Source: a virus. Taken from it: 64,000 nucleotides of DNA. The translations under genes and the position numbers were made by a program. The stretch is from positions 32,001-96,000 of the IMG/VR virus record IMGVR_UViG_3300003324_000465; one strand, written 5' to 3'. Positions within the stretch are counted from its first letter, which is position 1. The number at the start of each line of letters is the position of its first letter. Shown piece by piece: positions 1 to 64,000 of this stretch. The notes under the pieces are model-generated. The model was not told the DNA's origin, did not search any database, and was given only the letters and a program-made list of their open reading frames with translations.

Positions 1-218
1 GACAGATCACGATTGTACCCACGAATGTCGTTTTTCTTGTCATAGACAAAGATTCGAGTCTCTTTCTGAAGATCGACTCGCTTGTCTGTAACAATGTAAT
101 GATACCTGCTGCCCTTTTCTTCGATCTGCCATCCGAAAACATATATAACATCTTTCTGTCCAGTTTGAGGATTGGGCATGATCATACCCACTGAACCGTA
201 GCGCAATTTGCCTTCCAT
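1..218 (-). CDS. Hypothetical early protein, truncated at window edge (MEGKLRYGSVGMIMPNPQ...)
   Basis: ATG at 218 with AAGGA RBS, open to position 1, directly downstream of promoter 258-286. Confidence 0.7.
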   Translation of the reverse strand, partial: MEGKLRYGSVGMIMPNPQTGQKDVIYVFGWQIEEKGSRYHYIVTDKRVDLQKETRIFVYDKKNDIRGYNRDL

Positions 219-257
219 TGTGGTATCCTTTCGGTATTGTGTTCGGCTACTGAAACA

Positions 258-286
258 AGGATACCATGCTCCCAGAGCAATGTCAA
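258..286 (-). promoter_or_regulatory. sigma70-type promoter
   Basis: TTGACA-17 bp-TATCCT with extended -10 TG. Confidence 0.75.
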
Positions 287-614
287 TATCGAAAGCGTGT
301 AGATTCTAGGCAAATTTCAAAGGGCACCATACGGACTCTGTTTAACCTGAACCTATAGATCATAGTATTCTCTTGTCGGATATGATCAATGCCATGAATA
401 TACCCGGCGTATTATTATACCGCGTTTTGTTTTCATTTTCCTAGTACCTTTTGAATATCATACAAAGAACGCTCCCGTACTAGTAATCGCTCTCTATAAT
501 AATCAGGATGGCTTAATCTACGATGATAGTAGAACCTAGCATATTTATATTTTAATGCGAGTTTCTTTCCTCGTTTCGTCTTCATAGTATCCCCCATGAA
601 TAAATTGCGCGCAG

Positions 615-815
615 TTATTTCTTAATGCTCCATGTACGATTCCAGATACGGGTAATTGGATTCCATAGATACGTCTCATTAGGATTCGTAGAATAAAAGT
701 CTACCGCACGAATGGCCCCATGACCATATCCTGCTAAAGTGAATGCATGCCCGATTGTATTACCTTTGATTGTTTGTTTTGTTCCATCCTTCCAGTAGAG
801 GATATATGTGTTCAT
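615..815 (-). CDS. Hypothetical protein
   Basis: ORF with AGGAG RBS on the coding strand of the region. Confidence 0.7.
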   Translation of the reverse strand: MNTYILYWKDGTKQTIKGNTIGHAFTLAGYGHGAIRAVDFYSTNPNETYLWNPITRIWNRTWSIKK

Positions 816-978
816 CTTATACTCCTTGTGTATTGGATAGGAATCTCATAAAATCCGCTACCATCGTCAAAACGTACAATGACAGTAAAAATACGATTGT
901 TCATACAACCTACTGCTCTACTAGGTTCAGCTAGACCGATCTTACCTCTCATCGCTCCTTCTATAATGATTACTTTCA

Positions 979-1398
979 TTATTCTATACTCTTTGTATTC
1001 TTACATAATGGATATGCAGCACATCCTAAAAATTCACCAAACTTGCCTTTTCGTAGTTTCATAGGATTACCACAACGATCACACCATGTTATACCATCAC
1101 TCCAATTATCAATGCGCGCATTTAATCGTATCTGCCAATTATGTGATCGATTAATCCTTTTTTCACCGCTAATAAAATCACCACGACTATCAACAATCAC
1201 AATACGTATAGCATCAGCGCCAATATCTCTACTTTTACCATTACGCTTATCAATACTCGTATAAATACGAATATGACATGTATCTATTACTTTCTCATAG
1301 ACATGTTCACCTATAGGTAGATCAATACGTTTAAATCCACGTACGAGCAATACATCATTCATGTCTTGCAGTGTAATAACTTCGTATTGTGATGCCAT
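979..1398 (-). CDS. Protein with C-terminal topoisomerase-type C4 zinc ribbon
   Basis: CDRCGNPMKLRKGKFGEFLGCAAYPLC matches the zf-C4_Topoisom pattern. Confidence 0.75.
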   Translation of the reverse strand: MASQYEVITLQDMNDVLLVRGFKRIDLPIGEHVYEKVIDTCHIRIYTSIDKRNGKSRDIGADAIRIVIVDSRGDFISGEKRINRSHNWQIRLNARIDNWSDGITWCDRCGNPMKLRKGKFGEFLGCAAYPLCKNTKSIE

Positions 1399-1412
1399 AG
1401 CAATCTACCTTT

Positions 1413-1709
1413 CTATGAATTAAATAAACGCTGGTAATTCGTTAGTGCTGCATGAATGCGTTCATGTGTAGGACCATCATACTTAGTGAGAATAGTAGCA
1501 CAATACGATTGAATACCGTAATGTGTCAGTGTGTATATTCCACACTCATTATCAAATGATACGATGCTGTTACGAATAAATGCACCTAGTGTACGATTGT
1601 CAGCGAATAAAAACATTGTTTCTTTTACTTCTATTGCGGTATTCCGATGATCCAATATCCTCTCAATAGCTTCTACTTGAGCATTGCTTAAATTCATATT
1701 CACTGACAT
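1413..1709 (-). CDS. Hypothetical protein
   Basis: ORF with RBS, tightly packed. Confidence 0.65.
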   Translation of the reverse strand: MSVNMNLSNAQVEAIERILDHRNTAIEVKETMFLFADNRTLGAFIRNSIVSFDNECGIYTLTHYGIQSYCATILTKYDGPTHERIHAALTNYQRLFNS

Positions 1710-1724
1710 GATGCCTACTCCTAT

Positions 1725-2117
1725 TTATTGGTTATACCAGAGGATAACCTCATCTCCATACAGAATATAGGCGCGGCCTATATTATCAACCGCAAGGGTG
1801 AAATGGTTGATACGCTTCTTATGTTGTCTACGGTATTCACGAATAAAATCAAGAATAACTATGCCAATTGTGTAATCCAGTGCTTTTGTGAAAATACGCA
1901 TAGCAAAATTATTATCAGACCTATCACCGGACTCGGTATCTTTCATATACTGTACTGATTGATCATCCTTCAGATACAGCCATGAAATATCCTGAGCGCT
2001 CAAGGGCTTTCCTGAATCGTATGCCTCTTTCATCTTTGCATAGAGCGCATTCGTGTCTACTTCCCATGACGTTACCTTGATCTGTTTGCCAGCATAGGTG
2101 ATAGTTTGCTTTTTCAT
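1725..2117 (-). CDS. Hypothetical protein
   Basis: ORF with AGGAG RBS. Confidence 0.7.
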   Translation of the reverse strand: MKKQTITYAGKQIKVTSWEVDTNALYAKMKEAYDSGKPLSAQDISWLYLKDDQSVQYMKDTESGDRSDNNFAMRIFTKALDYTIGIVILDFIREYRRQHKKRINHFTLAVDNIGRAYILYGDEVILWYNQ

Positions 2118-2146
2118 GTCTTTACTCCTGATACTATGCGCGGCTA

Positions 2147-2344
2147 TTATTCAATTACAGTAATTGTGTATCCTTCTGTGATTTCATGACATGACACATA
2201 TTCCCACGTATAATCAGTATTCTGATCCGCAATTTCTTGCGCTTTCTCAATTGTGGTGGTAATTATATATTGCATCGCAATGCCGTATGAATCGCCTGAA
2301 AATTCAAAGATATAGAGCTTGCTCATAAAGGTAAATCCTTTCAT
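2147..2344 (-). CDS. Hypothetical protein (true start may be MSKLY)
   Basis: ORF downstream of promoter 2366-2394; loosely resembles 4747-4938 (AQxIADxxxD..W). Confidence 0.6.
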   Translation of the reverse strand: MKGFTFMSKLYIFEFSGDSYGIAMQYIITTTIEKAQEIADQNTDYTWEYVSCHEITEGYTITVIE

Positions 2345-2365
2345 AACTTGTCCGACTCTGCGAGA

Positions 2366-2394
2366 ATAATACCATGAGCTAAAACAGAAGTCAA
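2366..2394 (-). promoter_or_regulatory. sigma70-type promoter
   Basis: TTGACT-17 bp-TATTAT with extended -10 TG; upstream TACACG..GATATTGAC context shared with promoter 258-286. Confidence 0.7.
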
Positions 2395-2503
2395 TATCTA
2401 AACCGTGTAATATAACGTGTAAATTTAAGAAGATTTTAGAGGATACTGGTATTTATTACTCGCGCCAGTATAACGCTTTGTACTTATAATTGCGGGCAAT
2501 TTA

Positions 2504-2806
2504 TTACTTGCTGCGTGTTAGCTCATTTCGATGGGCACCGCAATAAACATCAAACATGTTAATAGGCGAGCGGATAATGCAAGCGCATTTTTTACTGCGG
2601 TACGTATGTATAACCCGCTTGTCATCCGCATCAGGTTGCCGTGTAACCGAAGTCACTGTCGGCTGAACCCCAAGATTTTTTTTATTCTTGCTACCCTTCG
2701 GTCTGCCCCTACCACGCTTTGGCTCTGTCTCCGCTGCTGCGGCGATAGTCTTTTTATTTAGAGAACCTTTAGGACGACCACGGCCCCGTTTAATTGTGCT
2801 TTCCAT
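2504..2806 (-). CDS. Double AT-hook DNA-binding protein with C-terminal Cys/His cluster
   Basis: Two KRGRGRPKGS motifs; start reassigned to MESTIK (AAGG RBS, downstream of own promoter). Confidence 0.75.
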   Translation of the reverse strand: MESTIKRGRGRPKGSLNKKTIAAAAETEPKRGRGRPKGSKNKKNLGVQPTVTSVTRQPDADDKRVIHTYRSKKCACIIRSPINMFDVYCGAHRNELTRSK

Positions 2807-2843
2807 TGTCGTGTACCTTTCGTTATAGTGCTTACTTGCACTG

Positions 2844-2871
2844 ACTATACCACGAGATTCGATATTGTCAA
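2844..2871 (-). promoter_or_regulatory. sigma70-type promoter
   Basis: TTGACA-16 bp-TATAGT with extended -10 TG. Confidence 0.7.
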
Positions 2872-2882
2872 GAGGGAATTTT

Positions 2883-3452
2883 CTACCAATGTGAGCGGAA
2901 ATAAACAATATCGCGGAGAATAAGTGTACCATCTTCTGATACGGCTAGATTGTGTGTAGGAAACTCAAAGAGAAAATTACTATCAAAAGCTGTAGTCCAA
3001 GTATAAATATTGCGTAATGCTTCTATAATCGAGTCTGGTACATTACCATCCTGTTCTAATTTTTCGATAAAATTGTATACTACCTGATATAACAGATCGT
3101 ATCTGTTCCTAATCATATGCAAGCTAATTTCACCACGAAAAAAACCCCATGTTTCTTGAAGCACTTTAGCTACGCGCCATGCCTCTTTGTGCTTTGCCGT
3201 AAGCTTATCAGTAAATTTTGTCTTATAACACACATAGTCCCTACCACGAATAGATATGTCATCACACGTTTCCATGTACGGCACATGCTTAGATTTAATG
3301 TGGCTGTAGATTTCCTTTGTATGCTGATTCGCATGCTCATAAACGTCATAGGGTGTAATCAGGAATACTACAGAAGGATCATCTGTTGATCGATAGGCGA
3401 TGGAAAATTCGCCTTGTCCAATTTTCTTGACATTGTGCCCATGGATCATCAT
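2883..3452 (-). CDS. Protein-kinase-like fold protein (divergent catalytic loop)
   Basis: KIGQGEFSIAY glycine-rich loop; FEFPTHNLA...LILRD resembles catalytic and Mg-binding loops; start moved to MMIHG after RBS. Confidence 0.55.
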   Translation of the reverse strand: MMIHGHNVKKIGQGEFSIAYRSTDDPSVVFLITPYDVYEHANQHTKEIYSHIKSKHVPYMETCDDISIRGRDYVCYKTKFTDKLTAKHKEAWRVAKVLQETWGFFRGEISLHMIRNRYDLLYQVVYNFIEKLEQDGNVPDSIIEALRNIYTWTTAFDSNFLFEFPTHNLAVSEDGTLILRDIVYFRSHW

Positions 3453-3499
3453 GGTCGTGTTTCCTTCTGTGTACTGTGTTGCTTGTCTGCTATGGTAAC

Positions 3500-3527
3500 A
3501 GCATATCACGGTTTTTGAGGATGTCAA
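3500..3527 (-). promoter_or_regulatory. sigma70-type promoter
   Basis: TTGACA-16 bp-TATGCT with extended -10 TG. Confidence 0.7.
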
Positions 3528-3698
3528 TACCCGAATCTCATATGAGTATCAAATTGGTCATTTTTAGGCATATCAAAGCCATAAAATCAAAATTGCACAC
3601 GCATGGTATATATCTACCATTGATTCAAGGTTTACATCTCAGCGTATATGCATGTATTAAAGGGCTTCTAGCAATTCCTATAAGCGGCTTTTGTAATT

Positions 3699-3795
3699 TC
3701 ACAAAATGCTCTATAAGGCCCATAGGAAGCTTACAGAGGCATTGTAATATCAATCTGGTATAAGAGTAGGGGTGATTCGCTGTAGAGGTTCCTAT
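3699..3795 (-). repeat. ~100-bp dispersed intergenic element, copy A
   Basis: Reverse complement aligns with copy E (TGCCTCT...CTATGGGCCTT.TAG.GCATT.TGTGA). Confidence 0.7.
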
Positions 3796-3823
3796 TAAAT
3801 AATAGCTATTATTTTAAGGCTTT

Positions 3824-4177
3824 CTAATGCTTTGAATCATAATGATATTTAGGAGTATTTTTGAGGATAAGACATTGACAATCTATGTCATATTCATATT
3901 CAGCATGCTCGTTATATCTGCGTGTATGGGATTCTTGCAATTTCTTATATTCTTTATATGCGGCTAATTCATTTGCAATAATGGGTTGCCATTTACTATT
4001 CACTTCTGCTATGAGTTCTAATAGATGCGCCCAATTATTAAGCATGTGATAAAAGACCATAGCAAGATCAACGAGTTCTAACAATTGCCAGTCTTGTTTC
4101 TCGTGTGCTAATTCTACCATATGTTCACTAAGTTGAATAAAATTCCGACGATTGTATAGCAATGTATCATACTTCAT
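3824..4177 (-). CDS. Hypothetical protein
   Basis: ORF with AAGGA RBS. Confidence 0.65.
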   Translation of the reverse strand: MKYDTLLYNRRNFIQLSEHMVELAHEKQDWQLLELVDLAMVFYHMLNNWAHLLELIAEVNSKWQPIIANELAAYKEYKKLQESHTRRYNEHAEYEYDIDCQCLILKNTPKYHYDSKH

Positions 4178-4258
4178 TAGTATATCCTTTCTATGTGGAA
4201 AATTCGCGTTTTGAAATTCATTTTATAAAACTAGACTCTCCAGATTTTATTGTACCCC

Positions 4259-4552
4259 TTATGATAATAATGCGAGACACAATTCAGTCATGAGCGGCTT
4301 ATCTAGCTTTCCTTTACGCCATTCATAATAAAGCTCTTCATTATTAGGCAATTCACGAACTAGTCTGTATGCTGCGATACAGTCATCCCATATCCATGGA
4401 ATACCATTACGTTTATAGTAATCAAATTTTTCTTCTTGTCGTGTACACTTAGAAACATACATATCAGCCATTTCAAGTAGCTCTATAATATATTCATACA
4501 TAACGTATTCCTTTTGTAATAAGTGCGCGCATTTTATTAAAGATCGATCCAT
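4259..4552 (-). CDS. Hypothetical protein (true start probably MYEYII)
   Basis: ORF; AAGGA RBS precedes the internal Met. Confidence 0.55.
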   Translation of the reverse strand: MDRSLIKCAHLLQKEYVMYEYIIELLEMADMYVSKCTRQEEKFDYYKRNGIPWIWDDCIAAYRLVRELPNNEELYYEWRKGKLDKPLMTELCLALLS

Positions 4553-4746
4553 GTACCATCAATGTATTCTTGCATCTGTACATTTGTATTATCTGGTAAT
4601 AGTATATGCTCTATTAACATACCTACATATGTTTTAAAATACACAGTTAACGCACTATAATGAAATCTATACTTATATCCAGTTTGCAAAGCTAATTGTT
4701 CTGTAATAATCATTGTATTTTCTCCTATAATAATGCGCGGCGATTA

Positions 4747-4938
4747 TTATCTAGTAGTATTAAAAACATATCCATTGATAATTGTCTCGCCATTACGGTC
4801 TCTCAAGTACCATGGTCCATCTGATTGCTCATCTGCAATAGCTTGAGCATTACTTGGATCATCCGCTATAATAAGCATACAATCATAAACACGATCACAA
4901 GCATCACTCCAAAATGTGTAAATGCGTAAATTATCCAT
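4747..4938 (-). CDS. Hypothetical protein
   Basis: ORF with RBS. Confidence 0.65.
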   Translation of the reverse strand: MDNLRIYTFWSDACDRVYDCMLIIADDPSNAQAIADEQSDGPWYLRDRNGETIINGYVFNTTR

Positions 4939-5141
4939 AGTATTTTCCTTCTATAATAATCGCGGGCGATTTATCAGTAATAACGATAAGCTGTCTGACT
5001 ATTAAGCTCATACCATGTAAACCACGCATAACCCATAGTATAGGCTAATGAAAAACGCTTATGTTTTGTTGCAATATCCTTACCACTACTGTACCAAATA
5101 TCTTTCATGTGTTTATATCCTTTAAAATGCGTGCATTTTTA

Positions 5142-5408
5142 TTAATACCAAGTACTAGGCTTAGTAGATAAAGCAAAACTGTCAAAAACATTCTTATCTA
5201 TAAGGTCAATCAATTCCTTTGTAAGATCAAATACATTCTCACCAGCGTAAGGAATACGGTATGTGTATGATATTACTGCGTTGATGTCTATCGATCCATC
5301 TACAATACTTTTTGGTGTAAATATTACGCGCCCGGTAATAAAATTCCAAGAGATAGACATACTGGTGTATTCGATTGTAACGTATGTATCGTTATTATTC
5401 TTATTCAT
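5142..5408 (-). CDS. Hypothetical protein
   Basis: ORF with AGGAG RBS. Confidence 0.6.
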   Translation of the reverse strand: MNKNNNDTYVTIEYTSMSISWNFITGRVIFTPKSIVDGSIDINAVISYTYRIPYAGENVFDLTKELIDLIDKNVFDSFALSTKPSTWY

Positions 5409-5446
5409 GATGATATAATCTCCTATAATGCCCCGCGAATTATATA

Positions 5447-5761
5447 TTAAGCACGAGCAAACGGAATACCAATAACATATCCCTTGCGTGTTTCATCATA
5501 TACAGTATAGTACGATCGTTTTGGCATCGTAGTAGCTAATAGTGTTGCGATGTGATCAAAATCAATATTCAGTGTATCAGGTATAAACATTAACCATTCC
5601 ATTACCTTTGTAAAGTGCTTTACTAATGGATTAGGCGCGCTGAAAATGCATTTGCATTCAGTTGTATTGATCATACCATAAACTTCAATTGCATTGCTTT
5701 TTTTATTAGTAGTCTGCGGTGTGCTATATTCTTGAGCAGTGATTTTTTTCACACTAGGCAT
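5447..5761 (-). CDS. Hypothetical protein
   Basis: ORF with AAGGA RBS. Confidence 0.65.
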   Translation of the reverse strand: MPSVKKITAQEYSTPQTTNKKSNAIEVYGMINTTECKCIFSAPNPLVKHFTKVMEWLMFIPDTLNIDFDHIATLLATTMPKRSYYTVYDETRKGYVIGIPFARA

Positions 5762-5786
5762 TGTTTATTCCTTTCTTACCTACTAT

Positions 5787-5963
5787 TCACGCGCGTGATA
5801 AACGCTCAGTTAAATCTGTAACAACACTAATATACTCTTCTGTTAGTTCTTCATACTGTTTCAACAATTGTTGATATTGGAGCAGTAATTCACGATGCTC
5901 CGCTTTCTCAAGTATAAGCTTTAAACGCAAATCAACAATCTCTAACTGATCCTCTTCATTCAT
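5787..5963 (-). CDS. Small coiled-coil protein (58 aa, not in ORF track)
   Basis: MNEEDQLEIVDLRLKLILEK..., AGGAG RBS overlapping the end of the TrxB-like gene. Confidence 0.6.
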   Translation of the reverse strand: MNEEDQLEIVDLRLKLILEKAEHRELLLQYQQLLKQYEELTEEYISVVTDLTERLSRA

Positions 5964-5965
5964 AA

Positions 5966-6868
5966 TCAGTCTCCTTTATTTTTAAGATATGCATGAATAA
6001 AAGATATTACTTGCGCTCCATCTCCTACTGCGCATGCTACCCGTTTCATTGAACCTGATCGTACATCTCCTATTGCAAAAATACCATCCTCATTTGTCAT
6101 CATTGTGTTATCGGTTATAATATACCCGTTATCGTCAAGCTGTATTGTCTCTGGGAGAAATGATGTATTAGGCGTACTACCAATGAAAACGAATATCTTC
6201 TTGCATGGTAAGCATAAAGGAAGACCATTATGCATAATTGTTAATGAATTATCAGATGTCTCTCTAACCAATGCATTTGTAAGAATATTAATTCTCTCAT
6301 GCACACATATACGTTTAACAAGATAATCAGACATGCTTTTACGAATATCATCCCCGCGAATTATTATAGATACCTTTTTTGCATGATCAGCTAAATACAA
6401 TGCGGCTTGTCCAGCACTATTAGCGCCGCCAATTATAACCACATGCTGATCTTTACATTCATCTGTATGATCAATAACATTTGTATCATACAATAAACCA
6501 TGAAGTTTGTCATTACCATTATTAAATTGCCGATATGTCATTCCTGATGCAATAATCAATGCATTATATACTAGTGTGTGCTCATTTGCTATAATGGTAT
6601 GACGTTTTGGATATATATCTATTACTTGGTCTTGAATAAAACTAACACCAAATTGCAGTGCTTGATCTACAGCGCGTTGTGTCATCTCTTTTCCAGAAAT
6701 AGCTGGATGTGAAAAGAAATTTTCAACTTTACTACTGCCGTATATTTGCCCCCCGTAATATGAATTTTTCTCAATTACTGCTGTACTCAACCCCTCGCTT
6801 GCGGCATAAATTGCAGCAGAAAGACCAGCAGGACCGGAACCAATAATGAGTACATCATATTTCTGCAT
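5966..6868 (-). CDS. trxB: Thioredoxin reductase-like FAD/NAD(P)H oxidoreductase
   Basis: IIGSGPAGLSAAIY (FAD), IGGANSAGQAA (NAD(P)H), GIFAIGDVRSGS; canonical CxxC absent. Confidence 0.85.
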   Translation of the reverse strand: MQKYDVLIIGSGPAGLSAAIYAASEGLSTAVIEKNSYYGGQIYGSSKVENFFSHPAISGKEMTQRAVDQALQFGVSFIQDQVIDIYPKRHTIIANEHTLVYNALIIASGMTYRQFNNGNDKLHGLLYDTNVIDHTDECKDQHVVIIGGANSAGQAALYLADHAKKVSIIIRGDDIRKSMSDYLVKRICVHERINILTNALVRETSDNSLTIMHNGLPLCLPCKKIFVFIGSTPNTSFLPETIQLDDNGYIITDNTMMTNEDGIFAIGDVRSGSMKRVACAVGDGAQVISFIHAYLKNKGD

Positions 6869-6901
6869 GTGCTTTGTCCTTTATGTATCTTGTCTGTATG
6901 C

Positions 6902-6958
6902 ACTATATCATGTTTTTTGTAAGAGTCAAGGATCAATTTTGTTAAGGTTTGGTTAAAA
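6902..6958 (-). promoter_or_regulatory. sigma70-type promoter with upstream TTAAC direct-repeat box
   Basis: TTGACT-16 bp-TATAGT; TTTAAC-N5-CTTAAC-AAAATTG upstream. Confidence 0.7.
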
Positions 6959-7244
6959 TATTAAAGATAACAAAACGATACAAAATGTAATAATTGCCGC
7001 AATAATATAAAAATCAAGATTATCCCATGTATTTGCTTCACAAATAGTAACAATATATCGTCTGTATAGAATACTGGAATAGAATAATGATACTTGCTCA
7101 TACCGTAACATAATAATTCTCCTATCAGTATAGCGTCTACTGATACGAATCCATTTTGTAGTGCCTGTCTTCTTTTTATATATTGCGTATTTCATAAAAG
7201 AAAAAAGAGGCAACATAATATAGTTACCTCTCTACGGTAGGAGA

Positions 7245-7475
7245 TTATGATATGTCATCAAAAGACTGTATGCGTTTAAGATACACTTTTTCCCCATCTT
7301 CATTAACATACACATCTTTTCTACGGCCTTTTTTTGTAATAGCATGAATGCGAGTAGAGCTATCTGAATTACGTATACGTTGCTTTTTCCTAGCAATGCG
7401 TTGTTTACGCAACGTGTAGTCATCTTGCTCTATTAAACCTACATCATAACTAAGGTCTTTCATTTCTCCTACCAT
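7245..7475 (-). CDS. Small basic hypothetical protein
   Basis: ORF coupled to the upstream gene. Confidence 0.55.
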   Translation of the reverse strand: MVGEMKDLSYDVGLIEQDDYTLRKQRIARKKQRIRNSDSSTRIHAITKKGRRKDVYVNEDGEKVYLKRIQSFDDIS

Positions 7476-8176
7476 GCTTTCTCAATCTTCATAATAATAT
7501 TAAATATATTCAATGTTAACGTGTAATGCTCTCCTATGATATAACCTGTATATGCTGATAATGTAACATCCGCTTGATATTCGTAATTATCTGAATCCAC
7601 AAAAAACACGGCATAATGTGAATATGTTATACCTGTACGTTCACTGCCATATTGTATTGTAGAAGATGTTCGTAAATCCGACCTGTTAGGCCAATAAGGC
7701 TTATTATCAGTACCATGTGCAACTAATTGACGTGTGGTAATCCATCGATCTATGGTATAATAATATTTTGTTCTGTATACTGAGCGGGAACTATAGATCG
7801 CTTCTCTATGTGTCGTATTTCTATAACAAGTTCTTGGATTTTTTCTTGTGCCACAATTATATAGCCTATGATCTGTCACATCCCTGTAACCTGATATATA
7901 ACGCTCAGTGCCGTAATATTCCCATGCTGTATGATCTAAACGTGCATCTGCTGGTAATGACCAGCCTGATTCATAAACAAGGGAAAAGGTCTGTACATCT
8001 ATTTTGTTTTCCCATGTCATAGATCGTAGTGTAACGATCTTTGTTTGACGGTATGTTAGTACCCTATATCCCGTATAGAATACTAAGCATGTTAGTATAG
8101 CGATCAGAACATAGTATGTACGCTTCTTATCATCGTACCATAATTCATGCCATACGTCTCTCATGCTACCTACCAT
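7469..8176 (-). CDS. Membrane-anchored hypothetical protein
   Basis: N-terminal hydrophobic helix YYVLIAILTCLVFY. Confidence 0.65.
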   Translation of the reverse strand: MVGSMRDVWHELWYDDKKRTYYVLIAILTCLVFYTGYRVLTYRQTKIVTLRSMTWENKIDVQTFSLVYESGWSLPADARLDHTAWEYYGTERYISGYRDVTDHRLYNCGTRKNPRTCYRNTTHREAIYSSRSVYRTKYYYTIDRWITTRQLVAHGTDNKPYWPNRSDLRTSSTIQYGSERTGITYSHYAVFFVDSDNYEYQADVTLSAYTGYIIGEHYTLTLNIFNIIMKIEKAW

Positions 8177-8612
8177 TTCTCTGATTGATCAGTTCTTCTC
8201 TAACTTGCATTAGAAGCTTACCTAAGTTATTTTCGCCCGCATTATTATGAACGCGACACGTACACTGTCCCCAATAAAGATCATGCCATGTGTTACCTTC
8301 TATAAGGTCTTGATCACCAGTCTCAAGTAACATTACACGTAACTTCGGATAATTGAATTTTTGACGCAATAGATTAAGCATTATATCTTGTTTGATATTA
8401 TCCCAATCCTCACGTAATGTAATTGATTTTCCAATACGCTTCGCATCGCCAGGATTACGAACATAGTTTATCTGCTGGCGTATACGATCATCTGTTGTTT
8501 TTGCAGCTTGATAAGCATGCTCTACGCTAGGATACAATCTACCTTCATATTTCACAGGTGTGAACCAAAAATTACTAAGAAATCGATATTCATCACGAAA
8601 TTGTGTAATCAT
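8166..8612 (-). CDS. NADAR (YbiA-like) family hydrolase
   Basis: FLSNF...YPSVEHAYQAAK...LLETGDQDLIEGNTWHDLYWG...GENNLGKLLMQVR. Confidence 0.92.
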   Translation of the reverse strand: MITQFRDEYRFLSNFWFTPVKYEGRLYPSVEHAYQAAKTTDDRIRQQINYVRNPGDAKRIGKSITLREDWDNIKQDIMLNLLRQKFNYPKLRVMLLETGDQDLIEGNTWHDLYWGQCTCRVHNNAGENNLGKLLMQVREELINQRNGR

Positions 8613-9103
8613 TACTTTGTATCCTTTATCTTATAGTATTTACTATTACCGATATTACCTATATATTCGCGGCGGGATATTATAGGTAATTTATACTTTG
8701 GAAATAAATGTAATACCTGTTCTTCATAATTACATGCATCTAATTCCCATGGAAGCTGTGTGTATGCAGAATATTCTTTTTTACGTGTGCTGGAATATTT
8801 TATATATTCTTTACCATCCCATATTTCTATATTACCTTTTTTATGTACTAAGCGCTCTGTTATTCTTTGATGTGTATGCCGCAATTCATGTGCTATGGTT
8901 TTTAGCGTTTCACGGTGACTCATATTGTTTGAAATGACAATACGCGCTGAATCTCCGTACCAAAATGATTCACCCATAACACGTTTAACATTCTTAAACT
9001 GCCATTGGATAAAAAAAGCATCAGGTATATTTAAATCCCGGCGAATTATATCAATATATGGACGATATTTGTTAAGTGTTGCATATTTAGCTCTACGTCC
9101 CAT
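8612..9103 (-). CDS. Zincin-type metallopeptidase-like protein
   Basis: TIAHELRH (HExxH) and downstream PWELDA. Confidence 0.7.
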   Translation of the reverse strand: MGRRAKYATLNKYRPYIDIIRRDLNIPDAFFIQWQFKNVKRVMGESFWYGDSARIVISNNMSHRETLKTIAHELRHTHQRITERLVHKKGNIEIWDGKEYIKYSSTRKKEYSAYTQLPWELDACNYEEQVLHLFPKYKLPIISRREYIGNIGNSKYYKIKDTK

Positions 9104-9190
9104 AGTATTCTACCATTCCTTTAATACATAATACCAGATAAACGCAAACTCACCGTTCTCATTCCATCCAAGCATTGTGTTTTCTCTTTC

Positions 9191-9541
9191 TCAATATAAC
9201 TGGATAACTTCTTCCATCGTTAAAATATCTACAAGGATCGCCCTATTTCTATAAAAAGCACATTGTTTTTTACCTTGAAAGATAATAGACTCCTCTGCTT
9301 CATATATTTTCAACTCAAAATTACCATTATCATATAGCTCTTGCGCGAAATTCTCATCAAACCATTCGATTGCTTGTTCCCATGAAGTAAAACCACAATA
9401 AAGATCACAATCATAAGGCGCATCACGAATATCACTATACATATTAGGACGATGTGTACCAAGTCCATTATTCCATGACCATTTATATTGCGAATTATAT
9501 GGCCCGATGCCATCCGGTCCTTCAAAGCGATATACGTACAT
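9191..9541 (-). CDS. Hypothetical phage protein
   Basis: Start MYVYRFEGPDGIGPY after AAGGA RBS, downstream of promoter. Confidence 0.65.
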   Translation of the reverse strand: MYVYRFEGPDGIGPYNSQYKWSWNNGLGTHRPNMYSDIRDAPYDCDLYCGFTSWEQAIEWFDENFAQELYDNGNFELKIYEAEESIIFQGKKQCAFYRNRAILVDILTMEEVIQLY

Positions 9542-9584
9542 GGTCTTTAGATCCTTTCGCATTAGTGCATCGCTTACTGATCTA

Positions 9585-9642
9585 AGCATACAACCATCCA
9601 TGGCGGATGTCAATAGTCAATTTGGTTAGGATATGGTTAAAA
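9585..9642 (-). promoter_or_regulatory. sigma70-type promoter with upstream TTAAC direct-repeat box
   Basis: TTGACA-17 bp-TATGCT; TTTAAC-N5-CCTAAC-CAAATTG upstream. Confidence 0.7.
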
Positions 9643-9662
9643 AATATTCTTATTATTTTAAA

Positions 9663-9758
9663 CCACCAGAAGCCCTAGGACGATTTGGGGGTACTGAGAT
9701 ATGCTTTTTAATTTATCGTCGCTCTACGGGCTTCCTGTGAGGTTTAGGGGCATTTTGG
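9663..9758 (+). repeat. ~100-bp dispersed intergenic element, copy B
   Basis: CACCAGAAGCCC...ATCGTCGCTCTACGGGCTTCCTGTGAGGTTTAGGGGCATTTT. Confidence 0.7.
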
Positions 9759-9965
9759 TTTATAGGTTACTTTCATTTCTTTGTATTTAACGTAATCTGA
9801 AAGCTGAAGCCATGCTCCACATTTTGGGCAGATGTGATTAGAATACATTTCACCACTAAAATCAGCTTTCATTTCTTCTTCTGTACCTTTCCATCCACAT
9901 TCTACATGTCGATATGTATAAGGTACATTTTTAAATATATCATCAAAACGTGGATTATTATACAT
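9744..9965 (-). CDS. Small zinc-ribbon protein
   Basis: HVECGWKG...CPKCG. Confidence 0.6.
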   Translation of the reverse strand: MYNNPRFDDIFKNVPYTYRHVECGWKGTEEEMKADFSGEMYSNHICPKCGAWLQLSDYVKYKEMKVTYKPKCP

Positions 9966-9968
9966 AGT

Positions 9969-10697
9969 CTACCTATATACTCCATATTGTAATAATTGCT
10001 CTAATAAATCGCCGCGACTATTTAATAACTGTAAAAGTAATGTATCGTTTACATTCTTCTGCTCTATATCTTCTAACGCTTGCATAACAATTGGAAATTC
10101 TTGCTTCATTATCTGCTTTATTGCTAGTGCAATATCTCTATGTTCTTTTTGTACATCTTCCTTCGTACGCAATTGTATATAGTGAATCCACGAACGCAAT
10201 GTACCTGACATATATAATGTCGTTTGTGTAGTTAATGGAAGTATCATGCGTGCTACTTCTCTTGCTACACCAGCGTTAATAAGGTGTTTATATGTTATAA
10301 TAGCACGTTTTATTGATAAATCAACAAGTGTACTAGCATTTTCTGTTTCTGTATCATTAATCGGTATAAGCGGGTCAAATACATCTGTACTTGATTGTCT
10401 ATTTTTAACTGCCTGCTTGCGTAGTTCAATGGGCTCAAATTCTGTTACTTCTTTATACCGTTGACTTAGCTCCTGAAAAGTGAAACTACGATGCCTGAGC
10501 AATTGAGCCGATATAGCACGACTAGTCTTAATTTGAACGGTCATGTGTGCATGCTCAAATGGACTAAAATGAGCATTACGTAATAAATAACTAATAAGTC
10601 TTGTATCTTGACTATTTTGGTTATTTGACGATACTCTAGCGATATATAAAATCATTTTTTCTGCATTTGGAGTAACAGATACTAAATTAACTTCCAT
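9969..10697 (-). CDS. thyX: Flavin-dependent thymidylate synthase
   Basis: HFSPFEH and RHRSFTFQELSQRY (RHRx7S) motifs; GTLRSWIHY. Confidence 0.95.
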   Translation of the reverse strand: MEVNLVSVTPNAEKMILYIARVSSNNQNSQDTRLISYLLRNAHFSPFEHAHMTVQIKTSRAISAQLLRHRSFTFQELSQRYKEVTEFEPIELRKQAVKNRQSSTDVFDPLIPINDTETENASTLVDLSIKRAIITYKHLINAGVAREVARMILPLTTQTTLYMSGTLRSWIHYIQLRTKEDVQKEHRDIALAIKQIMKQEFPIVMQALEDIEQKNVNDTLLLQLLNSRGDLLEQLLQYGVYR

Positions 10698-11262
10698 TTG
10701 TATTATCCTTATTGTTATATAAATACAATCTCTTAGACCAGTCCATAAATTCTTTTACACTATTTTCGCCTTTAGCGCGATTGCACATCCAGCAGCATGT
10801 AACTGTATTATCAATGGTATAGCCCTTTGAGGAGTCTATTCGATCAACACCGTTATATAGAAAAGTTCCTGAATTTTTTGCTTTATATACATTATATTCA
10901 TGCAACGGTTCTATGCCACAATAATAACAAGGTTGTATAATTAAATTTCTAAATTGTTCTTCATTTAAGCTAAATTCTTGTTTCCTATTATTAGCTCTTG
11001 CTTTATATCCACGATAAATATGATTAAACGCTGCTACACCGTCTGGTTTACGATTGCGTGTAGAGGCATTTTTAGCAGCTATTTCTTTAAGATAACAGCC
11101 ACAACTAACAACATGACCACTAGTAACATTTATCGTTAATATTTCTTTTTCAATACCACATTCACAACGCCACATATGTTTAGAGCGTTTACTGTCCTCT
11201 ATCAACTTCACAGCCGTTAAACGTCCAAACCTTTTACCTGTTAAGTCTTGTCTTTTCTTCAT
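10687..11262 (-). CDS. Free-standing HNH-type homing endonuclease
   Basis: DLTGKRFGRL/WRCECG/SCGC N-terminal module; CYYCG...NGVDRIDSSKGYTIDNTVTCCWMCNRAK. Confidence 0.85.
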   Translation of the reverse strand: MKKRQDLTGKRFGRLTAVKLIEDSKRSKHMWRCECGIEKEILTINVTSGHVVSCGCYLKEIAAKNASTRNRKPDGVAAFNHIYRGYKARANNRKQEFSLNEEQFRNLIIQPCYYCGIEPLHEYNVYKAKNSGTFLYNGVDRIDSSKGYTIDNTVTCCWMCNRAKGENSVKEFMDWSKRLYLYNNKDNTNGS

Positions 11263-11325
11263 ATAACATACCTCTAATTATAATGATAAATATAACCAGA
11301 AGTATACTACATAATATTTTAGTTG

Positions 11326-11586
11326 TCAACTATCTGTATTATCATCTATCCTTTCAAACGACAACCATTGTCCAGCCGCAAATGCTATTATAATTCCCTT
11401 ATCATCATTAAAACTAAGTATACCATTATCACGAATAAATCCACTATATGCAAATATAGTAATTGTTGTTACTACCGGGCCAATATTTGCATCATATGGT
11501 TTGTATAACGGCATACTTTGATATTCCGGCGCAACATTCGCTACGTCCTCTTGATTTACACGTACTAAGACATCATATCTATTCAT
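11326..11586 (-). CDS. Hypothetical protein
   Basis: ORF coupled to the methyltransferase gene. Confidence 0.6.
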   Translation of the reverse strand: MNRYDVLVRVNQEDVANVAPEYQSMPLYKPYDANIGPVVTTITIFAYSGFIRDNGILSFNDDKGIIIAFAAGQWLSFERIDDNTDS

Positions 11587-12310
11587 TATTTCCTTTATCC
11601 TTTCTTGCTTTTTCTATACGTTGTTTTGCTATTTCAAAATATCCTGCGTCTTTTTCTATTCCTATAAAATGCCGCCCCGTATTTATAGCTGCTATACCAG
11701 TTGTACCACTTCCCATAACAGGATCAAGTACAATATCGCCAGGATTTGTATAGGTACTTATCAAGTATTCTAAAAGCGGTATTGGTTTCTGTGTAGGATG
11801 TACTTTACCAACTTGGCATGCATTACTTATGTTAAGAATATTTTTAGGGAAATAAAAATTGTTTGCAGTTTTAGACGGTACTAAGCCATTATAGTTATCA
11901 GATGCACTACCGCCACCTTTAGTACGTACTTTATCGCGAACTTCCATTATAGGATAATATGCACATTGCGATGTACCAAATACAAGAATATCTTCTGTAA
12001 TTTGAAATGGGCGATATTTCGCATTAGCGAATCCAGCACTATTATTTTTATTCCATATCCATTTATATTTATACATTGTAGGATTGCTTGCATAAAGCAT
12101 ATATTCAAACCCACTATTAGCAGTAAATATATATGGTGTGTGATTTTTACCCAGTCTTAATAATAGCGACCATAGTATATCAAATGGTATTATTATATCC
12201 CATTTATTTGCAGTTTTTCCATATGGCAGATCAGCGAATATCATATCCGCTATGTTTTCTGGTAATGTAGATAATATTTCTAGCGCATCTCCATTATATA
12301 GTTTGATCAA
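11579..12310 (-). CDS. Orphan N6-adenine/N4-cytosine DNA methyltransferase (beta class)
   Basis: DLPYG catalytic motif, HPTQKP, DPVMGSGTTG SAM-binding motif. Confidence 0.9.
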   Translation of the reverse strand: MIKLYNGDALEILSTLPENIADMIFADLPYGKTANKWDIIIPFDILWSLLLRLGKNHTPYIFTANSGFEYMLYASNPTMYKYKWIWNKNNSAGFANAKYRPFQITEDILVFGTSQCAYYPIMEVRDKVRTKGGGSASDNYNGLVPSKTANNFYFPKNILNISNACQVGKVHPTQKPIPLLEYLISTYTNPGDIVLDPVMGSGTTGIAAINTGRHFIGIEKDAGYFEIAKQRIEKARKDKGNNE

Positions 12311-12343
12311 TTAATTATCCTTTTTATAATAATGCGCGGGCAA

Positions 12344-12541
12344 TTATTCCATGTTACGAATATACCATAGATCAAACATTGCCATAAGAACAATGCTTGC
12401 GTATGACACATCTGTTGAAGGCTTCATTATTGCTGCTATACTAAAAATAATAACGTTCGCTATAAACAGTAATATAAATTGACTGAAGATACGCGAGTTA
12501 TGTTCTTCTATTAGTTTATTCATATATCCTTCCATATTCAA
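12344..12541 (-). CDS. Small membrane protein
   Basis: Two hydrophobic segments. Confidence 0.5.
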   Translation of the reverse strand: MNMEGYMNKLIEEHNSRIFSQFILLFIANVIIFSIAAIMKPSTDVSYASIVLMAMFDLWYIRNME

Positions 12542-12875
12542 ATAGAAATTGTTCTAGTTTTTTTATTTTAGCGGGCGTGTATTTATTTTGTATCCGTAGA
12601 ATGAATTGACCATCTGTGTATCCTGTTAATACTTCTAATATAATAAACGCCCGCGTTAATATATTTTGTATTTTTTCAGAGAGAAGCATACAGTGTAATG
12701 CTATTTCTTTTACTGTATATCCTTGTAAATACATGTCTAATATATGTATATCTCTACGTTGCAATAGTCTGTTTCTATATGCTAGTTCAATTGCTTGTGA
12801 TAAATCACTTCTTTCTTCTATTGATAAACGGTTAAGACTGTAATCTAAATATAATTCTTTAACGAGTCCTGCCAT
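12516..12875 (-). CDS. HTH protein (sigma region-4-like)
   Basis: LDMYLQGYTVKEIA helix-turn-helix pattern. Confidence 0.55.
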   Translation of the reverse strand: MAGLVKELYLDYSLNRLSIEERSDLSQAIELAYRNRLLQRRDIHILDMYLQGYTVKEIALHCMLLSEKIQNILTRAFIILEVLTGYTDGQFILRIQNKYTPAKIKKLEQFLFEYGRIYE

Positions 12876-12876
12876 G

Positions 12877-13668
12877 TTAATCTTCTATTATATCCTCTAT
12901 TATATTTACCGGCGCTTTATCTGCATAGCATAGTGAATAAAAAGAACATTCTTTTATACATACATCATCTAACATCCTTCTTGGTGCAGTATTTATATCA
13001 TTCTTAGTATTAATAAGCGCCTTTATTTCTCTTGTTAATTGTTCTAGTTTAAATTCATAATTATGAAATACATTTACTTCTATCAATTTTCCAGTGCGTA
13101 AATGATTCCAATATATTTTCCCCGGCCTATATCCGTTGCTTATTTGAATATATGCCCATGCGTAAATAAGAAACTGAGGATCGTGATCAAGCTTATCTTG
13201 CGCTGGTACTCTATTTGATGATTTGTGATCTGCAAAATCACCTGATATATCTACAATATCAATAACTCCATCCATTAGCGCAATAGGCGTATCTTCATTA
13301 GGAAATGGTAAATTAAAGCGTAATTCTATGCTTGTAGGATTCCATCTATCAAAATCCATTTTCTTTAGCATATCTTTACCGTCTTTTAATGACTTAGCTA
13401 GATATTCTTCACCTTTTATCTGAACGCCTGCTTGCTCCCATTCCGCATATGTATTAAGCATGTATTCTTGAAATGTTAGTGTAGGATTTGCTTTCTCCTT
13501 ATAATACATTTCAATAGCTTTATGTACTCCACTACCTAATAACGATGCAACGGTTTTTTCTTGATCCGGTCTGTCTTCCTTATGTAGTAGATATTTATAA
13601 TAATGTTGTCTTTGGCACGTTCTAAATGTCTTTAATCGGGAAGCACTTATACGTATAAGTTCAGTCAT
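12877..13668 (-). CDS. PD-(D/E)XK exonuclease (Cas4/RecB-like)
   Basis: ISASRLKTFRTC, GSGVH, GVIDIVD...DHKS, QFLIY, C-terminal CxxCxxxxxC. Confidence 0.85.
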   Translation of the reverse strand: MTELIRISASRLKTFRTCQRQHYYKYLLHKEDRPDQEKTVASLLGSGVHKAIEMYYKEKANPTLTFQEYMLNTYAEWEQAGVQIKGEEYLAKSLKDGKDMLKKMDFDRWNPTSIELRFNLPFPNEDTPIALMDGVIDIVDISGDFADHKSSNRVPAQDKLDHDPQFLIYAWAYIQISNGYRPGKIYWNHLRTGKLIEVNVFHNYEFKLEQLTREIKALINTKNDINTAPRRMLDDVCIKECSFYSLCYADKAPVNIIEDIIED

Positions 13669-13723
13669 TAACGACTACCTCTACAATATACTTTTGCTCT
13701 AGGTGTGTTTTTTGGTGTATATA

Positions 13724-14308
13724 TCATAAGTATCCTTTTGTTTGCTCATATTGTAACACATGCTGTACTATTTCATGCGAATAATCTTGTAATAATTCAA
13801 CTCCACGCTCTACTATCTTCTCTACTTGTTGCCAGTTATATGCGCGCAGTATATTTGCCTCTCTATTCCATGGTTGATCAAATACAATACTAATACCTTC
13901 AAATTGTTCATGATTATGCAATCCGTCATCGATTAAAAAATCTCCCTGTACCCAATGTTTTATATGTCCACCAGCTATCATAATTACATTGGGTATATGA
14001 GGAAACATTGTATTTAACCATTGTAAACTTGCTGTAGCGCCATTATGATGCGATATTGCAGTTACAAAAGCTAATTCATATCCTGTATTTATCCATTCTT
14101 GTGTAACTGCGATACTATTTTCAATAACATCCCCGCTAGAATATACAAAAGGATTAGCTAGATATTTATATATATCGTAACTCATCTCCCATGTGGTGAG
14201 CATATCCTTTGTTATTTGATTTTTTGGGTTAGCGGCATTATATAAAGATAGCCATGGTCCATGAAGATCATATACAGTATTGTCTTTATCTATGAGTATA
14301 CGTATCAT
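13724..14308 (-). CDS. 5'(3')-deoxyribonucleotidase (HAD, NT5C-like)
   Basis: IDKDNTV (DxD), FLIDDG, VFDQPWN. Confidence 0.85.
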   Translation of the reverse strand: MIRILIDKDNTVYDLHGPWLSLYNAANPKNQITKDMLTTWEMSYDIYKYLANPFVYSSGDVIENSIAVTQEWINTGYELAFVTAISHHNGATASLQWLNTMFPHIPNVIMIAGGHIKHWVQGDFLIDDGLHNHEQFEGISIVFDQPWNREANILRAYNWQQVEKIVERGVELLQDYSHEIVQHVLQYEQTKGYL

Positions 14309-14580
14309 TATATAACCTTTTTAATAGTTACATTATCACCAGACATTGTTACCCATTCGATCAACTCGTTTGCAACTTCTTCTTGTTCTTCAGGAGATTT
14401 ACATATCAAAGCTACTTGAGGCTCATTCATATTACCTAGAATAAAAACAATATATAAATTGTTCTGTATAAAATGTATTACATCTTCCGCCGTTGTGAAA
14501 TTTCTATATTCCGATTGATTAAATTCGCCTGGATGCGACTCGTTCAGAAACCTATATCCTTCAATTACTAGTATCACCAT
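14308..14580 (-). CDS. Hypothetical protein
   Basis: Coupled ORF. Confidence 0.55.
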   Translation of the reverse strand: MVILVIEGYRFLNESHPGEFNQSEYRNFTTAEDVIHFIQNNLYIVFILGNMNEPQVALICKSPEEQEEVANELIEWVTMSGDNVTIKKVI

Positions 14581-14821
14581 TTTTATTATTTTCCTTTTCT
14601 AATTCAATAGACATTAAAACATGAATATATTCAGCAAGTGTTGTAGATAATACGATAAAACCATCTCTATCATTACCAAATGAAAATACTACATACTGAC
14701 CTAAGTTTTCTTTAGTATTTGTATATTCTATCAACTCTTCCAATGTGTTTATCTCTAAAGGCTCATATAAAAGATCATAGCTACGATTTGCTGTATTAAT
14801 CTTATATACATCAAACTTCAT
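14561..14821 (-). CDS. Hypothetical protein
   Basis: Coupled ORF. Confidence 0.55.
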   Translation of the reverse strand: MKFDVYKINTANRSYDLLYEPLEINTLEELIEYTNTKENLGQYVVFSFGNDRDGFIVLSTTLAEYIHVLMSIELEKENNKNGDTSN

Positions 14822-15213
14822 ATATCACATCCTTTTCCATATATACGAATATCCTTGATTCCATGTTTCTTGGCTCTTTGTATCATATCACACGTACCTA
14901 TAGATTGTGGTAATGGGAATGCTAATACAACGTCAATATGATGTTCTTCATCTAATATTTGTTGATTCCTTATTGGTCCTGCACTATTACCATATATATC
15001 CCATTGCGCACCATAAGGTTTAATAGCAGCTATACGTAGCTGTCGTGCTACAAATGCTGCTATTTTATCTGCACCACGTTGATCACCATGTACTAGACGT
15101 ATTTTATTTAATGGTTTATCTTTTATTACATCTAATATCGCGGCGCGTATTATTTTGGCATCGCGCCAGTTTCTTGACCCCGTTACAAGGATAGTATATA
15201 CATTTATATCCAT
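14818..15213 (-). CDS. SLOG-family (DUF2493/YspA-like) protein
   Basis: LVTGSRNW, VHGD.RGAD, AGPIRNQQ, GTCDMI. Confidence 0.85.
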   Translation of the reverse strand: MDINVYTILVTGSRNWRDAKIIRAAILDVIKDKPLNKIRLVHGDQRGADKIAAFVARQLRIAAIKPYGAQWDIYGNSAGPIRNQQILDEEHHIDVVLAFPLPQSIGTCDMIQRAKKHGIKDIRIYGKGCDI

Positions 15214-15229
15214 ACAATATGTATCCTTT

Positions 15230-15451
15230 TCACGAAAAAGGGATCTTTATAAGAAATTCTTTTGTACATGCCTCACAGCAATAAAGAAATCCATGATGGA
15301 ACATATTATTACATGCTTCATACCGTTCATCCTCAGTTAATATCGCCCCGCATTTATCACATATGCCTGTATCCCATGATGCTCTACCAAATGCATAAAC
15401 GCTATCTATAAACTTTCTTATATGCTTTATGTTAACACTAGCCATATACAT
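15230..15451 (-). CDS. Small zinc-finger protein
   Basis: CDKCG...CEAC. Confidence 0.55.
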   Translation of the reverse strand: MYMASVNIKHIRKFIDSVYAFGRASWDTGICDKCGAILTEDERYEACNNMFHHGFLYCCEACTKEFLIKIPFS

Positions 15452-15461
15452 ATAACTCCTG

Positions 15462-15695
15462 CTACAATTCTCTTATATGAGCTGATAATATTTTTAATGC
15501 TTGTACTATATTACCCGGTATATCTCCTTCTAATTGCTTACTTACTTCAGATACATAGTCACCAGCGGTATTCATACATGCTTTACGTAAATCAGTCAAT
15601 CTTTCCGCTATATAATTTGTACCATCAAACACATTCATAGTCATAACATTCTGATACATAGCAAAAGCTAATCGTTGTAATGCCTTATCATCCAT
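15462..15695 (-). CDS. Hypothetical protein
   Basis: ORF with RBS. Confidence 0.6.
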   Translation of the reverse strand: MDDKALQRLAFAMYQNVMTMNVFDGTNYIAERLTDLRKACMNTAGDYVSEVSKQLEGDIPGNIVQALKILSAHIREL

Positions 15696-15709
15696 TATAC
15701 GATCCTTTC

Positions 15710-16075
15710 TTACAATTCATATTGTAATTTCATACGATATATTGCAGATGTAAACATGGTTTTTCGATATTCTAGTAATTTTAATTGCATTTCTGCTTCT
15801 GCTAATTGCGCTTGTATTTCTAATAAATCCCCGCGCAATGCATTAGTAGCTTGTAATTTAGCTTTCTTCGTTTCATTACTACGCGGTCTATCCATCTCTA
15901 TCGTAATTGCATCTTCAGCATCGGCTATATCACGCTTCTTTCGTATTTCTTGAGCCTTTAATTTACCTACTAGCTCATACGCATTAGATACGTCAAAAAA
16001 ATCAGGTATTTTATTAAGCCATGGATCAAGATGTTTTTTGAGTATTTCATCTGCTGTTAATGTATCACCAAACAT
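15710..16075 (-). CDS. Coiled-coil protein (possible recombination mediator)
   Basis: Helical protein downstream of recA; function inferred from position only. Confidence 0.5.
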   Translation of the reverse strand: MFGDTLTADEILKKHLDPWLNKIPDFFDVSNAYELVGKLKAQEIRKKRDIADAEDAITIEMDRPRSNETKKAKLQATNALRGDLLEIQAQLAEAEMQLKLLEYRKTMFTSAIYRMKLQYEL

Positions 16076-16078
16076 ATG

Positions 16079-16510
16079 CTATACCTTCTTACCACTATCA
16101 TATCCTGCTTTAAATGCCTTTGCTTCCTTTGTATTAAATCTATTATCGTTTTTATCAATAGTATACCGATGTAATGATTGTGATGCTAATTTCTTTTTCC
16201 ATGCAATATAATCTAAATATGCTCCTTTCCAATCCTCCATATAATATTCCCGCGCAATATAAGGGAAAAGCGATTCAAGTAATCCGTAAAGATGAATACT
16301 ATCTTCCTTTAATTCATATGCTTTTGGTTTGAATACTATTTCTGTGTCATCTAGAAGATGTATTTTTACAGATGTGTGTAATTTTCCCGCTACTGAATTG
16401 GACCATGAAAAATCTGTGTATGTATCCCTATAAGCTTCTAATTCCCATACTATTGCATTGACTGGCTGCTTATCTATATACAGTTGTTTTTGATTATGTT
16501 GCTTCGCCAT
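16079..16510 (-). CDS. Hypothetical protein
   Basis: Coupled to recA. Confidence 0.6.
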   Translation of the reverse strand: MAKQHNQKQLYIDKQPVNAIVWELEAYRDTYTDFSWSNSVAGKLHTSVKIHLLDDTEIVFKPKAYELKEDSIHLYGLLESLFPYIAREYYMEDWKGAYLDYIAWKKKLASQSLHRYTIDKNDNRFNTKEAKAFKAGYDSGKKV

Positions 16511-17501
16511 TATTCCATATCTCCATTACTCTATCCTTAATCTCCTCAATAGGAAAGGTATCAATAGCTTTCTTCATACCTTGAGCCTTCATATCTTTAT
16601 ATTCTATCCATGTTGTACCAGTAATGATACCAGCGTCCTGTGCTAGTGTCAATATATGCCGGGCTATATCCGGCCCTTGTCCAAAAACAATATCAAATTC
16701 TGTCTGTTTTGCTTCTGGCCCAAACTTAGTTTTTTCAATAAATGCTTTTATTGTAGTACGTGTCTCTGTGTTCTTTGTTCGTTCTAGTGCAATGGTTGCT
16801 TTTATCCAGTTTTGAATACTCATAGCACCATAGGGTTTAAGCTCTTTAATAGCCATGGGTGATATGTTTTTGCGCCATTGGTTAATCACAATGAGTAAAG
16901 CATTAGCAATATCCGTAAGTGCAAGAGATCGTTTTAAAAAACGCTGAATTGCTTTTGCTTCCGCGCCAATTTTTTCATTATCCATGTTTGATTTATCTTC
17001 TTCGGATTGTGCTACTACGCCTGCTATACTATCTACAATGATAAATTGTAATCCTTCTGCTAGTAATGCTTCTGCGAAGTCAAAAGACTGTTCGGCATAT
17101 TCTGTTTCGATCAGTAATAACTTATCTATATCTACACCTAACTTTTGCGCATATACGGGATCGAAACTGCGTTCAAAATCTATATAAGCTGCATTTATTA
17201 TGCGCGTCTCTTTTTTATTTATAGGTATTTCTATTTCTTTAATACCTGACTTCTGTGCATTAGCTAGATAATCAAGTGCTATCGTTGTTTTGCCACGTTT
17301 TTCTTTTGCTATTAGTTGTACTATACTTCCGCCAGGAATACCTTTACCTTTATTATCTGCTATTGCGTAATTCAAACCAATTAAGCTACTAGGAAAATAA
17401 TGTCTTTCTTTTTGTTCATTACCTAAGCGGATATAATCATTATTCTCTAATAATAGTTTAGCTAATGTCTGTTTATTTGCCATTTTTGATCCTTTTATCA
17501 A
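16494..17501 (-). CDS. recA: RecA/UvsX-like recombinase
   Basis: GIPGGSIVQL..KRGKTT (Walker A), YIDFERSFDPVYAQKLGVD, IVDSIA, INQWR. Confidence 0.9.
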   Translation of the reverse strand: MIKGSKMANKQTLAKLLLENNDYIRLGNEQKERHYFPSSLIGLNYAIADNKGKGIPGGSIVQLIAKEKRGKTTIALDYLANAQKSGIKEIEIPINKKETRIINAAYIDFERSFDPVYAQKLGVDIDKLLLIETEYAEQSFDFAEALLAEGLQFIIVDSIAGVVAQSEEDKSNMDNEKIGAEAKAIQRFLKRSLALTDIANALLIVINQWRKNISPMAIKELKPYGAMSIQNWIKATIALERTKNTETRTTIKAFIEKTKFGPEAKQTEFDIVFGQGPDIARHILTLAQDAGIITGTTWIEYKDMKAQGMKKAIDTFPIEEIKDRVMEIWNNGEAT

Positions 17502-17701
17502 GATTAAACAATAATATAATAAATACTAAAAATAAATAGCCCGATCCACAGAGTCCAGCTATACTTAAGATACTTATTATAAACATCATTAAAAGGTTAA
17601 AAAAAAACATTATTTATTTTTCCTTTGTAGTATCCAATGAATAATAGCCGCGCAGATTATGAGTGCTATCATTGCATATTCCGGTTTCATAACAAAAGCT
17701 C

Positions 17702-19717
17702 CTATTTATCATATCTGCGTGAAATTTTAGGACTAACCGATAATCCTTCATACTTGCCTATATCATTAGCTACCAAAGGTAATGTCTCAGAAATAGCCTG
17801 TTCCATACTTTGTTTTATAATACATGTTGCTTCACGTAAATATTCTCTCGTGGATTCTACTACAATCTCGTCATGAACAGGAATGATCATACGTGCTTGT
17901 GAACGATCAAGACGTTCCCATATCAATTCGATTGCGCGTTTTGTCATTGTAGCCGATGTAGCTTGGATAGGCATATTCATTGCTTCGCGCATTGCTGCTA
18001 GTTTACGCCATTTATCGCTACGAACTTCATTAAGATTCCATTGACGCCTTCTTCCCCAAACATCCGTTACATATCCTTCAAGAATAGCTTTATCAGCATT
18101 TCCATGGAGATATGCCTTTGTTTGTGGAAATAGTTTAAACCATTCCTCTATAAGCGCATCACCTTCTTGCTGAGTAATTCTAAATCCTTCTGATGCAAGC
18201 ATGATATTCATTGTTTCCGCAATATTCCGTCCCGTAGTACCATATGCAATACCATAGGATAACACTTTTGCAGCATCTCTCCATAGATTATAAGGATGCT
18301 TCTTTTTATTGCGCGCATTTATTTCTTTGTTATGCAATACTTCTTGCGTTACATACGTATGCACATCTCCACGCAAAATTTGATCCATGAGATGAGTATC
18401 ACCGCTGTTAACTGCTAAAATAACAAGCTCAATACCACTATAGTCAGATATAATCAGTCTACGCCCTTCCGGTGCTTCAATTGCCTTACGTAAAGAATAT
18501 TCGCCTAATCCTAACAGCTTTAGCTTTTTATCACTGGGTAGATTCTGTAAATTAGGCTGTGTACTACTATATCTACCTGTAGCAGCAGCACCGTAAGTGT
18601 TAAGATTACAATGTACTCTGTTTGTTGTTGTGTTAATTGCTTCAATGATACCCACTACATACGTTGAAAACAATTTGCGCGCACCCTTTAGAAAAGTAAG
18701 CGCACGTAATATTTTATTGTCTAACAATAAATAAATATCCAGAGCATCCGCTACATCTTCGTCTTCTATAAGATCATGGTAATCAATTTCCCATTTTTTA
18801 ATCTTGTGCTTCTTGTAAAGTTGCTGCATATCCCAGCGTTGTACTTTTTTCGCACTCAGAGATGGAACGTCAATACCAATTTTATGTAACGCTTCAAGTA
18901 CCTGATCACGAGAATCACTGTTTAGCGCGTAATAGCCCTCTTTTGTGAATGTGATTCGATCTGCCGCTCCATACTCAATAAATAAATCCTGTACTGCTTT
19001 GTCTGCTGTACGAATGAAACGCTCGAATGGGGCTATTAACTGTTCTAGTACATTACGATTAAAGTATACACCTGTATATTCCATCATTGCAGTAGGAGCT
19101 AGTATATTCATTTCAAGTCGATATATACGCTCTAGCTGTAATTCATGGACTATCTTCATTTGCTGTTCCATAATAAGTACAGGATATACTGCATCCATCG
19201 CAGAGTATTCTAACTGTTCTTTGCTAAATACTGTATCTGGAGTCCATTCAGTAAATGATAAGCGTATTTCTTTCTCAACATCTATTTGCAAATAACGATA
19301 AATTAAATCCTTTAATCCATAACGTAACTTTTCATTATCAATAAACTGCAATCCTGCGTTAATCATACGATCAACAATCATTGTATCATGAATATTTACC
19401 ATTTCAATACGATTACCCTTTGAGGCATGATACAATATTTTATATTCTATTGTTGAGTTATGCGCTACTTTTACAACGGCAGGATTTTCTAATAAAGGCT
19501 TTAATACATTTAATACACGTTTTACTGATAATTGTGTTACATCTACCACATATGCTGTCTTACCATCATACAATGATATAAGTAGTAATGTAGCATCATG
19601 TATTGCTAATGTAGTAAACTCAGTATCAATGCCGATAATAGTTGCGTGCGCTATATTTGAGATCATATGCTGTAATTGAGCTTCAGTAGAAACTATCTCA
19701 ATATCTGGTTGAATCAT
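17702..19717 (-). CDS. polA: Family A DNA polymerase with 3'-5' exonuclease domain
   Basis: DTEF (ExoI), TGRYSSTQPNLQN, DYSGIELV (motif A), RDAAKVLSYGIAYG (motif B), VHDEIV (motif C). Confidence 0.95.
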   Translation of the reverse strand: MIQPDIEIVSTEAQLQHMISNIAHATIIGIDTEFTTLAIHDATLLLISLYDGKTAYVVDVTQLSVKRVLNVLKPLLENPAVVKVAHNSTIEYKILYHASKGNRIEMVNIHDTMIVDRMINAGLQFIDNEKLRYGLKDLIYRYLQIDVEKEIRLSFTEWTPDTVFSKEQLEYSAMDAVYPVLIMEQQMKIVHELQLERIYRLEMNILAPTAMMEYTGVYFNRNVLEQLIAPFERFIRTADKAVQDLFIEYGAADRITFTKEGYYALNSDSRDQVLEALHKIGIDVPSLSAKKVQRWDMQQLYKKHKIKKWEIDYHDLIEDEDVADALDIYLLLDNKILRALTFLKGARKLFSTYVVGIIEAINTTTNRVHCNLNTYGAAATGRYSSTQPNLQNLPSDKKLKLLGLGEYSLRKAIEAPEGRRLIISDYSGIELVILAVNSGDTHLMDQILRGDVHTYVTQEVLHNKEINARNKKKHPYNLWRDAAKVLSYGIAYGTTGRNIAETMNIMLASEGFRITQQEGDALIEEWFKLFPQTKAYLHGNADKAILEGYVTDVWGRRRQWNLNEVRSDKWRKLAAMREAMNMPIQATSATMTKRAIELIWERLDRSQARMIIPVHDEIVVESTREYLREATCIIKQSMEQAISETLPLVANDIGKYEGLSVSPKISRRYDK

Positions 19718-19729
19718 ATAACGCTCCTG

Positions 19730-20071
19730 TTATTCTACTGCTTTTATCCTTACTATTGTTTCACCTATTGTTAATTGAAACCCGCCTACAACAGCAGCTA
19801 TCTGCGTATCTTCCATAATAAATAATAATTCGCCAGCATCAGTATAGATCATGAACGCATTAGGAGTATAATAAGAACCTTCTGTGTTTTGACGCTTTTC
19901 TATAGGCGGTTTAATTTTAGACGTTTTTATTAGCTCAATATTATGTATTGTAATAGGAAAGCAAAATTTATCAAATTGTAACAGCATCGATTTATATATC
20001 CATGGTTCTATTACTTTAGCATATATTTCATATGATGTTTGCAATAGTTGCTTTTTTGTAGGCGGCTTCAT
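19730..20071 (-). CDS. Hypothetical protein
   Basis: Coupled ORF. Confidence 0.6.
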   Translation of the reverse strand: MKPPTKKQLLQTSYEIYAKVIEPWIYKSMLLQFDKFCFPITIHNIELIKTSKIKPPIEKRQNTEGSYYTPNAFMIYTDAGELLFIMEDTQIAAVVGGFQLTIGETIVRIKAVE

Positions 20072-20730
20072 TATACATCCTCTATAATATCTCTAAATTG
20101 TTGCATGGACATTATAATATAATTACCTAAAGGCATAGTAATTTGCATTGCCTTCATACCTTGTATTGATGTCATATTACAATCAATAAACGTGCGCGAG
20201 GTACCATATCCTAAAATAGTACGACCATGTTTGTTTAGACTAATATCAACGCTTATAGGCAATTCTAGCATCTGTTCTAATATATCACTATATTTATTCT
20301 TGAAACGGTCAATAAGAACATGCTTTATATCCTCAGAACGCATAAATACATAATATCCTTGTGTTCTAAAAAAATGAATAACAAGGATTCCAAATTTACC
20401 ATTCATTGCAATAGTATCATCATATAATTTCTGAAACCATTTCTGATACAGTATTACGGTACTCTCATTACGCGCATTAACACCAGACGATGATTTACAT
20501 TCTATAATAAGCTTGCCGGGATTATTTATGAATTGTATTTCTCCATCACCCTTATAGCCCTTAAAAGCACCTGAGCCAATCATACGTCTGCCATTAAGAT
20601 ACTTTGCTACATGATATTCAAGCGCATTGCCACGGCGTTTATTTGTCTTCGCTTGTAACGCTTTAGCACTCTTATGCTGCGCTTCACTTGTTAATGGAAT
20701 ATCTTTCTTAACTTTCCTTAGCTTCCTCAT
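20071..20730 (-). CDS. Holliday junction resolvase-like PD-(D/E)XK nuclease
   Basis: RGNALE...GSGA...GD...IECK. Confidence 0.7.
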   Translation of the reverse strand: MRKLRKVKKDIPLTSEAQHKSAKALQAKTNKRRGNALEYHVAKYLNGRRMIGSGAFKGYKGDGEIQFINNPGKLIIECKSSSGVNARNESTVILYQKWFQKLYDDTIAMNGKFGILVIHFFRTQGYYVFMRSEDIKHVLIDRFKNKYSDILEQMLELPISVDISLNKHGRTILGYGTSRTFIDCNMTSIQGMKAMQITMPLGNYIIMSMQQFRDIIEDV

Positions 20731-21121
20731 CTATACGCACTTCCTTGTAAATCGGTTCGTTACCTTCTGGTTTTACTACTCTCTCATGCGCTGGTAACAC
20801 TGATTCTGGTACTTTTGCACCATCTGACATTATCGGCGGCGATATATCAGTTGCTACTATCTGTCCTGTATCATTGTCATGTACATACTGTTTTGTATTT
20901 GTAGGGAATGCATCAGCTAAACGTTCTTCTGATGATTTTATGTGATCTTTGTCTTCTACTATCTTTTGTTCAAATGGATCATTATATTCTTGTTTTGGAT
21001 AAACCTGTACTCTTACCGAAGTGTCTTTTATAAATATTCGTTTAAAAAATTTCATATTTTCTATACTCCCTAATAAGTCTTTTTGATATTTACGCAATAA
21101 TATATCATATAAATTTGTCAT
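20708..21121 (-). CDS. Hypothetical protein
   Basis: Coupled ORF. Confidence 0.55.
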   Translation of the reverse strand: MTNLYDILLRKYQKDLLGSIENMKFFKRIFIKDTSVRVQVYPKQEYNDPFEQKIVEDKDHIKSSEERLADAFPTNTKQYVHDNDTGQIVATDISPPIMSDGAKVPESVLPAHERVVKPEGNEPIYKEVRIDEEAKES

Positions 21122-21123
21122 AT

Positions 21124-22362
21124 TTAATCCACTACCGCCCCTACAAATCTTTGATAGGCACCTATGAACTGTACTGCTGTGATACCTAAACTACCGAGTC
21201 TGTTCTTATGCCATTCAATGATCATGTTTTTCACCGATCCTGTATCATCATCTAATTTTATCTCTAATGCTGCATCCACTACTGCCCCTACTTCTCCACT
21301 GTCTCGGAATCTAAATGTACTGTTATTTCCTTCTGTAATTTGAGAAAGTATTACAATTGTAATACCTTCACGTTTAGCAACTGCCTTTAGCGTTTCAGCA
21401 ACCTCACCTAAATCATTATTATCATTTTTCGTAGGCTTATGATTTATTAACTGCAAATAGTCAAGAAATACTACACGAACGCCATGCTTGTGTACATATT
21501 TGCGAATTTCATAAACCATTTGAGGTAAAGTAATCTTAGCATTATCTATGATATACATTGGCATTTTTTGTATACCAATAGCCGCTTTTTCAATCCTATG
21601 CAATTCATCTGATGATATATTACCTGATCGTATATTTTTTGTATCTATAGATACAAGATCAGCTATCCATCGCATAACCAATTCTTCTCTTGCCATTTCA
21701 AGAGAAAATATAAGTGATGCTTTAGGATCTTCATCTTGCGCCATGCGTAGCATAGAATTACCTACCAGCGCAGTTTTACCACTACCATGACCGCCCAATA
21801 TACCAATTAATGTTTTTGGGGGCCATTCACCACCTAACTTATTATCAAGAAAAGGTAATCCGGTGCTAATAAATCTATAATCACCTGCAAGTTTCGCATG
21901 CACATTACCTAAAAATATAGCAACACCCGTATGAATAGAACCCTCTTCTTCCGCCATTACTGGCGGCATATCAAGTGCTTCTCTTATCTTACGCTCATCT
22001 GGCGCAAAATCTTGTGATAACTCTTTTAGTAGTAAAGAACGCTCGTATAACTGTCGTTTACGTGCTAACCTTACACCTTCATCCACTGCGCTACGTATTT
22101 CAGCGCCTTGTGCTGCAAATAACTCACCTGGAATATTTCCTTCAAGATGTTTATTTATACCTTCAAAAGTTATTACACCATAATCAATAAACGCCATTTG
22201 TATAGCACGGAATATATCTTCTCTCATATCTGTGAAAATAGCAGGAGAAATGCGATTTACCCAATCTATATTTTTAGGTTCTAATAGCGCACCGAGTATA
22301 CGCCATTCCACATCTGTATCTTGAATTTTTGTTTCTGCTGTTTTATGTGCTTTATTGAGCAT
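21124..22362 (-). CDS. dnaB: DnaB-like replicative helicase
   Basis: GGHGSGKT, FSLEM, FLDYLQLI, ILSQI, RDSG, KNR. Confidence 0.93.
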   Translation of the reverse strand: MLNKAHKTAETKIQDTDVEWRILGALLEPKNIDWVNRISPAIFTDMREDIFRAIQMAFIDYGVITFEGINKHLEGNIPGELFAAQGAEIRSAVDEGVRLARKRQLYERSLLLKELSQDFAPDERKIREALDMPPVMAEEEGSIHTGVAIFLGNVHAKLAGDYRFISTGLPFLDNKLGGEWPPKTLIGILGGHGSGKTALVGNSMLRMAQDEDPKASLIFSLEMAREELVMRWIADLVSIDTKNIRSGNISSDELHRIEKAAIGIQKMPMYIIDNAKITLPQMVYEIRKYVHKHGVRVVFLDYLQLINHKPTKNDNNDLGEVAETLKAVAKREGITIVILSQITEGNNSTFRFRDSGEVGAVVDAALEIKLDDDTGSVKNMIIEWHKNRLGSLGITAVQFIGAYQRFVGAVVD

Positions 22363-22591
22363 TGTTTGCCTCTCTTACTAGTGCTTCAAGTATTGGCTCA
22401 TCCTCTCCAGATAATACGCGGGCAATTATATATGCCTTCTCATCTACCGTTAAATGATAACTGCGCGGATCAAATAACGTACGATCTATCATAATATATC
22501 TTGCACGTAAACGCTGCGTTAATTCTTGTGCAATATCTGTATACGGTGTAAAAGGGTTTCTTTTTAAGAGTTCTAATATCAATTCATACAC
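22352..22591 (-). CDS. Hypothetical protein
   Basis: Coupled ORF between primase and helicase. Confidence 0.55.
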   Translation of the reverse strand: MYELILELLKRNPFTPYTDIAQELTQRLRARYIMIDRTLFDPRSYHLTVDEKAYIIARVLSGEDEPILEALVREANNAQ

Positions 22592-23459
22592 GTTGTAACC
22601 TCTTCCATGTATTAAACGGTAATGCGCTATTCACTACTATATCAAAACCTGTTTTACCATATGTAAGAATAAACTGGTCTATATCCATCTTTTTTTCACC
22701 AAACAAAGGTAAAGTTGCTATTTTAGGTCCGTCTAATTGCATAGCTGCTTTCTCAATAGCCGTTCTCAGCGAATGTACATTTTTATTCTGTGAATCAAAT
22801 AACAATATAATGTGTTGATTAGCTTGTTGTCTAAATCCCTGTTTCCAGATACCCATTCCTGGCAAGGCCATTGTAGGATAGCCTATTTGTACAGCAAGAT
22901 CGGCTTTTATTTCACCTTCTGTTAGTATAATAATGTTTTCTCTATGCAGATGGTAATTATACGGATAATCAGCCCCGCGATAATATGCGCCATTGAATGG
23001 AGATTTATATTTTAAAGGATCATCCCTAATACTTCTACCACGAATATCTACAATTGTGGTATCATCATACATATATGGAAATGTAACACGATCTGCTAAA
23101 AATGCCTCTCCATTCATAGATAAACCAGCTTCTATAGGTACTTGACCATTATAAAGCGGAGATTTGCCTTTAGGGCAATAACCTATCTTCAGATTCTTAA
23201 TAGTTACATCATTTAATCCCCGCGCATATAAATATCCTAATGCTCGCTTATCCAATGAGCTATGATAATACAATGCTGCTTTGTTGTAAAAATGACGTAT
23301 TTCATCTAAATACGGTGATCGTTCCTTTTTCTCTGACCTGTCTAATCCTTCTCTCAGGTAATAATTACATCCCGGAGAAAAGCAATAACTTAACCCATTC
23401 ATAGGAGTAACATAAAGAGTTTCTTTGCCACATATCGGGCAAGCTGTTTTATAATTCAT
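22584..23459 (-). CDS. dnaG: DnaG-type DNA primase
   Basis: N-terminal CPICG..C..C zinc domain; TOPRIM TEGEIKAD, FDS, DIDQF; start reassigned to MNYKTACP. Confidence 0.88.
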   Translation of the reverse strand: MNYKTACPICGKETLYVTPMNGLSYCFSPGCNYYLREGLDRSEKKERSPYLDEIRHFYNKAALYYHSSLDKRALGYLYARGLNDVTIKNLKIGYCPKGKSPLYNGQVPIEAGLSMNGEAFLADRVTFPYMYDDTTIVDIRGRSIRDDPLKYKSPFNGAYYRGADYPYNYHLHRENIIILTEGEIKADLAVQIGYPTMALPGMGIWKQGFRQQANQHIILLFDSQNKNVHSLRTAIEKAAMQLDGPKIATLPLFGEKKMDIDQFILTYGKTGFDIVVNSALPFNTWKRLQRV

Positions 23460-23527
23460 ATATTCATGTCTTATAAAAGGAATGAGAGCACATGCTATAT
23501 ATGCTCTCATCTTAAATAGTATTATTT

Positions 23528-23623
23528 TCACCAGAAGCCTTCTAAGATATTACCCCTACTTCCCTATAGATTTACTAGTAGCGTGCCTTACAATGGTTCT
23601 GGTGACGTTACAGGGCATTGTAA
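23528..23623 (+). repeat. ~100-bp dispersed intergenic element, copy C
   Basis: TCACCAGAAGCC...AGCGTGCCTTACAATGGTTCTGGTGACGTTACAGGGCATTGTAA. Confidence 0.75.
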
Positions 23624-23627
23624 CACA

Positions 23628-24572
23628 TTACTCTTCAAATGTTGACTTCTTGCGCGATTTTTTAGCTGTACTCTGATCTAGTTTTTGCGTTTTACCTGTG
23701 TATGCTTCTGGATTAGTAAAATCTATATCGTTTTCCGAAGATTCCATAAGAGAAGGATATGTAGATATATTATATTCTTCAAATATCTCTAATAAATCAC
23801 GACCTTCCAAAAGATCATTCAATGCATCATGCGGCCATGGTTTAACCCATGATGCAATATCATAACGCGGCATTGCTAAAAATACTGGTGAAATTGGTTG
23901 GAAATTTGCTGTAATAAAGAATGATCTATTGGTTTTAATACCTTCGCCAGTTGTCTTTAGTTTAATATCTACTTCATGTAGTTTCTTAGGCTCTCCATCG
24001 GGACCTTCAATGCTAGTTCCAAGATCAAACAAACTTTGTAGATCATGTTTTCCTCCCTCTGGTCCAGAACTTCCTTCCAAAATACGTATTTTATTAAGCG
24101 GCTTTGCTTCCCCTACTAAAGGCTTTGGTAATACCTTGCTACTATTAGCAATACGTACAAATTGATTTTTTTCATCTGGATAGATGAGTTGTCCTTCTTC
24201 TGTAAACATTACAGGTGTCTTATCTATAACATTTATTGCAAATCGTGTTTTAAATCCACGTCTCTCTTGTGATCCTTTTTCATAATTCTTTGCTACATAT
24301 GCCCACAAGGGATCACTAAAAGGATTCTTCCAATCAAGGAAAACACGCACCTTTGATTCTACACCACCTTTAAGACCAGTCCACCAAGTTTCACGGAAGA
24401 CTACTTCATCATCAGGCTCATTTAGTATATTACCTTCTTCATCTACGCCAGGCAATACACGTAGCAAACGTATACCTGCATGACGATCAACAAACTGTGT
24501 TTCAAATACTGCTGTGCCTTCACTGTTACCACCAATATTAACTTTTTCTTTAAGCTTCTGTCCAAACGCCAT
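23628..24572 (-). CDS. Single-stranded DNA-binding protein (gp32-like)
   Basis: LRVLPG, RFAINVID, GEGIKT motifs, charged C-terminal tail, position next to primase; start at MAFGQ with GGAG RBS. Confidence 0.65.
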   Translation of the reverse strand: MAFGQKLKEKVNIGGNSEGTAVFETQFVDRHAGIRLLRVLPGVDEEGNILNEPDDEVVFRETWWTGLKGGVESKVRVFLDWKNPFSDPLWAYVAKNYEKGSQERRGFKTRFAINVIDKTPVMFTEEGQLIYPDEKNQFVRIANSSKVLPKPLVGEAKPLNKIRILEGSSGPEGGKHDLQSLFDLGTSIEGPDGEPKKLHEVDIKLKTTGEGIKTNRSFFITANFQPISPVFLAMPRYDIASWVKPWPHDALNDLLEGRDLLEIFEEYNISTYPSLMESSENDIDFTNPEAYTGKTQKLDQSTAKKSRKKSTFEE

Positions 24573-24721
24573 TGCTATGACTCCTTCATAAAATAATGCG
24601 TATTCATAAGCCTTCATGCGATTCCGCTTTGGTATGAGGAATTTCTGAGGTAATGGCAGTATACCATGGAAATATACATGAGTCAACTAAGACTTTAGAC
24701 CTAAAAATATTCCGATTATTT

Positions 24722-24830
24722 TCACAGGAAGCCCTTAGAGGAAATAAAAAAAGCTACCCCTATCCTTTTATATAAATAGGGGTAGCGTGCCTTACAATGG
24801 TTCCTGTGAGCTTACAGCGGCATTCTGTAA
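24722..24830 (+). repeat. ~100-bp dispersed intergenic element, copy D (contains a terminator-like hairpin)
   Basis: TCACAGGAAGCCC...AGCGTGCCTTACAATGGTTCCTGTGAGCTTACAGCGGCATTCTGTAA; internal GCTACCCCTAT/ATAGGGGTAGC hairpin. Confidence 0.75.
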
Positions 24831-25100
24831 TGGAGAGGTAACAGCTAAAACATCATCACTAAAAAAATTTGTTTTTATAATCAATTCGCCATGCTGTTCT
24901 AATAAACGATCAATTGTAGCTTGTAGTTCTGGATCAATATATAGCTGTATTTCTTTGGAATCACGTTTAAACCATAAACCAAAATCAAATGCAACTAATT
25001 CTTTTGTATACGTAGGTTTAGAAATACGAATTTTACCGATATTTTTTATATTTAGTTCTGGAGAAAGAGATTGTGTCTTGTATCGTTTACTCATCTTCAT
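24792..25100 (-). CDS. Hypothetical protein
   Basis: ORF in operon. Confidence 0.55.
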   Translation of the reverse strand: MKMSKRYKTQSLSPELNIKNIGKIRISKPTYTKELVAFDFGLWFKRDSKEIQLYIDPELQATIDRLLEQHGELIIKTNFFSDDVLAVTSPLQNAAVSSQEPL

Positions 25101-25275
25101 ATCCTAATAATTCATTCACTTCGCGAGCATAATCATTGATTGTATCAAGAAGTATTTTACGTAATTGCGATGTTAATAATCCGTATTTCTCTAAACGTAA
25201 TAATAATTCTTTTATATATTTACCGCGAATATTATCTAACTGTACTTTCATTAAGTAATCCTTCAAATATAGCAT
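25087..25275 (-). CDS. Hypothetical protein
   Basis: ORF in operon (start probably MKVQL). Confidence 0.5.
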   Translation of the reverse strand: MLYLKDYLMKVQLDNIRGKYIKELLLRLEKYGLLTSQLRKILLDTINDYAREVNELLGYEDE

Positions 25276-26449
25276 GAAATTGATTAGCTATACTTGACCA
25301 TCTGTACTTATCTTGCGTAATCAGATCATATCCTTTCTTTCCCATATGTAAACGATATGTTTCATCTCTATATAGTTTATCTAGTGCTTCTATCGTACAC
25401 TTCATTTCTGGTACACCGCCTATGGTATTAATACCTTTAGGTGTAATATAAGGTATATTATTTATATCAATATATTCTACACCACCATTAGCCCATTCTT
25501 GTAAAGCTGAATGACGTGGTATAATGTTAGGTATGCCACAAGCCATTGATTCTGCTGTTGTAAGACCCCATCCTTCGCCCATGCTGGTACTTAGTTTAAC
25601 ATCGGCTAGATTATAAAGATATACTAACTTGTCTAATGGGATACCCTCTCTTGGATGTATATAGTGTGATGTGAAGATAATTCGATCATGAATATGTGGC
25701 GTTTTTCCGTATTCTCGTATGTATTCTGCATCTATATATTTTCCTAATTGACCGAGATCATAACCTTCATCCTTTAATGCTCCATGATAATAAAAATACA
25801 CATTTTTTGGTATATCTCTCGTTCTCACCCATTCTGCAAAATAGTATAATCCAAGATCAATTCTTTTTCTTATACTGTTACGATCTACCATTTGAACAAT
25901 ATACCAGTCTTCTGGAATACCAGTTACATTACGTACTTCTTTTTTATATAATGGGCGAAATAATTGTGTATCTACACCATGCGGTATATCTGACATAGGC
26001 ACAGTTACACCAGCATAAGATAATTCTCTTTGTGCAAATTTTGTATAAGGTATAATGAAATCGAATGCATTTAACCGTTCACCAAACATCGGTTTAATGT
26101 TTTTAGCATCTACTGGCGTATATCCTACCTTCTTACCATATGTTTCAGAAAGTAAAGGGCTAAATTCAGACAATACCCATGGATCGTTAATAAACAATAC
26201 AATATCTGGTTTTATATGCTGAGATAATTCTACAATTCTACCAATACCGTAAAAATCACCATATTGCACTGCTTGTGGATTCCAATGCCGCGCCTCTTTT
26301 AATATTTCATGAGGATCGCCATAATAATTAGTTGCAAGTACATCTATTTCCCATCTATCTTTTAAATGATGTATAAGATTGTGTGTTACTTGCGCAAATC
26401 CAGTAGATACTGCCGAATCTGCAACTATAAATAATTTCCTTTTATCCAT
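25232..26449 (-). CDS. GT-B (GT4-like) glycosyltransferase
   Basis: TGFAQV, IPHGVD..FRP, RNSIRK, EGWGLTTAESMACGIP. Confidence 0.9.
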   Translation of the reverse strand: MDKRKLFIVADSAVSTGFAQVTHNLIHHLKDRWEIDVLATNYYGDPHEILKEARHWNPQAVQYGDFYGIGRIVELSQHIKPDIVLFINDPWVLSEFSPLLSETYGKKVGYTPVDAKNIKPMFGERLNAFDFIIPYTKFAQRELSYAGVTVPMSDIPHGVDTQLFRPLYKKEVRNVTGIPEDWYIVQMVDRNSIRKRIDLGLYYFAEWVRTRDIPKNVYFYYHGALKDEGYDLGQLGKYIDAEYIREYGKTPHIHDRIIFTSHYIHPREGIPLDKLVYLYNLADVKLSTSMGEGWGLTTAESMACGIPNIIPRHSALQEWANGGVEYIDINNIPYITPKGINTIGGVPEMKCTIEALDKLYRDETYRLHMGKKGYDLITQDKYRWSSIANQFHAIFEGLLNESTVR

Positions 26450-26461
26450 ATCCTTTATTCC

Positions 26462-27058
26462 TTATATATCTGCGGTGGGTATATATGCTAATGGGAAAAT
26501 TGACCGTATTGGTGTTCCTAAACGACTGCCGAAAAATGAATTTATTTCATCTAAATCATTTTGTAGTAATCTTGTGATAGACCTTTCAGATCCAAGATTA
26601 CTAAATCGTATATCCTCTGTACTCCATGATACAAAACTGCTACTGCTACTTGCTACCTGTGATCTACGTAACATGTATACTGCCGCGCTAATTATTACTG
26701 GTCTGTCTATATTTGCAATAATAGGTGGCGATCCTTGTGTAAATTCAATGTATGGATTGCGAAATACAGAACCTTCTACTAAACTATCAGGTATATTAGC
26801 CTCTCCATTAGCAGTATTAATACGTTTGTATCCTACTGGTACATCAGATGGTTGTGGGTTTAATAAAGACTCTTCCCAGAATATTTGATATTTTGCACTC
26901 CATCTGTTTTGTAAGTAGTCTATCCCATATGCCAAAGCACTGCGTATTACAGTATCACTATAGAGATCGCCTGTAAGATCACCAAATTGTAAACGTGTAG
27001 GGCTTATCAGATAATCTAGATTTGTGGGCTCTGTGATAAATATTACATTCGTTGTCAT
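26462..27058 (-). CDS. Putative head-tail adaptor/neck protein
   Basis: RLQFGD...YSD N-terminus and SWSTEDIRFSN C-terminal motif typical of neck proteins. Confidence 0.5.
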   Translation of the reverse strand: MTTNVIFITEPTNLDYLISPTRLQFGDLTGDLYSDTVIRSALAYGIDYLQNRWSAKYQIFWEESLLNPQPSDVPVGYKRINTANGEANIPDSLVEGSVFRNPYIEFTQGSPPIIANIDRPVIISAAVYMLRRSQVASSSSSFVSWSTEDIRFSNLGSERSITRLLQNDLDEINSFFGSRLGTPIRSIFPLAYIPTADI

Positions 27059-27264
27059 TATGGTTCTAACTTCATATTTTTACGCTTATCCTCTAGCAAT
27101 TTTTCTAATTCTTCAATACTAGTAGAATTAAAAGCTATCTTTTTATCTTGTTCTATTAATTGCGGAAGAATAGTATTTATTGCTGTGATAAGATGCCGCG
27201 CAGTTGTTAATTCTCCGATAACCTGTACTCTGCCATCTTCTAAAAATAAAATACCGTTTATCAT
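27058..27264 (-). CDS. Hypothetical protein
   Basis: Coupled ORF. Confidence 0.55.
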   Translation of the reverse strand: MINGILFLEDGRVQVIGELTTARHLITAINTILPQLIEQDKKIAFNSTSIEELEKLLEDKRKNMKLEP

Positions 27265-27635
27265 TGTGTTTTTGTCCTTTGTAGTGGAGTAAGTTCAGAG
27301 CGTGCCAAAGCTCTAATTGGAATAAATGCCCCGCTATTATCTGTCAGATTTTTTATCTGTATAATTATCCATATGTAATTTGCTCCAATATGTAGTGTAT
27401 GTCCACTTCCTAATTTAGCAGGAAATGGTACAATATCAGATAATACATGTTTTGAAGCAAAATCATATTCAAGTATCCATTCGTCAATATAGGGATTGTA
27501 TCTATAAAGTAGTGCTGTATCAGGATCACAATCACTTAATACCCAGAATGTTTCATTATCACTTTTTGACTCACCATGATTACTATAACAAGGTTTTCCA
27601 TTTTTTGATTTTAATTGAAGCATGCTACCTATCAT
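27261..27635 (-). CDS. Hypothetical protein
   Basis: ORF downstream of the tail fiber gene. Confidence 0.55.
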   Translation of the reverse strand: MIGSMLQLKSKNGKPCYSNHGESKSDNETFWVLSDCDPDTALLYRYNPYIDEWILEYDFASKHVLSDIVPFPAKLGSGHTLHIGANYIWIIIQIKNLTDNSGAFIPIRALARSELTPLQRTKTQ

Positions 27636-27648
27636 TTATACCTCTTTA

Positions 27649-30492
27649 TTATACTCTAAAAGATATTCCATTAAGAGAGAAAAACGCATTGCTACCTACT
27701 GTTGCTTGCACATTACCAGCGGTATCAATAGTTACTCTTGCAAATGCATCGTTAGCTACTGTTGCAAATATCTGCGCGTTAGAAGGACGATATGCCGCTG
27801 GTAATGTAAATATAGCTGCTGTGATTGTGCCGTTTTTAACTAAACCTCTTAAATGCACATATCCAAAAGCATCTTTCCAATAACCGGCGTTTTCAAAACC
27901 AGAGCCATAATTTACCCAACTATTAAGTAATGTAGGCGCAATAACTGATTCAGTAGTAATACTTCCAGTAATAGTCATACTACCACTTAGATTAAGTGTC
28001 GCATTATCAATATTCACTTCTTTAACAGAAGAAGAAGTATGAACTATAGATAATGAAGGTCCTGTACCAGCACCACTTTGATTAGCTGAAAAACGAACAG
28101 TTGACGTTTTACCTGATACCGAAAATACATCAAGATCAATTCTTGTATGATACCCAGATATAGCTTCCCCAACAATAGTAGTCTTATTTCTTAATAAATC
28201 AGTATCCTGATACGCATATATAGAACTTAACAACGTAGAACTTACATACCACTTAATCTTATTTGCGTCATTCTGACCTTGTGTTATTGAAATTCCATTA
28301 GCGTCTATTATAACTGCACCAGCACCAGCACTAATTTTACCATCACTACTTTGAATACGTACTTGTAATGTACCGCTGCTATTATATCCGCTCACACCAT
28401 TACTGTCAATAACAATACGTTGCGCGCTAGAAGCTGTTTGGATAGTGAAATTGCTACCAGTTAATACTAGATTTGTGCCATCCCACGCAAAATATGTACC
28501 TGAACCATTACCAATACTGAATTTTGTTGTGCCGCTATCATTACCTAAATAAAAACCTGTACCTGTAGCATACGCCGTCATACCACTACGAATATATCCA
28601 TTGGTATTGATTGTTAATGTACCTGTGGATGTTTGGATTGCTGATAGTGTTGTTACTGATATATGCCCCGCGTTTATTGTACTTGCCGCGATATTAATAC
28701 CTTTAATGTCTTCTGCCTGTATATCATCAGATTGTATTACTCTACGTGGGTAAAATTCCCGAAAAGAATAAGCCCCGCTGGCATTTTTATGAAAAATAAT
28801 AATATATCGTGCTTCTATAAGTGAAGGTAGATCAAATCTATATACTCCTGAAGACTTTAAGAATGAATTTGTATCTGCAAGAGATTGATTCGCATACTCA
28901 ACTAATGTTGTATTTTGTCCTGTAGTACCTGTAGCAGCTAAAGGACCTGCAAACCATCGCCATGTACTACCATCCGCTGAAGTTGCAAAATAAAATGATG
29001 TATTTGTTGCTGAGATACTTAATGTAATGGGTTTATAACGATCTAATTGGGGTCTCGACGCCTGTGTCCAGCGAAATACTGAACTAGAACCGTATGTTAC
29101 AACTGTTGTTGTAAGATCACCATCTTTAAGACCATTTAATGTTGTAGGAGATGTGGATACACTATCGCTGTATGATGTCTCAGCGCGCAATTCATCAATT
29201 GTTAATGCATCTACGTAAATACCACTAGCTACAACAGCAGTGCTTTTTCTATCATACTTATCAACTGCTTTAACACTTACATCATATGTACCCGCTGAAT
29301 TAAGCGATACCGTTTGTATATTATCTGGAGATGTAAAACTTGAAACTGTTGTTACACCATTAAGAACACTAAACTCATAGTGATCAAAATCTAATATATT
29401 TGTAGAAGGAGTAACAGTAATACCTAAACTACTAAATCCACCTGTAGCTTGCACTGTACCAAATGCATTAGGTGGGGCCATGTTAGTTGCTGTTCCCGTA
29501 GCTGCTACTGATTGTTGATCTAATAAATCGCGGGCAATTATACTATAGCTTAAAGCATAATCACCACTACTAAGCGTAGGAGTATGATCAGCTTTGTTAT
29601 TGAAATATGGATAGATAACAAAAGGTGTTTTTGTTGTAATATTTTTTGAATCTAGTGTTAATATATAATCATTTGCATTTGTAACAGTAGACCATTGAAT
29701 TGTTAAATCTTCATCAGCCGTACCATCATCGCTTTGCCATGAGTGTGCAATTCCTGAAGGTGTTCCAGGGATAGGAGCTACTACAGATACAATTTCTACA
29801 CTCGCGCCAGATGTATTACCCCATGAATTACTTGTTACATCGACAAGTACACTCGTTAATGGAGTTCCTAAACCGATACGTCTATTCTCTGCTGCTGTTA
29901 ATATAAACGGTGATTCACGCTGCCAATACGTGTTGTATAAAACTGTACCTGTTGCATTCCATATACGAATGCGCGCATTTTTATAAGCTTCGTCATTCGG
30001 CTGATCCCATGAAATAATGAGATTACTATTCTCAAATTCACCAGTTACATTCGTTACATCACTAGGAATGAGTGTGTCTTCTATAGTTGTTATATTTAGA
30101 ACATTACTCCAATCGGATTGAATTGTTCTTATACGTGGTGCTATACGTATCCAGTAGTCTGTATCAGGTTTTAAATAAAGTGAAGCAGTTAAACCATATG
30201 CAATAAATGATTCTTTATTTAATGTAAATGTGTCATTTTCAGCATACTGTACTATATAATCTTGTGGTATTTCACCATCTGGATGCTGCCATCCTATATT
30301 TACTACAATTGTAGGCGTAGCAGCACTACGAAACACTGCTTGATCAATAAATTCCAAGGTATCAATGGATTGTGGTAAGTGGATAGCCGACCCTGCTACA
30401 CTTACTGATTGTGTTATTATTTCTCCATCACCTATTTGTGATATTGCTTTATCATCTATTTGTCTTTTAGGTCTATCTTTTCGTGTAGGCAT
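27649..30492 (-). CDS. Central tail fiber / host-specificity protein with FN3-like repeats
   Basis: FN3-like W..Y..L.PDTDY segments; TGTGFYLG repeat region; C-terminal LLNSWVNY...VHLRGLVK...FTLPAAYRP receptor-binding head. Confidence 0.8.
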   Translation of the reverse strand: MPTRKDRPKRQIDDKAISQIGDGEIITQSVSVAGSAIHLPQSIDTLEFIDQAVFRSAATPTIVVNIGWQHPDGEIPQDYIVQYAENDTFTLNKESFIAYGLTASLYLKPDTDYWIRIAPRIRTIQSDWSNVLNITTIEDTLIPSDVTNVTGEFENSNLIISWDQPNDEAYKNARIRIWNATGTVLYNTYWQRESPFILTAAENRRIGLGTPLTSVLVDVTSNSWGNTSGASVEIVSVVAPIPGTPSGIAHSWQSDDGTADEDLTIQWSTVTNANDYILTLDSKNITTKTPFVIYPYFNNKADHTPTLSSGDYALSYSIIARDLLDQQSVAATGTATNMAPPNAFGTVQATGGFSSLGITVTPSTNILDFDHYEFSVLNGVTTVSSFTSPDNIQTVSLNSAGTYDVSVKAVDKYDRKSTAVVASGIYVDALTIDELRAETSYSDSVSTSPTTLNGLKDGDLTTTVVTYGSSSVFRWTQASRPQLDRYKPITLSISATNTSFYFATSADGSTWRWFAGPLAATGTTGQNTTLVEYANQSLADTNSFLKSSGVYRFDLPSLIEARYIIIFHKNASGAYSFREFYPRRVIQSDDIQAEDIKGINIAASTINAGHISVTTLSAIQTSTGTLTINTNGYIRSGMTAYATGTGFYLGNDSGTTKFSIGNGSGTYFAWDGTNLVLTGSNFTIQTASSAQRIVIDSNGVSGYNSSGTLQVRIQSSDGKISAGAGAVIIDANGISITQGQNDANKIKWYVSSTLLSSIYAYQDTDLLRNKTTIVGEAISGYHTRIDLDVFSVSGKTSTVRFSANQSGAGTGPSLSIVHTSSSVKEVNIDNATLNLSGSMTITGSITTESVIAPTLLNSWVNYGSGFENAGYWKDAFGYVHLRGLVKNGTITAAIFTLPAAYRPSNAQIFATVANDAFARVTIDTAGNVQATVGSNAFFSLNGISFRV

Positions 30493-30508
30493 TTATTTCC
30501 TTTGTTCT

Positions 30509-32005
30509 TTAATTGCTGTTAAAATATTCTGCCGCGTAAATTAAATCTTTGCCTGTAATGTGATATATATTGCCAGGAAATAATCCCTTAAATTGATTTA
30601 AATATACAAGCTTTGTTTGTATATTCTCACCGTCAATAAGTTCTTCTTCATTTGAAAAGCTGTACATGTTCGGATCTTCCATCTGCATTGTTTGAAAATC
30701 TTTTGCTATCGTTAATCCGCCCCATGCTATTTTAATTCCTTTACCTCGCACTAATAATGTATTACCTATGCGATTTAACGACGCTATCTGTAAGCGTGCC
30801 CATTTGTTTTCCTGATGATCGTCATTGGAAAAACGACGCCGAAACATCTGCTGCCTGTTCCATATTTCAGGTTGATCATCTATGCGTGCTTTAATTGCGC
30901 TAAATACGTCACTTGTATCTTGTAATCTGTTTTTTAATTCAAGAAACGTCATTGATTCTAATTCTTCTGTTATTGTTGCTGGAGTAGCATAATCATATGC
31001 AAATCCAGCAGGTACCATCTCTATTTGCCCAATGTGAAAAATACTGTTTTGATTATATGTTTGCCCTACTGGATTACCACTTATCGGCACATTATCAATA
31101 TGTAGAGCATATGTCGTTTTATTTGTATATGATCCTGACATATCGTAGTAAAAATTGGTGTGACCTTTATCTCCTACAGTAAAAGGTCCAAGTGTACCTA
31201 CAAGTACATAATTTATATATATCTTAATATAGTCTTCTACATTGTATGAATAATATGTTATAGGTATTTTTACAACATCAGCGCTGTTTGATCGCATAAC
31301 ACTACCACGGAATAAGGGATATTGTTCAGCTTTATGTGTACCCGGCCAAAATAAAAGACGTTGCATAGGTATTCTTGGTGCTAATCGTAATCGACGCATA
31401 AGCCAATCAGATGTATTTGACATTTGATTAAGATCACTAGCACTAATATTTGTATCTCCCGTAAATGTAGGCAAGCCTGGATATGTGCCCCAAAATGTTA
31501 TTCCAGATAAAGGATGTACATAAGCATCTAATACCTGAAATACTCCTGTTTTTGGTGTGTATGCTCCTCCATTTTCAACACTAACTAGAACTTCAATAAC
31601 TTCATTCATGTTATATCCGAGCCCAGATATGTCTATATCTACATTATATTGAGCAGGATTATTAGGATCTGTACCATTATATACAAGTGTACCGATTGAA
31701 TCCTCAGAATCAGATTCTCTCTTAAAATAAATATTTATCTCTTCCGGCCCATCTGTTATAGTTAATAAACGAAATGTAGCAGTAGTTATACCCGTCATAT
31801 ATTTAAAACCACCACGCCATAATTTTAAGAAACTGCGTTCGGAAGCATTCCAATTACTTGCTTTATGCATGGATGGAAACCCCTGCTTACCACGCAAGGA
31901 TAATGCGTCTAATATAATGCTATTAGTACGTAACGTATTTATATCTGTAGCGCTTACTTCTGTATTGGTAGTAAATGTAGGCGCATCTATATATGCTGAG
32001 ATCAT
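30509..32005 (-). CDS. Minor tail protein
   Basis: Position in tail module; PTF...SATDINTL repeat type. Confidence 0.6.
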   Translation of the reverse strand: MISAYIDAPTFTTNTEVSATDINTLRTNSIILDALSLRGKQGFPSMHKASNWNASERSFLKLWRGGFKYMTGITTATFRLLTITDGPEEINIYFKRESDSEDSIGTLVYNGTDPNNPAQYNVDIDISGLGYNMNEVIEVLVSVENGGAYTPKTGVFQVLDAYVHPLSGITFWGTYPGLPTFTGDTNISASDLNQMSNTSDWLMRRLRLAPRIPMQRLLFWPGTHKAEQYPLFRGSVMRSNSADVVKIPITYYSYNVEDYIKIYINYVLVGTLGPFTVGDKGHTNFYYDMSGSYTNKTTYALHIDNVPISGNPVGQTYNQNSIFHIGQIEMVPAGFAYDYATPATITEELESMTFLELKNRLQDTSDVFSAIKARIDDQPEIWNRQQMFRRRFSNDDHQENKWARLQIASLNRIGNTLLVRGKGIKIAWGGLTIAKDFQTMQMEDPNMYSFSNEEELIDGENIQTKLVYLNQFKGLFPGNIYHITGKDLIYAAEYFNSN

Positions 32006-32014
32006 TATTGTACC

Positions 32015-33520
32015 TTAATATGAAACATAACGTATATCGGTATTATTATATGTTGTGCCTATAATAAATACATCATCTCGTGTAGGTAAATTATTTATAG
32101 GTACAATATCAATCGTCATTCGTGAACCTGTATTACTATGGCGTTTTGCTGTGATACGATATAAACCGCTATATGACCATGTTGTATAATCAAACTGTAC
32201 TATTTCTCCGATATATCTATCAGGATCATAGCCCATTCCTTCCAATGTAATAATTGCCCGCGAATTATTATAGAAGTCATAATACATCCGTATTAGTCTT
32301 TGTGCATGTACTTCACTATCTACATATACATTACTTTCAAGCTCTAATTCTGGTATTCCAGAACCATATGTTACATTACCAGATGGTCCCTCTGTTACTG
32401 GTCTACCTTGTATATTTATATCCTCAACTGTTAATGGCTCATCTGTTAGATTTTCAAAACTTACTTGTAGTAATGTTGCATTTAAATAGCTGTATGTTAA
32501 TTCATATGTAAATGCTAGTTCACTTGTAGATGTTACTTGTCTTCCATCAGGATATACTGCTTTAATACTTGTAAATGGTATATTACCCGAAGAGTCTAAC
32601 GTATATGTATACACAGGCCATTTCATTTCTATTTCTTTTGTAACAATTTCACCGGGTATCACTGCAAACGTATCATCTAATTCGTATACAGTCTGTGTCG
32701 CCTGTAAATTACGTTCTATGAACTGTGTTTTAATAGTTGCTACTTGATCGCGAGCAGTTTCTTTCTCAGATATTGAAACAAAGTCATCATCACTTATTTC
32801 AAATGGCGTGCCGTTTACTATACCAAAAGATAATGGTTGCTTGTAATATATAACTCCATCATCGTTCTGAAATAATTGACCACCTGCTGCTTTTATAAGC
32901 TTATTAGCTTCTTCCCATGCATTTTCACCACTTATCCAAGACCATTTAGGTTTTAATAAAGCTTGATCAAATGAATAATAAAATAAAGCGCTATCATATG
33001 TACTTATTTGTTCATATGGTCTACCACCAGATTCCCACATTATTCTATTTAGTAAACCTGCATTATATCCCGGCTCATTTGGATCATCTATACTAGATAA
33101 TGTTGTTTGCGTAGCTATTGGTCTACGATAAAACATTTCTGTATGTATCTTCTTCCTTTCAATAATTGCGTCCCATCCTCTTGCCTCAAATGTCAAATAA
33201 TGCCCGCTTCTTGATCTATCTGTTAATACACCTTCAAATACCTGTACAAAATCAGCAGTATCGAATGTGAAAGATATGCGCACTTTATGCAATTTCCATG
33301 CAACACTTGCAAAATCATCTGTCATTTCTATTTTAGCTTTAGGTATTGCATGTATTCCAAAAGCTAATCCATTATTATTTGCAGTTATTTCTAGCACTCC
33401 ATCTACATCGTGAATATAATCATCATTTACAGTAGAATAACTTATACCGTTGTGTATTTCTACACGATATTTAGGTAATGCAATACTGCTTTCTATTTGA
33501 TCTCTTGTAGGAAGGCTCAT
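32015..33520 (-). CDS. Tail tip/hub protein
   Basis: Follows the Dit-like gene; GGQLFQNDDGVIYY hub-type motif. Confidence 0.65.
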   Translation of the reverse strand: MSLPTRDQIESSIALPKYRVEIHNGISYSTVNDDYIHDVDGVLEITANNNGLAFGIHAIPKAKIEMTDDFASVAWKLHKVRISFTFDTADFVQVFEGVLTDRSRSGHYLTFEARGWDAIIERKKIHTEMFYRRPIATQTTLSSIDDPNEPGYNAGLLNRIMWESGGRPYEQISTYDSALFYYSFDQALLKPKWSWISGENAWEEANKLIKAAGGQLFQNDDGVIYYKQPLSFGIVNGTPFEISDDDFVSISEKETARDQVATIKTQFIERNLQATQTVYELDDTFAVIPGEIVTKEIEMKWPVYTYTLDSSGNIPFTSIKAVYPDGRQVTSTSELAFTYELTYSYLNATLLQVSFENLTDEPLTVEDINIQGRPVTEGPSGNVTYGSGIPELELESNVYVDSEVHAQRLIRMYYDFYNNSRAIITLEGMGYDPDRYIGEIVQFDYTTWSYSGLYRITAKRHSNTGSRMTIDIVPINNLPTRDDVFIIGTTYNNTDIRYVSY

Positions 33521-33897
33521 TATACTTCCTCAAATACTAATTCTACATTATAATATAATTTATTGTTAGCTTCCCTCTCAGCATCTAAATCTTCGTTAAA
33601 TTCACGCGATAATACAGAATAATTTTGATTATTCTCATCATTTAATGTAACTACTGCCGAATTACGATATAATGTACGTAATTGAGGTACAGAATCCTCT
33701 ATAAGACCTTCCCAACTAAGTGACCATCTTTTTTTATACGCACGTAACCATGTACGTAATTTTCCATTCGCCATCCTATCAGAATCTTCGATCTTAATAT
33801 CATCTATTTCAACCTTTGTAGGATGAAGCGTTACGCTATTAATAATATATCTTTTTAATGTTGCCATATATCTATTTAAAAAATAAAACGCGAGCAC
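33520..33897 (-). CDS. Distal tail (Dit-like) protein
   Basis: RMANGKLR...KKRWSLSWEGL...FEEV; immediately after the tape measure gene. Confidence 0.6.
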   Translation of the reverse strand: MLAFYFLNRYMATLKRYIINSVTLHPTKVEIDDIKIEDSDRMANGKLRTWLRAYKKRWSLSWEGLIEDSVPQLRTLYRNSAVVTLNDENNQNYSVLSREFNEDLDAEREANNKLYYNVELVFEEV

Positions 33898-33923
33898 TAT
33901 ATACCCGCGTTTTATATATTGAA

Positions 33924-36900
33924 TTATAAAGTATTTGATCTTGATGTGTTGCTAAGTATATTACGCATCCCATCCAGTCTGATGTTTATTTCCTGTACAC
34001 CTAAAACGAGTGTGTCATTTACTTGCTGTAATTTCGTTTCTAGTCTAATTGTTTGATCAGTCAATGTATCAATTACACCCTGATCTCTTACTGTCCATAT
34101 ACCATTTTGTTGAACAAGTAATACTTGCTGCGATGTTATTGGTATTGGTGCTACAGGTGTAATTGGTAATGGTTCTGGCGCTGATATTTGCTGTGTATCA
34201 CCCGCCATAGTATTATCAGATGTTACCTTATCCTGCTTATTTGGAGATTTATTTGCAGCATTTGTAACATCTTGATACAATCCAATCTGCTTTGCAAGTT
34301 CTTTGTTTTCTTCACTTACCGCTATTTTTGCACGCTCTGATTGAGCTATTTTAATATCTGCCGCGTTTTGTGCTGCAATTCCAATTTTTGTAGTTTGCTC
34401 CTCATAGGCTGCATTCTCTTCATCTAAACGCTGTTTAGTATCGTTTGTTATTGCATCACCACGAGCAAGTAATTGCTGTTCTTCTTCTTTTTGAGCATCT
34501 TCTATAAGCTTTTTTCTACCAGCTAGAAATTCTAATGCTGCTGCTTTATCACTATCTGATAAATCCTCATCTGCTCGTATATTTGCGGCTTCTTTTTCAA
34601 GATCAAGCAATTCTTGAATATGTTGCTGCTTTAATTTCAAAAAGTCATCTGCTAGTTTAGCCGAACCCGATTGTGCAATTTCCTGCGCCTTTGCAAATGC
34701 CTCTTCATATGCAGCCGCAAACTGTGAAGTATCTACACCTTTAGCATCAGTAAGACCACTATAAAACTGCTCTCTGCTACGTCGTTTACTTACTTCGTTC
34801 TCGGCAATCTGTGCCTGGACTTTCTTTAAATGATCTGCTTGAATTTCTTCGATTTTATTAAAATGCTTACGTTGGGCTTCTTCTTCCTTATCATTAAATT
34901 TCTGAAGATCAGTAAGCAATTTATTATTAATCTTTTCGTTAGGCGTTAATTTAGGAGCGCCACCTCCCTTTTTACGTTTTTTGCGCTCGTTATCTAATTG
35001 TTCTTCCAAACCATTAACTTTCGTTAATGCTTGAAAATATTCCGCTGTACCTACAGTAGTGTTTGCTAACTCATCACGAGCTATTTTTAATTTACCTGTT
35101 GTATTTGCAATAGCAAATTCATATTCTTTTTGCGCCTTTGTGGCTTGATTGACTGCATCTATATTCTTTAATGCTGTAGGTAAATCTGCTACACCACCTA
35201 AAACATTTTCAGGTACTTGCCCTCTACCTGATGTATTTGGCGGGCTTAATGCTAATCGCGCTCTTGCTATTTCTAATTGACTAAGTGCGCTGATTAAACC
35301 AAATGCTTCACCTGTAGTGATATTTAATTGATTTGCTAAAAATGCCGCTGCTTCTGCTGTTACTCCTAATCCTTGCGCCGCAGCTAATGCTGTGCTCGTT
35401 AACTCTTCTTGACGTTGTTTTAAAGCATCTGTTTGAATTTGACTATTAACAGCTTCTAAGGCGCTTGCATTCAATTCTTGTGAAAATATGTTTTGAGCAC
35501 CAGCCGCATCTTGTGTAGCAGATGTATTTGCAGCATTAGCTTGATTAGCTTGTTCAGTTGCATTTACATAAATGCTTAATAAATTCGTAGCCTCTCCAAG
35601 ACTTAACGATTGCTGTCCTACTGCTACAGCATAATTTTCTGCTACTAATGCACCTTGATCTGATACACTCGCGGCGGATAATGCAGCTACTTGAAATTTT
35701 TGCAATTCTGATGCGCTTGCATTTGCCGATACGCCTGTTGAACTGAATATCTGACTAATACCTGTTAATAACGGCTGCAATTGCTGCAATCGCCCAAGTA
35801 TTTCATCAGTACCCACACCTATTAACTGTAAGTTTTTAGCAAATTCAAATTGAGCGCCGGATAATTGAGTAAATCCAGCAGCATAAAATGGTAACTGTGC
35901 ATTTGCAGCGGCTACTTTTGCATTAAATTGATCAACACTTACACTGCTTTGTAAAAACGCAGTAGTGATATTTGTTATTTGTTCGCCTTGTGCAGATAGA
36001 TTTGTTAATGCTGTTGCAAGTATATTTAATTCACTTGTTAATCCTTTTGCAGCCGGTAATAATAATCCGCCTAATGCTTGTCCTAGCTGTGCTAATGCAT
36101 CACCAGCAGCACCTTTTAATTTATCGTACTCTACCGCAGTTGTATTTGCACTTGCCGCTATTAACTCTTGCGTGATACCTAGCTTTGCAAGCTCTTGATT
36201 AAGTGCCGCGAATTTTGCTGTAGGATCGGATATTTTATTTAAATCATTAAGAATTTGACGTGGAATCTCGAAGCGCCTGGCAAGGCTCGTGATGTCTCCT
36301 GAGAAAACATTTTGTTATCTTGTGAGCTTTTTATCTCACAATTCTATATCTTTCGTTATTTAATATAGTTCGGCGTACATTTTTACCTATGAATAGGTAT
36401 CTGCCACTCTTGGATTTAGTATTATATTCCTCTACTCTTACGATACTTCCAGATATATTTATAATTAGTATTAAATATTTTTGCTATTTCTGCGCTTGAT
36501 TTACCTTCACTAATCAATTTTACTATAAGATCATAATCAATTTTTGATTCTCTATCTTTACTAATAGGCTTTCTACGAGGTATCGAATTACGCTCTAAAG
36601 CTTTAACTATACCGCCTATACTCATGCCTATACGTTTTGATATTTCTTTAACTTTGATATTAGCCTGATACATTTCTATAATATACTGTTCCTGTTCTTT
36701 TGTTAATCGAGTATCTTTAACGCCGTCATGTTTTCCAGTGCGAATATTATAACCATTAGGTACAAGACTATTATATTTAGTAATATATTGTTCTTCTAAT
36801 GAATCAAGCTGATCCTGATCTTTTATATCTGATTCAAGTATATGTATTTCAAACGAGTCTATACCATACTTTGTGATTGCAGCCTTTAATAAAGGGCTAC

Positions 36901-37910
36901 CATCACCGCTAACATGTACCTTGAGTCTACGTCTCAAATACTTTGTTTGTCCTATGTATTTTTTATTATTTATTTTATTGACAAACATATAAATAGTACC
37001 GTTCATTTTTATATCTCCTATGAATAATATAATATCTCCTGTATATTACTCCATAGTTAGATATTTGTCAAGTAGATGGTTTCAACGATCTACGCTCTAC
37101 ACTGCTACACCTCTTTTAAAAAGTGCAGTTAGCACGGTATTAGCATTTCAGCTTTCACCGTTTTTGACAGATTTTAAAAGAGCATTTCTACTCTTTAAGC
37201 GCAATTGAAGCGCCTTTAAATCCCTGTGCAGGATCAATAATAGCTAAACCCCTTGCAGTTTCAGCAAGTTTATTTAGCTCAATTCCCGTTCTTCTTGATA
37301 AATTAACAAAGCCTGACAAATTCTCTAACGTATCAGTTAAAGAACCCCCGAACTTTTGTTGTTGTTGTTTTGCAATTTCAAGATTTTTTATATATTGTTC
37401 TTGACTACCAGACAATGCACGAAATGTAGCTTCTTGCTTTTCTAGGGCATTTCCTGCTTCTATAACTGCCGCGAATGTTTGTGCAGCTTGTGTAACAACC
37501 AAGTATGATCCAATAAGACCTTGAAATACTTGCCCTAGTTTTGCGAAGGACAGTTGAGACTTTTCTACTGCTGCTTCCTGTCGAGCAATTGTACCTTGCA
37601 ATTGATTAAGTGCATTGTTAGCGGCTGTCGTATTAGGCGTTACCTGTTCGATTGCTGTAGCTAGTATTTGCTGTGCTCCCGCTACATCACCTTGCTTTTC
37701 TGCTACTTGTGCAAGCGATCGAGCATAAGCTAATAAACCCTGTTCATTCTTACGTGTTACAGGATCAAGCTCTGCCATAGCAGCATCATACTGTCTTGCA
37801 CTAGTAACGCCTCTCTGCATGTCTGTTTGTATTTTTTGCAATAGACTACTAAGGCCAACATCTTTACCTTGTAATACTACTGATATTGTACCACCTTGTA
37901 TTGTAGCCAT
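33924..37910 (-). CDS. Tape measure protein, spliced: exon 1 37190-37910, exon 2 33924-36307 (1034 aa)
   Basis: Joined exons read ...ASIALKE-F-FSGDITSLARRFEIPRQ... in frame with ORF 33924-35816; Ala/Gln-rich helical sequence after the tail chaperones. Confidence 0.9.
36308..37189 (-). mobile_element. Group I intron (882 nt) in the tape measure gene
   Basis: P1 AAAGAGU/GCUCUUU with U.G at the 5' splice site, terminal G at 36308, AAAAACGGTGAAA...AATACCGTGCTAA core shared with the second intron; removal restores the frame. Confidence 0.9.
36422..37006 (-). CDS. Intron-encoded GIY-YIG homing endonuclease
   Basis: GTIY...KKYIGQT...RRL..H...NGYN; C-terminal HTH repeats. Confidence 0.9.
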   Translation of the reverse strand: MNGTIYMFVNKINNKKYIGQTKYLRRRLKVHVSGDGSPLLKAAITKYGIDSFEIHILESDIKDQDQLDSLEEQYITKYNSLVPNGYNIRTGKHDGVKDTRLTKEQEQYIIEMYQANIKVKEISKRIGMSIGGIVKALERNSIPRRKPISKDRESKIDYDLIVKLISEGKSSAEIAKIFNTNYKYIWKYRKSRGI

Positions 37911-37919
37911 ATATACCTA

Positions 37920-38204
37920 CTATTGTAATTTCTTTAAATGATCTAATAATTGTTTCTCGCGTTTTTCAGCATCTTCTTGTTGTTTCTTTATTTTACGCGC
38001 ATTATCTGCTGTTATAATCTTCGTGCGTAATTTAATTTCATCCTCTATATCAAACATTGTCATATTCTTAAAATCACTTATACGTTTATGACCAGACTCA
38101 ATTTGATCTTGATAGAGTATACCGATAAACGTTAAATATTCTTCTGCTATAGCTAATCTATTTTTCCTGCGCGCCATTTCTATTTTGTAACTTATAATAG
38201 ACAT
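37920..38204 (-). CDS. Tail assembly chaperone, second ORF (T-like)
   Basis: Between the chaperone and tape measure genes, in the -1 frame of the upstream ORF. Confidence 0.55.
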   Translation of the reverse strand: MSIISYKIEMARRKNRLAIAEEYLTFIGILYQDQIESGHKRISDFKNMTMFDIEDEIKLRTKIITADNARKIKKQQEDAEKREKQLLDHLKKLQ

Positions 38205-38617
38205 TATTTTTTAGTAGCTAAGTCGTTCGCTTGTTTAATACTGCTAATATAACTATCCCATACCGTTTTACTTACTCTTCCAATTGACCATATTTCATCT
38301 GCAAGCTCTTTTACAAATTCACCATTCTTTTCACCAAGACCTTGTGCTTTGATGAATGTAAATTTTGGTCTCATTACACCTTCTACAACAGTCCAATATG
38401 CAAATAGCGTATCATCTACTTCTGTTTTTTGTGTGTCTTTATCTGTTACTAATGACTTTTTATTTATGCGGCCCATTTGTTCAAATGTCAATGCACGTAT
38501 ACGGAATTTTTTCTTCCATCCTATAATGCGTACATCTGCTTCAATAATATCATCTTCTTGTAAAAGATCATCCGCATTTTCATAGTATTCATCATTTTCT
38601 GGATACCTATCAACCAT
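38204..38617 (-). CDS. Tail assembly chaperone (G-like)
   Basis: Synteny between the tail tube and tape measure genes; FRIRALT motif. Confidence 0.7.
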   Translation of the reverse strand: MVDRYPENDEYYENADDLLQEDDIIEADVRIIGWKKKFRIRALTFEQMGRINKKSLVTDKDTQKTEVDDTLFAYWTVVEGVMRPKFTFIKAQGLGEKNGEFVKELADEIWSIGRVSKTVWDSYISSIKQANDLATKK

Positions 38618-38633
38618 ATATTTTTCCTTATAT

Positions 38634-38671
38634 AAAAAATAACTCCCCCTTGAAATAAATCGCGGGGGAGT
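38634..38671 (-). terminator. Intrinsic terminator after the major tail gene
   Basis: ACTCCCCC/GGGGGAGT stem followed by a U-rich tract on the minus strand. Confidence 0.7.
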
Positions 38672-38678
38672 ATATACC

Positions 38679-39942
38679 TTATGCTACTGTGAATGTACCA
38701 CTTGAAGAGAAATCAAAAGATACTGTTACCGTCTCTCCTGCATCTTGAGACATAGAGAAGGTTGTTACTGTACCGGATGGAATTGTTACTGTGTATCCAC
38801 CTGTAGTAGTAAGAACTAACGTTATAGGTGAACTATTTAAAGCACCAGATATTAACGTTGTTTGCCCACTATCTTTACCAACAGGAATTGTTGCTTCTAG
38901 TGTACCTGTTAATTTACGGGATGTTGTGTATGTGTATAATACACCATTATCGCCAATGACCTTATATTTAATGTTACATATTTCTATATAACCTACATAT
39001 TACTATGTAGAGTAGATCATATCACCATCTACTTTAGTAGAGGTATCCATACGAAAATATTTGGAAGTCTGCGTATGTATATCTAATTTATACTCATATG
39101 ATGGTTTAACATATGGTGTAATACCTTCTATAAATCTTTTAGCATAATCTTTTCGTGCTTGTAATCTATAACCATACGTTTCTTTAAATTTGCGACGCTG
39201 AATATCAAAAGGTATATTAGTATATTCATAAATAGCTCTCTGTAACAAAACAACATCACCATAAGTAAAATTATCTGTTGCTATACGAATACGTACATAA
39301 TTCTCTTGAGTTATTCTAGGACTAACCTCTATATAACCATCATCTTGGTATAATATTGCTAATGTTTCCCAATCTAACAATTTCAGGTCATGCGGAGATA
39401 TTTGCTTTATTTTTCTTTCCGTATAAATACGTTCATACAATGTCGTATAAAACGGATGTGTTTTAGTTTCTATGCGTATAGATGCTTTTGCCTTTGCGCC
39501 TTGAATATTTATATACGCTGGAATATCACGCCAATTAACCGAGGTTAGTGTTTCAAGAATATTAGCTTGCCATTCAATGTAATCTTTATGGATCGATAAC
39601 TGATGTAATCCGTAATTTGCATTTTTATTACGTTTTGTCATCCATCCATCACCTAATGTAAATGAGAATATATACTTAGTTAGTTCTTTTCTTCCAATTT
39701 CTTTCATGATCGTTACACATTCCTTTATTCAGGATTAGCACGGTATTGACCTTCTATTAAGGCGTTTCACCGTTTTTAGGATACTTTTCATTATATATTA
39801 CTATATAATGCCGCTCTTGTCAATCGAACGGCCCAACGGTCTTCTCATCTGTCTCTAAATTTACTTCCCAATTATTAACAAAGCCAGTAGCAATACCCTC
39901 TGCGGTAATTGTACCTTCGTAACCTTTAATTGGCTGTGCCAT
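38679..39942 (-). CDS. Major tail tube protein, spliced: exon 1 39828-39942, exon 2 38679-38959 (131 aa; absent from ORF track)
   Basis: MAQPIKGYEGTI...WEV...TVGP-F-IGDNGV...VSFDFSSSGTFTVA; 396 nt in frame; position between tail terminator and chaperone. Confidence 0.88.
38960..39827 (-). mobile_element. Group I intron (868 nt) in the major tail gene
   Basis: P1 GCCGUUC/GAGCGGC with U.G at the splice site, terminal G at 38960, conserved core as in the other intron. Confidence 0.88.
39003..39707 (-). CDS. Intron-encoded LAGLIDADG homing endonuclease
   Basis: FSFTLGDG and LAILYQDDG motifs (LAGLIDADG_2 type). Confidence 0.9.
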   Translation of the reverse strand: MKEIGRKELTKYIFSFTLGDGWMTKRNKNANYGLHQLSIHKDYIEWQANILETLTSVNWRDIPAYINIQGAKAKASIRIETKTHPFYTTLYERIYTERKIKQISPHDLKLLDWETLAILYQDDGYIEVSPRITQENYVRIRIATDNFTYGDVVLLQRAIYEYTNIPFDIQRRKFKETYGYRLQARKDYAKRFIEGITPYVKPSYEYKLDIHTQTSKYFRMDTSTKVDGDMIYST

Positions 39943-39963
39943 TATTATTTTACCTCATTTTAT

Positions 39964-40383
39964 TTATGTACTATCTTTTGGGTATACGCCAAACTCGACA
40001 ATGAGTCCTGCTGTATATATATTACCCGTTGTTATTTTTTCAATAGGAAACCATTGTGGATTTGTTATATCGGCACTAATATCATAATGAGCATGTGCAA
40101 GTGCAGGTAATGCTTCTGCTAACTCAATAGCTTTATCCCAAGCTTCTGTTTTTGACATAGACATCACACGGAATGTTATCTGTCCTATCCATGCATTTGA
40201 ACCTATTTTGTTTTTTTGGAACCCGCCTGCATCCTGACTTTGATATACTGCTCGCGGAAAATTACTTGACGTAGGCGCTACAATGTTATATAAACGCCCT
40301 TCAAATAATGGCGCTAAATACATACTGAATACAAGATCCAAAGCGGGTAATACACGTGCGAAAAATGCTTTATCAATTGCCAT
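39964..40383 (-). CDS. Tail terminator protein
   Basis: Synteny directly before the tail tube gene; RLYNIVAP..FP.AVY pattern. Confidence 0.65.
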   Translation of the reverse strand: MAIDKAFFARVLPALDLVFSMYLAPLFEGRLYNIVAPTSSNFPRAVYQSQDAGGFQKNKIGSNAWIGQITFRVMSMSKTEAWDKAIELAEALPALAHAHYDISADITNPQWFPIEKITTGNIYTAGLIVEFGVYPKDST

Positions 40384-40391
40384 ATATACCT

Positions 40392-40772
40392 TTATGTTGT
40401 AGTAATTGTTATTTGTGGGTTTCCTATAATCTTACCGAAATCTTTTGTAAATATACGATCACCAGATGTTTTTACTTGTATATCATAAAAATATTCGCTG
40501 CTTGGTGACAATAACAACGTCTCACTTGAACTTAATGTGAATTTAACATGGCCTGTACCATCTATACCAATATCGGATATAACACCATCACCATTACTAC
40601 CGCTATTTATCACTTTCTGCATAATGGCATCCGCGTCTGTATCTGTTATTTTTCTTTTAACCGTAAACCACGCTGTTGTTAATGTTTCTCCTACAGGAAT
40701 ATTAGATATGTCTCTTTCAATATCAACATTGTCGCCTACAAAAAAATCACTGATTTCATTCAATGTAATCAT
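40392..40772 (-). CDS. Structural beta-sandwich protein (BppU N-terminal-like)
   Basis: GD...WFTVK...G.VKFTLSSSET...YFYDIQV. Confidence 0.6.
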   Translation of the reverse strand: MITLNEISDFFVGDNVDIERDISNIPVGETLTTAWFTVKRKITDTDADAIMQKVINSGSNGDGVISDIGIDGTGHVKFTLSSSETLLLSPSSEYFYDIQVKTSGDRIFTKDFGKIIGNPQITITTT

Positions 40773-41101
40773 TTTATACCTAATTTTTTAATAATATGGA
40801 ATGTGAAGTCGATATGTTTAATGGCTACTGAAAGATATGGCTGTGCTGGCATAAATGCAGTACCATATTCTTGCGCTATTGCTCTATCATCTGGTAAATC
40901 ATTACCAAAAGATACTTCTACGCTAAAAGGTCCAGTCATAACAACTTTACCACTATTTTTAAGTTGCCCCGATTTTTCTGGTGCTAATTGACGTGCAAGA
41001 TCATGTAAATCTTTCCCGGCTTCATGTAATCCATCAGTTATTACATCTTTTACACGGTTTTGAAAAGCAATAAAATTTGTTAAGTCTGTGTTTACTGGCA
41101 T
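40769..41101 (-). CDS. HK97-gp10-like tail completion protein
   Basis: APEKSGQLKNS...QEYGTAFMPAQPYL. Confidence 0.85.
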   Translation of the reverse strand: MPVNTDLTNFIAFQNRVKDVITDGLHEAGKDLHDLARQLAPEKSGQLKNSGKVVMTGPFSVEVSFGNDLPDDRAIAQEYGTAFMPAQPYLSVAIKHIDFTFHIIKKLGIK

Positions 41102-41505
41102 TATGTCTCTTCCTGTAAAAATATAATAAACGCACCAGTCATACCATGATGCGGCGGGACAAAAACGACATTAAATACTCTTTGACTATCTAATGCTATA
41201 TCATTAAATTCGATCATATCTCCTTGATTGATCTCTGTCCCATATGGTAATTGTAGTCTATATAAACCAGTAAAAAAAGATTGTTGTGTAGCACGCTCTT
41301 GACTAGCTATGTTTACATCTTCACTACCAGATCGAACAATAAATCGGCATTTCGTTGTTACTGGTCCTGTATATATTGGAATAGATTCACCATTAACAAT
41401 CGATTCACCAATCTTTCTACGTATATTGCATGTATCTGTTAGAAATAATTCGCATTGCTCCCTTATATAGCTTACCTGTTGTTTAACTAGTAGCTGAAAG
41501 CTCAT
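41101..41505 (-). CDS. Head closure/stopper protein
   Basis: DTCNIRR...YTGP..CR...LQLPYGTEI..GD; synteny. Confidence 0.65.
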   Translation of the reverse strand: MSFQLLVKQQVSYIREQCELFLTDTCNIRRKIGESIVNGESIPIYTGPVTTKCRFIVRSGSEDVNIASQERATQQSFFTGLYRLQLPYGTEINQGDMIEFNDIALDSQRVFNVVFVPPHHGMTGAFIIFLQEET

Positions 41506-42013
41506 TTATACGACCCTCTATTGTTTTTATTACGTTAATCGAGCGATCTAACTCAGTAGCCGCCTCTTTAATTCTAATTAAACTAACGTCACTTGTTATA
41601 GTAGATAAACGCTTTTTCAAAGCAGTTAATTGACGAATGTTTGCTATATCTTTCACATCTCGATCAGTTAGCATATTAGAATTATCAATACTAGGCGCTG
41701 TTAATGTATATTCTTTAATCAATCCGCGTTCTATTAAAGATTTATTCCATCGCTCAAATACTCTCGCTTCTGTATCAGAATAAAGTTCTAATACCTCATC
41801 GTCATACGAAAATCGTGTATGGTTTAATTTAGGCGATCCTTCTGCTTGCGTAATAAACTCAATATCTTTCTCTGGCGTTATCAAAAGAAAATCAAGTCTG
41901 TTTTCTGGTCTATGCGGATCAACTCGCCATCCCGAAACACGATATAATACTGTCTTTACATAGCGCTTTACAACACGATCATTAAATTCTAAAAACTGAT
42001 GATTGATACTCAT
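41483..42013 (-). CDS. Hypothetical protein (head-associated)
   Basis: ORF with RBS after the major capsid gene. Confidence 0.6.
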   Translation of the reverse strand: MSINHQFLEFNDRVVKRYVKTVLYRVSGWRVDPHRPENRLDFLLITPEKDIEFITQAEGSPKLNHTRFSYDDEVLELYSDTEARVFERWNKSLIERGLIKEYTLTAPSIDNSNMLTDRDVKDIANIRQLTALKKRLSTITSDVSLIRIKEAATELDRSINVIKTIEGRINELSATS

Positions 42014-42073
42014 ATGTACTTTTTCTCCCTTATATTATCCATGCGCTCTATAACTTATGATAGAGTAGCTGTA

Positions 42074-42121
42074 TAAAAAATAATATCCCTCATGCATGTG
42101 TGATTATGAGGGATATTATTT
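42074..42121 (-). terminator. Intrinsic terminator after the major capsid gene
   Basis: AATAATATCCCTCAT/ATGAGGGATATTATT stem plus T-run on the minus strand. Confidence 0.7.
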
Positions 42122-42147
42122 AATCATATTATTTTTTATCGACGGTT

Positions 42148-42246
42148 CTACCAGAAGCCCTACAAGATTTCACCCATATCAGAGTATGGATTTAACCCTA
42201 TCGTGCCTCTACGAGGCTCCTATGGGCCTTGTAGGGCATTCTGTGA
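42148..42246 (+). repeat. ~100-bp dispersed intergenic element, copy E
   Basis: ACCAGAAGCCCTAC...TATCGTGCCTCTACGAGGCTCCTATGGGCCTTGTAGGGCATTCTGTGA. Confidence 0.75.
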
Positions 42247-42247
42247 G

Positions 42248-43243
42248 TTAGGTATTAGTCTTAATAACTGCAATAGCCTCTACGTCATCCACCCATAAGC
42301 CGTATCCTTGCCAGCTATGTAATACATAGTTCGGTGGTTGAGTACTAGGATCAGTATAGTCTTGGTATTCGGTTCCGCCCATTAACAACACTTCTCCAAC
42401 CTGATCACCGATTACAAGAATCTTGTCAGTAGGGATCATACGCTGCTCTGATGATAACAACGTTCCAGTTGCATTAGCAGGTAAGCGGTTGCGGTAAACC
42501 TGTGGTAACTCTACCAACGGAATACCCTTATAGGTCGATACTCTACCAGTATTTGAAAATTCATCAAAAGCGCGTGTTACAGGGAACATTGCACGATCAG
42601 GATTATTACCGCTTCCACCTAACACAAACTCACGATACTGAGCAAATGTATAAATCGGTAACAGCGCCCTGCGTGATCCTACAATTGAACGAACACTACC
42701 AGTGTGATCTAACAATGTTTCAATTGCACTATCAAGCATTGTGGATGTAACACCTGTTGACGATCCATCAAAATAGTTATTAGGCGTATCTGTACTATTC
42801 CATACTGTTGAAAGCAGTGTAAATACCTTAGATACAAGCTCATCAAATATATCTGCGCGCAATTCTGTACGCATCTGTTCGATTGTGCCTACTTCACCGC
42901 TCTGAATTTCCCATAAACTATGAGAAGTACCAGCTACAAGACGATCAGCTAAATACGTTTCCTGCTCCAAGTAGCTTAACACATCAGTTAGATGCTTTGC
43001 GCCAGGGGTAAATGTACGTACAGGGTAACGACCACGACGTACACGACGGCCACGCCGATCGCCAGGCTTCATTGTTCTTGTAGGCATAAAAGCGGAAAAA
43101 AGCTCAAGTGACAAGTGATTAGGCTGAACAATTTCCATTACCAGATCACTATATGCTGAACGAGTAGGGCGCGTTACGCTGCCTCCCATTCCTGCTGTCT
43201 TGCTTACTTCTGCTACAGCCCGTTGTAATTTCTCACGATCCAT
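42248..43243 (-). CDS. Major capsid protein (HK97 fold)
   Basis: 331 aa, after scaffold and decoration genes, followed by a terminator; YKGIPLVELP motif. Confidence 0.8.
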   Translation of the reverse strand: MDREKLQRAVAEVSKTAGMGGSVTRPTRSAYSDLVMEIVQPNHLSLELFSAFMPTRTMKPGDRRGRRVRRGRYPVRTFTPGAKHLTDVLSYLEQETYLADRLVAGTSHSLWEIQSGEVGTIEQMRTELRADIFDELVSKVFTLLSTVWNSTDTPNNYFDGSSTGVTSTMLDSAIETLLDHTGSVRSIVGSRRALLPIYTFAQYREFVLGGSGNNPDRAMFPVTRAFDEFSNTGRVSTYKGIPLVELPQVYRNRLPANATGTLLSSEQRMIPTDKILVIGDQVGEVLLMGGTEYQDYTDPSTQPPNYVLHSWQGYGLWVDDVEAIAVIKTNT

Positions 43244-43263
43244 AATTATTTCTTATTTACCTC

Positions 43264-43794
43264 TTAATGCCATAGTGTAATGACAAGTGTATCATTTACC
43301 GGCTGATATTCTTCTACCATACCTACAGCATTAGCACCACTTGTATATACCCATACACCACCAGCGCCAACTGCAATTAAATTGCCGGGTACTCTAATAT
43401 TAGCACTATCTGTATATGTGCCTGATGGAATTGCGTATGTACCGCCACGCTCCATATTTGCTAATTCACCAGATTCTAGTGTAGGATTCCATAATGTACT
43501 CTTACCTACATCGTACATAGTACGTGTATGAATAGGCTCACTAAATCCACTACGGAAATTAACTACCCGCGTTGAAGGAGCAGTATACATTCGTGAATCT
43601 GTAGGGCGACTGAAATCATCTGGTCCCTTGATAACAATACCTACATTGTTTACTGCATTTGCGCCTGCTTTCATAAGTACAGGCAAATCGTTATGCACAC
43701 CGCTTTGTGTAGGAACTACTGCAAGACCTTCTTGCATTGTCTCTCCTACTACACCGCCACGTACATAGTCACTTAGTCTTGAAACATGTGCCAT
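43264..43794 (-). CDS. Capsid decoration/cement protein
   Basis: Gly-rich beta protein directly upstream of the MCP gene. Confidence 0.6.
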   Translation of the reverse strand: MAHVSRLSDYVRGGVVGETMQEGLAVVPTQSGVHNDLPVLMKAGANAVNNVGIVIKGPDDFSRPTDSRMYTAPSTRVVNFRSGFSEPIHTRTMYDVGKSTLWNPTLESGELANMERGGTYAIPSGTYTDSANIRVPGNLIAVGAGGVWVYTSGANAVGMVEEYQPVNDTLVITLWH

Positions 43795-43800
43795 GTTCTA

Positions 43801-44922
43801 TTAACCTCTTAATGTTTCTCTATATGCTTTCGCAATATCTGTTATACTGTAATTATTATCTGTTGACATTGGTTCCGGTATAACAATCTTCTTTTGTTCT
43901 GCTTGCGCAGATACTTTGCGCACTGACAATAAATCATTGATATATGTATTGAACATTGCTTCATCCATATTCATATACATATCAATTTTATCTTGTGTAC
44001 CTTTAAATGTATCTGATGTAATATCTAATCCTGCATCAGACAATTTTTGTGTACGTTCTTTGATAAGCTGCGCCCGCTCGTTATTTTGCTTTTCTTCTGT
44101 AAGTGTTGCAACTTCGCTTTTTAATTGCTCTGCTAATCCTGCTTTTTCTTTCAAAGTTTTAATCTGATCAGCAAGTTTACTTAGTTTCTCCGCAAATTGC
44201 GCTGCAATTTTACCAATGTCACGTTCTACTGTTGCTTGTTCAATTTCAAATGTTTCTGTGAAGAGTGTATCAATACCTTCCCACATACGAAACATTGTGT
44301 CTTGCACGTTAAGCAATTCTGTTCTTAACGCTTCAACGTCAACCGTAGATTGCGCACTTTCTTCTGTTTTACTCATTGTTGCCTCATCTTGCGTATCTCG
44401 CATTTTTTCTGCAATAGCAAGTATTCTAGTTCTATTTGGTCCGTATGCCGGTGTTTCAACAACGCATGTAGCTGCAAATGTACAGTTATTTAACCATTCA
44501 ACGCCATTATTATCTTTATTTGATTCCTCAAAATACATTTCCCATGAAGTCCCTACACCCTCATCTAATGTGGCTATTAAATGTTCACTTACATCCTTAT
44601 ACAGTTCATTCCATATAATTGCCTCACCCATGATAACTTCGCGCCCATTATCTGTACCGATATATGCGCTTGTAATAGGTCCTACAGGAAATGCACCTTT
44701 ATGACCTAAGTAACCATCTCCGGTAAAATTTATCTTTAATGGTTGATTGAGTGCTGTACGTATAATGTTTTCGGCTTCTGAGCGTGGAATAGCTTGCCTA
44801 TTACCATTTGGCTCAAAGTCAGTTAAAATAAGTGATAACTTCGTCTGGAATGGATGCGCTTGATCCGCTACGGCTTTAACAAATCCTCTTGTGTGTATTG
44901 TATGTGCCATATTTTTACCCAA
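43801..44922 (-). CDS. Prohead protease-scaffold protein
   Basis: N-terminal NGN..H..G...SWE...PAY protease-like domain plus C-terminal coiled coil. Confidence 0.7.
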   Translation of the reverse strand: MGKNMAHTIHTRGFVKAVADQAHPFQTKLSLILTDFEPNGNRQAIPRSEAENIIRTALNQPLKINFTGDGYLGHKGAFPVGPITSAYIGTDNGREVIMGEAIIWNELYKDVSEHLIATLDEGVGTSWEMYFEESNKDNNGVEWLNNCTFAATCVVETPAYGPNRTRILAIAEKMRDTQDEATMSKTEESAQSTVDVEALRTELLNVQDTMFRMWEGIDTLFTETFEIEQATVERDIGKIAAQFAEKLSKLADQIKTLKEKAGLAEQLKSEVATLTEEKQNNERAQLIKERTQKLSDAGLDITSDTFKGTQDKIDMYMNMDEAMFNTYINDLLSVRKVSAQAEQKKIVIPEPMSTDNNYSITDIAKAYRETLRG

Positions 44923-44998
44923 ATAAAAAAGGACCGCATTATTACATGTGATCCTTTAATACATCATTCACAATATACTCTACTTTACCCTGAACACG

Positions 44999-45232
44999 TT
45001 ACCGTGAAGAATAAGTAATTTTTAAATACTCATCAAATGTAATACTTGGTTTAGGTGGTATCTCACTATACGTTACAGCACCACAACGAACACACTTATA
45101 CTCATTATGTACCATGTCTAACCATAAATGTGCATAAATACATGGTATAGAATGTACTAACCAGACAAGTGTATGAATAATCCATGTAACTAGTTGTATA
45201 ATCATCGTATAGGGCAAGCTCCTGTAGCACAA
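44999..45232 (-). CDS. Small hypothetical Cys/His protein (start probably MIIQL)
   Basis: CIYAHLW...CVRCG. Confidence 0.45.
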   Translation of the reverse strand: MCYRSLPYTMIIQLVTWIIHTLVWLVHSIPCIYAHLWLDMVHNEYKCVRCGAVTYSEIPPKPSITFDEYLKITYSSR

Positions 45233-47349
45233 TCCGCATCAATAAGTTCAGACATAATATTTTCTCTTTCTATTTCCTTTAGTTCTTCTACTATATCTTC
45301 CATACATACATGTACTAATAATTGGGCGCGATTATTATACTCTTCTTCCGTAATAGCCTGTTCTGGCATTAATGGATATGGAGTATCTGTATCAAATTTA
45401 GGTAAAAATGAAACTGCTATATAATCATCCCAATGTTCTAGCAAAGCATCTACAAGACTTTCTATTTCATCAGGCGCAAATGTAATCGTAATACTTGTAT
45501 TATGTTCTGTCCAGTATTCTTGAAAATCTAAGTATCTATAGAATTGTGCTAATGCTGATTCTTCTGAAGCTTTTATTTTTGCGGGCGTTTTTACAGGAAA
45601 TTCAATAACCCATGTATTACTTTCATTCAATACGGCTAAACGTTCTGATTCATTCATGCTATCAAATTGATTAACACTAGAACCATTACTACTGTTCTCA
45701 GGATAAACAGGATAGCCGTTATGCAACATAACTTTCGCTAATGGATCATGCGCGCTTATGCGTACTCTACGAATACCATAAGGGAATGGGGAACGATGAA
45801 CACCGCTAGACACGTATGGTAATTTACTTATTGTACCAGATGGTTTAATAGTGGTACTGAGTAATGGTATAGGAATACGCATCTCATACGCATAGCGCAT
45901 TACTTCATTATCTGCGATATAACGTAACTGCTGTAATAGTAGTGATAACTCATCACTTATTGATAAACTGCGCGCATTATTATCATGCCTCCATCCTAAT
46001 GCTTCCTCGAAGTCCATAACACCAGATAAGGATACGCCAATGAGCCTATCGCGCTTCTGCATTTTATCCCATTCTGGTAAATCCAGTGCGATGTTTGTTT
46101 GCCGCATCCCAATACGTACAGCCATTTCAACAGCTTTCTTAAGCTCTTGCATATCGTAAGTAATAGTATTATCTACGTTACGTGTTAAGAAAGCTGTCAT
46201 ATTTACTTCAGTTAAATTACAAACTCCCTTATCATCTAACAGTATTTCAGCGCATGGATTTAAACCTTTGAAATTAGGTCTGCGTTTTCTAGCTGCATCT
46301 GCGTTAATTATTCCTGGCTCGCCATTTGATTGAATACGCTTAAATATATCTAATAAATACTCTTTTGTAGGTTTATTTTCAAAAAATATACTATTATTAG
46401 ACATACTGCGCTGATCTTGCCCGTAATTAACAGAACCTTCTTTCCAAAGATCAACTTTTGCATTAAGTATTGTATCATCATTCTGATCAAATAACGCTAT
46501 TTCAGATGTTCTGCGCACTCCGCCGACTACAACATTTTTTCCAATGTGATTCATTATATCCATTGCATGTATTGGTAATAACTTGCCATCCTTCTTGGAT
46601 TGTATTACTTTATGAATAGAATCAAACATATTTTGCAATGCTGTGTGCCCTGATGCTCTACCGCCAAATGTTTTCAGTATCTCACCACTAGGACGTACTG
46701 AATCATAATTGATTATAATAGAATCAAAATAGGGGCTTTGCATTGTTTCTAAATAATATTCCAATGCTTTTGTCCATCCGTTTTTACTGTCTCCTACTTG
46801 TATATGTCTTATACTATTATAATCATGTTTTATTGTATCTTCTAAACGCAGTTCTTTAGGTCTTGCGTTATATGTAGTATGGATAAGTTTAATACCTGTA
46901 TTTAGAGCGGGCAACTTTTCTACATCAGAAGAAAGAACGCGAAAACCTACGCCTGAACCTACCATGAGTAAATGAAAAGAATCAATAAATGCGCGTATAC
47001 TATCAATAACAACAAAAGCGCAATTAAAATTTGCACTTCCAAATAGTTTTGCCGCTTCTGTACCTCCTATCCATAATGTTCTACCGGCAGTAAATACACG
47101 TAAATTATACATGTTATCGAACATTTCTTCTGCTTCTTTACGCAATTCATCTTCTCTAGCAGGACCTTCGTAGAGTGACATAGAGTATTCTACAACCCTA
47201 CGTACTGTTTCATGCCATTGCTCCCTACGCATACTCTGTTCTATCCATCTTGAATACGTGCGCAAATACACAAAAAAGCCTAAACCATTTCCCCCCCATG
47301 GAATAGACTTGTCTTTGTATTGATCAATAAATTGATCAGATAATAACAT
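45202..47349 (-). CDS. nrdJ: Class II (B12-dependent) ribonucleotide reductase
   Basis: YLRTYSR, AGRTLW, NCAF, VVVGGVRRTSEI, NPCAEI, TIKPSGT, C-terminal CATGACPIR. Confidence 0.95.
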   Translation of the reverse strand: MLLSDQFIDQYKDKSIPWGGNGLGFFVYLRTYSRWIEQSMRREQWHETVRRVVEYSMSLYEGPAREDELRKEAEEMFDNMYNLRVFTAGRTLWIGGTEAAKLFGSANFNCAFVVIDSIRAFIDSFHLLMVGSGVGFRVLSSDVEKLPALNTGIKLIHTTYNARPKELRLEDTIKHDYNSIRHIQVGDSKNGWTKALEYYLETMQSPYFDSIIINYDSVRPSGEILKTFGGRASGHTALQNMFDSIHKVIQSKKDGKLLPIHAMDIMNHIGKNVVVGGVRRTSEIALFDQNDDTILNAKVDLWKEGSVNYGQDQRSMSNNSIFFENKPTKEYLLDIFKRIQSNGEPGIINADAARKRRPNFKGLNPCAEILLDDKGVCNLTEVNMTAFLTRNVDNTITYDMQELKKAVEMAVRIGMRQTNIALDLPEWDKMQKRDRLIGVSLSGVMDFEEALGWRHDNNARSLSISDELSLLLQQLRYIADNEVMRYAYEMRIPIPLLSTTIKPSGTISKLPYVSSGVHRSPFPYGIRRVRISAHDPLAKVMLHNGYPVYPENSSNGSSVNQFDSMNESERLAVLNESNTWVIEFPVKTPAKIKASEESALAQFYRYLDFQEYWTEHNTSITITFAPDEIESLVDALLEHWDDYIAVSFLPKFDTDTPYPLMPEQAITEEEYNNRAQLLVHVCMEDIVEELKEIERENIMSELIDADCATGACPIR

Positions 47350-47379
47350 AATAGCTCCATTAAAAATTAAAAGGCGTAG

Positions 47380-47598
47380 CTAACAACATCTTTCTACGCC
47401 ATATGCTCTATTACTACGTGCTTGACTTTGATCTATAAATACACTAAGATTATGTAATATGGCTTCTATAACATCGGTAGATACATCTGTGTATATCGGA
47501 TTGTATGGAAATTCGTCTTCACTTATCGATACATGTATATCTGTCATATACACATTATATGTACCTGACTCATTCTGGTGTAGTAGTATTGTTTTCAT
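47380..47598 (-). CDS. Hypothetical protein
   Basis: Coupled ORF. Confidence 0.5.
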   Translation of the reverse strand: MKTILLHQNESGTYNVYMTDIHVSISEDEFPYNPIYTDVSTDVIEAILHNLSVFIDQSQARSNRAYGVERCC

Positions 47599-47884
47599 TT
47601 TTTGGTATTAACTCCACTTCCCATGTTATAGACTGTTCTATAAAAATACGCGCTATCTGTTCTATAAGCTGCATACTTTCCAACGCTTTTGTTAATTCCT
47701 GTTGTATTGTATTTACGTCAATATAATCATTCTTCATATGATGAGTTATATCAATCGCAATTTTAAATGTTACAGGCGAAGCACTTGTCTTTACTTCAAA
47801 TCGAATAATATTCTCTTTTACTGGTACTGCATTTACAACGGTAATCGTATTTATCATATTGTTATTATCTCCCTGATGATCCAA
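47570..47884 (-). CDS. Hypothetical protein (start probably MINTI)
   Basis: GGAG RBS before the internal Met. Confidence 0.55.
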   Translation of the reverse strand: MDHQGDNNNMINTITVVNAVPVKENIIRFEVKTSASPVTFKIAIDITHHMKNDYIDVNTIQQELTKALESMQLIEQIARIFIEQSITWEVELIPKNENNTTTPE

Positions 47885-48614
47885 AACCTTTATTATCGCG
47901 GGCGGTCTTATCTAATTCCTGTACTTCTTGTACACCTGAAAATGTAATCGGGTAGATTATTAATTGTGCTATCCTATCACCTTTTCTAATATATTGAACG
48001 CGCTGATCTAAATTATACAGTAATACAATGATTTCTCCTCTATATCCTTGATCTATAACTCCACCTAAGATAGTCATAGATTTTGCACCTAATGAACTAC
48101 GATCAGCTAGTCTTCCGTAAGTGTTCTCTGGTAATGCTATTGCTATTCCTGTGTGAATTTTTGTAAGTGTGAAGGGCTCTAATTCAGCGTCTTCGACGCT
48201 ATATATATCAAGTCCTGCATCTGTTCTATTATTCCTCGTAGGTAGAATAGCATATTCAGATAATTTCTTTACTAATACAGGAGGGCCTAAACGTATTACT
48301 GGTGTTATAGTAAAACTTGGTGACTCAAACTCGTATATTTTAAATGATTCGGGAATTATAGTTTCTGTTATAGTAGCGCTAACCATTAAAAGCTTTGTAT
48401 CTTTTTTAGTGAAAATAACATCACCAACATTGTCGTAGACAATTTTATTAGCTGATGGTTGCGATCTTAATAGATGTTTTACATGAGCATCTATATTAGT
48501 ATTATTTAATACTATTCTTATTACATTATTCTTATTATCATACATAGATTCATCTATACTAATATCTTCATCTATAATAATATCTTTTCCTTTTAGATTC
48601 ATGATTATTGACAT
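47865..48614 (-). CDS. dut: Trimeric dUTPase with ~110-aa N-terminal extension
   Basis: AGLDI, RSSLG, GVIDQGYRGEI, RIAQL, RDNKGFGSSG (motifs I-V). Confidence 0.93.
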   Translation of the reverse strand: MSIIMNLKGKDIIIDEDISIDESMYDNKNNVIRIVLNNTNIDAHVKHLLRSQPSANKIVYDNVGDVIFTKKDTKLLMVSATITETIIPESFKIYEFESPSFTITPVIRLGPPVLVKKLSEYAILPTRNNRTDAGLDIYSVEDAELEPFTLTKIHTGIAIALPENTYGRLADRSSLGAKSMTILGGVIDQGYRGEIIVLLYNLDQRVQYIRKGDRIAQLIIYPITFSGVQEVQELDKTARDNKGFGSSGR

Positions 48615-48868
48615 GTTATATATCCTTATTATATACTACTACATGATCTATACATATGATCATGTATAATGGCGTTTAAAGTTTAATTTTAAACGTCTAC
48701 GACGTGTATTATTACGCATCTACGATGCATGTATTACATGCTCTATGCGCTGTAACACATTTTTTATAATGCCGAAGGTGCCCATCAATTATATTATAGG
48801 ATGATTTCTGTGTAAATAGGTCTACAGATGTAACTTTATACTACTACTTCAGGAGTACATTTAAGAAA

Positions 48869-49309
48869 ATGGAAAAGACATGTATATTATGCCCCGCAAA
48901 AATACCAGTGAGAGATTATCAAAAAAAGCTTTGTTTTCCATGTTATAAAGAATATAGTCATTATATGAATGAGCCGTGGTTTTTGGAATTGGAAGTCATG
49001 CAGAAAAGACAGGATGCTATTGATCTCAGAGAATTGGAGTTAATAGAAATAGCACACGATACTAATATTACAGGTAAGCATGAACATCATGTGCGTTCAC
49101 CTACAAGATCAGGGAGACTCGTAACAGATTGGCGCTTAGAACAAAAAGTATTAGATTTGTTCGATGAATCACTTGAAAATGGAAAACGTATATCTTTGCG
49201 GGCAATATCTAAAGCGCTAGATTATAAAGTGAAGTATGTTACAGTGCGTAGGATATTACTTGACTATCGTAAAGAGCAATTTTTGAAAAAAGTTCAAAAA
49301 GATATGTAG
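48869..49309 (+). CDS. Zinc-finger/HTH putative regulator
   Basis: CILC...CFPC; SLRAISKAL...YVTVRRIL HTH-like segment. Confidence 0.55.
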   Translation: MEKTCILCPAKIPVRDYQKKLCFPCYKEYSHYMNEPWFLELEVMQKRQDAIDLRELELIEIAHDTNITGKHEHHVRSPTRSGRLVTDWRLEQKVLDLFDESLENGKRISLRAISKALDYKVKYVTVRRILLDYRKEQFLKKVQKDM

Positions 49310-49353
49310 TAGGGATGTCAAACCCTATGCAAAGTATATAAAATTGGAGAAAT

Positions 49354-50028
49354 ATGGCAAGAAAAGCAAATTTTGACACGAGATTTGAATTAACAATGCA
49401 AGAATACGGGAAGCGTTACGATATTGATTCATTAACGAATCCCAATGACCTTGCTAACTTACATACAATGATTCGTAATCAGCTTGTTATCGAAGAATTG
49501 CAAATAAAGATGCATGAACTAGCGTCTCAAGACGCTGTAGGTAATGCAGTAGACGTTAAGAAAATCAACGATAGCATTGTAGCGCTATCACAAACAAACA
49601 TGCAATACGAGAAAACACTAGGTATTGATCGGCGTACAAGGAAACAAGAGCAAGCTGAAACTATTACAGATTATATTGCGCGCATTAAATTATTATCGAG
49701 AGAATTTCTAGATGAACATGATCGTTTGAAAAAAGTAATTTGTAAATACTGTGATATTATGATAGGACGTATATCCGGCGTCTATGATACAACGTATTAT
49801 ACTGCTTCGTTTCAATGTCCACAATGTAAGAAACAAACTGTTATAACACGCAAAGAAAGAGATATATTTTTTGATGTTAAAGATGCCGATTGGAGACGTA
49901 AATATCCAATAGAGATTGCGCAACCGAAGAAAGCAAAAGATCGGCCAGAATTACCGATAGCAGATAATGAATTGATTATAGGTGTATATGACGAGGAAAC
50001 GGATGAAAATATACAATCTCAATCGTAA
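49354..50028 (+). CDS. Putative terminase small subunit
   Basis: Helical protein with LGIDRRTRK and C-terminal CxxC pairs, upstream of TerL; synteny-based. Confidence 0.5.
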   Translation: MARKANFDTRFELTMQEYGKRYDIDSLTNPNDLANLHTMIRNQLVIEELQIKMHELASQDAVGNAVDVKKINDSIVALSQTNMQYEKTLGIDRRTRKQEQAETITDYIARIKLLSREFLDEHDRLKKVICKYCDIMIGRISGVYDTTYYTASFQCPQCKKQTVITRKERDIFFDVKDADWRRKYPIEIAQPKKAKDRPELPIADNELIIGVYDEETDENIQSQS

Positions 50029-50245
50029 ATTAGATATTACGGGAGTAAGTGGTACAGGTATTGTAGCAGAAGTGGTAGAATTTAGTGATGGTGTTTGTAT
50101 CGTTCATTGGATAGGACATATGACATTATCAAATGTTTCTTCTATTGTTATTTATAATTCGCGGGCGGATTTATTAGCAGTACATGGTCATAATGGAAAT
50201 ACAGTATTAGAGGAAATACATGGCGCTACAACAGAAATTAGATGA
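50003..50245 (+). CDS. Conserved phage hypothetical protein
   Basis: DITGVSGTGIVAE..EFSDG...HGHNG motif; start MKIY. Confidence 0.7.
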   Translation: MKIYNLNRKLDITGVSGTGIVAEVVEFSDGVCIVHWIGHMTLSNVSSIVIYNSRADLLAVHGHNGNTVLEEIHGATTEIR

Positions 50246-52805
50246 AGGCGATATAGCACTATTAGAAGTTATAGAAGATCCCGTTTGGCTAGGAGAGTTT
50301 CTTAGAAGTACAAATGATGGCGAAGTTGATAAAAAACTATGGCCTGCTAATAGATGGACATATAGAGATTATCAAAGACAGTTCTTGACTGATCAATACG
50401 CCTTTATTTTATATACTGGCGGTAGAAGCATTGGCAAGTGCTCTCCTGGCGGCTCAAGGATATATACAACACAAGGTTATCGCAAACTTAGTGATGTAGC
50501 ACAAGATAAAGCCTTTATTGCCTATACCTTTACTCCTGATATGTTACTAGAACAGCGTAGGGCTGTATGTGTATTAGACAAAAGGGATAAAGCTTATTCT
50601 ATACGTACAGAAGCGGGTCATGAATTTATTGGTACGAATAATCATCCTATTTTAACACCAGAAGGTTATAAGCTTATACGCGATCTTAATGTAGATGATT
50701 ATGTAGCAATCGCTACACATTTACCGCATGAAAGTACTCAAAGGGCATTTAGATGGCATGAATTGAGGATTTTTGGTTATATATCTTTAATAAAAGGATT
50801 TACTGTAGAGCAGCCCATAATACCACGATGGTCTTCAATAGGTAAAGAATTTGAATATATTGCAGATCAGTTGTTATTAAATTGGCATAAATCTATAGAA
50901 ACAGGAGCATATACATTTATACGGAAACTTGGAGGAAATTTTCCACATCCGTTAACATCTTTATTGAGACAAATAAGACAAGCTGAGAATTTGAAGCGTT
51001 ATGGTGTTATAAAACGTATACCTGATATTATAAAAGCTGAATGCCTTGAGAATATACAGATAATGCTTGAGTCTATGTTTTCACAGCATGCGGTACTATC
51101 ACAGAATAGCGTAATATTAAAAACATATTCAAGATTATTTGCACAAGACATACAAGAGCTACTTCTGAGATTTGGTATTGAATCTTCAATAAAACATACT
51201 ACTGTATCTTTATTAGATACCCGCGCTATTTATAAATTCTATACAACATTTAATTTACCCGGTATTGGTATAGGTAGATTAAAAGAACCATCAGCAATAA
51301 CACAACTAACGCCATTTATGCGCTTTGATCGTATTGTGCATAAATATCAAAGTCGTGTAGATGTACAAACATATGCAGTACATGTCTATGAGCATAATAA
51401 CTATATTGGTGATAATTTTTTTGTACATAATTCAGTTGTACTAGAAGATAAAATTGTACATGAGATTGTTAATGCTGATATCGAATTTCCGCCGGAAGAT
51501 CGCGAGTCAGTATTAGTTACACCTAATCAAGCGCAAATGACGCCGTTACTAGGTAAATTAAATGGTAGGTTTAATTCAAGTAAATTTTTGCGCAGTTATT
51601 TAGGTAAGGTTAATCGATCAGATGGTATTATGGAATTTCCAATCCAAGGAAAAAGTAGTAAACCTATGATATTTAATTTTCGTATTGCAGGAAGTAACGG
51701 GGAGCGCAATATGGTTGGCTTGCACATACCTAAAATACGTGCAGATGAGACACAATTATTCCCTCTATTAGCATGGACTCAGCTTATGCCTGCATTAAAT
51801 ACATGGCAAAAAGAAAAACAAATTGTTGCTGCTGGTGTACATAATGGTTTACGTAATAGTGTTTTATATTTGCTCGATTATCAAACACCGAAATATAAAA
51901 AATATAGAATACCGAGTCATAATAATCCATACTATACATACGAAGATGATATAGATAACATACGTAAATATGGTGGAGAGCAAGATGATCGTTATCAAAA
52001 CCTTGTATTAGGAAGGCCAGGAGCGGCTGCATTTCAAGTTATACCACGAGAAAGCATTATAACTGAAACATTTGCGTTTTCGCGGCAAGTATATAATTCA
52101 GGACATGTAAATAAAGGTATTAATTACGATGATGTACTACAAAGACCGTCACTACCAGAAGATACACAAACTGTTGTTATAGCTATAGATCCTGGATTTG
52201 TTGATCCCACCATTATACAAGTCATTGCGCGAGATAAAAAAGGTATATGGCGTACATATATACGTTATAGACTAATACGAATTGATTTTAATCAACAACA
52301 AAAAATTATTGATTGGGTAGCACACTATTATAATGCTGCGATAATAACAATAGATATTGGTGCTGGCGGTCAAGGTCCTTCTATAATGCATAATCTTATG
52401 CATGGAGATGAATATAAATCACGTAAATATGAATCACGCATGATAGGTGTTCAATTCAGTGAGCAAATAATATCAGGCTATGATGAAGAAGGTGAAGAAA
52501 TAAAGCAAGATACCAAAGGTTATGCAGCTAATGAATTAGCAAAAATAGTACAAGAAGGGCGTTTAATATTTAGCGAATTTGATCACGAAGGTGTATCGCA
52601 GCTTGAAAGGATAGCAAAACAAAAATCAACATCTGGCAAGGATAGATATTTTGTTTTAAATGATAAAGGTGCTGGCGCTGATGAGGAAGATCATATTTTT
52701 GCATCTTACATAACATTTGTTATGGCTATTAGGAATATTGTTACTAATCCACAATTGAAAAAACTAGGATCGCCTTCTAGCGCGATCACATATAATAAAG
52801 AATGA
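50220..52805 (+). CDS. terL: Terminase large subunit (intein-containing)
   Basis: GGRSIGK|S Walker A split by an intein, ADE Walker B, IDPGFVDPT RNase H nuclease motif; followed by portal. Confidence 0.9.
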   Translation: MALQQKLDEGDIALLEVIEDPVWLGEFLRSTNDGEVDKKLWPANRWTYRDYQRQFLTDQYAFILYTGGRSIGKCSPGGSRIYTTQGYRKLSDVAQDKAFIAYTFTPDMLLEQRRAVCVLDKRDKAYSIRTEAGHEFIGTNNHPILTPEGYKLIRDLNVDDYVAIATHLPHESTQRAFRWHELRIFGYISLIKGFTVEQPIIPRWSSIGKEFEYIADQLLLNWHKSIETGAYTFIRKLGGNFPHPLTSLLRQIRQAENLKRYGVIKRIPDIIKAECLENIQIMLESMFSQHAVLSQNSVILKTYSRLFAQDIQELLLRFGIESSIKHTTVSLLDTRAIYKFYTTFNLPGIGIGRLKEPSAITQLTPFMRFDRIVHKYQSRVDVQTYAVHVYEHNNYIGDNFFVHNSVVLEDKIVHEIVNADIEFPPEDRESVLVTPNQAQMTPLLGKLNGRFNSSKFLRSYLGKVNRSDGIMEFPIQGKSSKPMIFNFRIAGSNGERNMVGLHIPKIRADETQLFPLLAWTQLMPALNTWQKEKQIVAAGVHNGLRNSVLYLLDYQTPKYKKYRIPSHNNPYYTYEDDIDNIRKYGGEQDDRYQNLVLGRPGAAAFQVIPRESIITETFAFSRQVYNSGHVNKGINYDDVLQRPSLPEDTQTVVIAIDPGFVDPTIIQVIARDKKGIWRTYIRYRLIRIDFNQQQKIIDWVAHYYNAAIITIDIGAGGQGPSIMHNLMHGDEYKSRKYESRMIGVQFSEQIISGYDEEGEEIKQDTKGYAANELAKIVQEGRLIFSEFDHEGVSQLERIAKQKSTSGKDRYFVLNDKGAGADEEDHIFASYITFVMAIRNIVTNPQLKKLGSPSSAITYNKE
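50439..51431 (+). mobile_element. Intein (331 aa) in the TerL Walker A motif
   Basis: Begins CSPGGS, block B GTNNHPILT, ends FFVHN followed by Ser; internal LAGLIDADG-like remnant (DIQELLLRFGI). Confidence 0.92.
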
Positions 52806-54304
52806 CAGAATTAAAATTAGGAAAAGCACAATCTAACTATTCATACATGGATCAAACAAATCCATTATATAATAGTGGGCGAAAAATAATACCCGGTTAT
52901 TATGATGGATCTCAGAAATTAGGAGATTATCATAAAGACATTAAAACATGCAGATGGTTTTATACATTTGACCCTATTGCTGGAACAGTAATAAATAGAA
53001 TGGCTGATATGTCACTTACACAGATAAGAAACCGAAGAAAAACAAAATTTAATACTGATGGTGTTGACGATACTATACAAGCATTTTATGATGCTATAAT
53101 AGATAAATTGCGGCCATTTATTAAAATGATGGCATTAGAGTATCTGTTACATGGCATGGCTGTACCAGAGTATACTTATGAAAGAATACGCGGCGATTTA
53201 TTATCAGAGAGATTAGGAAGGAAAAGATATACTATACCCACAAAGTTTTGGATACGTAACCCAGATAATATACAATTAAAGCGTAGACCGATGGGAACTG
53301 ATCGTCAAGTATGGCTTATCATTCCAAAAGATGATATAGATTTAATCATGGGTAAAGGTATACGATCAGATGGAACACAAGATAAAGAAGCATATCAGTT
53401 TCTTGTAGATAATTTTCCTGACTATGTTAGAGCAGTTCTTAATGGCGCGACTAAATTTTTACTAGAAGACGCACGCCCGATTATGCGCAAAATCGTATCA
53501 TATGAAGATTATCCCGCTCCATTCTTGCGTAATGCTTTAAGTGCTTTACAACATAAAGCATATTTAAAAACAATGGATAAATCTATAGCTTCGCGTGCTA
53601 TTGAAGCTATAAGATTGTTTAAAACCGGAGATAAAGATCATCCTGCCGATAATGACGATATTAAAGCACTGGAACTCCAAGTAACACAGAATAGTAGCTC
53701 AGGTGAAAGGGTACTTAATTTATTCACAAATCATACGGTTACTGGAGAATGGATTTTCCCTCCATTAGAAACATTAATGAGTGAGGAGAAATATGCAGAA
53801 CCTAATGCAGATATTTTCTTAGCTATGGGATTTCCTAGAATATTAACAACAGGTGAAACATTACGTAGTAATAGTAGCGACAGTAAAATAGCCTCATTAG
53901 GTCCAAAAGCAACGTTAGATGATTTAAGAGATGCTATTATCGTATGGCTGAAACAGTTATATGCAGAAATAGCAGATAAAAATAATTTAACACGTATACC
54001 AGAACCTTATTTTAGTCCTATTGCCACAAGTGATTATACTGCGTTAGTACAGTTTGCCATTCAAGCATTGCAAGCTGGTGCTATTAGTAAAGACACAGTT
54101 GCGCAGTTATATAGCTCTGATTATGAAACAGAAGCAGATCAGATCGAAGCAGAAATTGAGCGCGGTGTACCATCTCCTGCTGAATTACAAATGCAGAAGC
54201 AGCAAGAATTTACAAGAGAAACAACACAACAAGCACAAGAATTTCAAGCAAAACAATCTGATAAACAGTTACAGCATGATAAACAGATTAGAAAAGGTGA
54301 ATAA
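52802..54304 (+). CDS. Portal protein
   Basis: 500 aa directly after TerL; FYTFDPIAGTVINRMAD pattern. Confidence 0.8.
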   Translation: MTELKLGKAQSNYSYMDQTNPLYNSGRKIIPGYYDGSQKLGDYHKDIKTCRWFYTFDPIAGTVINRMADMSLTQIRNRRKTKFNTDGVDDTIQAFYDAIIDKLRPFIKMMALEYLLHGMAVPEYTYERIRGDLLSERLGRKRYTIPTKFWIRNPDNIQLKRRPMGTDRQVWLIIPKDDIDLIMGKGIRSDGTQDKEAYQFLVDNFPDYVRAVLNGATKFLLEDARPIMRKIVSYEDYPAPFLRNALSALQHKAYLKTMDKSIASRAIEAIRLFKTGDKDHPADNDDIKALELQVTQNSSSGERVLNLFTNHTVTGEWIFPPLETLMSEEKYAEPNADIFLAMGFPRILTTGETLRSNSSDSKIASLGPKATLDDLRDAIIVWLKQLYAEIADKNNLTRIPEPYFSPIATSDYTALVQFAIQALQAGAISKDTVAQLYSSDYETEADQIEAEIERGVPSPAELQMQKQQEFTRETTQQAQEFQAKQSDKQLQHDKQIRKGE

Positions 54305-54306
54305 TC

Positions 54307-55092
54307 ATGTCATATGAAGATATAAAACATTGGAATACGCCAGAAGAATTTAATACATATCTTTTAACGCTAAAACCTCCTAAATGGTTTAAGATTATAA
54401 TTAATCATCATACATATGAACCTACTGTAGATGACTGGCGCGGGTTATCTACAATGAAAGGTATGCTTAATTATTATAAGAATAAAAAGAAATGGGACAG
54501 GTTTCCTCATTTATTTGTAGCGCCCGATGGTATCTGGCAAATGAATAAACTTAATGAAACAGGTATACATGCAAATGCAGCAAATTCTATATCTATTGGC
54601 GTTGAAGTTGTAGGTAATTACGATAAACAAGTATGGCAAGAGCCAATACGTACATTTGCATTTAAAACAAACGCTTATTTAGCTAAATGGGGTAATATAT
54701 CTTTACAGAACATATTACCTCATAGACAATATAACCCATTAAAATCATGCCCTGGAAGAGCTATAGACATGAATTGGGTACGCCAGGGAACAGCAACATA
54801 TTTACATACGGATTTGACTATGCGTAGATTCAAAGCACGTAATTCATTACCAGATGGTACGATAATAGGATATGTAAATATACGTCAAGCTCCTAATCAA
54901 TATGCGTTAAAAGCTGGCAAAATATATCCCGGCGATATTATAGAAACAATTGCTATAAAAGATGATGAGCGTAAAGAAACTATATACGGTAAAACACAAT
55001 GGTTACATATAACACATGGTGTGAATGCACGAAATGAAGATGTAAGTAATAGCGGATTTGCACACATAAGTCTTTTTGAGGAAATTACATGA
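54307..55092 (+). CDS. Endolysin: N-acetylmuramoyl-L-alanine amidase (Amidase_2) with SH3-like C-terminus
   Basis: INHHT, PHLFV, GIHA, SIGVEVVG, HR....KSCPG; VNIRQAP. Confidence 0.88.
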   Translation: MSYEDIKHWNTPEEFNTYLLTLKPPKWFKIIINHHTYEPTVDDWRGLSTMKGMLNYYKNKKKWDRFPHLFVAPDGIWQMNKLNETGIHANAANSISIGVEVVGNYDKQVWQEPIRTFAFKTNAYLAKWGNISLQNILPHRQYNPLKSCPGRAIDMNWVRQGTATYLHTDLTMRRFKARNSLPDGTIIGYVNIRQAPNQYALKAGKIYPGDIIETIAIKDDERKETIYGKTQWLHITHGVNARNEDVSNSGFAHISLFEEIT

Positions 55093-55445
55093 AAAGTCTC
55101 GTAAAGTTCTACACATTCTTACATGACAGAGATGCAAGAATAGTAGAACTTTTCTTTTTAGGTCTTAATACATATATACTTGCACTCATCATATTACCAC
55201 CATATACATATTTTGGATGGCCTTTATATTCGCGGGCAATATTTCAAAGTATTGTTGTACTATTAAATATATTAGCATTGATACAAAGAATAAAACGTGC
55301 GCGTGTTATAAGCTCAGTAGCTAATGCGTCAATAATGATATTTGTGGCAGCATCATTATTCAGAAATAGCAATCCTAATGCAGGTACATATGCACTATTA
55401 GCATTATTGGCAATATTTGTAACCTGGAAAATCAATATAAAATAA
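55089..55445 (+). CDS. Multi-TM membrane protein (lysis cassette)
   Basis: About four hydrophobic helices, coupled to the endolysin gene. Confidence 0.6.
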   Translation: MKSLVKFYTFLHDRDARIVELFFLGLNTYILALIILPPYTYFGWPLYSRAIFQSIVVLLNILALIQRIKRARVISSVANASIMIFVAASLFRNSNPNAGTYALLALLAIFVTWKINIK

Positions 55446-55451
55446 TACAAT

Positions 55452-55832
55452 ATGTTAAACCAATACCTACCAGTTATATCAGCGATCATTGTAGCAATCA
55501 TTACTTTTGTAGGTAATTATTACATAAATCGTTTAAAAACAACAGTTGACACAAAAACACTTGCCACGAATGCAAATGATGCTTTGCGTGATGATCTACT
55601 ACAGATTGTAGATCGTTACGAAAAGAGGGAACAATTTCTTACTGATCGTGTAGATAAACTTACTGATCGTGTCGATAAAAGCGAAGCGACGAAAGAAGAA
55701 CTACATGAAGTTATTAGAAAATTACGAGATGAGATAATTGCTTTGCGTACAGAAAATCAAAGTTTACGCAATGAATTACAACAGACACGTTTAGAGCTTG
55801 AAAAATTCGAGCGTATGATTAAAGAAAAATAG
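55452..55832 (+). CDS. N-terminal TM plus coiled-coil protein (holin/spanin-like)
   Basis: Hydrophobic N-terminus; LTDRVDK tandem repeat; heptads. Confidence 0.55.
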   Translation: MLNQYLPVISAIIVAIITFVGNYYINRLKTTVDTKTLATNANDALRDDLLQIVDRYEKREQFLTDRVDKLTDRVDKSEATKEELHEVIRKLRDEIIALRTENQSLRNELQQTRLELEKFERMIKEK

Positions 55833-55844
55833 AGAGGCACATGA

Positions 55845-56285
55845 ATGAATTTTACATTTACACCAGAAAATGCAAAACAGTTGTTAGCAATACTATCACC
55901 TATTGCAGTAATAATAGCTGGATATGTATTTACTAAAACCAATTGGAATAAGGTTGCTAAATCTGCGGTTGTTTTTGCAATATCAGCACTGTTAGCATCA
56001 TTAAATGCATACTCCAGCGGTAATCTTGTAGATAATTTCTGGACAAACCTTACACAGATATATACATTATCTCAGATAGGATTTTGGGTTCTATTAAAAG
56101 CTGCTGGATTAGAATCATATGTTGCGCCAAAGGATGCACTTATATCTAAAGCAAGTGATGAAGTAGCAAAACAAATTGACGCGAACGTATCTTCTGATAC
56201 AGCGCGGGCAATTCTTGATCCTGACAAGACTCCTGCATTAGATGTTAATGCTTTTGTAGTAAATCAGAAAACGGATATTGTATAA
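55845..56285 (+). CDS. Holin-like membrane protein
   Basis: Two to three TM segments, last gene of the lysis cassette. Confidence 0.55.
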   Translation: MNFTFTPENAKQLLAILSPIAVIIAGYVFTKTNWNKVAKSAVVFAISALLASLNAYSSGNLVDNFWTNLTQIYTLSQIGFWVLLKAAGLESYVAPKDALISKASDEVAKQIDANVSSDTARAILDPDKTPALDVNAFVVNQKTDIV

Positions 56286-56326
56286 TACATCTTAAGGTGT
56301 ATAAAATAAATACATCTTAAGAACTA

Positions 56327-56355
56327 TAGACAAAATCTCCACAGAGCTATATACT
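56327..56355 (+). promoter_or_regulatory. sigma70-type promoter
   Basis: TAGACA-17 bp-TATACT just upstream of a closed RNA module. Confidence 0.55.
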
Positions 56356-56362
56356 GCTAGAT

Positions 56363-56426
56363 GTCAGGGAGACATATGCTACGTCGGCACTCGTATATGA
56401 TGTCACGTTAAAGCCATCTCCCTGAC
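56363..56426 (+). ncRNA. Candidate small structured RNA
   Basis: GTCAGGGAGA/TCTCCCTGAC closing helix starting at the predicted +1. Confidence 0.4.
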
Positions 56427-56464
56427 TAACAATGAAAGGATCGTTCAAAACTACCTCCTTAAAA

Positions 56465-56522
56465 TCTTAACTAAGCCTTAACGAAATTGGTACTTGACAA
56501 CCTTCTGAAAGCGTGGTATGCT
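56465..56522 (+). promoter_or_regulatory. sigma70-type promoter of the tRNA array with TTAAC direct-repeat box
   Basis: CTTAAC-N5-CTTAAC-GAAATTG; TTGACA-17 bp-TATGCT with extended -10 TG. Confidence 0.75.
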
Positions 56523-56585
56523 TTCAGCAAGCAAGAAACATGACGACCAGAACAAATTAGGCTCGCAAGTTATCTTGCAAAATAT

Positions 56586-56657
56586 AGCGGCTGGTGTGGA
56601 AACCAAGAATGTCTCATAAGCAATCTAGCACAGGTTCAAATCCTGTAGCCGCTACCA
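56586..56657 (+). tRNA. tRNA-Met/Ile2 (CAT), atypical D arm
   Basis: AGCGGCT/AGCCGCT acceptor, CTCATAA loop, ACAGG-TTCAAAT-CCTGT T arm, CCA. Confidence 0.75.
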
Positions 56658-56720
56658 CAGTAACGTTTAATCATTACGACGTTACGCTACAAAATAAACA
56701 GTTTGGTGCATACGAGAAAC

Positions 56721-56812
56721 GGAATGCACACATGGGATGCCATGGTGTCGATTAGGCGTAAAAACCAAAGTGAGCGCTTAACATGCGAGTTCGAGTCTCG
56801 TGCATTCCACCA
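56721..56812 (+). tRNA. Atypical class II tRNA, probably Leu (TAA)
   Basis: GGAATGC/GCATTCC acceptor, canonical T arm, ACCA, long variable arm; extended D hairpin and irregular anticodon arm. Confidence 0.55.
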
Positions 56813-57009
56813 AAATATTTGACAAGTTCCATCAGTAAAAATACTGGCGCGCTTATTGATAACAGTTTACCGTATAAGATATATCTGAATACGGAACGTA
56901 TGTTGCAAGCGTAATACATGCACTTCACATTGAGCAATTGCATGACGTGAGATGTGATAGTATATGGACATGCAAAATAATTGTGAATCACATTATAGAA
57001 AGGTATATA

Positions 57010-57204
57010 ATGTTTAATTGGTATATTGCAATTATAGTTTTCATTAGTTTTCTAAATTTACTTTACATCCCGTTTGATCCTATTACTAAACGTTTAGCTT
57101 GGTGGGAAATTGTATTAAAATTTGTACTTGATGTACTAAGAGTAGCGGTTGTTTGGTCTATTATCTTTGCTTTTATAAAGCTTATGATGTGGGTATTTTC
57201 TTGA
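57010..57204 (+). CDS. Small membrane protein
   Basis: MFNWYIAII..., AAGG RBS, two TM helices. Confidence 0.6.
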   Translation: MFNWYIAIIVFISFLNLLYIPFDPITKRLAWWEIVLKFVLDVLRVAVVWSIIFAFIKLMMWVFS

Positions 57205-57211
57205 TGTATAT

Positions 57212-57296
57212 GCAAGTGTAGCGTAATTGGTAACGCATCACTCTGTAAAAGTGACACCTAAGGGCATTGTAGGTTCGAGTCCTATCACTTGCACCA
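57212..57296 (+). tRNA. tRNA-Tyr (GTA)
   Basis: Full cloverleaf, CTGTAAA loop, long variable arm, CCA. Confidence 0.92.
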
Positions 57297-57561
57297 CTGA
57301 TATAAAGTAAAACGGCTACAGAGTTATGTAGCACTTTATATCAAATCATTGGAATACTAGCTGCGAGTTACACGCGCCGTAACCTTGTATTCCATTTAAT
57401 CAGCGCGGTTTGTACGTTAAACGGATAAGGAGTTAAAGGAAACGTACATGTAGGTTTGTGTCGTTTATAATAAAGCGTAGGAGAGTGCGTATGGATTATA
57501 CTCGTTACTGATTTACATTTTATGCCGTGAATATTCTAGATAATTCCCGGCCCATTATTAT

Positions 57562-57635
57562 ACAGAATGAAGTGTAATGGTAGCACCCGTATTTTGGGAA
57601 TATGGAGAGCAGTTCGATTCTGACATTCTGTACCA
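57562..57635 (+). tRNA. tRNA-Pro (TGG)
   Basis: Cloverleaf, TTTGGGA loop, imperfect T stem, CCA. Confidence 0.8.
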
Positions 57636-57871
57636 TTAAATAACATAGGCTATGCCAGTGTGTACGCTTAAGCAACAATGCTTCTCTGAATCAAGCACAT
57701 GTGAGAAGATGTTATTTATATCAGTGAATATAATGTAAGCACTTATAAGAGTGATTCCTTATAAGATAGACGCGGGCAAAATATTCAAAAGACAAGATCA
57801 TAATAGATTAAAATTTATTTCATCTCTATTGTTTATTACGGATAATATCAATCTATTATGATCATCATTAT

Positions 57872-57946
57872 GCGTCAATGATGTAATTGGTAGCATATTG
57901 CTCTCCAAAAGCAAGCGTTAGGGTTCAAATCCTTATTGACGTGCCA
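57872..57946 (+). tRNA. tRNA-Trp (CCA)
   Basis: Cloverleaf, CTCCAAA loop, GCCA end. Confidence 0.92.
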
Positions 57947-58083
57947 TATATAATATAGCGGTTTATAGAATTACAACGCTTACCAAACACCAAGCTATAA
58001 TACGTTCGATTCGTATATGGGCTAATGGAAAACCTCTCGCAAGAGAACTGCCCACATATTCTATAAGATATTCGTATTATATA
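57947..58083 (+). ncRNA. Y RNA-like module 1
   Basis: Terminal helix, AGCGG / ATATTC internal loop, second helix, TACAACG; contains T arm ATACG-TTCGATT-CGTAT. Confidence 0.75.
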
Positions 58084-58096
58084 AAACAAACACATA

Positions 58097-58207
58097 TACT
58101 GTAGCGGGAAAAATGCAATACAACGTTTATTTGATTAATAAAACACACTACGTTCAAATCGTACACTTGGGTTGGTTATCCCTTTTTGCTTTTTCATATT
58201 CACAGTA
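58097..58207 (+). ncRNA. Y RNA-like module 2
   Basis: TACTGT-AGCGG...TACAACG...ATATTC-ACAGTA; anticodon-like hairpin plus T loop TTCAAAT. Confidence 0.75.
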
Positions 58208-58234
58208 ATTATAATATTTGCGGGCAATATTTAC

Positions 58235-58307
58235 GGAAACATGGTGTAAGCAGCATACATCTAGGAATAGATGAGGCGTAATGGGTTGGACTCCCACGTT
58301 TCCATCA
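58235..58307 (+). ncRNA. tRNA-like RNA with a GGAA tetraloop in place of the anticodon loop
   Basis: GGAAAC/GTTTCC acceptor, D-like arm, CATCTA-GGAA-TAGATG, TGGG-TTGGACT-CCCA; ends ATCA, no CCA. Confidence 0.55.
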
Positions 58308-58312
58308 CATAC

Positions 58313-58440
58313 AATACTATGTAGCGGAAAAATCCTTTACAACGAATAACATATGCCTTGTTAATGTGGTGATACACGTAAAAATATTCTGCGATGCGCT
58401 ACAGTTACGCATTATAGGATTTTTATATTCGCATAGCATT
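58313..58440 (+). ncRNA. Y RNA-like module 3
   Basis: CTATGT-AGCGG-AAAAATCCT...TACAACG...AGGATTTTT-ATATTC-GCATAG. Confidence 0.75.
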
Positions 58441-58504
58441 CAAAAGAAAAAAAAACATTATTAAATGGTTTTATCGACTTGCCAAATACAAGTATAATAT
58501 TTAA

Positions 58505-58647
58505 TTTTCTGTAGCGGATGTCAGCGATTACAACGCATTACGAGCGGGTGATTGTAGGTTCGAGTCCTACTGTCTGTACCATGTATACAGACATAGCTTA
58601 ATGGCAAAGCACCTAAAATATATCGCGGGCAATTATTCACAGAAGAA
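58505..58647 (+). ncRNA. Y RNA-like module 4 (YrlA-type) containing a circularly permuted tRNA-Val(TAC)
   Basis: Same scaffold; interior order anticodon loop - T arm - acceptor 3' strand+CCA - acceptor 5' strand - D arm. Confidence 0.85.
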
Positions 58648-58657
58648 CAATGATAAT

Positions 58658-58750
58658 AAGCTGCTACAGCGGAAATACAAGTACAACGAATATTTTTAGA
58701 CAAAATTAACCGTAAACACCTTGTATTTAATATCCGTAGCAGCTTTTTTT
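58658..58750 (+). ncRNA. Y RNA-like module 5 (minimal), ending in a U-tract
   Basis: AAGCTGCTAC-AGCGG-AAATACAAG-TACAACG...CTTGTATTT-AATATCC-GTAGCAGCTT followed by a T-run. Confidence 0.75.
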
Positions 58751-58787
58751 ATGATTCATCAGCCAAGTATTCAAGAAAGGATTTTTT

Positions 58788-58989
58788 ATGCTAGATTTTT
58801 TTAAAGCAACAGAAGAAAATGGTTTGCGTTTTACTTCATGATGGTGATTATATGTGGATAACTGAAAACGAAGCATTTTCAGGACAGCCTATTATTGCTA
58901 CTGCAGTAATGTATAGGAATCATCCCTTAAGTGATTGGCAATTTGATGAAGAAAGTATCGATATACTAGATTCTAAGTATACTAAATAA
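58788..58989 (+). pseudogene. Small ORF broken by a 1-nt frameshift in a T7 run
   Basis: RBS-ATG frame stops after about 17 codons; deleting one T gives MLDFLKQQKKMVCVLLHD...SKYTK. Confidence 0.4.
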
Positions 58990-59031
58990 TTCGCGGGCAA
59001 TTTATAAACCGTAGCAAAGGAATAAAATAAC

Positions 59032-60588
59032 ATGAGAAAAAATTTAACACAGGGATCAAAGAAAACAGTCAGTACAAAGCCGGTGGCACCAGTAGCCATG
59101 GGAGTAGCTCATAATCCTAATTATCGGTCAACACCAGTATCTTCATTTGAAGGCAATACTAACTATAAGCTTGATCCAATTGCAACATTGAAACTGGTAA
59201 CTGCAAGTTCATTTTTTGGTGAGCCTTCTTTTTATGAAGGAAATACACGTACAGCGTTATTTGAACAGACAATTGACGCGGCCCTTGATTATGATTTTTA
59301 TGCGACACTTGATTGGGCTGGTGTATTACGTAATGCGTATTATATGCGCCTTAATCCTCAAATCATCATGACAAGAGCAGCAGTGCATCCAAAGCGTGGT
59401 GAGTTTACAAAACAATATCCCGGCGCATTTAATACATTTATGGAAATTGTTGCGAAAAGACCGGATGATCTTACTGCACAGGTAGAATATTACTTGTCAA
59501 AGTTTGAAGATCGTAAGGTTCATGGGGTTAAAGCCTCTCGTATGCCTGGAATTATGAAGCGTTCAATAGCACACCGTCTTGAGCAATTTAATCGTTATCA
59601 AATGGCGAAATATGCTAATCGTGGTATCGGTTTAATTGATATAGTTCGTTTAACACATGCTCATGGAGCATTAATTAACGAACTTATGAAAACTGGCGGA
59701 ATTAGTATCGATGAGGAAGACCAAACATGGCGTACTATGCGTAGCGCTGGTAAGTCATGGACAGAGATTATTAATTCAGGCATCACACTAACACACCAAG
59801 ATATACTTTTTCAAATGCGTTCTATTTTTGATTCTGTTAAGGGTGATACTGCTCAATATATTGCGGGCAAATTTCTTAATGGGGTCAAGAATGGTAAAAT
59901 GTTCCCATATCAGTATTATATTGCTTTTCAGCAATTGAGTGAGGATACATTCAGTAATAAGATACTAGCGTTAGATACACTTCAAGAAGCCCTTGATATG
60001 TCTATTCGAGAACAGCCAAAATTAGGCGGAAGTGTTGCGGTTGTGGCAGATAATAGCGGATCTATGAATAATCCACTTAAAGTAGACGGTCATCAAGTTA
60101 CAGCAGCGGAAGTAGCTAATTTATCTGCAATTATGACAGCCTACAATGCTACTGATGGAGATGTATTCTCGTTTGGTACCACGTTAGCAAAGTTATCATA
60201 TAGCAAGCGTGATGGTATAATGACAAATGCAAAACGGCTTGCTGATTTATCTACTGGATGGGGCACAAATATGGGATTGTTCTGGCAATACGCTATACAA
60301 CATAAAAAGAGTTATGATACCGTATTTGTATATAGTGATATGCAAGCTCTACCTGTTTCTGGATACGGTTATAACAACGAAGTAAGAAACATGTATGACA
60401 TTGTGAACGAATATCGCCGCAAGCTAAATCCAAAGGTAAATGTTTTCTACGTGCAAGTAGCAGGCTATGATAATAGTGTACAACCAGATAATACATATCG
60501 TGCAACTAACCTGTCTGGATGGACAGGTAAAGAGGTTATGTATGCTGCTGCTGTAAATGCTGTGTGGGATGAAGTAGATAGTAAATAA
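59032..60588 (+). CDS. Ro60/TROVE-domain RNA-binding protein with C-terminal vWA domain
   Basis: SSFFGEPSFY, R...YMRLNP, RPDD, YQMAKY, DIVRLTH, MFPYQY; vWA MIDAS DNSGSM, GT, VYSDMQ. Confidence 0.92.
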   Translation: MRKNLTQGSKKTVSTKPVAPVAMGVAHNPNYRSTPVSSFEGNTNYKLDPIATLKLVTASSFFGEPSFYEGNTRTALFEQTIDAALDYDFYATLDWAGVLRNAYYMRLNPQIIMTRAAVHPKRGEFTKQYPGAFNTFMEIVAKRPDDLTAQVEYYLSKFEDRKVHGVKASRMPGIMKRSIAHRLEQFNRYQMAKYANRGIGLIDIVRLTHAHGALINELMKTGGISIDEEDQTWRTMRSAGKSWTEIINSGITLTHQDILFQMRSIFDSVKGDTAQYIAGKFLNGVKNGKMFPYQYYIAFQQLSEDTFSNKILALDTLQEALDMSIREQPKLGGSVAVVADNSGSMNNPLKVDGHQVTAAEVANLSAIMTAYNATDGDVFSFGTTLAKLSYSKRDGIMTNAKRLADLSTGWGTNMGLFWQYAIQHKKSYDTVFVYSDMQALPVSGYGYNNEVRNMYDIVNEYRRKLNPKVNVFYVQVAGYDNSVQPDNTYRATNLSGWTGKEVMYAAAVNAVWDEVDSK

Positions 60589-60631
60589 AGGATAAAGGCG
60601 CGCAGAGATAATATCAAAGCGCGTTTTATAA

Positions 60632-60706
60632 TGCAGAATCAGCTAATAGGTAGGTTGGTACTCTCTGAAAGTGCCTGTACAGGTTCGAGTCCTGTTTCTG
60701 TAACCA
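60632..60706 (+). tRNA. tRNA-Gln (CTG)
   Basis: Cloverleaf, CTCTGAA loop, U1-A72, CCA. Confidence 0.85.
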
Positions 60707-60717
60707 AAGGAATTTTT

Positions 60718-60957
60718 ATGAAACATTATATTTTGTTGTTACATACTTCTATACCTAGATATTTTGCGGGCGAGTTTATTTATAGTGATTTAGTAGATGG
60801 TACAACATTTGTAGAAATAGAATGGACAAAACAAATGTCCATGGCTACACCTATGACATATGAGGAAGTCAATCAATTAAAAACATGGTGTGATCAGTAT
60901 CGAAGCGAGTTTACACAAATACTAGATACATCTCTGGAAATTATAATGCAGCCGTAG
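60718..60957 (+). CDS. Hypothetical protein
   Basis: Start MKHYILL after AAGGA RBS; the track start overlaps tRNA-Gln. Confidence 0.6.
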   Translation: MKHYILLLHTSIPRYFAGEFIYSDLVDGTTFVEIEWTKQMSMATPMTYEEVNQLKTWCDQYRSEFTQILDTSLEIIMQP

Positions 60958-61050
60958 AATATCTCTATAACGTCACCAGCGCCTTCCTAAGAGGCGATAG
61001 GATCAAAGTGGTATCTTGGTATGGGTAGAATATCCTGAGCCTTCTGGTGA
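60953..61050 (-). repeat. ~100-bp dispersed intergenic element, copy F
   Basis: Reverse complement TCACCAGAAGG...TATCGCCTCTTAGGAAGGCGCTGGTGACGTTATAGAG aligns with copy C. Confidence 0.7.
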
Positions 61051-61078
61051 AAAATAATAGCAGAAATATTCATAAAAA

Positions 61079-61146
61079 TCTTAACTAAATCTTAACGAAA
61101 ATTGCCCAAATTGCCTATTGACTCCGGTCCATGGGCGTGGTAATAT
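61079..61146 (+). promoter_or_regulatory. sigma70-type promoter with TTAAC direct-repeat box
   Basis: CTTAAC-N5-CTTAAC-GAAAATTG; TTGACT-17 bp-TAATAT with extended -10 TG. Confidence 0.75.
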
Positions 61147-61202
61147 ACACACATAAGAAATGACGACGGCGGAACAAGCGATAACAGACAGGAGAAAACA
61201 AA

Positions 61203-61295
61203 ATGAAAACTATTGTTCGCACTCCGAAGGGTAGCGCTCGTGTTGGTCCTATGACCGCTAAGTATCTGAAGTATATCCAATACAGCGGCGCGTAG
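61203..61295 (+). CDS. 30-aa basic peptide MKTIVRTPKGSARVGPMTAKYLKYIQYSGA (not in ORF track)
   Basis: AGGAG RBS, first ORF after a strong promoter, tandem TAG TAA stops. Confidence 0.65.
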   Translation: MKTIVRTPKGSARVGPMTAKYLKYIQYSGA

Positions 61296-61333
61296 TAATC
61301 TACGCCGTATCTCTCACTAGTATGTTTTCCTAG

Positions 61334-61882
61334 TGCAGTATAGTGAGATGTATCTAAACTAGGACGCGGAATAAATGAATCGTAACAATTGCGAAACTGA
61401 TAGCTAATTGCTTAGGCAAGCGGTGACGCAGATAGGTGTTACGTGGAGTTGTTAACTACTAATCAATGAAGCTGTAGGCAACATGCGTTATGTGGAGATT
61501 AGAATAATAGCTAACAGCGAAAGAGCAACAAGAGTCGCAAGCTCCGTGCTGTGGATTTGCTGCACAGCGTTAACATGCAGAATGGGTACAATAGGTTATG
61601 AAATGTTTCTATTGTATGGCTCTGCAATAACATTTCCCGCGTTGTATTAAACTCGCTATTTGACGTACACGCGGTTATAATAATAGTGATGGTACTCTGC
61701 CCATTTAGAGCCTTACCTTTAAGCTGTAAGCGTAAGTAATCAGCAGAGAGACAGCTATTGACAAATGCTCATGTACGCTACTATAAAAATGGATGACACC
61801 ACAGTAAAATACAGAGTGTAGCTTAGAGTTTGTCAATATTGCGAGCAATTATTTGTAAAGTGTACGTTACTGTGTGCTGTAT
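61334..61882 (+). ncRNA. Candidate large (~550 nt) structured ncRNA
   Basis: No long ORF, apparently GC-richer than flanks, 5'/3' ends pair, many nested helices, GNRA loops and possible pseudoknots. Confidence 0.6.
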
Positions 61883-61902
61883 CTCTCAAAGGATGAATAT
61901 AT

Positions 61903-61979
61903 GCCCGTATAGCCAAACTGGATGAAGGCACATGTCTACGAAACATGTAATGTGGGTTCGAGTCCTGCTACGGGTGCCA
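61903..61979 (+). tRNA. tRNA-Arg (ACG)
   Basis: Cloverleaf, CTACGAA loop, GCCA. Confidence 0.92.
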
Positions 61980-62124
61980 ATTGATACAATACTATCATCA
62001 TATTTCTCTATGCGGCCAATAGAGCCAAAAAGATATTTATTATCTTTTCCATAAACCATAAAAAAATGAATAGGTTTCATCATGTCAGTGATTATTCTGA
62101 TTTATTAGAAGCATTAAATTTTGT

Positions 62125-62202
62125 GCCGTAATAGCAAAAGCTGGCTTTGCAGGGGCCTTTTAAGCCTTTTAAACGCGGGTTCGATTCCTGCTTACGGCAC
62201 CA
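62125..62202 (+). tRNA. tRNA-Lys (TTT)
   Basis: Cloverleaf, CTTTTAA loop, ACCA. Confidence 0.9.
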
Positions 62203-62312
62203 CTCATCCATGGAGTTTATCAATCATTTGTACATGGAGTAGTTATAAAAATAGTTGACTTCTATAATAATGCCCCGCAGATTATTATAGTCGTAATTAC
62301 TTAGCGGGATAT

Positions 62313-62388
62313 GCCAGATTAACCTTATGTGGTAAAGGTTCTGTTTGAAGCACAGAAATAACGTGTTCGAGTCACGTATCTGGCACCA
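62313..62388 (+). tRNA. tRNA-Phe (GAA)
   Basis: Cloverleaf, TCTGT-TTGAAGC-ACAGA, ACCA. Confidence 0.85.
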
Positions 62389-62523
62389 CGGAAGGCAATT
62401 ATTTGTTATATCAAAATATACTGTCTGATCAACGGTATATGGAGATATGGCGGTATCTGATCAATATAGCGCATAGTTCTAGCGTAATGCTAGAATATAT
62501 GGCAAATAAACCTTCAGTATTAT

Positions 62524-62599
62524 ACCAGTATAGCACAATTGGTAGTGTAGCAAGCTGTTAACTTGTATTGTCTAGGTTCGATTCCTAGTGCTGGTGCCA
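62524..62599 (+). tRNA. tRNA-Asn (GTT)
   Basis: Cloverleaf, CTGTTAA loop, GCCA. Confidence 0.92.
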
Positions 62600-62855
62600 A
62601 TAATAGTATTGTTGATACATTTGAAAGTATAGTGGGCGGCTGAATATAAAGGCTTATCGTGTGAAAATAACGATAGCAATACTATTTTTATATACTGGTA
62701 TACAAAATTGGTGATGTATATGTATAGTAAATTTATTCTACTGTTTCGGCGGAAGCATTACTTGTAACATGAATAAAGCCAGTATTTAATAACATAAATA
62801 ATAATATGCTATCATTGTCCAAATGGAGATAATTGCTTTATATATGCTCTAAAAA

Positions 62856-63188
62856 GTGTATTTGTGCAGTGTTGACACGTTGAATAATTCGCGGGCAATT
62901 TATAAAAAAAGGATGTATGTTATGAGATTGTATGATTTTATATTGTTACATGGAGATATTGAAGATTACATCGATTTTGGCTATAGCCTTAATAGTAATA
63001 GTAGTATAGAAGAGCGTGTAAATTATATTTTGGAACGATCTAAGTTTCAGAGTCTACTTAATACACTAGAATTATTAGCTTCGTTAAACACAACAAATGA
63101 AGTTGAACGTAGTTTATTGCTCGCGTCATATTCAAAGACAATTACATTAAAATCTATTTGCATAAAGTTTGGATGGACTCTGAAATAA
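62856..63188 (+). CDS. Hypothetical protein (start probably MRLYDF)
   Basis: AAGGA RBS before the internal Met. Confidence 0.55.
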   Translation: MYLCSVDTLNNSRAIYKKRMYVMRLYDFILLHGDIEDYIDFGYSLNSNSSIEERVNYILERSKFQSLLNTLELLASLNTTNEVERSLLLASYSKTITLKSICIKFGWTLK

Positions 63189-63217
63189 TAATCCGCGAAT
63201 TATGAGAGGATATTGCT

Positions 63218-63388
63218 ATGTTAGATAAAGCAATTAAACACGGTAAAGAAAAACGTAAACCATATCGTAAATCTAAGGCATTTGATAAGTCTTGTCGTAA
63301 TCATGGATATTGCCCATACTGCCGTAATAATAGACTTTTTAAGAATAAAATGCGCGCACTTATTACAAAAGATGATATAGAGGAATAA
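63218..63388 (+). CDS. Small basic Cys/His protein (56 aa, not in ORF track)
   Basis: MLDKAIKHGKEKRKPY...SCRNHGYCPYC; GAGGA RBS. Confidence 0.7.
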   Translation: MLDKAIKHGKEKRKPYRKSKAFDKSCRNHGYCPYCRNNRLFKNKMRALITKDDIEE

Positions 63389-63391
63389 ATT

Positions 63392-63577
63392 ATGGTGATG
63401 GAAACAATGCTTATACATTATGGAGTTAGAGGGACTATTAAACTGTTAATAGCTGCATGCTGGAAAAAACATGAACATTACAAACCCCTAGAATCAGTGT
63501 TTTCGATATGGGCTAAAATACTTGAAAAGCACTTAGACTTAATGTATGAAGAATATCAAGAAAAGTTTAATCTTTAA
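63392..63577 (+). CDS. Hypothetical protein, paralog 1
   Basis: Highly similar to 63625-63807. Confidence 0.7.
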   Translation: MVMETMLIHYGVRGTIKLLIAACWKKHEHYKPLESVFSIWAKILEKHLDLMYEEYQEKFNL

Positions 63578-63624
63578 ATAAAATATGTGTACTTATTACA
63601 AAAGATGATATAGGATAATAGATA

Positions 63625-63807
63625 ATGGAAAACATGCTTATACAACATGGAGTTAAAGGAGTTATTAGATTACTTATTATTGCTTGCTGGAAGCGACATG
63701 AACACTATGTGCCGCGTGAATCTGTCTTTTCTATATGGGCACGTGTATTAGAAAAATATATCGATCTTATAGAGCAAGAAGCTAAAGAAGGTATTAAGAA
63801 CTTATAA
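63625..63807 (+). CDS. Hypothetical protein, paralog 2
   Basis: Highly similar to 63392-63577. Confidence 0.7.
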   Translation: MENMLIQHGVKGVIRLLIIACWKRHEHYVPRESVFSIWARVLEKYIDLIEQEAKEGIKNL

Positions 63808-63808
63808 T

Positions 63809-63882
63809 GCTACCATCGTCTAAAGGTAAGACTCTTCTCTGATATAGAAGGTATTGCAGTTCAAATCTGTATGGTAGTACCA
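63809..63882 (+). tRNA. tRNA-Ile (GAT)
   Basis: Cloverleaf, CTGATAT loop, ACCA. Confidence 0.88.
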
Positions 63883-64000
63883 TGAGCGAGCTAGATATGT
63901 TGAAGTGGAGCATACTATAGTTTATGCATATTGACATGTGTGTAAACTTGATATATTTATATGTCAGCGTGAATATATTGCCCGCGAATTATATATGCGT

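Follow-up and report, generated by a model that had tools for sequence, protein, structure and literature searches.

The 10-mer CGCGGGCAAT occurs ten times in the window (the whole stretch of viral DNA analysed, 64,000 nt), eight times on the + strand and twice on the - strand, and this repetition is real and far above chance. It is no stand-alone motif, being the commonest spelling of a degenerate, dispersed family of elements. All ten exact copies of the 106.9-kb genome of this uncultured phage fall within the window, at the positions and on the strands given in the preliminary description (Table 1), while 0.07 copies are expected from dinucleotide shuffles. Markov models of orders 1, 3 and 5 predict 0.0, 0.28 and 1.1 copies for the whole genome, with a maximum of 4. 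Four copies are within coding sequence, versus 0.14 under synonymous and 0.03 under codon-order shuffling, a number attained by 0 of 300 shuffles. The over-representation claimed earlier, together with the proviso that it might vanish under a higher-order Markov or codon-aware null, was thus put to these models and survives both order 5 and codon-aware shuffling. The GC content, estimated at roughly one-third, is 35%, and the A/T tracts said to flank the 10-mer are real and extend for about 7 nt on each side. The seven near matches described are all present, but that at 59862 has two mismatches and that at 50160 shares the core only.

The element spans about 22 bp and is composed of about 7 bp of A/T (consensus ..ATAAT), a CpG-rich run of 7-9 G/C and again about 7 bp of A/T (ATTAT..). 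The G/C core has no fixed sequence, more than 50 different cores being present. Defined strictly as an S7-9 run with at least six A/T out of seven on each side, the element has 91 copies in the genome, 52 of them within the window, where the looser form W3-S6-9-W3 has 59 sites; it is found on both strands at a frequency of one per ~1.2 kb. The form W5-S6-10-W5 occurs 75 times versus 6-14 under Markov orders 1-5. Runs of 7, 8 and 9 G/C are 2.2, 2.9 and 2.0 times above the geometric expectation, and runs of at least 10 are absent (3.5 expected). At least six A/T out of seven are found on both sides of 59.5% of S7-9 runs versus 13.4% of S4-5 runs, and the A/T excess reaches exactly 7 nt, intragenic copies included. 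Nearly all cores (99%) carry a CG, and 55% carry CGCG versus 25% expected. The arms are palindromic over at least 5 bp at 11 sites, where 4.6 are expected from the arm consensus alone (p=0.005); the base pair next to the core is absent in 30 of 82 sites. Reading the element as a hairpin or terminator was rejected for want of a stable stem at the tested sites: among the eight that were folded, only the copy at 32253, whose inverted A/T arms are perfect over 8 bp (TAATAATT / AATTATTA), beats shuffles.

As described at the outset, sites lie both within genes (about three quarters, in all three frames) and at gene junctions (about one fifth). Long coding sequences contain 34 sites (17, 10 and 7 by frame) versus 5.5 under codon-order and 7.1 under synonymous shuffling, and the use of codons made only of G/C (Ala, Gly, Pro, Arg) increases from 17-20% to 26-31% next to another such codon. 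Since the intragenic element is written in three frames by means of synonymous codons, selection acts at the DNA level, on the architecture and not on the exact core; DNA-level selection independent of coding is supported by these data. Intergenic copies are 1.8-fold enriched (21 of 97 versus 11.8 expected by area), and about 15 of them precede a start codon by 21-43 nt, abutting the ribosome-binding site in the orientation of the gene. Sites are most densely packed in the small-gene and tRNA regions, and orientation is independent of transcription direction. The spacing is Poisson-like and the position within genes uniform, which fits a distributed rather than a positional function. With an enrichment that outlasts the null models and sites both genic and junctional, a DNA-binding or organising role is reasonable.

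Two relatives with portals 59-65% identical carry the element at similar density (1.12/kb in G002 and 0.74/kb in G003, versus 0.85/kb here). It is absent from the syntenic relative G001 and from L065 and L069, which are distant relatives rich in A/T, and is therefore no by-product of base composition; the only bacterial MAG carrying a related portal is also without it. The positions of copies change from relative to relative; at the place in G002 equivalent to that upstream of the terminase gene, a family member is present with a different core (CCGCGCCG versus CGCGGGCGG).

Table 1. Copies of the element and genes for candidate reader proteins in the window.
Feature	Position	Strand	Location and remarks
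Exact CGCGGGCAAT	12335..12344	+	Junction; core 24 nt upstream of start of N6/N4 DNA methylase gene (11579-12310, -); - (gene) strand reading GGAATAATT-GCCCGCGC-ATTATTATAAAAAGGA
Exact CGCGGGCAAT	22417..22426	+	Junction of primase-like (22584-23531, -) and DnaB-like helicase (21124-22362, -) genes; gene-strand reading TATAAT-T-GCCCGCG-TATTATCT-GGAGAGG-ATG
Exact CGCGGGCAAT	29529..29538	+	Within 947-aa tail-protein gene (27649-30492, -), antisense to gene
Exact CGCGGGCAAT	32253..32262	-	Within 501-aa gene (32015-33520, -)
Exact CGCGGGCAAT	55231..55240	+	Within ORF 55089-55445 (+)
Exact CGCGGGCAAT	56203..56212	+	Within ORF 55845-56285 (+); poorest A/T flanks of the ten
Exact CGCGGGCAAT	58624..58633	+	tRNA/ncRNA island; overlaps 3' end of sub-threshold YrlA-like Rfam match (58521-58632)
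Exact CGCGGGCAAT	58992..59001	+	~30 nt upstream of ATG of Ro60/TROVE-like gene (59032-60588, +); AGGA ribosome-binding site next
Exact CGCGGGCAAT	62890..62899	+	Preceded by GAATAATT; AAGGA-preceded ATG 22 nt after 10-mer
Exact CGCGGGCAAT	63977..63986	-	Intergenic, after tRNA-Ile (63809-63882)
One mismatch, TGCGGGCAAT	2491..2500	+	4 nt beyond stop codon of AT-hook gene
One mismatch, CGCGGGCGAT	4961..4970	+	Junction; 23 nt upstream of start of gene 4747-4938 (-), adjoining its ribosome-binding site
One mismatch, TGCGGGCAAT	49197..49206	+	Within gene 48869-49309 (+)
Family member, core CGCGGGCGG	50160..50168	+	52 nt upstream of large-terminase gene start
One mismatch, CGCGGGCAAA	57771..57780	+	Between tRNA-Pro and tRNA-Trp
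One mismatch, TGCGGGCAAT	58219..58228	+	ncRNA island
Two mismatches	59862		
Wider family, examples	2138-2144, 4735-4742, 5430-5437		Junctions
Wider family, example	45324-45330		Intragenic, ribonucleotide reductase
Wider family, example	53189-53195		Intragenic, portal
P0121, double AT-hook protein	2504..2806	-	~100 aa; KRGRGRPKGS twice; conserved C-terminal Cys/His motif
P0122, HTH protein	12516..12875	-	Orthologue in G001
P0123, Zn-ribbon and HTH protein	48869..49309	+	Orthologues in G001, G002 and G003

We tentatively propose that the element is a dispersed binding site read by shape and composition, for which the best candidate reader is P0121. This choice is made because the geometry of A/T tract, G/C core and A/T tract is selected by multi-AT-hook proteins, the SELEX consensus of HMGA2 being ATATT-CGCG-AWWATT and ATATT-GCGC-AWWATT (PMC7279267). 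The rigid GC core would set the distance between two A/T tracts with a narrow minor groove; the HMGA-like P0121, with its two AT-hooks and Cys/His tail, would use these sites to coat the genome or to organise it, and at the ~15-20 junction copies abutting a ribosome-binding site binding might also tune how strongly the small-gene clusters are expressed. The RGRP cores of P0121 are 24 residues apart, and the protein has a sub-threshold match to the Pfam AT_hook family. Its longest ORF extends to 2932, and its orthologues begin at the Met encoded at position 2806. One orthologue is on a 107,699-bp contig which also bears the closest portal; orthologues are known solely from the two nearest relatives, and G002 and G003 are fragments. 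The preliminary description had named this protein and the two HTH proteins as candidate binders. The former is a real protein, conserved in the closest relative and of fitting geometry, and judged from its sequence it stays a candidate binder; the HTH proteins have orthologues in G001, which is without the element, and this argues against them as readers. Against an AT-hook protein it can be said that a 65% A/T genome offers thousands of possible A/T tracts, so that selection must be on the GC core, which an AT-hook alone does not read, and that the excess arm palindromy in a subset of sites is more in line with a symmetric dimer than with flexible hooks.

It is rather unlikely that the element is of promoter type, with the left arm as -10 hexamer (WATAAT), the G/C run as GC-rich discriminator and the start at the A after the core, so that host RNA polymerase would use at least the junction copies before small genes, tRNAs and the Ro60 gene. 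The core length of 7-9 nt equals the distance from -10 to start, WATAAT is directly followed by an S6-9 run at 66 sites, and the directional form G(A/T)ATAAT-W-core is sense in 9 of 12; the intergenic excess, the sense-oriented copies upstream of start codons and the density peak in small-gene and tRNA regions point the same way. However, most copies are intragenic, uniformly positioned and on either strand, the -35 signal is not above control hexamers, the canonical TGn extension is found in only 5 of 66, and the CGCGGGC core with its TGAATAAT arm is often antisense in the + block. Separate sense-strand canonical promoters of the TTGACA-N16-18-TATAAT type exist, and neither a sigma factor nor a phage RNA polymerase which could confer a new specificity was found in the genome. 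A canonical promoter was rejected for most copies on account of the missing -35 and TG signals and the intragenic location.

An improbable reading is that (T/G)CGCGGGCAAT has a strand-polar role of its own on top of the general element, either as a site-specific nick site like those of T5 and tf or as a guide, in the manner of Chi or KOPS, for a nuclease or translocase. The 8-mer GCGGGCAA is found 15 times on the + strand and twice on the - strand across both transcription blocks (binomial p=0.002, uncorrected, and in need of correction as several cores were inspected), a bias which is suggestive. The CGCGGGC core splits 15:6 and keeps its + orientation also at sites whose directional arm is oriented the opposite way; this bias is left unexplained by the AT-hook model. 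HNH nucleases, of which one has an AT-hook, and an ATPase resembling FtsK/SpoIIIE are among the gene products of this phage. Precedents exist in phage tf, whose genome is transcribed convergently and has 14 nick sites, all on one strand and with a 9-bp consensus, and in T5, where the major nick sites follow the GC-rich consensus R/GCGCRGG (PMC3517423). On the other hand, polarity is lost at two mismatches, the - block alone gives a non-significant 5:1, and A/T arms are not needed by known nick, Chi or KOPS sites. The earlier count of 8 of 10 exact copies on the + strand regardless of transcription is right, but is not significant by itself (binomial p=0.11), and the Chi/KOPS-type polarity derived from it is not supported, the sites being few and the best two-arc split not significant (p=0.07).

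More improbable still is the absence of any function, with the element arising as a side effect of biased mutation or repair, or of codon-pair preference, in an A/T-rich genome. Cores do often coincide with conserved Arg-Gly, Pro-Arg and Ala-Arg dipeptides, but the enrichment outlasts synonymous and codon-order shuffling with three frames in use, the length window of 7-9 is sharp, the arms have a purer A/T composition than background, the element is also found in non-coding DNA, and equally A/T-rich relatives lack it. Very unlikely are core-type site-specific recombination sites for gene swapping (dif/pdif- or lox-like, with inverted arms on either side of a 6-9 bp 'address'), which would fit the arms and asymmetric 7-9 bp centre, the palindromy excess with compensatory arm variants, the copies at small accessory-gene junctions and same-orientation copies of one core, which would avoid inversions, but which are contradicted by a genome without tyrosine or serine recombinase, by the majority of copies within essential genes and by arm palindromy that is weak at most sites, the core-adjacent pair often being absent.

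Among known systems, the promoter-early stem-loops (PeSLs) of T4-type phages are ~50-bp stem-loops with a full promoter, found only between genes; they are likewise short repeated elements at junctions of small early-type genes, whereas here there is no stable stem and most copies are genic. The stringently controlled rRNA and tRNA promoters have a GC-rich discriminator, as in rrnB P1 (TATAAT-GCGCCACC-A). Like rrnB P1 and tyrT, the element has a -10-like WATAAT directly followed by 7-8 G/C and then A, and its junction copies are close to tRNA genes and precede start codons by 20-40 nt; unlike these sigma-70 promoters, it shows neither a -35 nor a TG extension beyond background levels and is mostly intragenic on either strand. 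The stoperators of cluster A mycobacteriophages are near-identical asymmetric sites of 13-14 bp that follow the direction of transcription and serve as targets of the immunity repressor. They too are short sites dispersed by the dozen in a phage genome, some intragenic, but here the cores are free to vary, the sites are oriented without regard to transcription, and neither repressor nor integrase was seen. The stoperator-type operator initially suggested is unlikely for a degenerate family with more than 50 cores, about three quarters intragenic, in which the 10-mer is no discrete site.

The nick sites of T5, BF23, tf/LUZ24-like and phiKMV-like phages (PMC3517423) share with CGCGGGCAAT a consensus of 7-10 bp in many copies, almost one-stranded whatever the transcription direction, and in T5 also a GC-rich word in an A/T-rich genome. 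They differ in that nicks are only predicted here, that two of the ten exact copies are on the opposite strand, and that the word sits in a non-polar, degenerate, A/T-armed family; this phage is also unrelated to those groups, its portal matching only Bacillus Basilisk-like phages (26-28%). The composite sites of HMGA type (PMC7279267) belong to eukaryotic chromatin and not to a bacteriophage, and have a core of 4 bp versus 7-9 bp here, a difference which also speaks against the AT-hook reading; the ~90 genomic copies here are embedded in coding sequence, and their binding is a prediction. The likeness lies in A/T tracts of 5-7 bp flanking a short CpG-rich G/C core, in a reading largely by groove shape, and in the tandem-RGRP-hook protein that this phage encodes.

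The 10-mer CGCGGGCAAT is the commonest, strand-biased spelling of a lineage-specific composite element. Its ten exact copies, eight on the + strand and two on the - strand, lie where the preliminary description had placed them, and they are all the copies of the whole genome, each falling within the window. The number expected is 0.07 from dinucleotide shuffles and 0 to 1.1 from Markov models of orders 1 to 5; in coding sequence four copies compare with 0.14 after a synonymous shuffle or 0.03 after a codon-order shuffle, and a count of four is reached in 0 of 300 shuffles. Because the shuffles and the Markov nulls fall short of the observed counts, the enrichment survives the higher-order and codon-aware models under which, according to the preliminary description, it might have disappeared. 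The 8-mer GCGGGCAA, related to the same core, occurs in 17 copies, eight of them in coding sequence, where codon-aware nulls predict 0.7 to 0.8. The enrichment is stronger than had been thought, and the part of the claim to be re-described is the word itself, which is one spelling of a wider element. The 10-mer is not repeated in any relative examined, and the same 16-mer was found as only four singletons in other viral contigs.

Copies of the 10-mer and other features of the phage genome (window positions unless marked as genome)
Feature	Position	Strand	Remark
CGCGGGCAAT copy	12335	+	junction type, upstream of start codon
CGCGGGCAAT copy	22417	+	junction type, upstream of start codon
CGCGGGCAAT copy	29529	+	inside ORF
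CGCGGGCAAT copy	32253	-	inside ORF
CGCGGGCAAT copy	55231	+	inside ORF
CGCGGGCAAT copy	56203	+	inside ORF
CGCGGGCAAT copy	58624	+	tRNA/ncRNA island
CGCGGGCAAT copy	58992	+	junction type, upstream of start codon
CGCGGGCAAT copy	62890	+	junction type, upstream of start codon
CGCGGGCAAT copy	63977	-	tRNA/ncRNA island
10-mer copies with at most one mismatch, - strand cluster	genome 93.6-98.1 kb and 7.0 kb (window 61632-63986 and beyond)	-	few
Near-identical ~30-bp cassette	genome 23.7-24.6 kb; window 2138		several junctions
Double AT-hook protein P0121	2504-2806	-	~100 aa
HTH protein P0122	12516-12875	-	
Zn-ribbon and HTH protein P0123	48869-49309	+	
Large terminase	50220-52805	+	861 aa
YrlA (Y RNA-like) Rfam match	58521-58632	+	sub-threshold, 30 bits against a gathering score of 69
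Ro60 vWA/TROVE-like gene	59032-60588	+	
Free-standing HNH endonuclease	genome 21534-22229 (L002:1534-2229)	-	AT-hook-like KKGRPRK
Gene block	genome ~23.4-80.6 kb	-	
Gene block	genome 80.9 kb through end to ~21.5 kb	+	

Every pure G/C run in the genome was listed and the run lengths were compared with expectation. Runs of 7 nt (94 against 43 expected), 8 nt (47 against 16) and 9 nt (12 against 6) are in excess, those of 3 to 6 nt are at or under expectation, and there are none of 10 nt or more, for 3.5 expected. On both sides at least six of seven positions are A/T in 59.5% of the runs of 7 to 9 nt, compared with 13.4% of those of 4 to 5 nt; if runs of 7 to 9 nt with such arms are taken as strict copies, the genome contains 91 and the window 52. 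The A/T excess reaches exactly 7 nt to either side of the core, in intragenic copies too, with a preference for T at -1 and A at +1 (left arm ..ATAAT, right arm ATTAT..), the AAT of the 10-mer being the beginning of the right arm. Five A/T, six to ten G/C and again five A/T positions follow each other 75 times in the genome, where Markov models of orders 1 to 5 give 6 to 14. The core sequence is not fixed, since more than 50 spellings are found among 76 to 97 sites and only arm composition and core length are common to them. Cores are rich in CpG, with CG in 99% and CGCG in 55% (25% expected), and the most frequent one is CGCGGGC, found 15 times on + and six times on -. What is actually present is a composite element, specific to a lineage and embedded in codons, which is set by the composition of its arms and the length of its core.

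Of the eight palindromic hexamers made up of G and C only, seven are missing or almost missing from the genome, including the window: GGGCCC, GGCGCC, GCCGGC, CGGCCG and CCCGGG do not occur, CGCGCG occurs once and CCGCGG twice. The eighth, GCGCGC, is present 34 times, the mean over the 64 G/C hexamers being 7.8. This scarcity suggests that restriction sites are avoided within the cores, one of them being spared.

About a fifth of the copies (21 of 97) are intergenic, against 11.8 expected by area, and some 15 of these lie 21 to 43 nt 5' of a start codon, the right arm extending into the Shine-Dalgarno sequence, as in TGAATAATA-GCCGCGC-AATATATCACAGAAAGG-N9-ATG. The junction copies may act in transcription, because of the pairs of WATAAT and core and the sense bias of the directional form: a -10-like WATAAT abuts the G/C run at 66 arms, which resembles a -10 element with a GC-rich discriminator at a fitting distance from the start; the form G(A/T)ATAAT-W-core is sense-oriented in nine of 12 cases; and about 15 to 20 junction copies are 5' of genes in the sense orientation. 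That they are used as promoters is nevertheless rather unlikely, since the -35 scores are distributed as in control hexamers, the canonical TGn extension is present in five of the 66, and the approximately 76 intragenic copies are not upstream of genes in the sense orientation. Ordinary promoters of the TTGACA/TATAAT type are found elsewhere on the sense strand. A transcription role cannot account for the intragenic majority. A preference for the 3' ends of genes, as for internal promoters of downstream genes, was ruled out by the uniform positions of the intragenic copies along gene length. At several junctions a near-identical cassette, TG(A/T)ATAATA-GCCGCGC-A.TATATACAGAAAGG, is repeated, which suggests that the junction sequences of small genes have been duplicated or have recombined.

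It is unlikely, though with some facts in its favour, that the specific word CGCGGGCAAT is a nick site or another polar signal. Besides the eight of ten exact copies, 15 of the 17 copies of GCGGGCAA are on the + strand (p=0.002, uncorrected), with ratios of 10:1 and 5:1 in the + and - gene blocks; in either block the core CGCGGGC is on +, an orientation that it holds also when the directional arm is reversed. As a short, G-rich and over-represented word, GCGGGCAA is in these respects like Chi, KOPS and SRS. Motifs of this type are read by RecBCD/AddAB or an FtsK gamma domain; the phage encodes an FtsK/SpoIIIE-like ATPase. The nick sites of phages tf (TACT/RTGMC) and T5 (R/GCGCRGG) lie on one strand irrespective of the direction of transcription (PMC3517423); the present word, mostly on + whatever the direction of transcription, resembles them in its sequence pattern. 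The bias is however lost at two mismatches, and although 18 of 20 sites agree with an arrangement in two arcs of opposite polarity on the circle, significance is not reached (p=0.07). The cores of the whole family have no G-versus-C strand polarity. The copies in the - strand cluster are placed as if polarity flipped near 95 kb, with the same non-significant p value.

Inside genes, selection acts on the element as DNA. The 54 long ORFs contain 34 sites, where codon-order shuffling leaves 5.5 and synonymous-codon shuffling 7.1, and all three frames are used (17/10/7). Ala, Gly, Pro and Arg codons are all-G/C in 26-31% of cases when the neighbouring codon is able to be all-G/C and in 17-20% otherwise. 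Beside these counts, the explanation of the element as a non-functional by-product appears improbable. The spacing between copies is Poisson-like, with a coefficient of variation of 0.87-1.0 that is within the random range and rules out a regular spacing of the Okazaki or packaging type.

A hairpin or intrinsic terminator is ruled out by weak arm complementarity, by folds similar to those of shuffles and by variable spacing of the half-sites. Contiguous stems average 1.73, where the arm consensus alone gives 1.31, no base pair adjoins the core in 30 of 82 sites, seven of eight RNA folds are no better than shuffles and no T run follows the element; ATAAT and ATTAT have no fixed distance, spacers of 8, 9, 11 and 12 all being in use. 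Long complementary arms of at least 5 bp, sometimes non-consensus, are present at 11 sites (4.6 expected, p=0.005). The structural results also make a rigid symmetric operator less likely for the majority of copies. The stoperator type, which had been proposed among the possible binding sites, does not agree with more than 50 cores instead of near-identical asymmetric copies of 13-14 bp, nor does its orientation along transcription agree with a CGCGGGC that is on + in both gene blocks. The proteins scanned, which cover the small ORFs in part, include none recognisable as a repressor. Recombination sites of the tyrosine-recombinase core type (dif/pdif/lox-like) are a most improbable explanation, as a search of the genome for PF00589 and PF00239, in which positive controls matched, found neither.

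The phage genome is a circular assembly of 106,876 bp with 25-bp identical ends and 35.2% GC, in which GC skew tracks gene orientation; the window corresponds to its positions 32001-96000. It encodes a large terminase and a portal, a family-A DNA polymerase, ribonucleotide reductase, DnaB-like helicase, DnaG-like primase, RecA, ThyX, a PD-(D/E)XK nuclease, three DNA methylases, HNH nucleases, an RNA ligase and a Ro60/TROVE-like protein, and has an island of ten tRNAs within the window. Searches of it found neither an integrase or resolvase nor a sigma-70 domain or single-subunit RNA polymerase. Megablast gave no close cultured relative, and of cultured phages the portal matches only Bacillus Basilisk-like ones, at 26-28% identity; the phage is a member of a sizeable uncultured clade with genomes of ~100 kb from soil and groundwater metagenomes. 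At 861 aa the large terminase is of unusual length, the terminase match being confined to residues ~497-833, and the length of the large N-terminal remainder is kept in relatives. The YrlA-like match is just 5' of the Ro60-like gene, both within the tRNA island. The HNH endonuclease with a single AT-hook-like motif stands alone on its strand where the two gene blocks converge.

The element family is common to relatives with a patchy distribution. Strict sites per kb are 0.85 in this phage (portal identity 100%), 1.12 in G002 (L007, 64%), 0.74 in G003 (L011, 65%), 0.38-0.45 in contigs L092, L093 and L009 (61-62%), 0.20 in the portal-region locus L004 of G001 (65%) and 0.00-0.11 in L065 and L069 (43-45%; 34% and 31% GC). 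More distant relatives, including the last two, which are A/T-rich, lack the element. G001 (IMGVR_UViG_3300003267_000247, 55 kb, 40% GC) is syntenic with genome positions 42-88 kb and has essentially no excess of G/C runs of 7-9 nt, while G002 and G003, equally distant, carry the element. Some intragenic positions are shared at conserved Arg-Gly or Pro-Arg and most turn over; the site upstream of the terminase keeps its position between this phage and G002 with a different core. A portal 66% identical is found on a 4.5 kb contig (LDIY01000010.1, L080) binned into a soil MAG of candidate division TM6 (Dependentiae), and further relatives were recovered from soil metagenomes and the 0.1-um fractions of Hainich groundwater, a possible hint to host or habitat only. 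A host-wide compositional feature was rejected, this MAG, which is not a proven host, showing no excess of such runs.

The preliminary description had named the AT-hook protein and the HTH proteins as candidate binders. Orthologues of both HTH proteins are retained in G001, which lacks the element, and this is evidence against them as readers. P0121 has two canonical AT-hooks (KRGRGRPKGS) at a distance of 24 residues, as well as a conserved Cys/His tail, and an orthologue sits on a 107,699-bp contig that also bears the closest portal (82% identical). The five related fragments, among which no relative of P0121 was found, do not cover its region. An IMG/VR search for relatives of P0121 found none, and Pfam and PHROGs gave no family for the three proteins beyond weak HTH matches. 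The likeliest mechanism, which we put forward tentatively from sequence features, is binding by a protein that would recognise shape and composition, with P0121 as the best candidate reader and a possible regulatory side-effect of binding at the junction copies. It is less probable that the whole makes up a genome-wide "chromatin code", in which about 90 sites written via synonymous codons would be read by an HMGA-like P0121 that organises or regulates the genome, with CGCGGGCAAT additionally retained on a single strand to serve as nick site or motor-guiding polar signal.

It is rare for dispersed DNA signals to prevail over codon choice, and such signals are informative: a piece of machinery came to light through each of Chi, KOPS, stoperators and the T5/tf nick sites. 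In the present element selection is on architecture, that is arm composition and core length, and not on a fixed word, and no described equivalent was found in the literature searched. The presence or absence of the element among otherwise syntenic relatives is a natural comparison for finding its reader, and on such genomes it would confound promoter and motif predictors. If the polar 10-mer marked nicks, the unexplained T5/tf phenomenon would extend to a new phage group, and if P0121 were the reader, a bacterial virus would have a counterpart of HMGA-type architectural binding. Multi-AT-hook proteins favour two A/T tracts around a short CpG core, the SELEX consensus of HMGA2 being ATATT-CGCG-AWWATT and ATATT-GCGC-AWWATT (PMC7279267). 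The phage has two A/T tracts of at least 5 bp around a G/C core and encodes a protein with at least two AT-hooks, as in the HMGA type; the 7-bp A/T arms of its element flank a CpG-rich core of 7-9 nt which resembles CGCG/GCGC, whereas the core of the HMGA2 site is shorter.

What the first reader, a model, noticed from the sequence alone, without database searches (positions are those of the whole stretch)
57947..60588. Ro60/TROVE gene preceded by an array of five Y-RNA-like modules with one scaffold and variable cargo
Seen: five units (57947, 58097, 58313, 58505, 58658) share one architecture: terminal helix, 5' AGCGG opposite 3' (A/T)TAT(T/C)C as an internal loop, a second helix of about 9 bp, invariant TACAACG, then a variable interior. 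The helix sequences differ between copies but keep their pairing (compensatory change), while the loop residues stay constant, as expected of a protein-binding scaffold. The interiors carry different tRNA parts: T arms, hairpins with 7-nt loops, and a whole permuted tRNA. Established: Ro60 (Rsr) binds the end-paired stem of Y RNAs; bacterial YrlA RNAs mimic tRNA, lie next to Ro60 genes and are known from some phages. Inference: a phage-encoded modular RNP in which one Ro60 ring is loaded with interchangeable tRNA-mimic RNAs, possibly as decoys against host tRNA-cleaving defences or as adaptors for nucleases or ligases. No RtcB ligase is visible in this window.
Basis: partly seen in the sequence, partly recalled or inferred. 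Interest (0 to 1): 0.92.

Follow-up and report, generated by a model that had tools for sequence, protein, structure and literature searches.

The report
Five Y-RNA genes beside phage Ro60
A phage carries five small RNA genes next to its Ro60 gene that share one conserved protein-docking stem but hold different interiors; the same design recurs beside Ro60 genes in many other phages and bacteria, so it is a widespread, under-described branch of the known Y RNA family.

Summary
AGCGG-N9-11-TACAACG occurs five times (0.01 expected), all between tRNA-Trp and a Ro60 gene, and nowhere else in the 106.9-kb phage genome. Each unit can fold as outer helix P1 / AGCGG opposite (A)UAUUC / helix P2 of 9-11 bp / UACAACG / variable interior.

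The helices differ between units but keep their pairing. The two closest reachable Ro60 relatives (52% and 48% identity) carry the same scaffold upstream of the gene.

Covariance models built from these units find hundreds of copies. Almost all lie on the Ro60 strand, beside Ro60 genes of other phages (Bacillus phage G among them) and of bacteria. Arrays of 5-7 are common. None appeared in 791 kb of control DNA.

Modules with a tRNA-like interior match Rfam YrlA significantly but below its threshold, and that model covers only P2 and the interior.

The units are therefore best read as Y RNAs of the YrlA/YrlB superfamily that partner the phage Ro60, with a docking scaffold I did not find in Rfam 15 or in the papers I could search. 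Only unit 4 is a full tRNA mimic. Units 1 and 2 have T-arm-like hairpins only.

Binding to Ro60, expression and function are all untested. The kind is known; this is a new variant of it.

The parts
57872..57946 (+). tRNA-Trp(CCA) with encoded CCA. Unit 1 begins at the very next base. The same tRNA-Trp-then-module order is seen in relative L287.
57947..58083 (+). Unit 1. P1 57947-57956/58074-58083; AGCGG 57957-57961; P2 57962-57971/58058-58067; TACAACG 57972-57978. The interior has a T-arm-like hairpin and a branched stem. 3' loop ATATTC 58068-58073.
58097..58207 (+). Unit 2. 6-bp P1; AGCGG 58103-58107; P2 has one bulged T; TACAACG 58119-58125. The interior has a T-arm-like hairpin (loop TTCAAAT). 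3' loop ATATTC 58196-58201.
58220..58227 (+). GCGGGCAA motif preceded by a TATAAT-like box. It is a candidate phage promoter, and other copies flank the array at 57772, 58625 (inside the 3' strand of unit 4) and 58993 (ahead of Ro60).
58235..58307 (+). tRNA-shaped RNA between units 2 and 3. A 6-bp stem capped by GGAA replaces the anticodon arm. Neither ARAGORN nor Rfam calls it a tRNA.
58313..58440 (+). Unit 3. Core P1 58317-58322/58431-58436; AGCGG 58323-58327; 9-bp P2; TACAACG 58338-58344; 3' loop ATATTC 58425-58430. The interior has two hairpins with no clear tRNA parts.
58505..58646 (+). Unit 4, YrlA-type. AGCGG 58513-58517; P2 with one mismatch and one bulge; TACAACG 58529-58535. The interior runs small hairpin, T arm, acceptor-like stem carrying CCA, D arm. 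3' loop TATTC 58634-58638.
   Evidence: (Rfam YrlA 30.1 bits, E 3.5e-4)
58658..58751 (+). Unit 5, a short YrlB-like hairpin. 10-bp GC-containing P1; AGCGG 58668-58672; 9-bp P2; TACAACG 58682-58688; 31-nt interior; 3' loop AATATCC. P1 is followed by a T-run, so it looks like a terminator.
   Evidence: (z = -5.4)
58819..58989 (+). 56-codon ORF between the array and Ro60. It has no Pfam match and is not conserved in L286 or L287. Whether it is a gene is open.
59032..60588 (+). Ro60 (TROVE HEAT-repeat ring plus vWA domain), 518 aa.
   Evidence: PF25045 vWA_Ro60 33.6 bits over its cut-off; TROVE weak; homologues carry PF05731; phiLo Ro60 9KOP/9L5Y, E 1.2e-8; AF2 model with pLDDT 79.5 matches phiLo, D. 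radiodurans, Xenopus and human Ro60 over its full length

Best explanation
The five units are genes for small non-coding Y RNAs of the bacterial YrlA/YrlB superfamily, and they are the RNA partners of the Ro60 protein encoded just downstream. Shown here: each unit has the same two-helix scaffold, P1 / asymmetric internal loop (5' AGCGG opposite 3' UAUUC) / P2 of about one helical turn / UUACAAC junction. This scaffold is conserved with abundant compensatory changes, is found specifically beside Ro60 genes and on their strand, and overlaps the Ro60-binding end of known YrlA RNAs. Inferred: the conserved unpaired or non-canonical residues at both ends of the fixed-length P2 form the docking site for Ro60, while the variable interior is an effector-facing module. 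Unit 4 presents a tRNA-like domain (YrlA type). Units 1 and 2 present a T-arm-like hairpin plus other stems. Unit 5 is a plain hairpin (YrlB type) whose P1 doubles as a terminator. Also inferred: the RNAs are made within the phage tRNA cluster from phage promoters (the GCGGGCAA motif) and trimmed by tRNA-processing enzymes, since unit 1 starts at the base after the CCA of tRNA-Trp. They would then give several different Ro60 ribonucleoproteins during infection. By analogy with D. radiodurans, S. Typhimurium and Thermus phage phiLo, at least some would tether Ro60 to a host 3'-5' exoribonuclease such as PNPase to handle structured or misfolded RNA.
For: Motif statistics: 5 hits against 0.01 expected, and only these five in the genome. 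The scaffold is the MFE fold or within 0.8 kcal/mol of it. Pairing is unit-specific. The two closest reachable Ro60 relatives, L286 (52%) and L287 (48%), carry 2 complete units plus one cut by the contig end, and 4 units, with the same motifs upstream of Ro60; L287 is syntenic (tRNA-Met, Pro, Trp, then modules). On the plain MAFFT alignment of 11 units, P1 is 97.9% paired with 8 of 10 pairs changed on both sides. Model R1 gave 184 hits at E<1 in 238 further Ro60 loci, 181 of them on the Ro60 strand. Sixty of those hits are 90.2% paired, against 54% when shuffled and about 40% when slid, and all 20 pairs show compensatory change. The loop residues are near-invariant: G 60/60 and C 58/60 in AGCGG, U 60/60 and C 60/60 in UUAC, and AUUC at 58-60 of 60. 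Model R2, built only from other loci, scores the five window units at 47-67 bits. It finds 221 hits at E<0.01, all on the + strand, in 75 of 80 viral Ro60 loci by my tally. Whole-genome specificity: in the 497.5-kb Bacillus phage G genome all 7 hits lie within 7.7 kb around the TROVE gene, 5 of them in the unannotated gap just upstream. In two bacterial genomes of about 6 Mb the only hits are just upstream of Ro60. Control: 0 hits at E<=1 in 791 kb of unrelated viral DNA that contains the linear motif by chance. Rfam YrlA matches unit 4 (30.1 bits, E 3.5e-4) and related modules (36-45 bits), placing YrlA's first helix and GNCGAA..G region on P2 and the UUAC junction. The protein is a true Ro60. 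Literature: YrlA-like RNAs lie near Ro60 in 254 bacteria and 22 phages (PMC4201824). Thermus phage phiLo Ro60 binds two upstream Y-like RNAs and assembles with host PNPase (PMC12135203).
Against: There is no expression, RNA-end or binding data for this phage or for any member of the scaffold family. No unit reaches the Rfam YrlA gathering score (69 bits), and four of the five give no YrlA match at all. The published bacterial Ro60-binding motif GNCGAAN0-1G is not conserved in the five units; only unit 4 has AGCGAUUAC. The alignments used for the large covariation counts were fitted to the model, which favours the structure. The interiors of U2, U3 and U5 have no thermodynamic support, so 'cargo' may be too strong a word for them. 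No partner nuclease, ligase or CCA-adding enzyme is encoded by the phage. The tether model therefore rests wholly on analogy.
Confidence: 0.8

Rival explanations
1. The modules are Ro60-independent elements of the phage tRNA cluster. They would be stem-closed spacers acting as processing punctuation (RNase P/Z/E substrates), or free-standing tRNA-fragment decoys, and would merely sit near Ro60 because Ro60 lies in the tRNA array.
For: Unit 1 abuts the CCA of tRNA-Trp, and the array lies inside a cluster of 10 tRNA genes. Phage Ro60 genes generally sit among tRNA genes. Earlier notes of this scan report other stem-closed modules in the tRNA spacers of this genome.
Against: The scaffold tracks Ro60, not tRNAs. 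The window has 10 tRNAs over 7 kb but modules only in the 800 nt before Ro60. Phage G has tRNA genes annotated both upstream and downstream of gp540 in the fetched stretch, yet 5 of its 7 modules fill the tRNA-free gap directly upstream of the TROVE gene. Bacterial chromosomes carry modules only upstream of Ro60. The motif variant also follows the Ro60 subfamily: UACAAC in all 11 units of the three loci with Ro60 at 48% identity or more, and UACAUC or UACUUC elsewhere.
Confidence: 0.08
2. The modules are cis-acting leader elements through which Ro60 controls its own expression, by binding its own transcript or by attenuation, rather than stable trans-acting RNAs.
For: Most modules lie within a few hundred nt upstream of Ro60 on the same strand. 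The P1 of unit 5 plus its T-run looks like a terminator 290 nt before the Ro60 start.
Against: Many loci carry the arrays downstream of Ro60, for example L160, L146, L164 and L193 at 5600-6500 with the gene ending near 5580. There are up to 7 copies with different interiors, some complete tRNA mimics. In the window a separate promoter-like motif (58993) and an ORF lie between unit 5 and Ro60. Known homologues (YrlA, YrlB, phiLo Yrl1 and Yrl2) are stable trans-acting RNAs (PMC4201824, PMC12135203).
Confidence: 0.06
3. The repeats are a non-functional or selfish DNA feature, such as recent tandem duplication or miniature inverted-repeat elements, and the apparent structure is incidental.
For: There are five similar units in tandem with inverted-repeat ends.
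Against: The helix sequences are unrelated between units while the loops are identical, which is the opposite of what recent duplication gives. Compensatory changes occur at all 20 pairs across 60 sequences. Strand bias is 221 of 221. The pattern is conserved across Ro60 proteins only 36-52% identical.
Confidence: 0.01

Closest known systems
YrlA (Rfam RF02553; Chen et al. 2014, PMC4201824), the tRNA-mimicking bacterial Y RNA bound by Rsr/Ro60
   Same: It is encoded next to Ro60 on the same strand, and its ends pair to close the RNA. Unit 4 has the same order of small hairpin, T arm, acceptor-like stem and D arm. Rfam YrlA matches unit 4 and related modules significantly, mapping its first helix and GNCGAA..G region onto P2 and the UUAC junction.
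   Different: Scores are well below the gathering threshold (30-45 against 69 bits). The GNCGAAN0-1G motif is not conserved in the five units. An outer helix P1 and an invariant AGCGG/UAUUC internal loop lie outside the Rfam model. Four of the five units lack the tRNA-like domain.
YrlB / Yrn2 type Y RNAs (S. Typhimurium, M. smegmatis, D. radiodurans; PMC4201824)
   Same: These are second, simpler Y RNAs encoded beside YrlA and Ro60 and processed from a common precursor. M. smegmatis YrlB has a possible T arm, like U1 and U2. Several are long hairpins with a small loop, like U5.
   Different: Known species have about two Y RNAs, whereas here there are five sharing one strict scaffold. No sequence model of YrlB was available for a test.
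Thermus phage phiLo Ro60 with Yrl1 and Yrl2 (PMC12135203; PDB 9KOP, 9L5Y)
   Same: A phage-encoded Ro60 with Y-like RNAs just upstream of its gene. It is the closest solved structure to the window protein. It shows that a phage Ro60 binds such RNAs and can assemble with host PNPase.
   Different: It has two RNAs, defined by a CGAA motif in a large internal bulge. The proteins are about 25% identical in tblastn and 18% in the Foldseek alignment. I did not scan the phiLo RNAs with R2.
Bacillus phage G TROVE gene gp540 and its unannotated upstream gap
   Same: gp540 is 39% identical to the window Ro60. Five modules with the same architecture (AGCGG, P2, UUACUUC, AUCUC) lie directly upstream and two more lie nearby.
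   Different: The junction and 3'-loop letters differ (UUACUUC and AUCUC against UUACAAC and UAUUC). R1, trained on the window subfamily, missed them. None is annotated in the record.

Membership tests
Y RNA (Ro60-associated ncRNA) | Encoded adjacent to a Ro60/TROVE gene, on the same strand | tested here: met
   The units lie 290-1085 nt upstream of the Ro60 ORF on the + strand. The same holds in related loci.
Y RNA (Ro60-associated ncRNA) | About 80-150 nt, with 5' and 3' ends paired in a long stem interrupted by an internal loop or bulge that holds conserved residues | tested here: met
   The units are 88-142 nt. P1, loop and P2 are supported by folds, unit-specific pairing and covariation.
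Y RNA (Ro60-associated ncRNA) | Physically bound by Ro60 and, in bacteria, dependent on it for accumulation | not testable with these tools
   Needs RIP, EMSA or genetics.
Bacterial YrlA | Conserved GNCGAAN0-1G motif near the 5' end (PMC4201824) | tested here: not met
   At the equivalent place only U4 reads AGCGAUUAC; U1, U2, U3 and U5 do not. In the wider family the consensus there is close to (G)NCGAUUAC. The site therefore looks homologous but diverged.
Bacterial YrlA | Match to Rfam RF02553 at its gathering score (69 bits) | tested here: not met
   U4 scores 30.1 bits (E 3.5e-4). U1, U2, U3 and U5 give no match at E<=10.
Bacterial YrlA | tRNA-like domain with T arm, closed acceptor-like stem and D arm | tested here: met
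   Met for U4 only. U1 and U2 have just a T-arm-like hairpin.
tRNA | Recognised by tRNA models with a standard cloverleaf order | tested here: not met
   ARAGORN calls nothing inside the units. Rfam tRNA gives 19.4 bits against a gathering score of 29 on part of U4.
Ro60 / TROVE protein | HEAT-repeat ring plus C-terminal vWA domain | tested here: met
   PF25045 is over its cut-off and PF05731 is weak. Homologues carry PF05731. The AF2 model aligns full-length with Ro60 structures 9L5Y, 9KOP, 2NVO, 1YVP and 9NEN.

The most novel reading that the evidence does not exclude
The P1 / AGCGG-UAUUC loop / one-turn P2 / UUACNNC scaffold is a general 'address tag' for a large clade of phage and bacterial Ro60 proteins. 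Genomes would use it to load one Ro60 ring with up to seven different cargo RNAs: tRNA mimics, T-arm-only RNAs and plain hairpins. Each cargo would direct the particle to a different enzyme or RNA target, making a natural, modular and reprogrammable RNP platform that phages deploy alongside their tRNA arrays.
Probability: 0.35. Interest if true: 0.8.

Novelty: new variant of a known kind. Interest (0 to 1): 0.6.

Why it matters
Y RNAs are the least understood part of the Ro60 system. In bacteria only a handful have been studied, and the Ro60-binding site is defined by a short, loosely conserved motif.

This work gives a sharply defined, covariation-supported docking scaffold shared by hundreds of Ro60-linked RNAs that Rfam does not call at its threshold. 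It also shows that arrays of 5-7 modules with different interiors are common.

That makes 'what does each Y RNA recruit?' a testable question. Cultured systems are at hand: Bacillus phage G on B. megaterium, Acetatifactor muris DSM 23669 and a Bacillus isolate.

It also shows that a 1-kb 'empty' gap in a well-known jumbo phage holds five unannotated RNA genes.

Tried and rejected
- The closest Ro60 relatives (P0002, P0004, P0005, P0008; 50-53% identity) could not be fetched. Only L286 and L287 were reached, through genome contigs.
- **blastn against phages:** the locus found nothing in the phage collection.
- **Protein query in viral contigs:** a single-protein query found nothing. The alignment query gave relatives of 42% identity or less.
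- **Metagenome contigs:** nothing closer than 43% identity.
- **Linear motif scan:** GTAGCGG-N8-14-TACAACG in viral contigs returned only scattered single chance matches. I reused these loci as a negative control.
- **Exact motif in distant loci:** it is absent from Ro60 loci of 36-42% identity, which first suggested a private motif. The covariance models showed that the scaffold is conserved with altered letters.
- **R1 and phage G:** R1 missed phage G; R2 found it.
- **Listeria phage A511:** a relative of CKA15, which has three abundant ncRNAs near an Rsr-like gene (PMC12282133). It has no R2 hit, so that expression evidence cannot be transferred.
- **Phage-encoded enzymes:** RtcB and the PolyA_pol (CCA-adding) family are absent from the genome. 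The T4 Rnl1 search is uninformative because its controls did not ring.
- **Promoters and terminators:** sigma-70 promoter and terminator scans show no enrichment.
- **Reviews:** the two Wolin-lab reviews (PMC10870794, PMC6047535) are not held. I cannot exclude that the scaffold or the arrays are described there.
Full report
**Setting.** The window is bases 32001-96000 of a 106,876-bp IMG/VR virus record with direct terminal repeats. The finding lies in a tRNA cluster: ARAGORN tRNA genes between 56586 and 63882, and Rfam. The ORF at 59032-60588 (518 aa) is a genuine Ro60.
- It matches Pfam vWA_Ro60 above the cut-off and TROVE weakly.
- Its homologues carry PF05731.
- phmmer finds Thermus phage phiLo Ro60 in the PDB at E 1.2e-8.
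- An AlphaFold model (mean pLDDT 79.5) aligns full-length with phiLo, D. radiodurans, Xenopus and human Ro60 structures.

**The observation.** AGCGG-N(8-14)-TACAACG matches five times, all on the + strand, at 57957, 58103, 58323, 58513 and 58668. Shuffles give 0.01. The rest of the genome has none.

Reading the sequence, every unit has the same parts in the same order:
- an outer helix P1 of 6-10 bp;
- AGCGG on the 5' side opposite ATATTC (U1-U3), (T)TATTC (U4) or AATATCC (U5);
- a second helix P2 whose 5' strand is 9-11 nt;
- TACAACG;
- an interior of 31-86 nt.

The scaffold is the MFE structure of U1, U2 and U4, and costs only 0.2 and 0.8 kcal/mol in U3 and U5. The helices have unrelated sequences in different units, yet each 5' strand pairs best with its own 3' strand. 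Over 11 units, cognate against non-cognate duplex energy is -9.5 vs -2.4 kcal/mol for P1 and -8.4 vs -1.5 for P2.

**Close relatives.** A scan of genome contigs gave two short contigs binned into a soil TM6 MAG, with Ro60 at 52% (L286) and 48% (L287) identity. Both carry the same scaffold upstream of Ro60 on the same strand.

L287 is syntenic: tRNA-Met, tRNA-Pro, tRNA-Trp, then four modules.
- The first module starts three bases after the tRNA-Trp.
- One module has AGCAGG in place of AGCGG.
- Two modules have complete tRNA-like interiors.
- The last is a short hairpin followed by a T-run, like U5.

On the plain MAFFT alignment of 11 units, P1 is 97.9% paired and 8 of 10 pairs change on both sides.

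**The wider family.** A covariance model of the 11 units (R1) found 184 hits at E<1 in 238 further Ro60 loci from viral contigs, metagenomes and genomes. Of these, 181 are on the Ro60 strand, mostly within a few hundred bases of the gene.

The 60 best hits (A5) are 90.2% paired, against 54% for shuffled partners and about 40% for slid partners. All 20 pairs show compensatory changes. This alignment was fitted to the model, which favours the structure.

Their unpaired residues are near-invariant: A-G-C-(G)-G, U-U-A-C-(A/U)-U-C and N-U-A-U-U-C.

A second model built only from these foreign hits (R2) gave the following.
- It scores the five window units at 47-67 bits and finds nothing else in the phage genome.
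- It finds 221 hits at E<0.01, all on the + strand, in 75 of the 80 viral loci by my tally.
- It finds 155 more at E<1e-4 in 95 other loci, 151 of them on the Ro60 strand.
- Arrays of 5-7 occur in L160, L146, L164, L193, L176, L151, L188, L189 and L180.

**Specificity controls.**
- In the whole 497.5-kb genome of Bacillus phage G, all 7 hits lie within 7.7 kb around the TROVE gene gp540. Five fill the unannotated 1-kb gap just upstream.
- In two bacterial genomes (Bacillus sp. Brlt_9 and Acetatifactor muris DSM 23669), the only hits are directly upstream of Ro60.
- In 791 kb of unrelated viral DNA that contains the linear motif by chance, there are none at E<=1.

**Relation to known Y RNAs.** Chen et al. 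(PMC4201824) found YrlA-like RNAs beside Ro60 in 254 bacteria and 22 phages. They are characterised by a GNCGAAN0-1G motif near the 5' end and a tRNA-like domain. Each species studied also had a second, simpler Y RNA (YrlB, Yrn2).

Rfam YrlA matches U4 at 30.1 bits (E 3.5e-4, gathering score 69) and no other unit. It matches tRNA-like modules of L322 at 36-45 bits. It found nothing at the gathering score in 16 viral loci and nothing in the phage G gap.

In those alignments, YrlA's first helix and GNCGAA..G region fall on P2 and the UUAC junction. The wider-family consensus there reads roughly (G)NCGAUUAC. The scaffold is therefore homologous to the Ro60-binding end of YrlA. P1 and the AGCGG/UAUUC loop lie outside the Rfam model, and in the window subfamily the CGA letters have been lost while UACAAC is fixed.

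The junction letters follow the protein subfamily: UACAAC in all 11 units of the three closest loci, UACAUC in most others, and UACUUC in phage G. This fits co-evolution with Ro60.

Thermus phage phiLo Ro60 has been shown to bind two upstream Y-like RNAs and to assemble with host PNPase (PMC12135203).

**The interiors.**
- **U4** is a YrlA-type tRNA mimic: small hairpin, T arm, acceptor-like stem carrying CCA, D arm.
- **U1 and U2** each hold a hairpin with a T-loop-like 7-nt loop. U1's interior folds somewhat better than shuffles (z -1.9).
- **U2, U3 and U5** interiors fold no better than shuffled sequence.
- **U5**, L287_D and the L286 units are short hairpins of the YrlB kind.

'Variable cargo' is thus a fair description, but 'tRNA parts in each' is not.

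**Expression signals (inferred).** GCGGGCAA occurs 16 times in the window (0.8 expected), 14 of them on the + strand, usually 2-5 nt after a TATAAT-like box. Copies precede tRNA-Trp (57772), follow U2 (58220), sit inside the 3' strand of U4 (58625) and precede Ro60 (58993). I read this motif as a phage promoter that divides the array into transcription units, with U5's P1 plus T-run as a terminator. Sigma-70 and terminator scans are not enriched.

**Mechanism.** Shown: a conserved, covarying scaffold that is specific to Ro60 neighbourhoods. Inferred: Ro60 docks on the conserved residues at both ends of the one-turn P2. The interiors face other factors, so the phage makes several kinds of Ro60 particle.

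By analogy with published systems, these would act with host exoribonucleases on structured or misfolded RNA during infection. The phage itself encodes no RtcB or CCA-adding enzyme. The Rnl1 search was uninformative.

**Verdict.** The feature is real, statistically strong and correctly recognised as Y-RNA-like. It is not unique to this phage. It belongs to a widespread branch of the YrlA/YrlB superfamily that Rfam does not call at its threshold, and I found no description of its docking scaffold or multi-module arrays in the papers I could search. Two key reviews were not available.

Noticed in passing
window 2492, 12336, 22418, 29530, 46907, 49198, 55232, 56204, 57772, 58220, 58625, 58993, 59863, 62891 (+); 32261, 63985 (-): GCGGGCAA occurs 16 times (0.8 expected), 14 on the + strand. 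It is usually preceded within 2-5 nt by a TATAAT-like box and followed by TTAT. It is probably a phage-specific promoter or start-site motif.
   Followed up: partly
window 58235-58307: A tRNA-shaped RNA lies between units 2 and 3. Its anticodon arm is a 6-bp stem capped by GGAA and its T loop reads TTGGACT. Neither ARAGORN nor Rfam calls it.
   Followed up: partly
window 50220-52805: The large-terminase ORF (861 aa) appears to carry an intein with a LAGLIDADG homing-endonuclease domain. The Pfam Intein_splicing match is just under its cut-off, LAGLIDADG_3 is over its cut-off, and Terminase_6C is weak.
   Followed up: no
L286 181-275 and L287 2240-2330: A conserved element lies between modules in both close relatives. 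It has an AAGGAG Shine-Dalgarno sequence plus ATG and a short ORF (...GVTKL(W/R)IPHLLT...) that runs into the next module. It is nearly identical at the DNA level in part, so peptide and RNA readings cannot be told apart. It is absent from the window.
   Followed up: partly
L366 (Bacillus phage G, NC_023719) 4200-4883, also 2723-2884 and 10305-10375: The unannotated 1-kb gap upstream of TROVE gene gp540 holds five scaffold modules (AGCGG, UUACUUC, AUCUC), and two more lie nearby. None is annotated in the record.
   Followed up: yes
L146 281-922: A ROOL RNA (Rfam RF03087, 277 bits) lies in the same tRNA/Ro60 neighbourhood of another viral contig that also has six scaffold modules downstream of Ro60.
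   Followed up: no
L286, L287 (LDIY01000027, LDIY01000019): The closest reachable Ro60 relatives sit on 5-6 kb contigs binned into a soil 'candidate division TM6' MAG. L287 is syntenic with this phage (tRNA-Met/Pro/Trp, modules, Ro60), so these contigs are probably phage DNA that was mis-binned, or a prophage.
   Followed up: partly
window 58819-58989: A 56-codon ORF lies between unit 5 and Ro60. It has no Pfam match and is not conserved in L286 or L287.
   Followed up: partly
window 57562-57635: ARAGORN calls a tRNA-Pro(TGG) here, but Rfam's tRNA model does not report it at its gathering score.
   Followed up: no

What the first reader, a model, noticed from the sequence alone, without database searches (positions are those of the whole stretch)
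58535..58614. Complete circularly permuted tRNA-Val(UAC), with anticodon loop and internal CCA, inside Y module 4
Seen, 5' to 3': GC-ATTACGA-GCGGG (anticodon loop with TAC), variable loop, GTAGG-TTCGAGT-CCTAC (T arm), TGTCTGT-A-CCA (acceptor 3' strand, discriminator, CCA), a short linker, ACAGACA (acceptor 5' strand), TA, GCTT-AATGGCA-AAGC (D arm), A-CCT. CCT plus GC rebuild the 5' anticodon strand pairing with GCGGG, so the tRNA is opened between positions 29 and 30 and the Ro-binding stem is grafted there. Established: YrlA has T-acceptor-D order. Inference: retention of both an anticodon loop and an encoded CCA suggests recent derivation from a real tRNA, possibly via a circular intermediate, and perhaps processing into a chargeable two-piece tRNA. 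No other tRNA-Val lies in the window.
Basis: partly seen in the sequence, partly recalled or inferred. Interest (0 to 1): 0.82.

Follow-up and report, generated by a model that had tools for sequence, protein, structure and literature searches.

The report
Phage Y RNA carrying whole-tRNA mimic
Just upstream of a phage's Ro60 gene lies a small RNA gene whose middle is a back-to-front but otherwise complete tRNA look-alike, anticodon-type loop and built-in CCA included; this design recurs in many Ro60-carrying phages and goes one step beyond the published bacterial YrlA RNAs, which are said to lack both.

Summary
In detail: every element is at the stated coordinates. The stretch is the cargo of the fourth of five tandem Y-RNA modules (58505-58646) upstream of a phage Ro60 gene.

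The rearranged sequence is called tRNA-Val(UAC) by ARAGORN, but that test is empty. 500 of 500 random replacements of the anticodon segment are also called tRNA.

The real support is comparative:
- A covariance model built only from 15 elements of other Ro60 phages finds 58528-58618 end to end (70 bits, E about 2e-16), anticodon hairpin and split stem included.
- Among 36 distinct permuted tRNA-like elements beside Ro60 genes, 20 have 2 bp, a 7-nt loop, U33 and a purine at 37 in the exact tRNA register. Shifted registers give 0-4; the background rate is 2.8%.
- Six have NCCA after the acceptor strand (background 1%).

So the split at 29/30 is a conserved family design, not a recent tRNA-Val derivative. 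The phage's own tRNA-Val(UAC), just outside the window, is its least similar tRNA.

It is a new variant of YrlA, whose published forms lack an anticodon loop and a free CCA. Function is inferred. This scan had already noted related tRNA-shaped Y RNAs beside phage Ro60 genes on other DNA.

The parts
58505..58512 (+). Basal stem A, 5' strand (UUUUCUGU), pairs with 58639-58646
   Evidence: MFE fold; same position as the basal stem of modules 1, 2 and 5
58513..58517 (+). Conserved 5' internal-loop motif AGCGG (family: (A/U)GC(A/G)G), presumed Ro60 contact
   Evidence: Present in all five window modules and before helix B in nearly all of the 36 related elements
58520..58527 (+). Helix B, 5' strand (GUCAGCGA), pairs with 58623-58630
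   Evidence: 7 of 8 pairs; helix B differs in sequence but stays paired across the family
58528..58534 (+). Conserved single-stranded motif UUACAAC (family UUACUUC)
   Evidence: Five copies in the window array; present in the 36 related elements
58535..58545 (+). Anticodon-arm mimic: GC / AUUACGA / GC (tRNA positions 30-40; U33, 'anticodon' UAC, G37)
   Evidence: Register-specific feature in 20 of 36 relatives; pairs 30:40 and 31:39 kept through changes on both sides; aligned as paired by the leave-one-out model
58546..58548 (+). GGG, tRNA positions 41-43, pairs with CCU 58612-58614
   Evidence: Covariation of 27:43 and 28:42; Rfam YrlA alignment pairs G58547 and G58548 with C58613 and C58612
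58549..58553 (+). Variable loop UGAUU (U48 can form the Levitt pair with A15)
   Evidence: Read; ARAGORN cloverleaf
58554..58570 (+). T arm GUAGG-UUCGAGU-CCUAC
58571..58593 (+). Acceptor stem closed into a hairpin: UGUCUGU, then A73-CCA and linker UGUAU, then ACAGACA (7 bp)
   Evidence: NCCA at this place in 6 of 36 relatives against about 1% background
58594..58611 (+). U8 A9, D arm GCUU-AAUGGCA-AAGC (A14, G18 G19, A21), A26
58612..58614 (+). CCU, tRNA positions 27-29, pairs with GGG 58546-58548
58623..58630 (+). Helix B, 3' strand (UCGCGGGC); overlaps a copy of the genome-wide GCGGGCAA motif
58631..58638 (+). Conserved 3' internal-loop motif AAUUAUUC (family AAUUAUUCUC)
58639..58646 (+). Basal stem A, 3' strand (ACAGAAGA)
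59032..60588 (+). Ro60/TROVE protein gene (518 aa), presumed partner
   Evidence: Pfam vWA_Ro60; 39% identity to Bacillus phage G gp540, annotated as a TROVE-domain RNA-binding protein; about 2000 homologues

Best explanation
Window 58505-58646 encodes one module of a five-module Y-RNA array that serves the phage's own Ro60 protein. SHOWN BY SEQUENCE COMPARISON: a basal stem and a second helix, with the conserved AGCGG / AAUUAUUC internal loop and the UUACAAC motif, form the family's shared handle. This handle carries a circularly permuted tRNA-shaped domain in the order T arm, closed 7-bp acceptor stem, D arm. The anticodon arm is rebuilt from two pieces. One is a 2-bp hairpin with a 7-nt loop of anticodon-loop type (U33, G37). 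It stacks (inferred) on a 3-bp helix made by GGG and the CCU that follows the D arm, and the two handle strands leave at the 29/30 nick. This exact wiring is a conserved design of a subfamily of phage Ro60-associated RNAs. INFERRED: the handle binds Ro60, and the complete L-shaped mimic recruits or occupies a factor that reads whole tRNAs. Candidates are tRNA-modifying enzymes, RNase P, the 3'-end machinery, or a host enzyme that probes anticodon loops. The loop's shape, not its triplet, is what selection keeps. Because M4 has a 7-bp acceptor stem, A73, an encoded CCA and U at -1, it may be opened by RNase P between U58586 and A58587 and trimmed to ...ACCA, as shown for M. smegmatis YrlA. I put that step at about one in three.
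For: Position and strand: 386 bases upstream of, and on the same strand as, a Ro60 gene. Rfam YrlA matches 58521-58632 over the full model (30.1 bits, E 5e-4). Leave-one-out model R1 (15 elements from other phages, M4 left out) hits 58528-58618 over positions 1-92 at 70.2 bits, E about 2e-16, with all 21 pairs; the next hit in the window scores 14.7 bits, and tandem-tRNA artefacts in other loci reach at most about 50 bits. Structure counts on 17 members: 95.7% of cells paired against 66% in shuffles and 29-49% with slid partners; 19 of 21 pairs show changes on both sides. Unselected descriptor set: 20 of 36 elements (12 of 24 clusters at 75% identity, binomial p about 4e-13) have the hairpin, U33 and R37 in the tRNA register, against 0-4 in eleven shifted registers. 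NCCA is present in 6 of 36 elements (5 of 24 clusters, p about 3e-6). The handle motifs and a covarying helix B are shared by M4 and the family. All five window modules share the handle motifs, and modules 1, 2, 4 and 5 fold into the same handle in their MFE folds; M4 has z -2.6. At least 24 of the phage's 27 tRNA genes encode CCA, so an encoded CCA is what a tRNA-derived module of such phages would carry. Literature: M. smegmatis YrlA with a 7-bp acceptor stem is cut by RNase P and gains CCA in vivo (PMC4201824); phage phiLo Ro60 binds phage Y-like RNAs and host PNPase (PMC12135203).
Against: There is no transcript, binding or processing data, and the host is unknown (metagenomic phage record). 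A 2-bp hairpin has almost no stability of its own. RNAalifold predicts only the T, acceptor and D arms, and the MFE fold of M4 uses a 3-bp variant, C58534-G58546. Pair 29:41 is unpaired in 9 of 17 relatives. The Rfam YrlA score is far below the gathering score (30 against 69), and the published GNCGAAN0-1G motif is not present as such. Alignment A2 was hand-picked, and the descriptor demands a 7-bp acceptor stem and the UUAC motif, so the family frequencies are conditional on those. Related sequences are not independent; clustering only partly corrects for this. The 3' strand of helix B coincides with a genome-wide promoter-like motif, so part of that complementarity may serve transcription. 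M4 has no close orthologue (75-84% over aligned positions).
Confidence: 0.8

Rival explanations
1. It is a working permuted (or two-piece) tRNA-Val gene. The RNA is cut at the acceptor linker, perhaps religated at the anticodon stem, is charged by ValRS and decodes GUN codons.
For: The rearranged sequence has every tRNA hallmark (U8, A14, G18G19, A21, U33, T-loop UUCGAGU, 7-bp acceptor stem, A73, CCA). From memory, A35, C36 and A73 are E. coli ValRS identity elements. M. smegmatis YrlA is cut by RNase P and gains CCA (PMC4201824). Wang et al. raise the possibility of such processing (10.1101/312249).
Against: The phage already has a normal tRNA-Val(UAC) (genome 96616-96690). The 'anticodon' is not conserved in relatives, while the loop shape is. 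The nearest loop, in phage G, reads UAU. G37 is unusual for tRNA-Val (own knowledge; the phage's own tRNA-Val has A37). The strands at the 29/30 nick run into a conserved handle shared with four modules that carry no complete tRNA mimic. No RtcB or CCA-adding enzyme was found in the record; a T4 Rnl1 search also found nothing, but it rang in no control genome and so shows no absence. Many relatives have 3-4-nt acceptor loops that cannot yield a CCA end.
Confidence: 0.06
2. The anticodon-type loop and the CCA are neutral leftovers of the way such modules arise: capture of the junction of two tandem tRNA gene copies into a Y-RNA handle. They are not themselves under selection.
For: The order 'anticodon loop, 3' half, NCCA, A/U-rich spacer, 5' half' is exactly the junction of two adjacent tRNA genes, and these phages pack CCA-encoding tRNA genes a few bases apart. 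Acceptor loops that keep NCCA look like intergenic spacers. Other family members have lost the hairpin or the CCA.
Against: U33 and R37 and the 7-nt loop size are kept in 12 of 24 clusters while the triplet and the stem sequences change, with compensatory changes in the 2-bp stem. The Ro60 proteins of these phages are only 27-43% identical to this one, so relics would have had time to decay.
Confidence: 0.1
3. Chance resemblance: an ordinary YrlA-type T/acceptor/D module whose flanks happen to look like an anticodon loop and a CCA.
For: For one sequence the odds are not extreme: 2.8% for the hairpin features and about 1% for CCA. G58535 belongs to the conserved UACAACG motif found in all five modules. 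ARAGORN would call a tRNA whatever sits there.
Against: The same features in the same register recur across the family, and M4 is aligned through them by a model that never saw it.
Confidence: 0.03

Closest known systems
YrlA (Y RNA-like A; Rfam RF02553) of S. Typhimurium, M. smegmatis and mycobacteriophages (Chen et al. 2014, PMC4201824; Wang et al. 2018, bioRxiv 10.1101/312249)
   Same: It is encoded beside Ro60 on the same strand. The 5' and 3' ends pair into a Ro-binding stem. The effector domain is a circularly permuted tRNA mimic in T arm, closed acceptor stem, D arm order. M. smegmatis YrlA also has a 7-bp acceptor stem; it is cut by RNase P and gains CCA. Several Y RNAs per locus are known.
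   Different: Published YrlA 'lacks the anticodon loop' and 'lacks a free CCA end' (10.1101/312249). Here a side hairpin restores an anticodon-type loop and the CCA is encoded. The handle motifs differ (AGCGG / UUACAAC / AAUUAUUC instead of GNCGAAN0-1G). The Rfam score is 30 bits against a threshold of 69. Five modules share one handle.
D. radiodurans Yrn1
   Same: It is a Ro60-bound Y RNA that can be drawn with a T arm and a possible 'anticodon arm' (PMC4201824).
   Different: In Yrn1 the arm order is the other way round, the loop has 6 nt, and no variable arm or clear D arm is seen. The authors regard it as independently evolved.
Circularly permuted tRNA genes of Cyanidioschyzon merolae (Soma et al. 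2007, as cited in 10.1101/312249)
   Same: The 3' half is encoded before the 5' half. The acceptor stem is first a closed loop that holds the future ends. The termini pair near the anticodon region.
   Different: Those are true tRNA precursors, processed through a circular intermediate by the eukaryotic or archaeal splicing endonuclease and ligase. Here the termini continue into a conserved Ro60 handle, the phage has a normal tRNA with the same anticodon, and no such enzymes are evident.
Thermus phage phiLo Ro60 with Yrl1/Yrl2 (PMC12135203)
   Same: The phage encodes Ro60 with Y-like RNAs upstream, and experiment shows them to bind it and host PNPase.
   Different: Those RNAs were defined by a CGAA motif in a stem-bulge-stem structure. 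I found no tRNA-like cargo described for them in the passages I read.
tmRNA and viral tRNA-like structures (TYMV TLS)
   Same: They are tRNA mimics that keep a CCA end and an anticodon-domain mimic, features tied to charging (10.1101/312249).
   Different: They have free 3' ends by design and no Ro60 handle. For this element charging is unproven.

Membership tests
YrlA (Rfam RF02553; Chen et al. 2014) | Lies within about 4 kb of a Ro60/TROVE gene, on the same strand | tested here: met
   The module ends at 58646 and Ro60 starts at 59032, both on the + strand
YrlA (Rfam RF02553; Chen et al. 2014) | Reaches the Rfam gathering score (69 bits) | tested here: not met
   30.1 bits, E 5e-4, full-length match to the model at 58521-58632; relatives in other phages score 30-42 bits
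YrlA (Rfam RF02553; Chen et al. 2014) | T arm, loop-closed acceptor stem and D arm in that order, enclosed by a stem made from the 5' and 3' segments | tested here: met
YrlA (Rfam RF02553; Chen et al. 2014) | GNCGAAN0-1G motif near the 5' end | tested here: not met
   No exact match in 58505-58535. The closest is AGCGAU, which Rfam aligns to GGCGAA. The family's conserved 5' motif is (A/U)GC(A/G)G.
YrlA (Rfam RF02553; Chen et al. 2014) | Bound by Ro60; carries tRNA modifications (pseudouridine 55, dihydrouridine) | not testable with these tools
   Needs biochemistry
Phage Ro60-associated Y RNAs with UUACNNC handle and split anticodon arm (defined here; model R1) | Significant full-length match to a model built without the query | tested here: met
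   70.2 bits, E about 2e-16, model positions 1-92, all 21 pairs; it ranks among true members
Phage Ro60-associated Y RNAs with UUACNNC handle and split anticodon arm (defined here; model R1) | Handle: 5' (A/U)GC(A/G)G, 8-bp helix B, UUACNNC; 3' helix B strand followed by AAUUAUUC | tested here: met
   AGCGG, GUCAGCGA/UCGCGGGC (7 of 8 pairs), UUACAAC, AAUUAUUC
Phage Ro60-associated Y RNAs with UUACNNC handle and split anticodon arm (defined here; model R1) | 2-bp (rarely 3-bp) hairpin with a 7-nt loop, U33 and R37, directly 5' of the 41-43 strand, which pairs with the segment after the D arm | tested here: met
   GC-AUUACGA-GC, GGG/CCU; family statistics
Canonical tRNA gene | Contiguous cloverleaf found in the native order | tested here: not met
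   ARAGORN finds no tRNA here. The Rfam tRNA model gives only a partial 19.4-bit match, below its threshold of 29.
Circularly permuted tRNA gene (C. merolae type) | Supplies a tRNA species that the genome otherwise lacks | tested here: not met
   A normal tRNA-Val(tac) lies at genome 96616-96690
Circularly permuted tRNA gene (C. merolae type) | Termini form a bulge-helix-bulge substrate for a splicing endonuclease and are ligated through a circular intermediate | not tested
   Not examined formally. The termini continue into the conserved Y handle. RtcB was not found in the phage record; T4 Rnl1 was not found either, but that search rang in no control genome.

The most novel reading that the evidence does not exclude
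A subfamily of phage Y RNAs uses the Ro60 handle to display complete tRNA mimics with varied anticodon-like triplets: an anticodon-type loop with U33 and R37 and, in some, a ready-made CCA. These are opened by RNase P into two-piece RNAs. They then either become charged or act as bait or decoy for host enzymes that inspect or cut tRNA anticodon loops during infection. This would tie Ro60 RNPs to the tRNA-centred arms race between phages and bacteria.
Probability: 0.15. Interest if true: 0.85.

Novelty: new variant of a known kind. Interest (0 to 1): 0.6.

Why it matters
What the tRNA-like domain of bacterial Y RNAs is for remains open. The published view is that YrlA mimics only the tRNA body and lacks the two ends that matter for translation, the anticodon loop and a free CCA. 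Here a widespread phage subfamily keeps an anticodon-type loop in the exact tRNA register, and some members keep an encoded CCA. This argues that the whole tRNA shape is under selection. It also narrows the search for the unknown partner to factors that read the anticodon arm or the 3' end. It supplies a concrete set of sequences (this module, the Bacillus phage G element and about 20 others) on which RNase P cutting, Ro60 binding, modification and charging can be tested. It also suggests how such RNAs arise, by capture of the junction between tandem tRNA genes.

Tried and rejected
1. It is positive, but the control showed it cannot fail (500/500), so I give it no weight for the anticodon arm.

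2. Search for a parent tRNA. Global alignment to all 27 tRNAs of the phage found none close, with tRNA-Val the least similar. A nearest-neighbour test against 298 phage tRNAs with the anticodon loop masked showed only a weak, unconvincing tendency for the body to match the isotype of the 'anticodon'. I dropped the idea that the modules keep isotype identity.

3. DNA similarity search against GenBank phages with 57900-59100 gave no match.

4. The motif scan GTAGCGG-N9-12-TACAACG in IMG/VR returned only single, apparently chance matches.

5. The Ro60 protein used alone as a query in IMG/VR found nothing; an alignment was needed.

The contigs of the closest Ro60 relatives (P0002-P0009, 46-53% identity) could therefore not be fetched, and a true orthologue of module 4 could not be sought. 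The metagenome scan gave only relatives of 43% identity or less.

7. RNAalifold on the family alignment does not recover the two short helices.

8. RtcB and the CCA-adding enzyme were not found in the phage record. A T4 Rnl1 search also found nothing, but its control rang nowhere, so it shows no absence.

9. No supplementary tables of Chen et al. 2014 are held, so I could not check whether their phage G YrlA is the element found here.

Full report
CONTEXT. The window is bases 32001-96000 of a 106,876-base IMG/VR phage record with direct terminal repeats and 35% G+C. The record carries 27 tRNA genes, and at least 24 of them encode their CCA. A 518-aa Ro60/TROVE protein is encoded at 59032-60588 (+). 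It matches Pfam vWA_Ro60 and is 39% identical to Bacillus phage G gp540, with about 2000 homologues. The finding lies 386 bases upstream of that gene, on the same strand.

THE OBSERVATION. Native-order tools find no tRNA there. ARAGORN is silent, and the Rfam tRNA model gives a partial 19-bit match. The Rfam YrlA model matches 58521-58632 over its full length, but at 30.1 bits against a gathering score of 69 (E 5e-4). Joining 58587-58614 to 58535-58581 gives a sequence that ARAGORN calls tRNA-Val(tac) with a perfect cloverleaf.

I then tested whether that call means anything for the anticodon arm. When 58535-58545 is replaced by random 11-mers of local composition, ARAGORN still calls a tRNA in 500 of 500 cases. 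The call rests entirely on the T, acceptor and D arms, which any YrlA has.

THE MODULE AROUND IT. Five units share YRYAGCGG-N9-11-UACAACG on the 5' side; these five joint occurrences are the only ones in the genome. On the 3' side they share a strand that pairs with the N9-11, then (A/U)UAU(U/C)C, then a basal stem. The units start near 57947, 58097, 58313, 58505 and 58658. MFE folds of units 1, 2, 4 and 5 give the same plan of basal stem, internal loop, second helix and variable interior. Unit 4 has z -2.6 and unit 5 has z -5.4. This agrees with the earlier first-reader note e1-6024402. Only unit 4 carries a complete tRNA-like interior. Units 1 and 2 carry T-arm-like hairpins.

RELATIVES. An alignment of the twelve best Ro60 homologues (A1) retrieved 79 IMG/VR loci and 80 metagenome loci encoding Ro60 relatives of 27-43% identity. 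One of them is Bacillus phage G (L184).

A simple descriptor that ignores the anticodon region was run on these loci. It asks for a T arm, a 7-bp acceptor hairpin and a D arm, with no overlap of an ARAGORN tRNA. It finds many permuted tRNA-like elements next to Ro60, often two to four in a row. They share one handle: (A/U)GC(A/G)G, an 8-bp helix that covaries, UUACUUC, the cargo, the 3' helix strand, then AAUUAUUCUC. Module 4 has AGCGG, GUCAGCGA/UCGCGGGC, UUACAAC and AAUUAUUC. Rfam YrlA scores these relatives at 30-42 bits. They are therefore a divergent, sub-threshold branch of the YrlA kind.

THE ANTICODON-ARM MIMIC IS A FAMILY FEATURE. There are 36 distinct elements with the UUACNNC motif. 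I measured features at fixed offsets from the T arm, so no alignment could bias the count. At the exact tRNA register, 20 elements have two standard pairs flanking a 7-nt loop with U at position 2 (U33) and a purine at position 6 (R37). Eleven shifted registers give 0-4, and random positions in the same loci give 2.8%. After single-linkage clustering at 75% identity, 12 of 24 clusters have the feature (binomial p about 4e-13).

The loops differ in the 'anticodon': UGG, GGG, AGG, GAG, GUU, GAU, UGU, UAU, and here UAC. They keep their size, U33 and R37. On a 17-member alignment, pair 30:40 is GC13/UA2/AU1 and pair 31:39 is CG10/AU2/UA2. The segment before the variable loop covaries with the segment after the D arm: 28:42 is AU5/CG5/GC3/UA3 and 27:43 is GC13/UA3. 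Pair 29:41 is mostly open. The whole structure has 95.7% paired cells, against 66% in shuffles and 29-49% with slid partners. That alignment was hand-picked, which is why I rely on the fixed-offset count for frequencies.

A covariance model was built from 15 elements of other phages with module 4 left out. It finds 58528-58618 end to end at 70.2 bits (E about 2e-16) and aligns the GC...GC hairpin and GGG/CCU as pairs. The next hit in the window scores 14.7 bits. Across the other loci, true members score 50-91 bits and junctions of adjacent tRNA genes score at most about 50. It is a conserved design.

THE CCA. NCCA directly after the acceptor 3' strand occurs in 6 of the 36 elements. These are module 4 and phage G (ACCA), L179 (GCCA), and L152, L164 and L264 (CCCA). 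That is 5 of 24 clusters, against a CCA frequency of 0.97% per position (p about 3e-6). Many members have 3-8-nt loops without it, so an openable CCA end is an option in the family, not a rule.

WHAT IS NOT SUPPORTED. Recent descent from tRNA-Val is not supported. The phage's genuine tRNA-Val(tac), at genome 96616-96690 just outside the window, is the least similar of its 27 tRNAs (52%), and the best match is 74%. Masking the anticodon loop and comparing bodies with 298 phage tRNAs gives no convincing isotype coherence. Module 4 has no close orthologue among the family members found (75-84% over aligned positions). The most similar loop, phage G's AUUAUGA, differs in the triplet. Nothing points to a circular intermediate, and no RtcB or T4-type ligase was found in the record (the T4-ligase search rang in none of its control genomes, so it shows no absence). 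The junction of two tandem, CCA-encoding tRNA genes would give the same order directly. This is inference, helped by the spacer-like look of the acceptor loops that keep NCCA.

MECHANISM.
- Shown by comparison: the handle, the permuted tRNA body, the split anticodon arm and the enrichment of CCA.
- Inferred from established work on Ro60 and Y RNAs: the handle binds the phage Ro60, and the cargo is the effector side (PMC4201824; 10.1101/312249; PMC12135203, where a phage Ro60 binds phage Y-like RNAs and host PNPase).
- Inferred from the conservation pattern: the factor addressed reads a whole tRNA, including an anticodon loop of the usual U-turn form, and does not read the triplet.
- Possible, about one in three: RNase P cuts between U58586 and A58587, favoured by the 7-bp stem, U at -1 and ACCA. 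Trimming then leaves ...ACCA, as in M. smegmatis YrlA, where a 7-bp stem was named as the determinant (PMC4201824).
- Speculative: charging with valine, or a decoy role against host enzymes that attack anticodon loops.

COMPARISON WITH WHAT IS KNOWN. [quoted passage not shown] So are the RNase P cut and CCA addition in one species, and the thought that some might be processed further (PMC4201824; 10.1101/312249). The same structural paper states that YrlA lacks the anticodon loop and a free CCA end. In the papers I could search I found no description of three things: the conserved, register-exact anticodon-type hairpin beside a split anticodon stem; the encoded CCA in a subset; and the distinct handle motifs, all in a phage subfamily. 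Chen et al. list YrlA-like RNAs in 22 phages, phage G among them according to PMC12135203. The phage G element is unannotated in GenBank, and I could not see their tables.

Earlier notes of this scan describe related tRNA-shaped Y RNAs beside phage Ro60 genes, and 'cassettes that wrap permuted tRNAs or bare anticodon loops', on other DNA. They are unchecked leads, but they mean that the general theme is not new to the scan.

VERDICT. This is a new variant of a known kind, of moderate to good interest.

Noticed in passing
window 2492, 12336, 22418, 29530, 32261(-), 46907, 49198, 55232, 56204, 57772, 58220, 58625, 58993, 59863, 62891, 63985(-): GCGGGCAA occurs 16 times in the window against 0.81 expected. 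It sits inside a longer consensus, about TATAATAATTCGCGGGCAATTAT, and is mostly on the + strand. Copies often lie 20-40 bases before start codons, for example 58993 before the Ro60 start at 59032. It is probably a phage-specific promoter or other control site. One copy coincides with the 3' strand of helix B of module 4.
   Followed up: partly
window 58235-58307: A tRNA-like sequence lies between modules 2 and 3. It has an acceptor-like stem GGAAACA/GUUUCC, a T-like arm with loop UUGGACU, and an anticodon stem capped by a GGAA-type loop. ARAGORN does not call it. An earlier first-reader note describes the same thing.
   Followed up: no
window 58658-58752: The basal stem of module 5 (GCUGCUAC...GUAGCAGC) is followed by a run of seven U, so it looks like an intrinsic terminator that closes the array. 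Its fold z-score is -5.4.
   Followed up: partly
window 58000-58016 and 58149-58163: Modules 1 and 2 carry T-arm-like hairpins (AUACG-UUCGAUU-CGUAU and UACG-UUCAAAU-CGUA) without a full tRNA body. The five modules therefore seem to display graded pieces of tRNA.
   Followed up: no
L136:5955-6382, L157:4467-4960, L149:5985-6218, L152:5922-6200, L179:5798-6072: In related phages two to four permuted tRNA-like Y modules with different anticodon-type loops sit in tandem right after the Ro60 gene. For example, Asn-like GUU and Pro-like UGG loops occur in the same array.
   Followed up: partly
L149:5615-5685, L152:5668-5736, L136:5694-5755: Short tRNA calls of 62-71 nt lie directly after the Ro60 stop codon: ARAGORN 'tRNA-Ser(tga)' in L149 and L152, and an Rfam tRNA match of 38 bits in L136. 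They may be the 'tRNA-shaped Y RNA' of reversed wiring that other reports of this scan describe.
   Followed up: no
L136:281-922; L163:7077-7477; L184:8593-8904: A ROOL RNA (277 bits) and tmRNA genes lie in the same tRNA/Ro60 islands of related phages.
   Followed up: no
L124:8255-8342 and about 60 other hits of model R1 at 27-50 bits: A model of a permuted tRNA also matches the junction of any two adjacent tRNA genes (3' half, spacer, 5' half). Searches for permuted tRNAs need this control.
   Followed up: yes
genome G000:96616-96690 (about 616 bases beyond the window's end): This is the phage's normal tRNA-Val(tac).
   Followed up: yes
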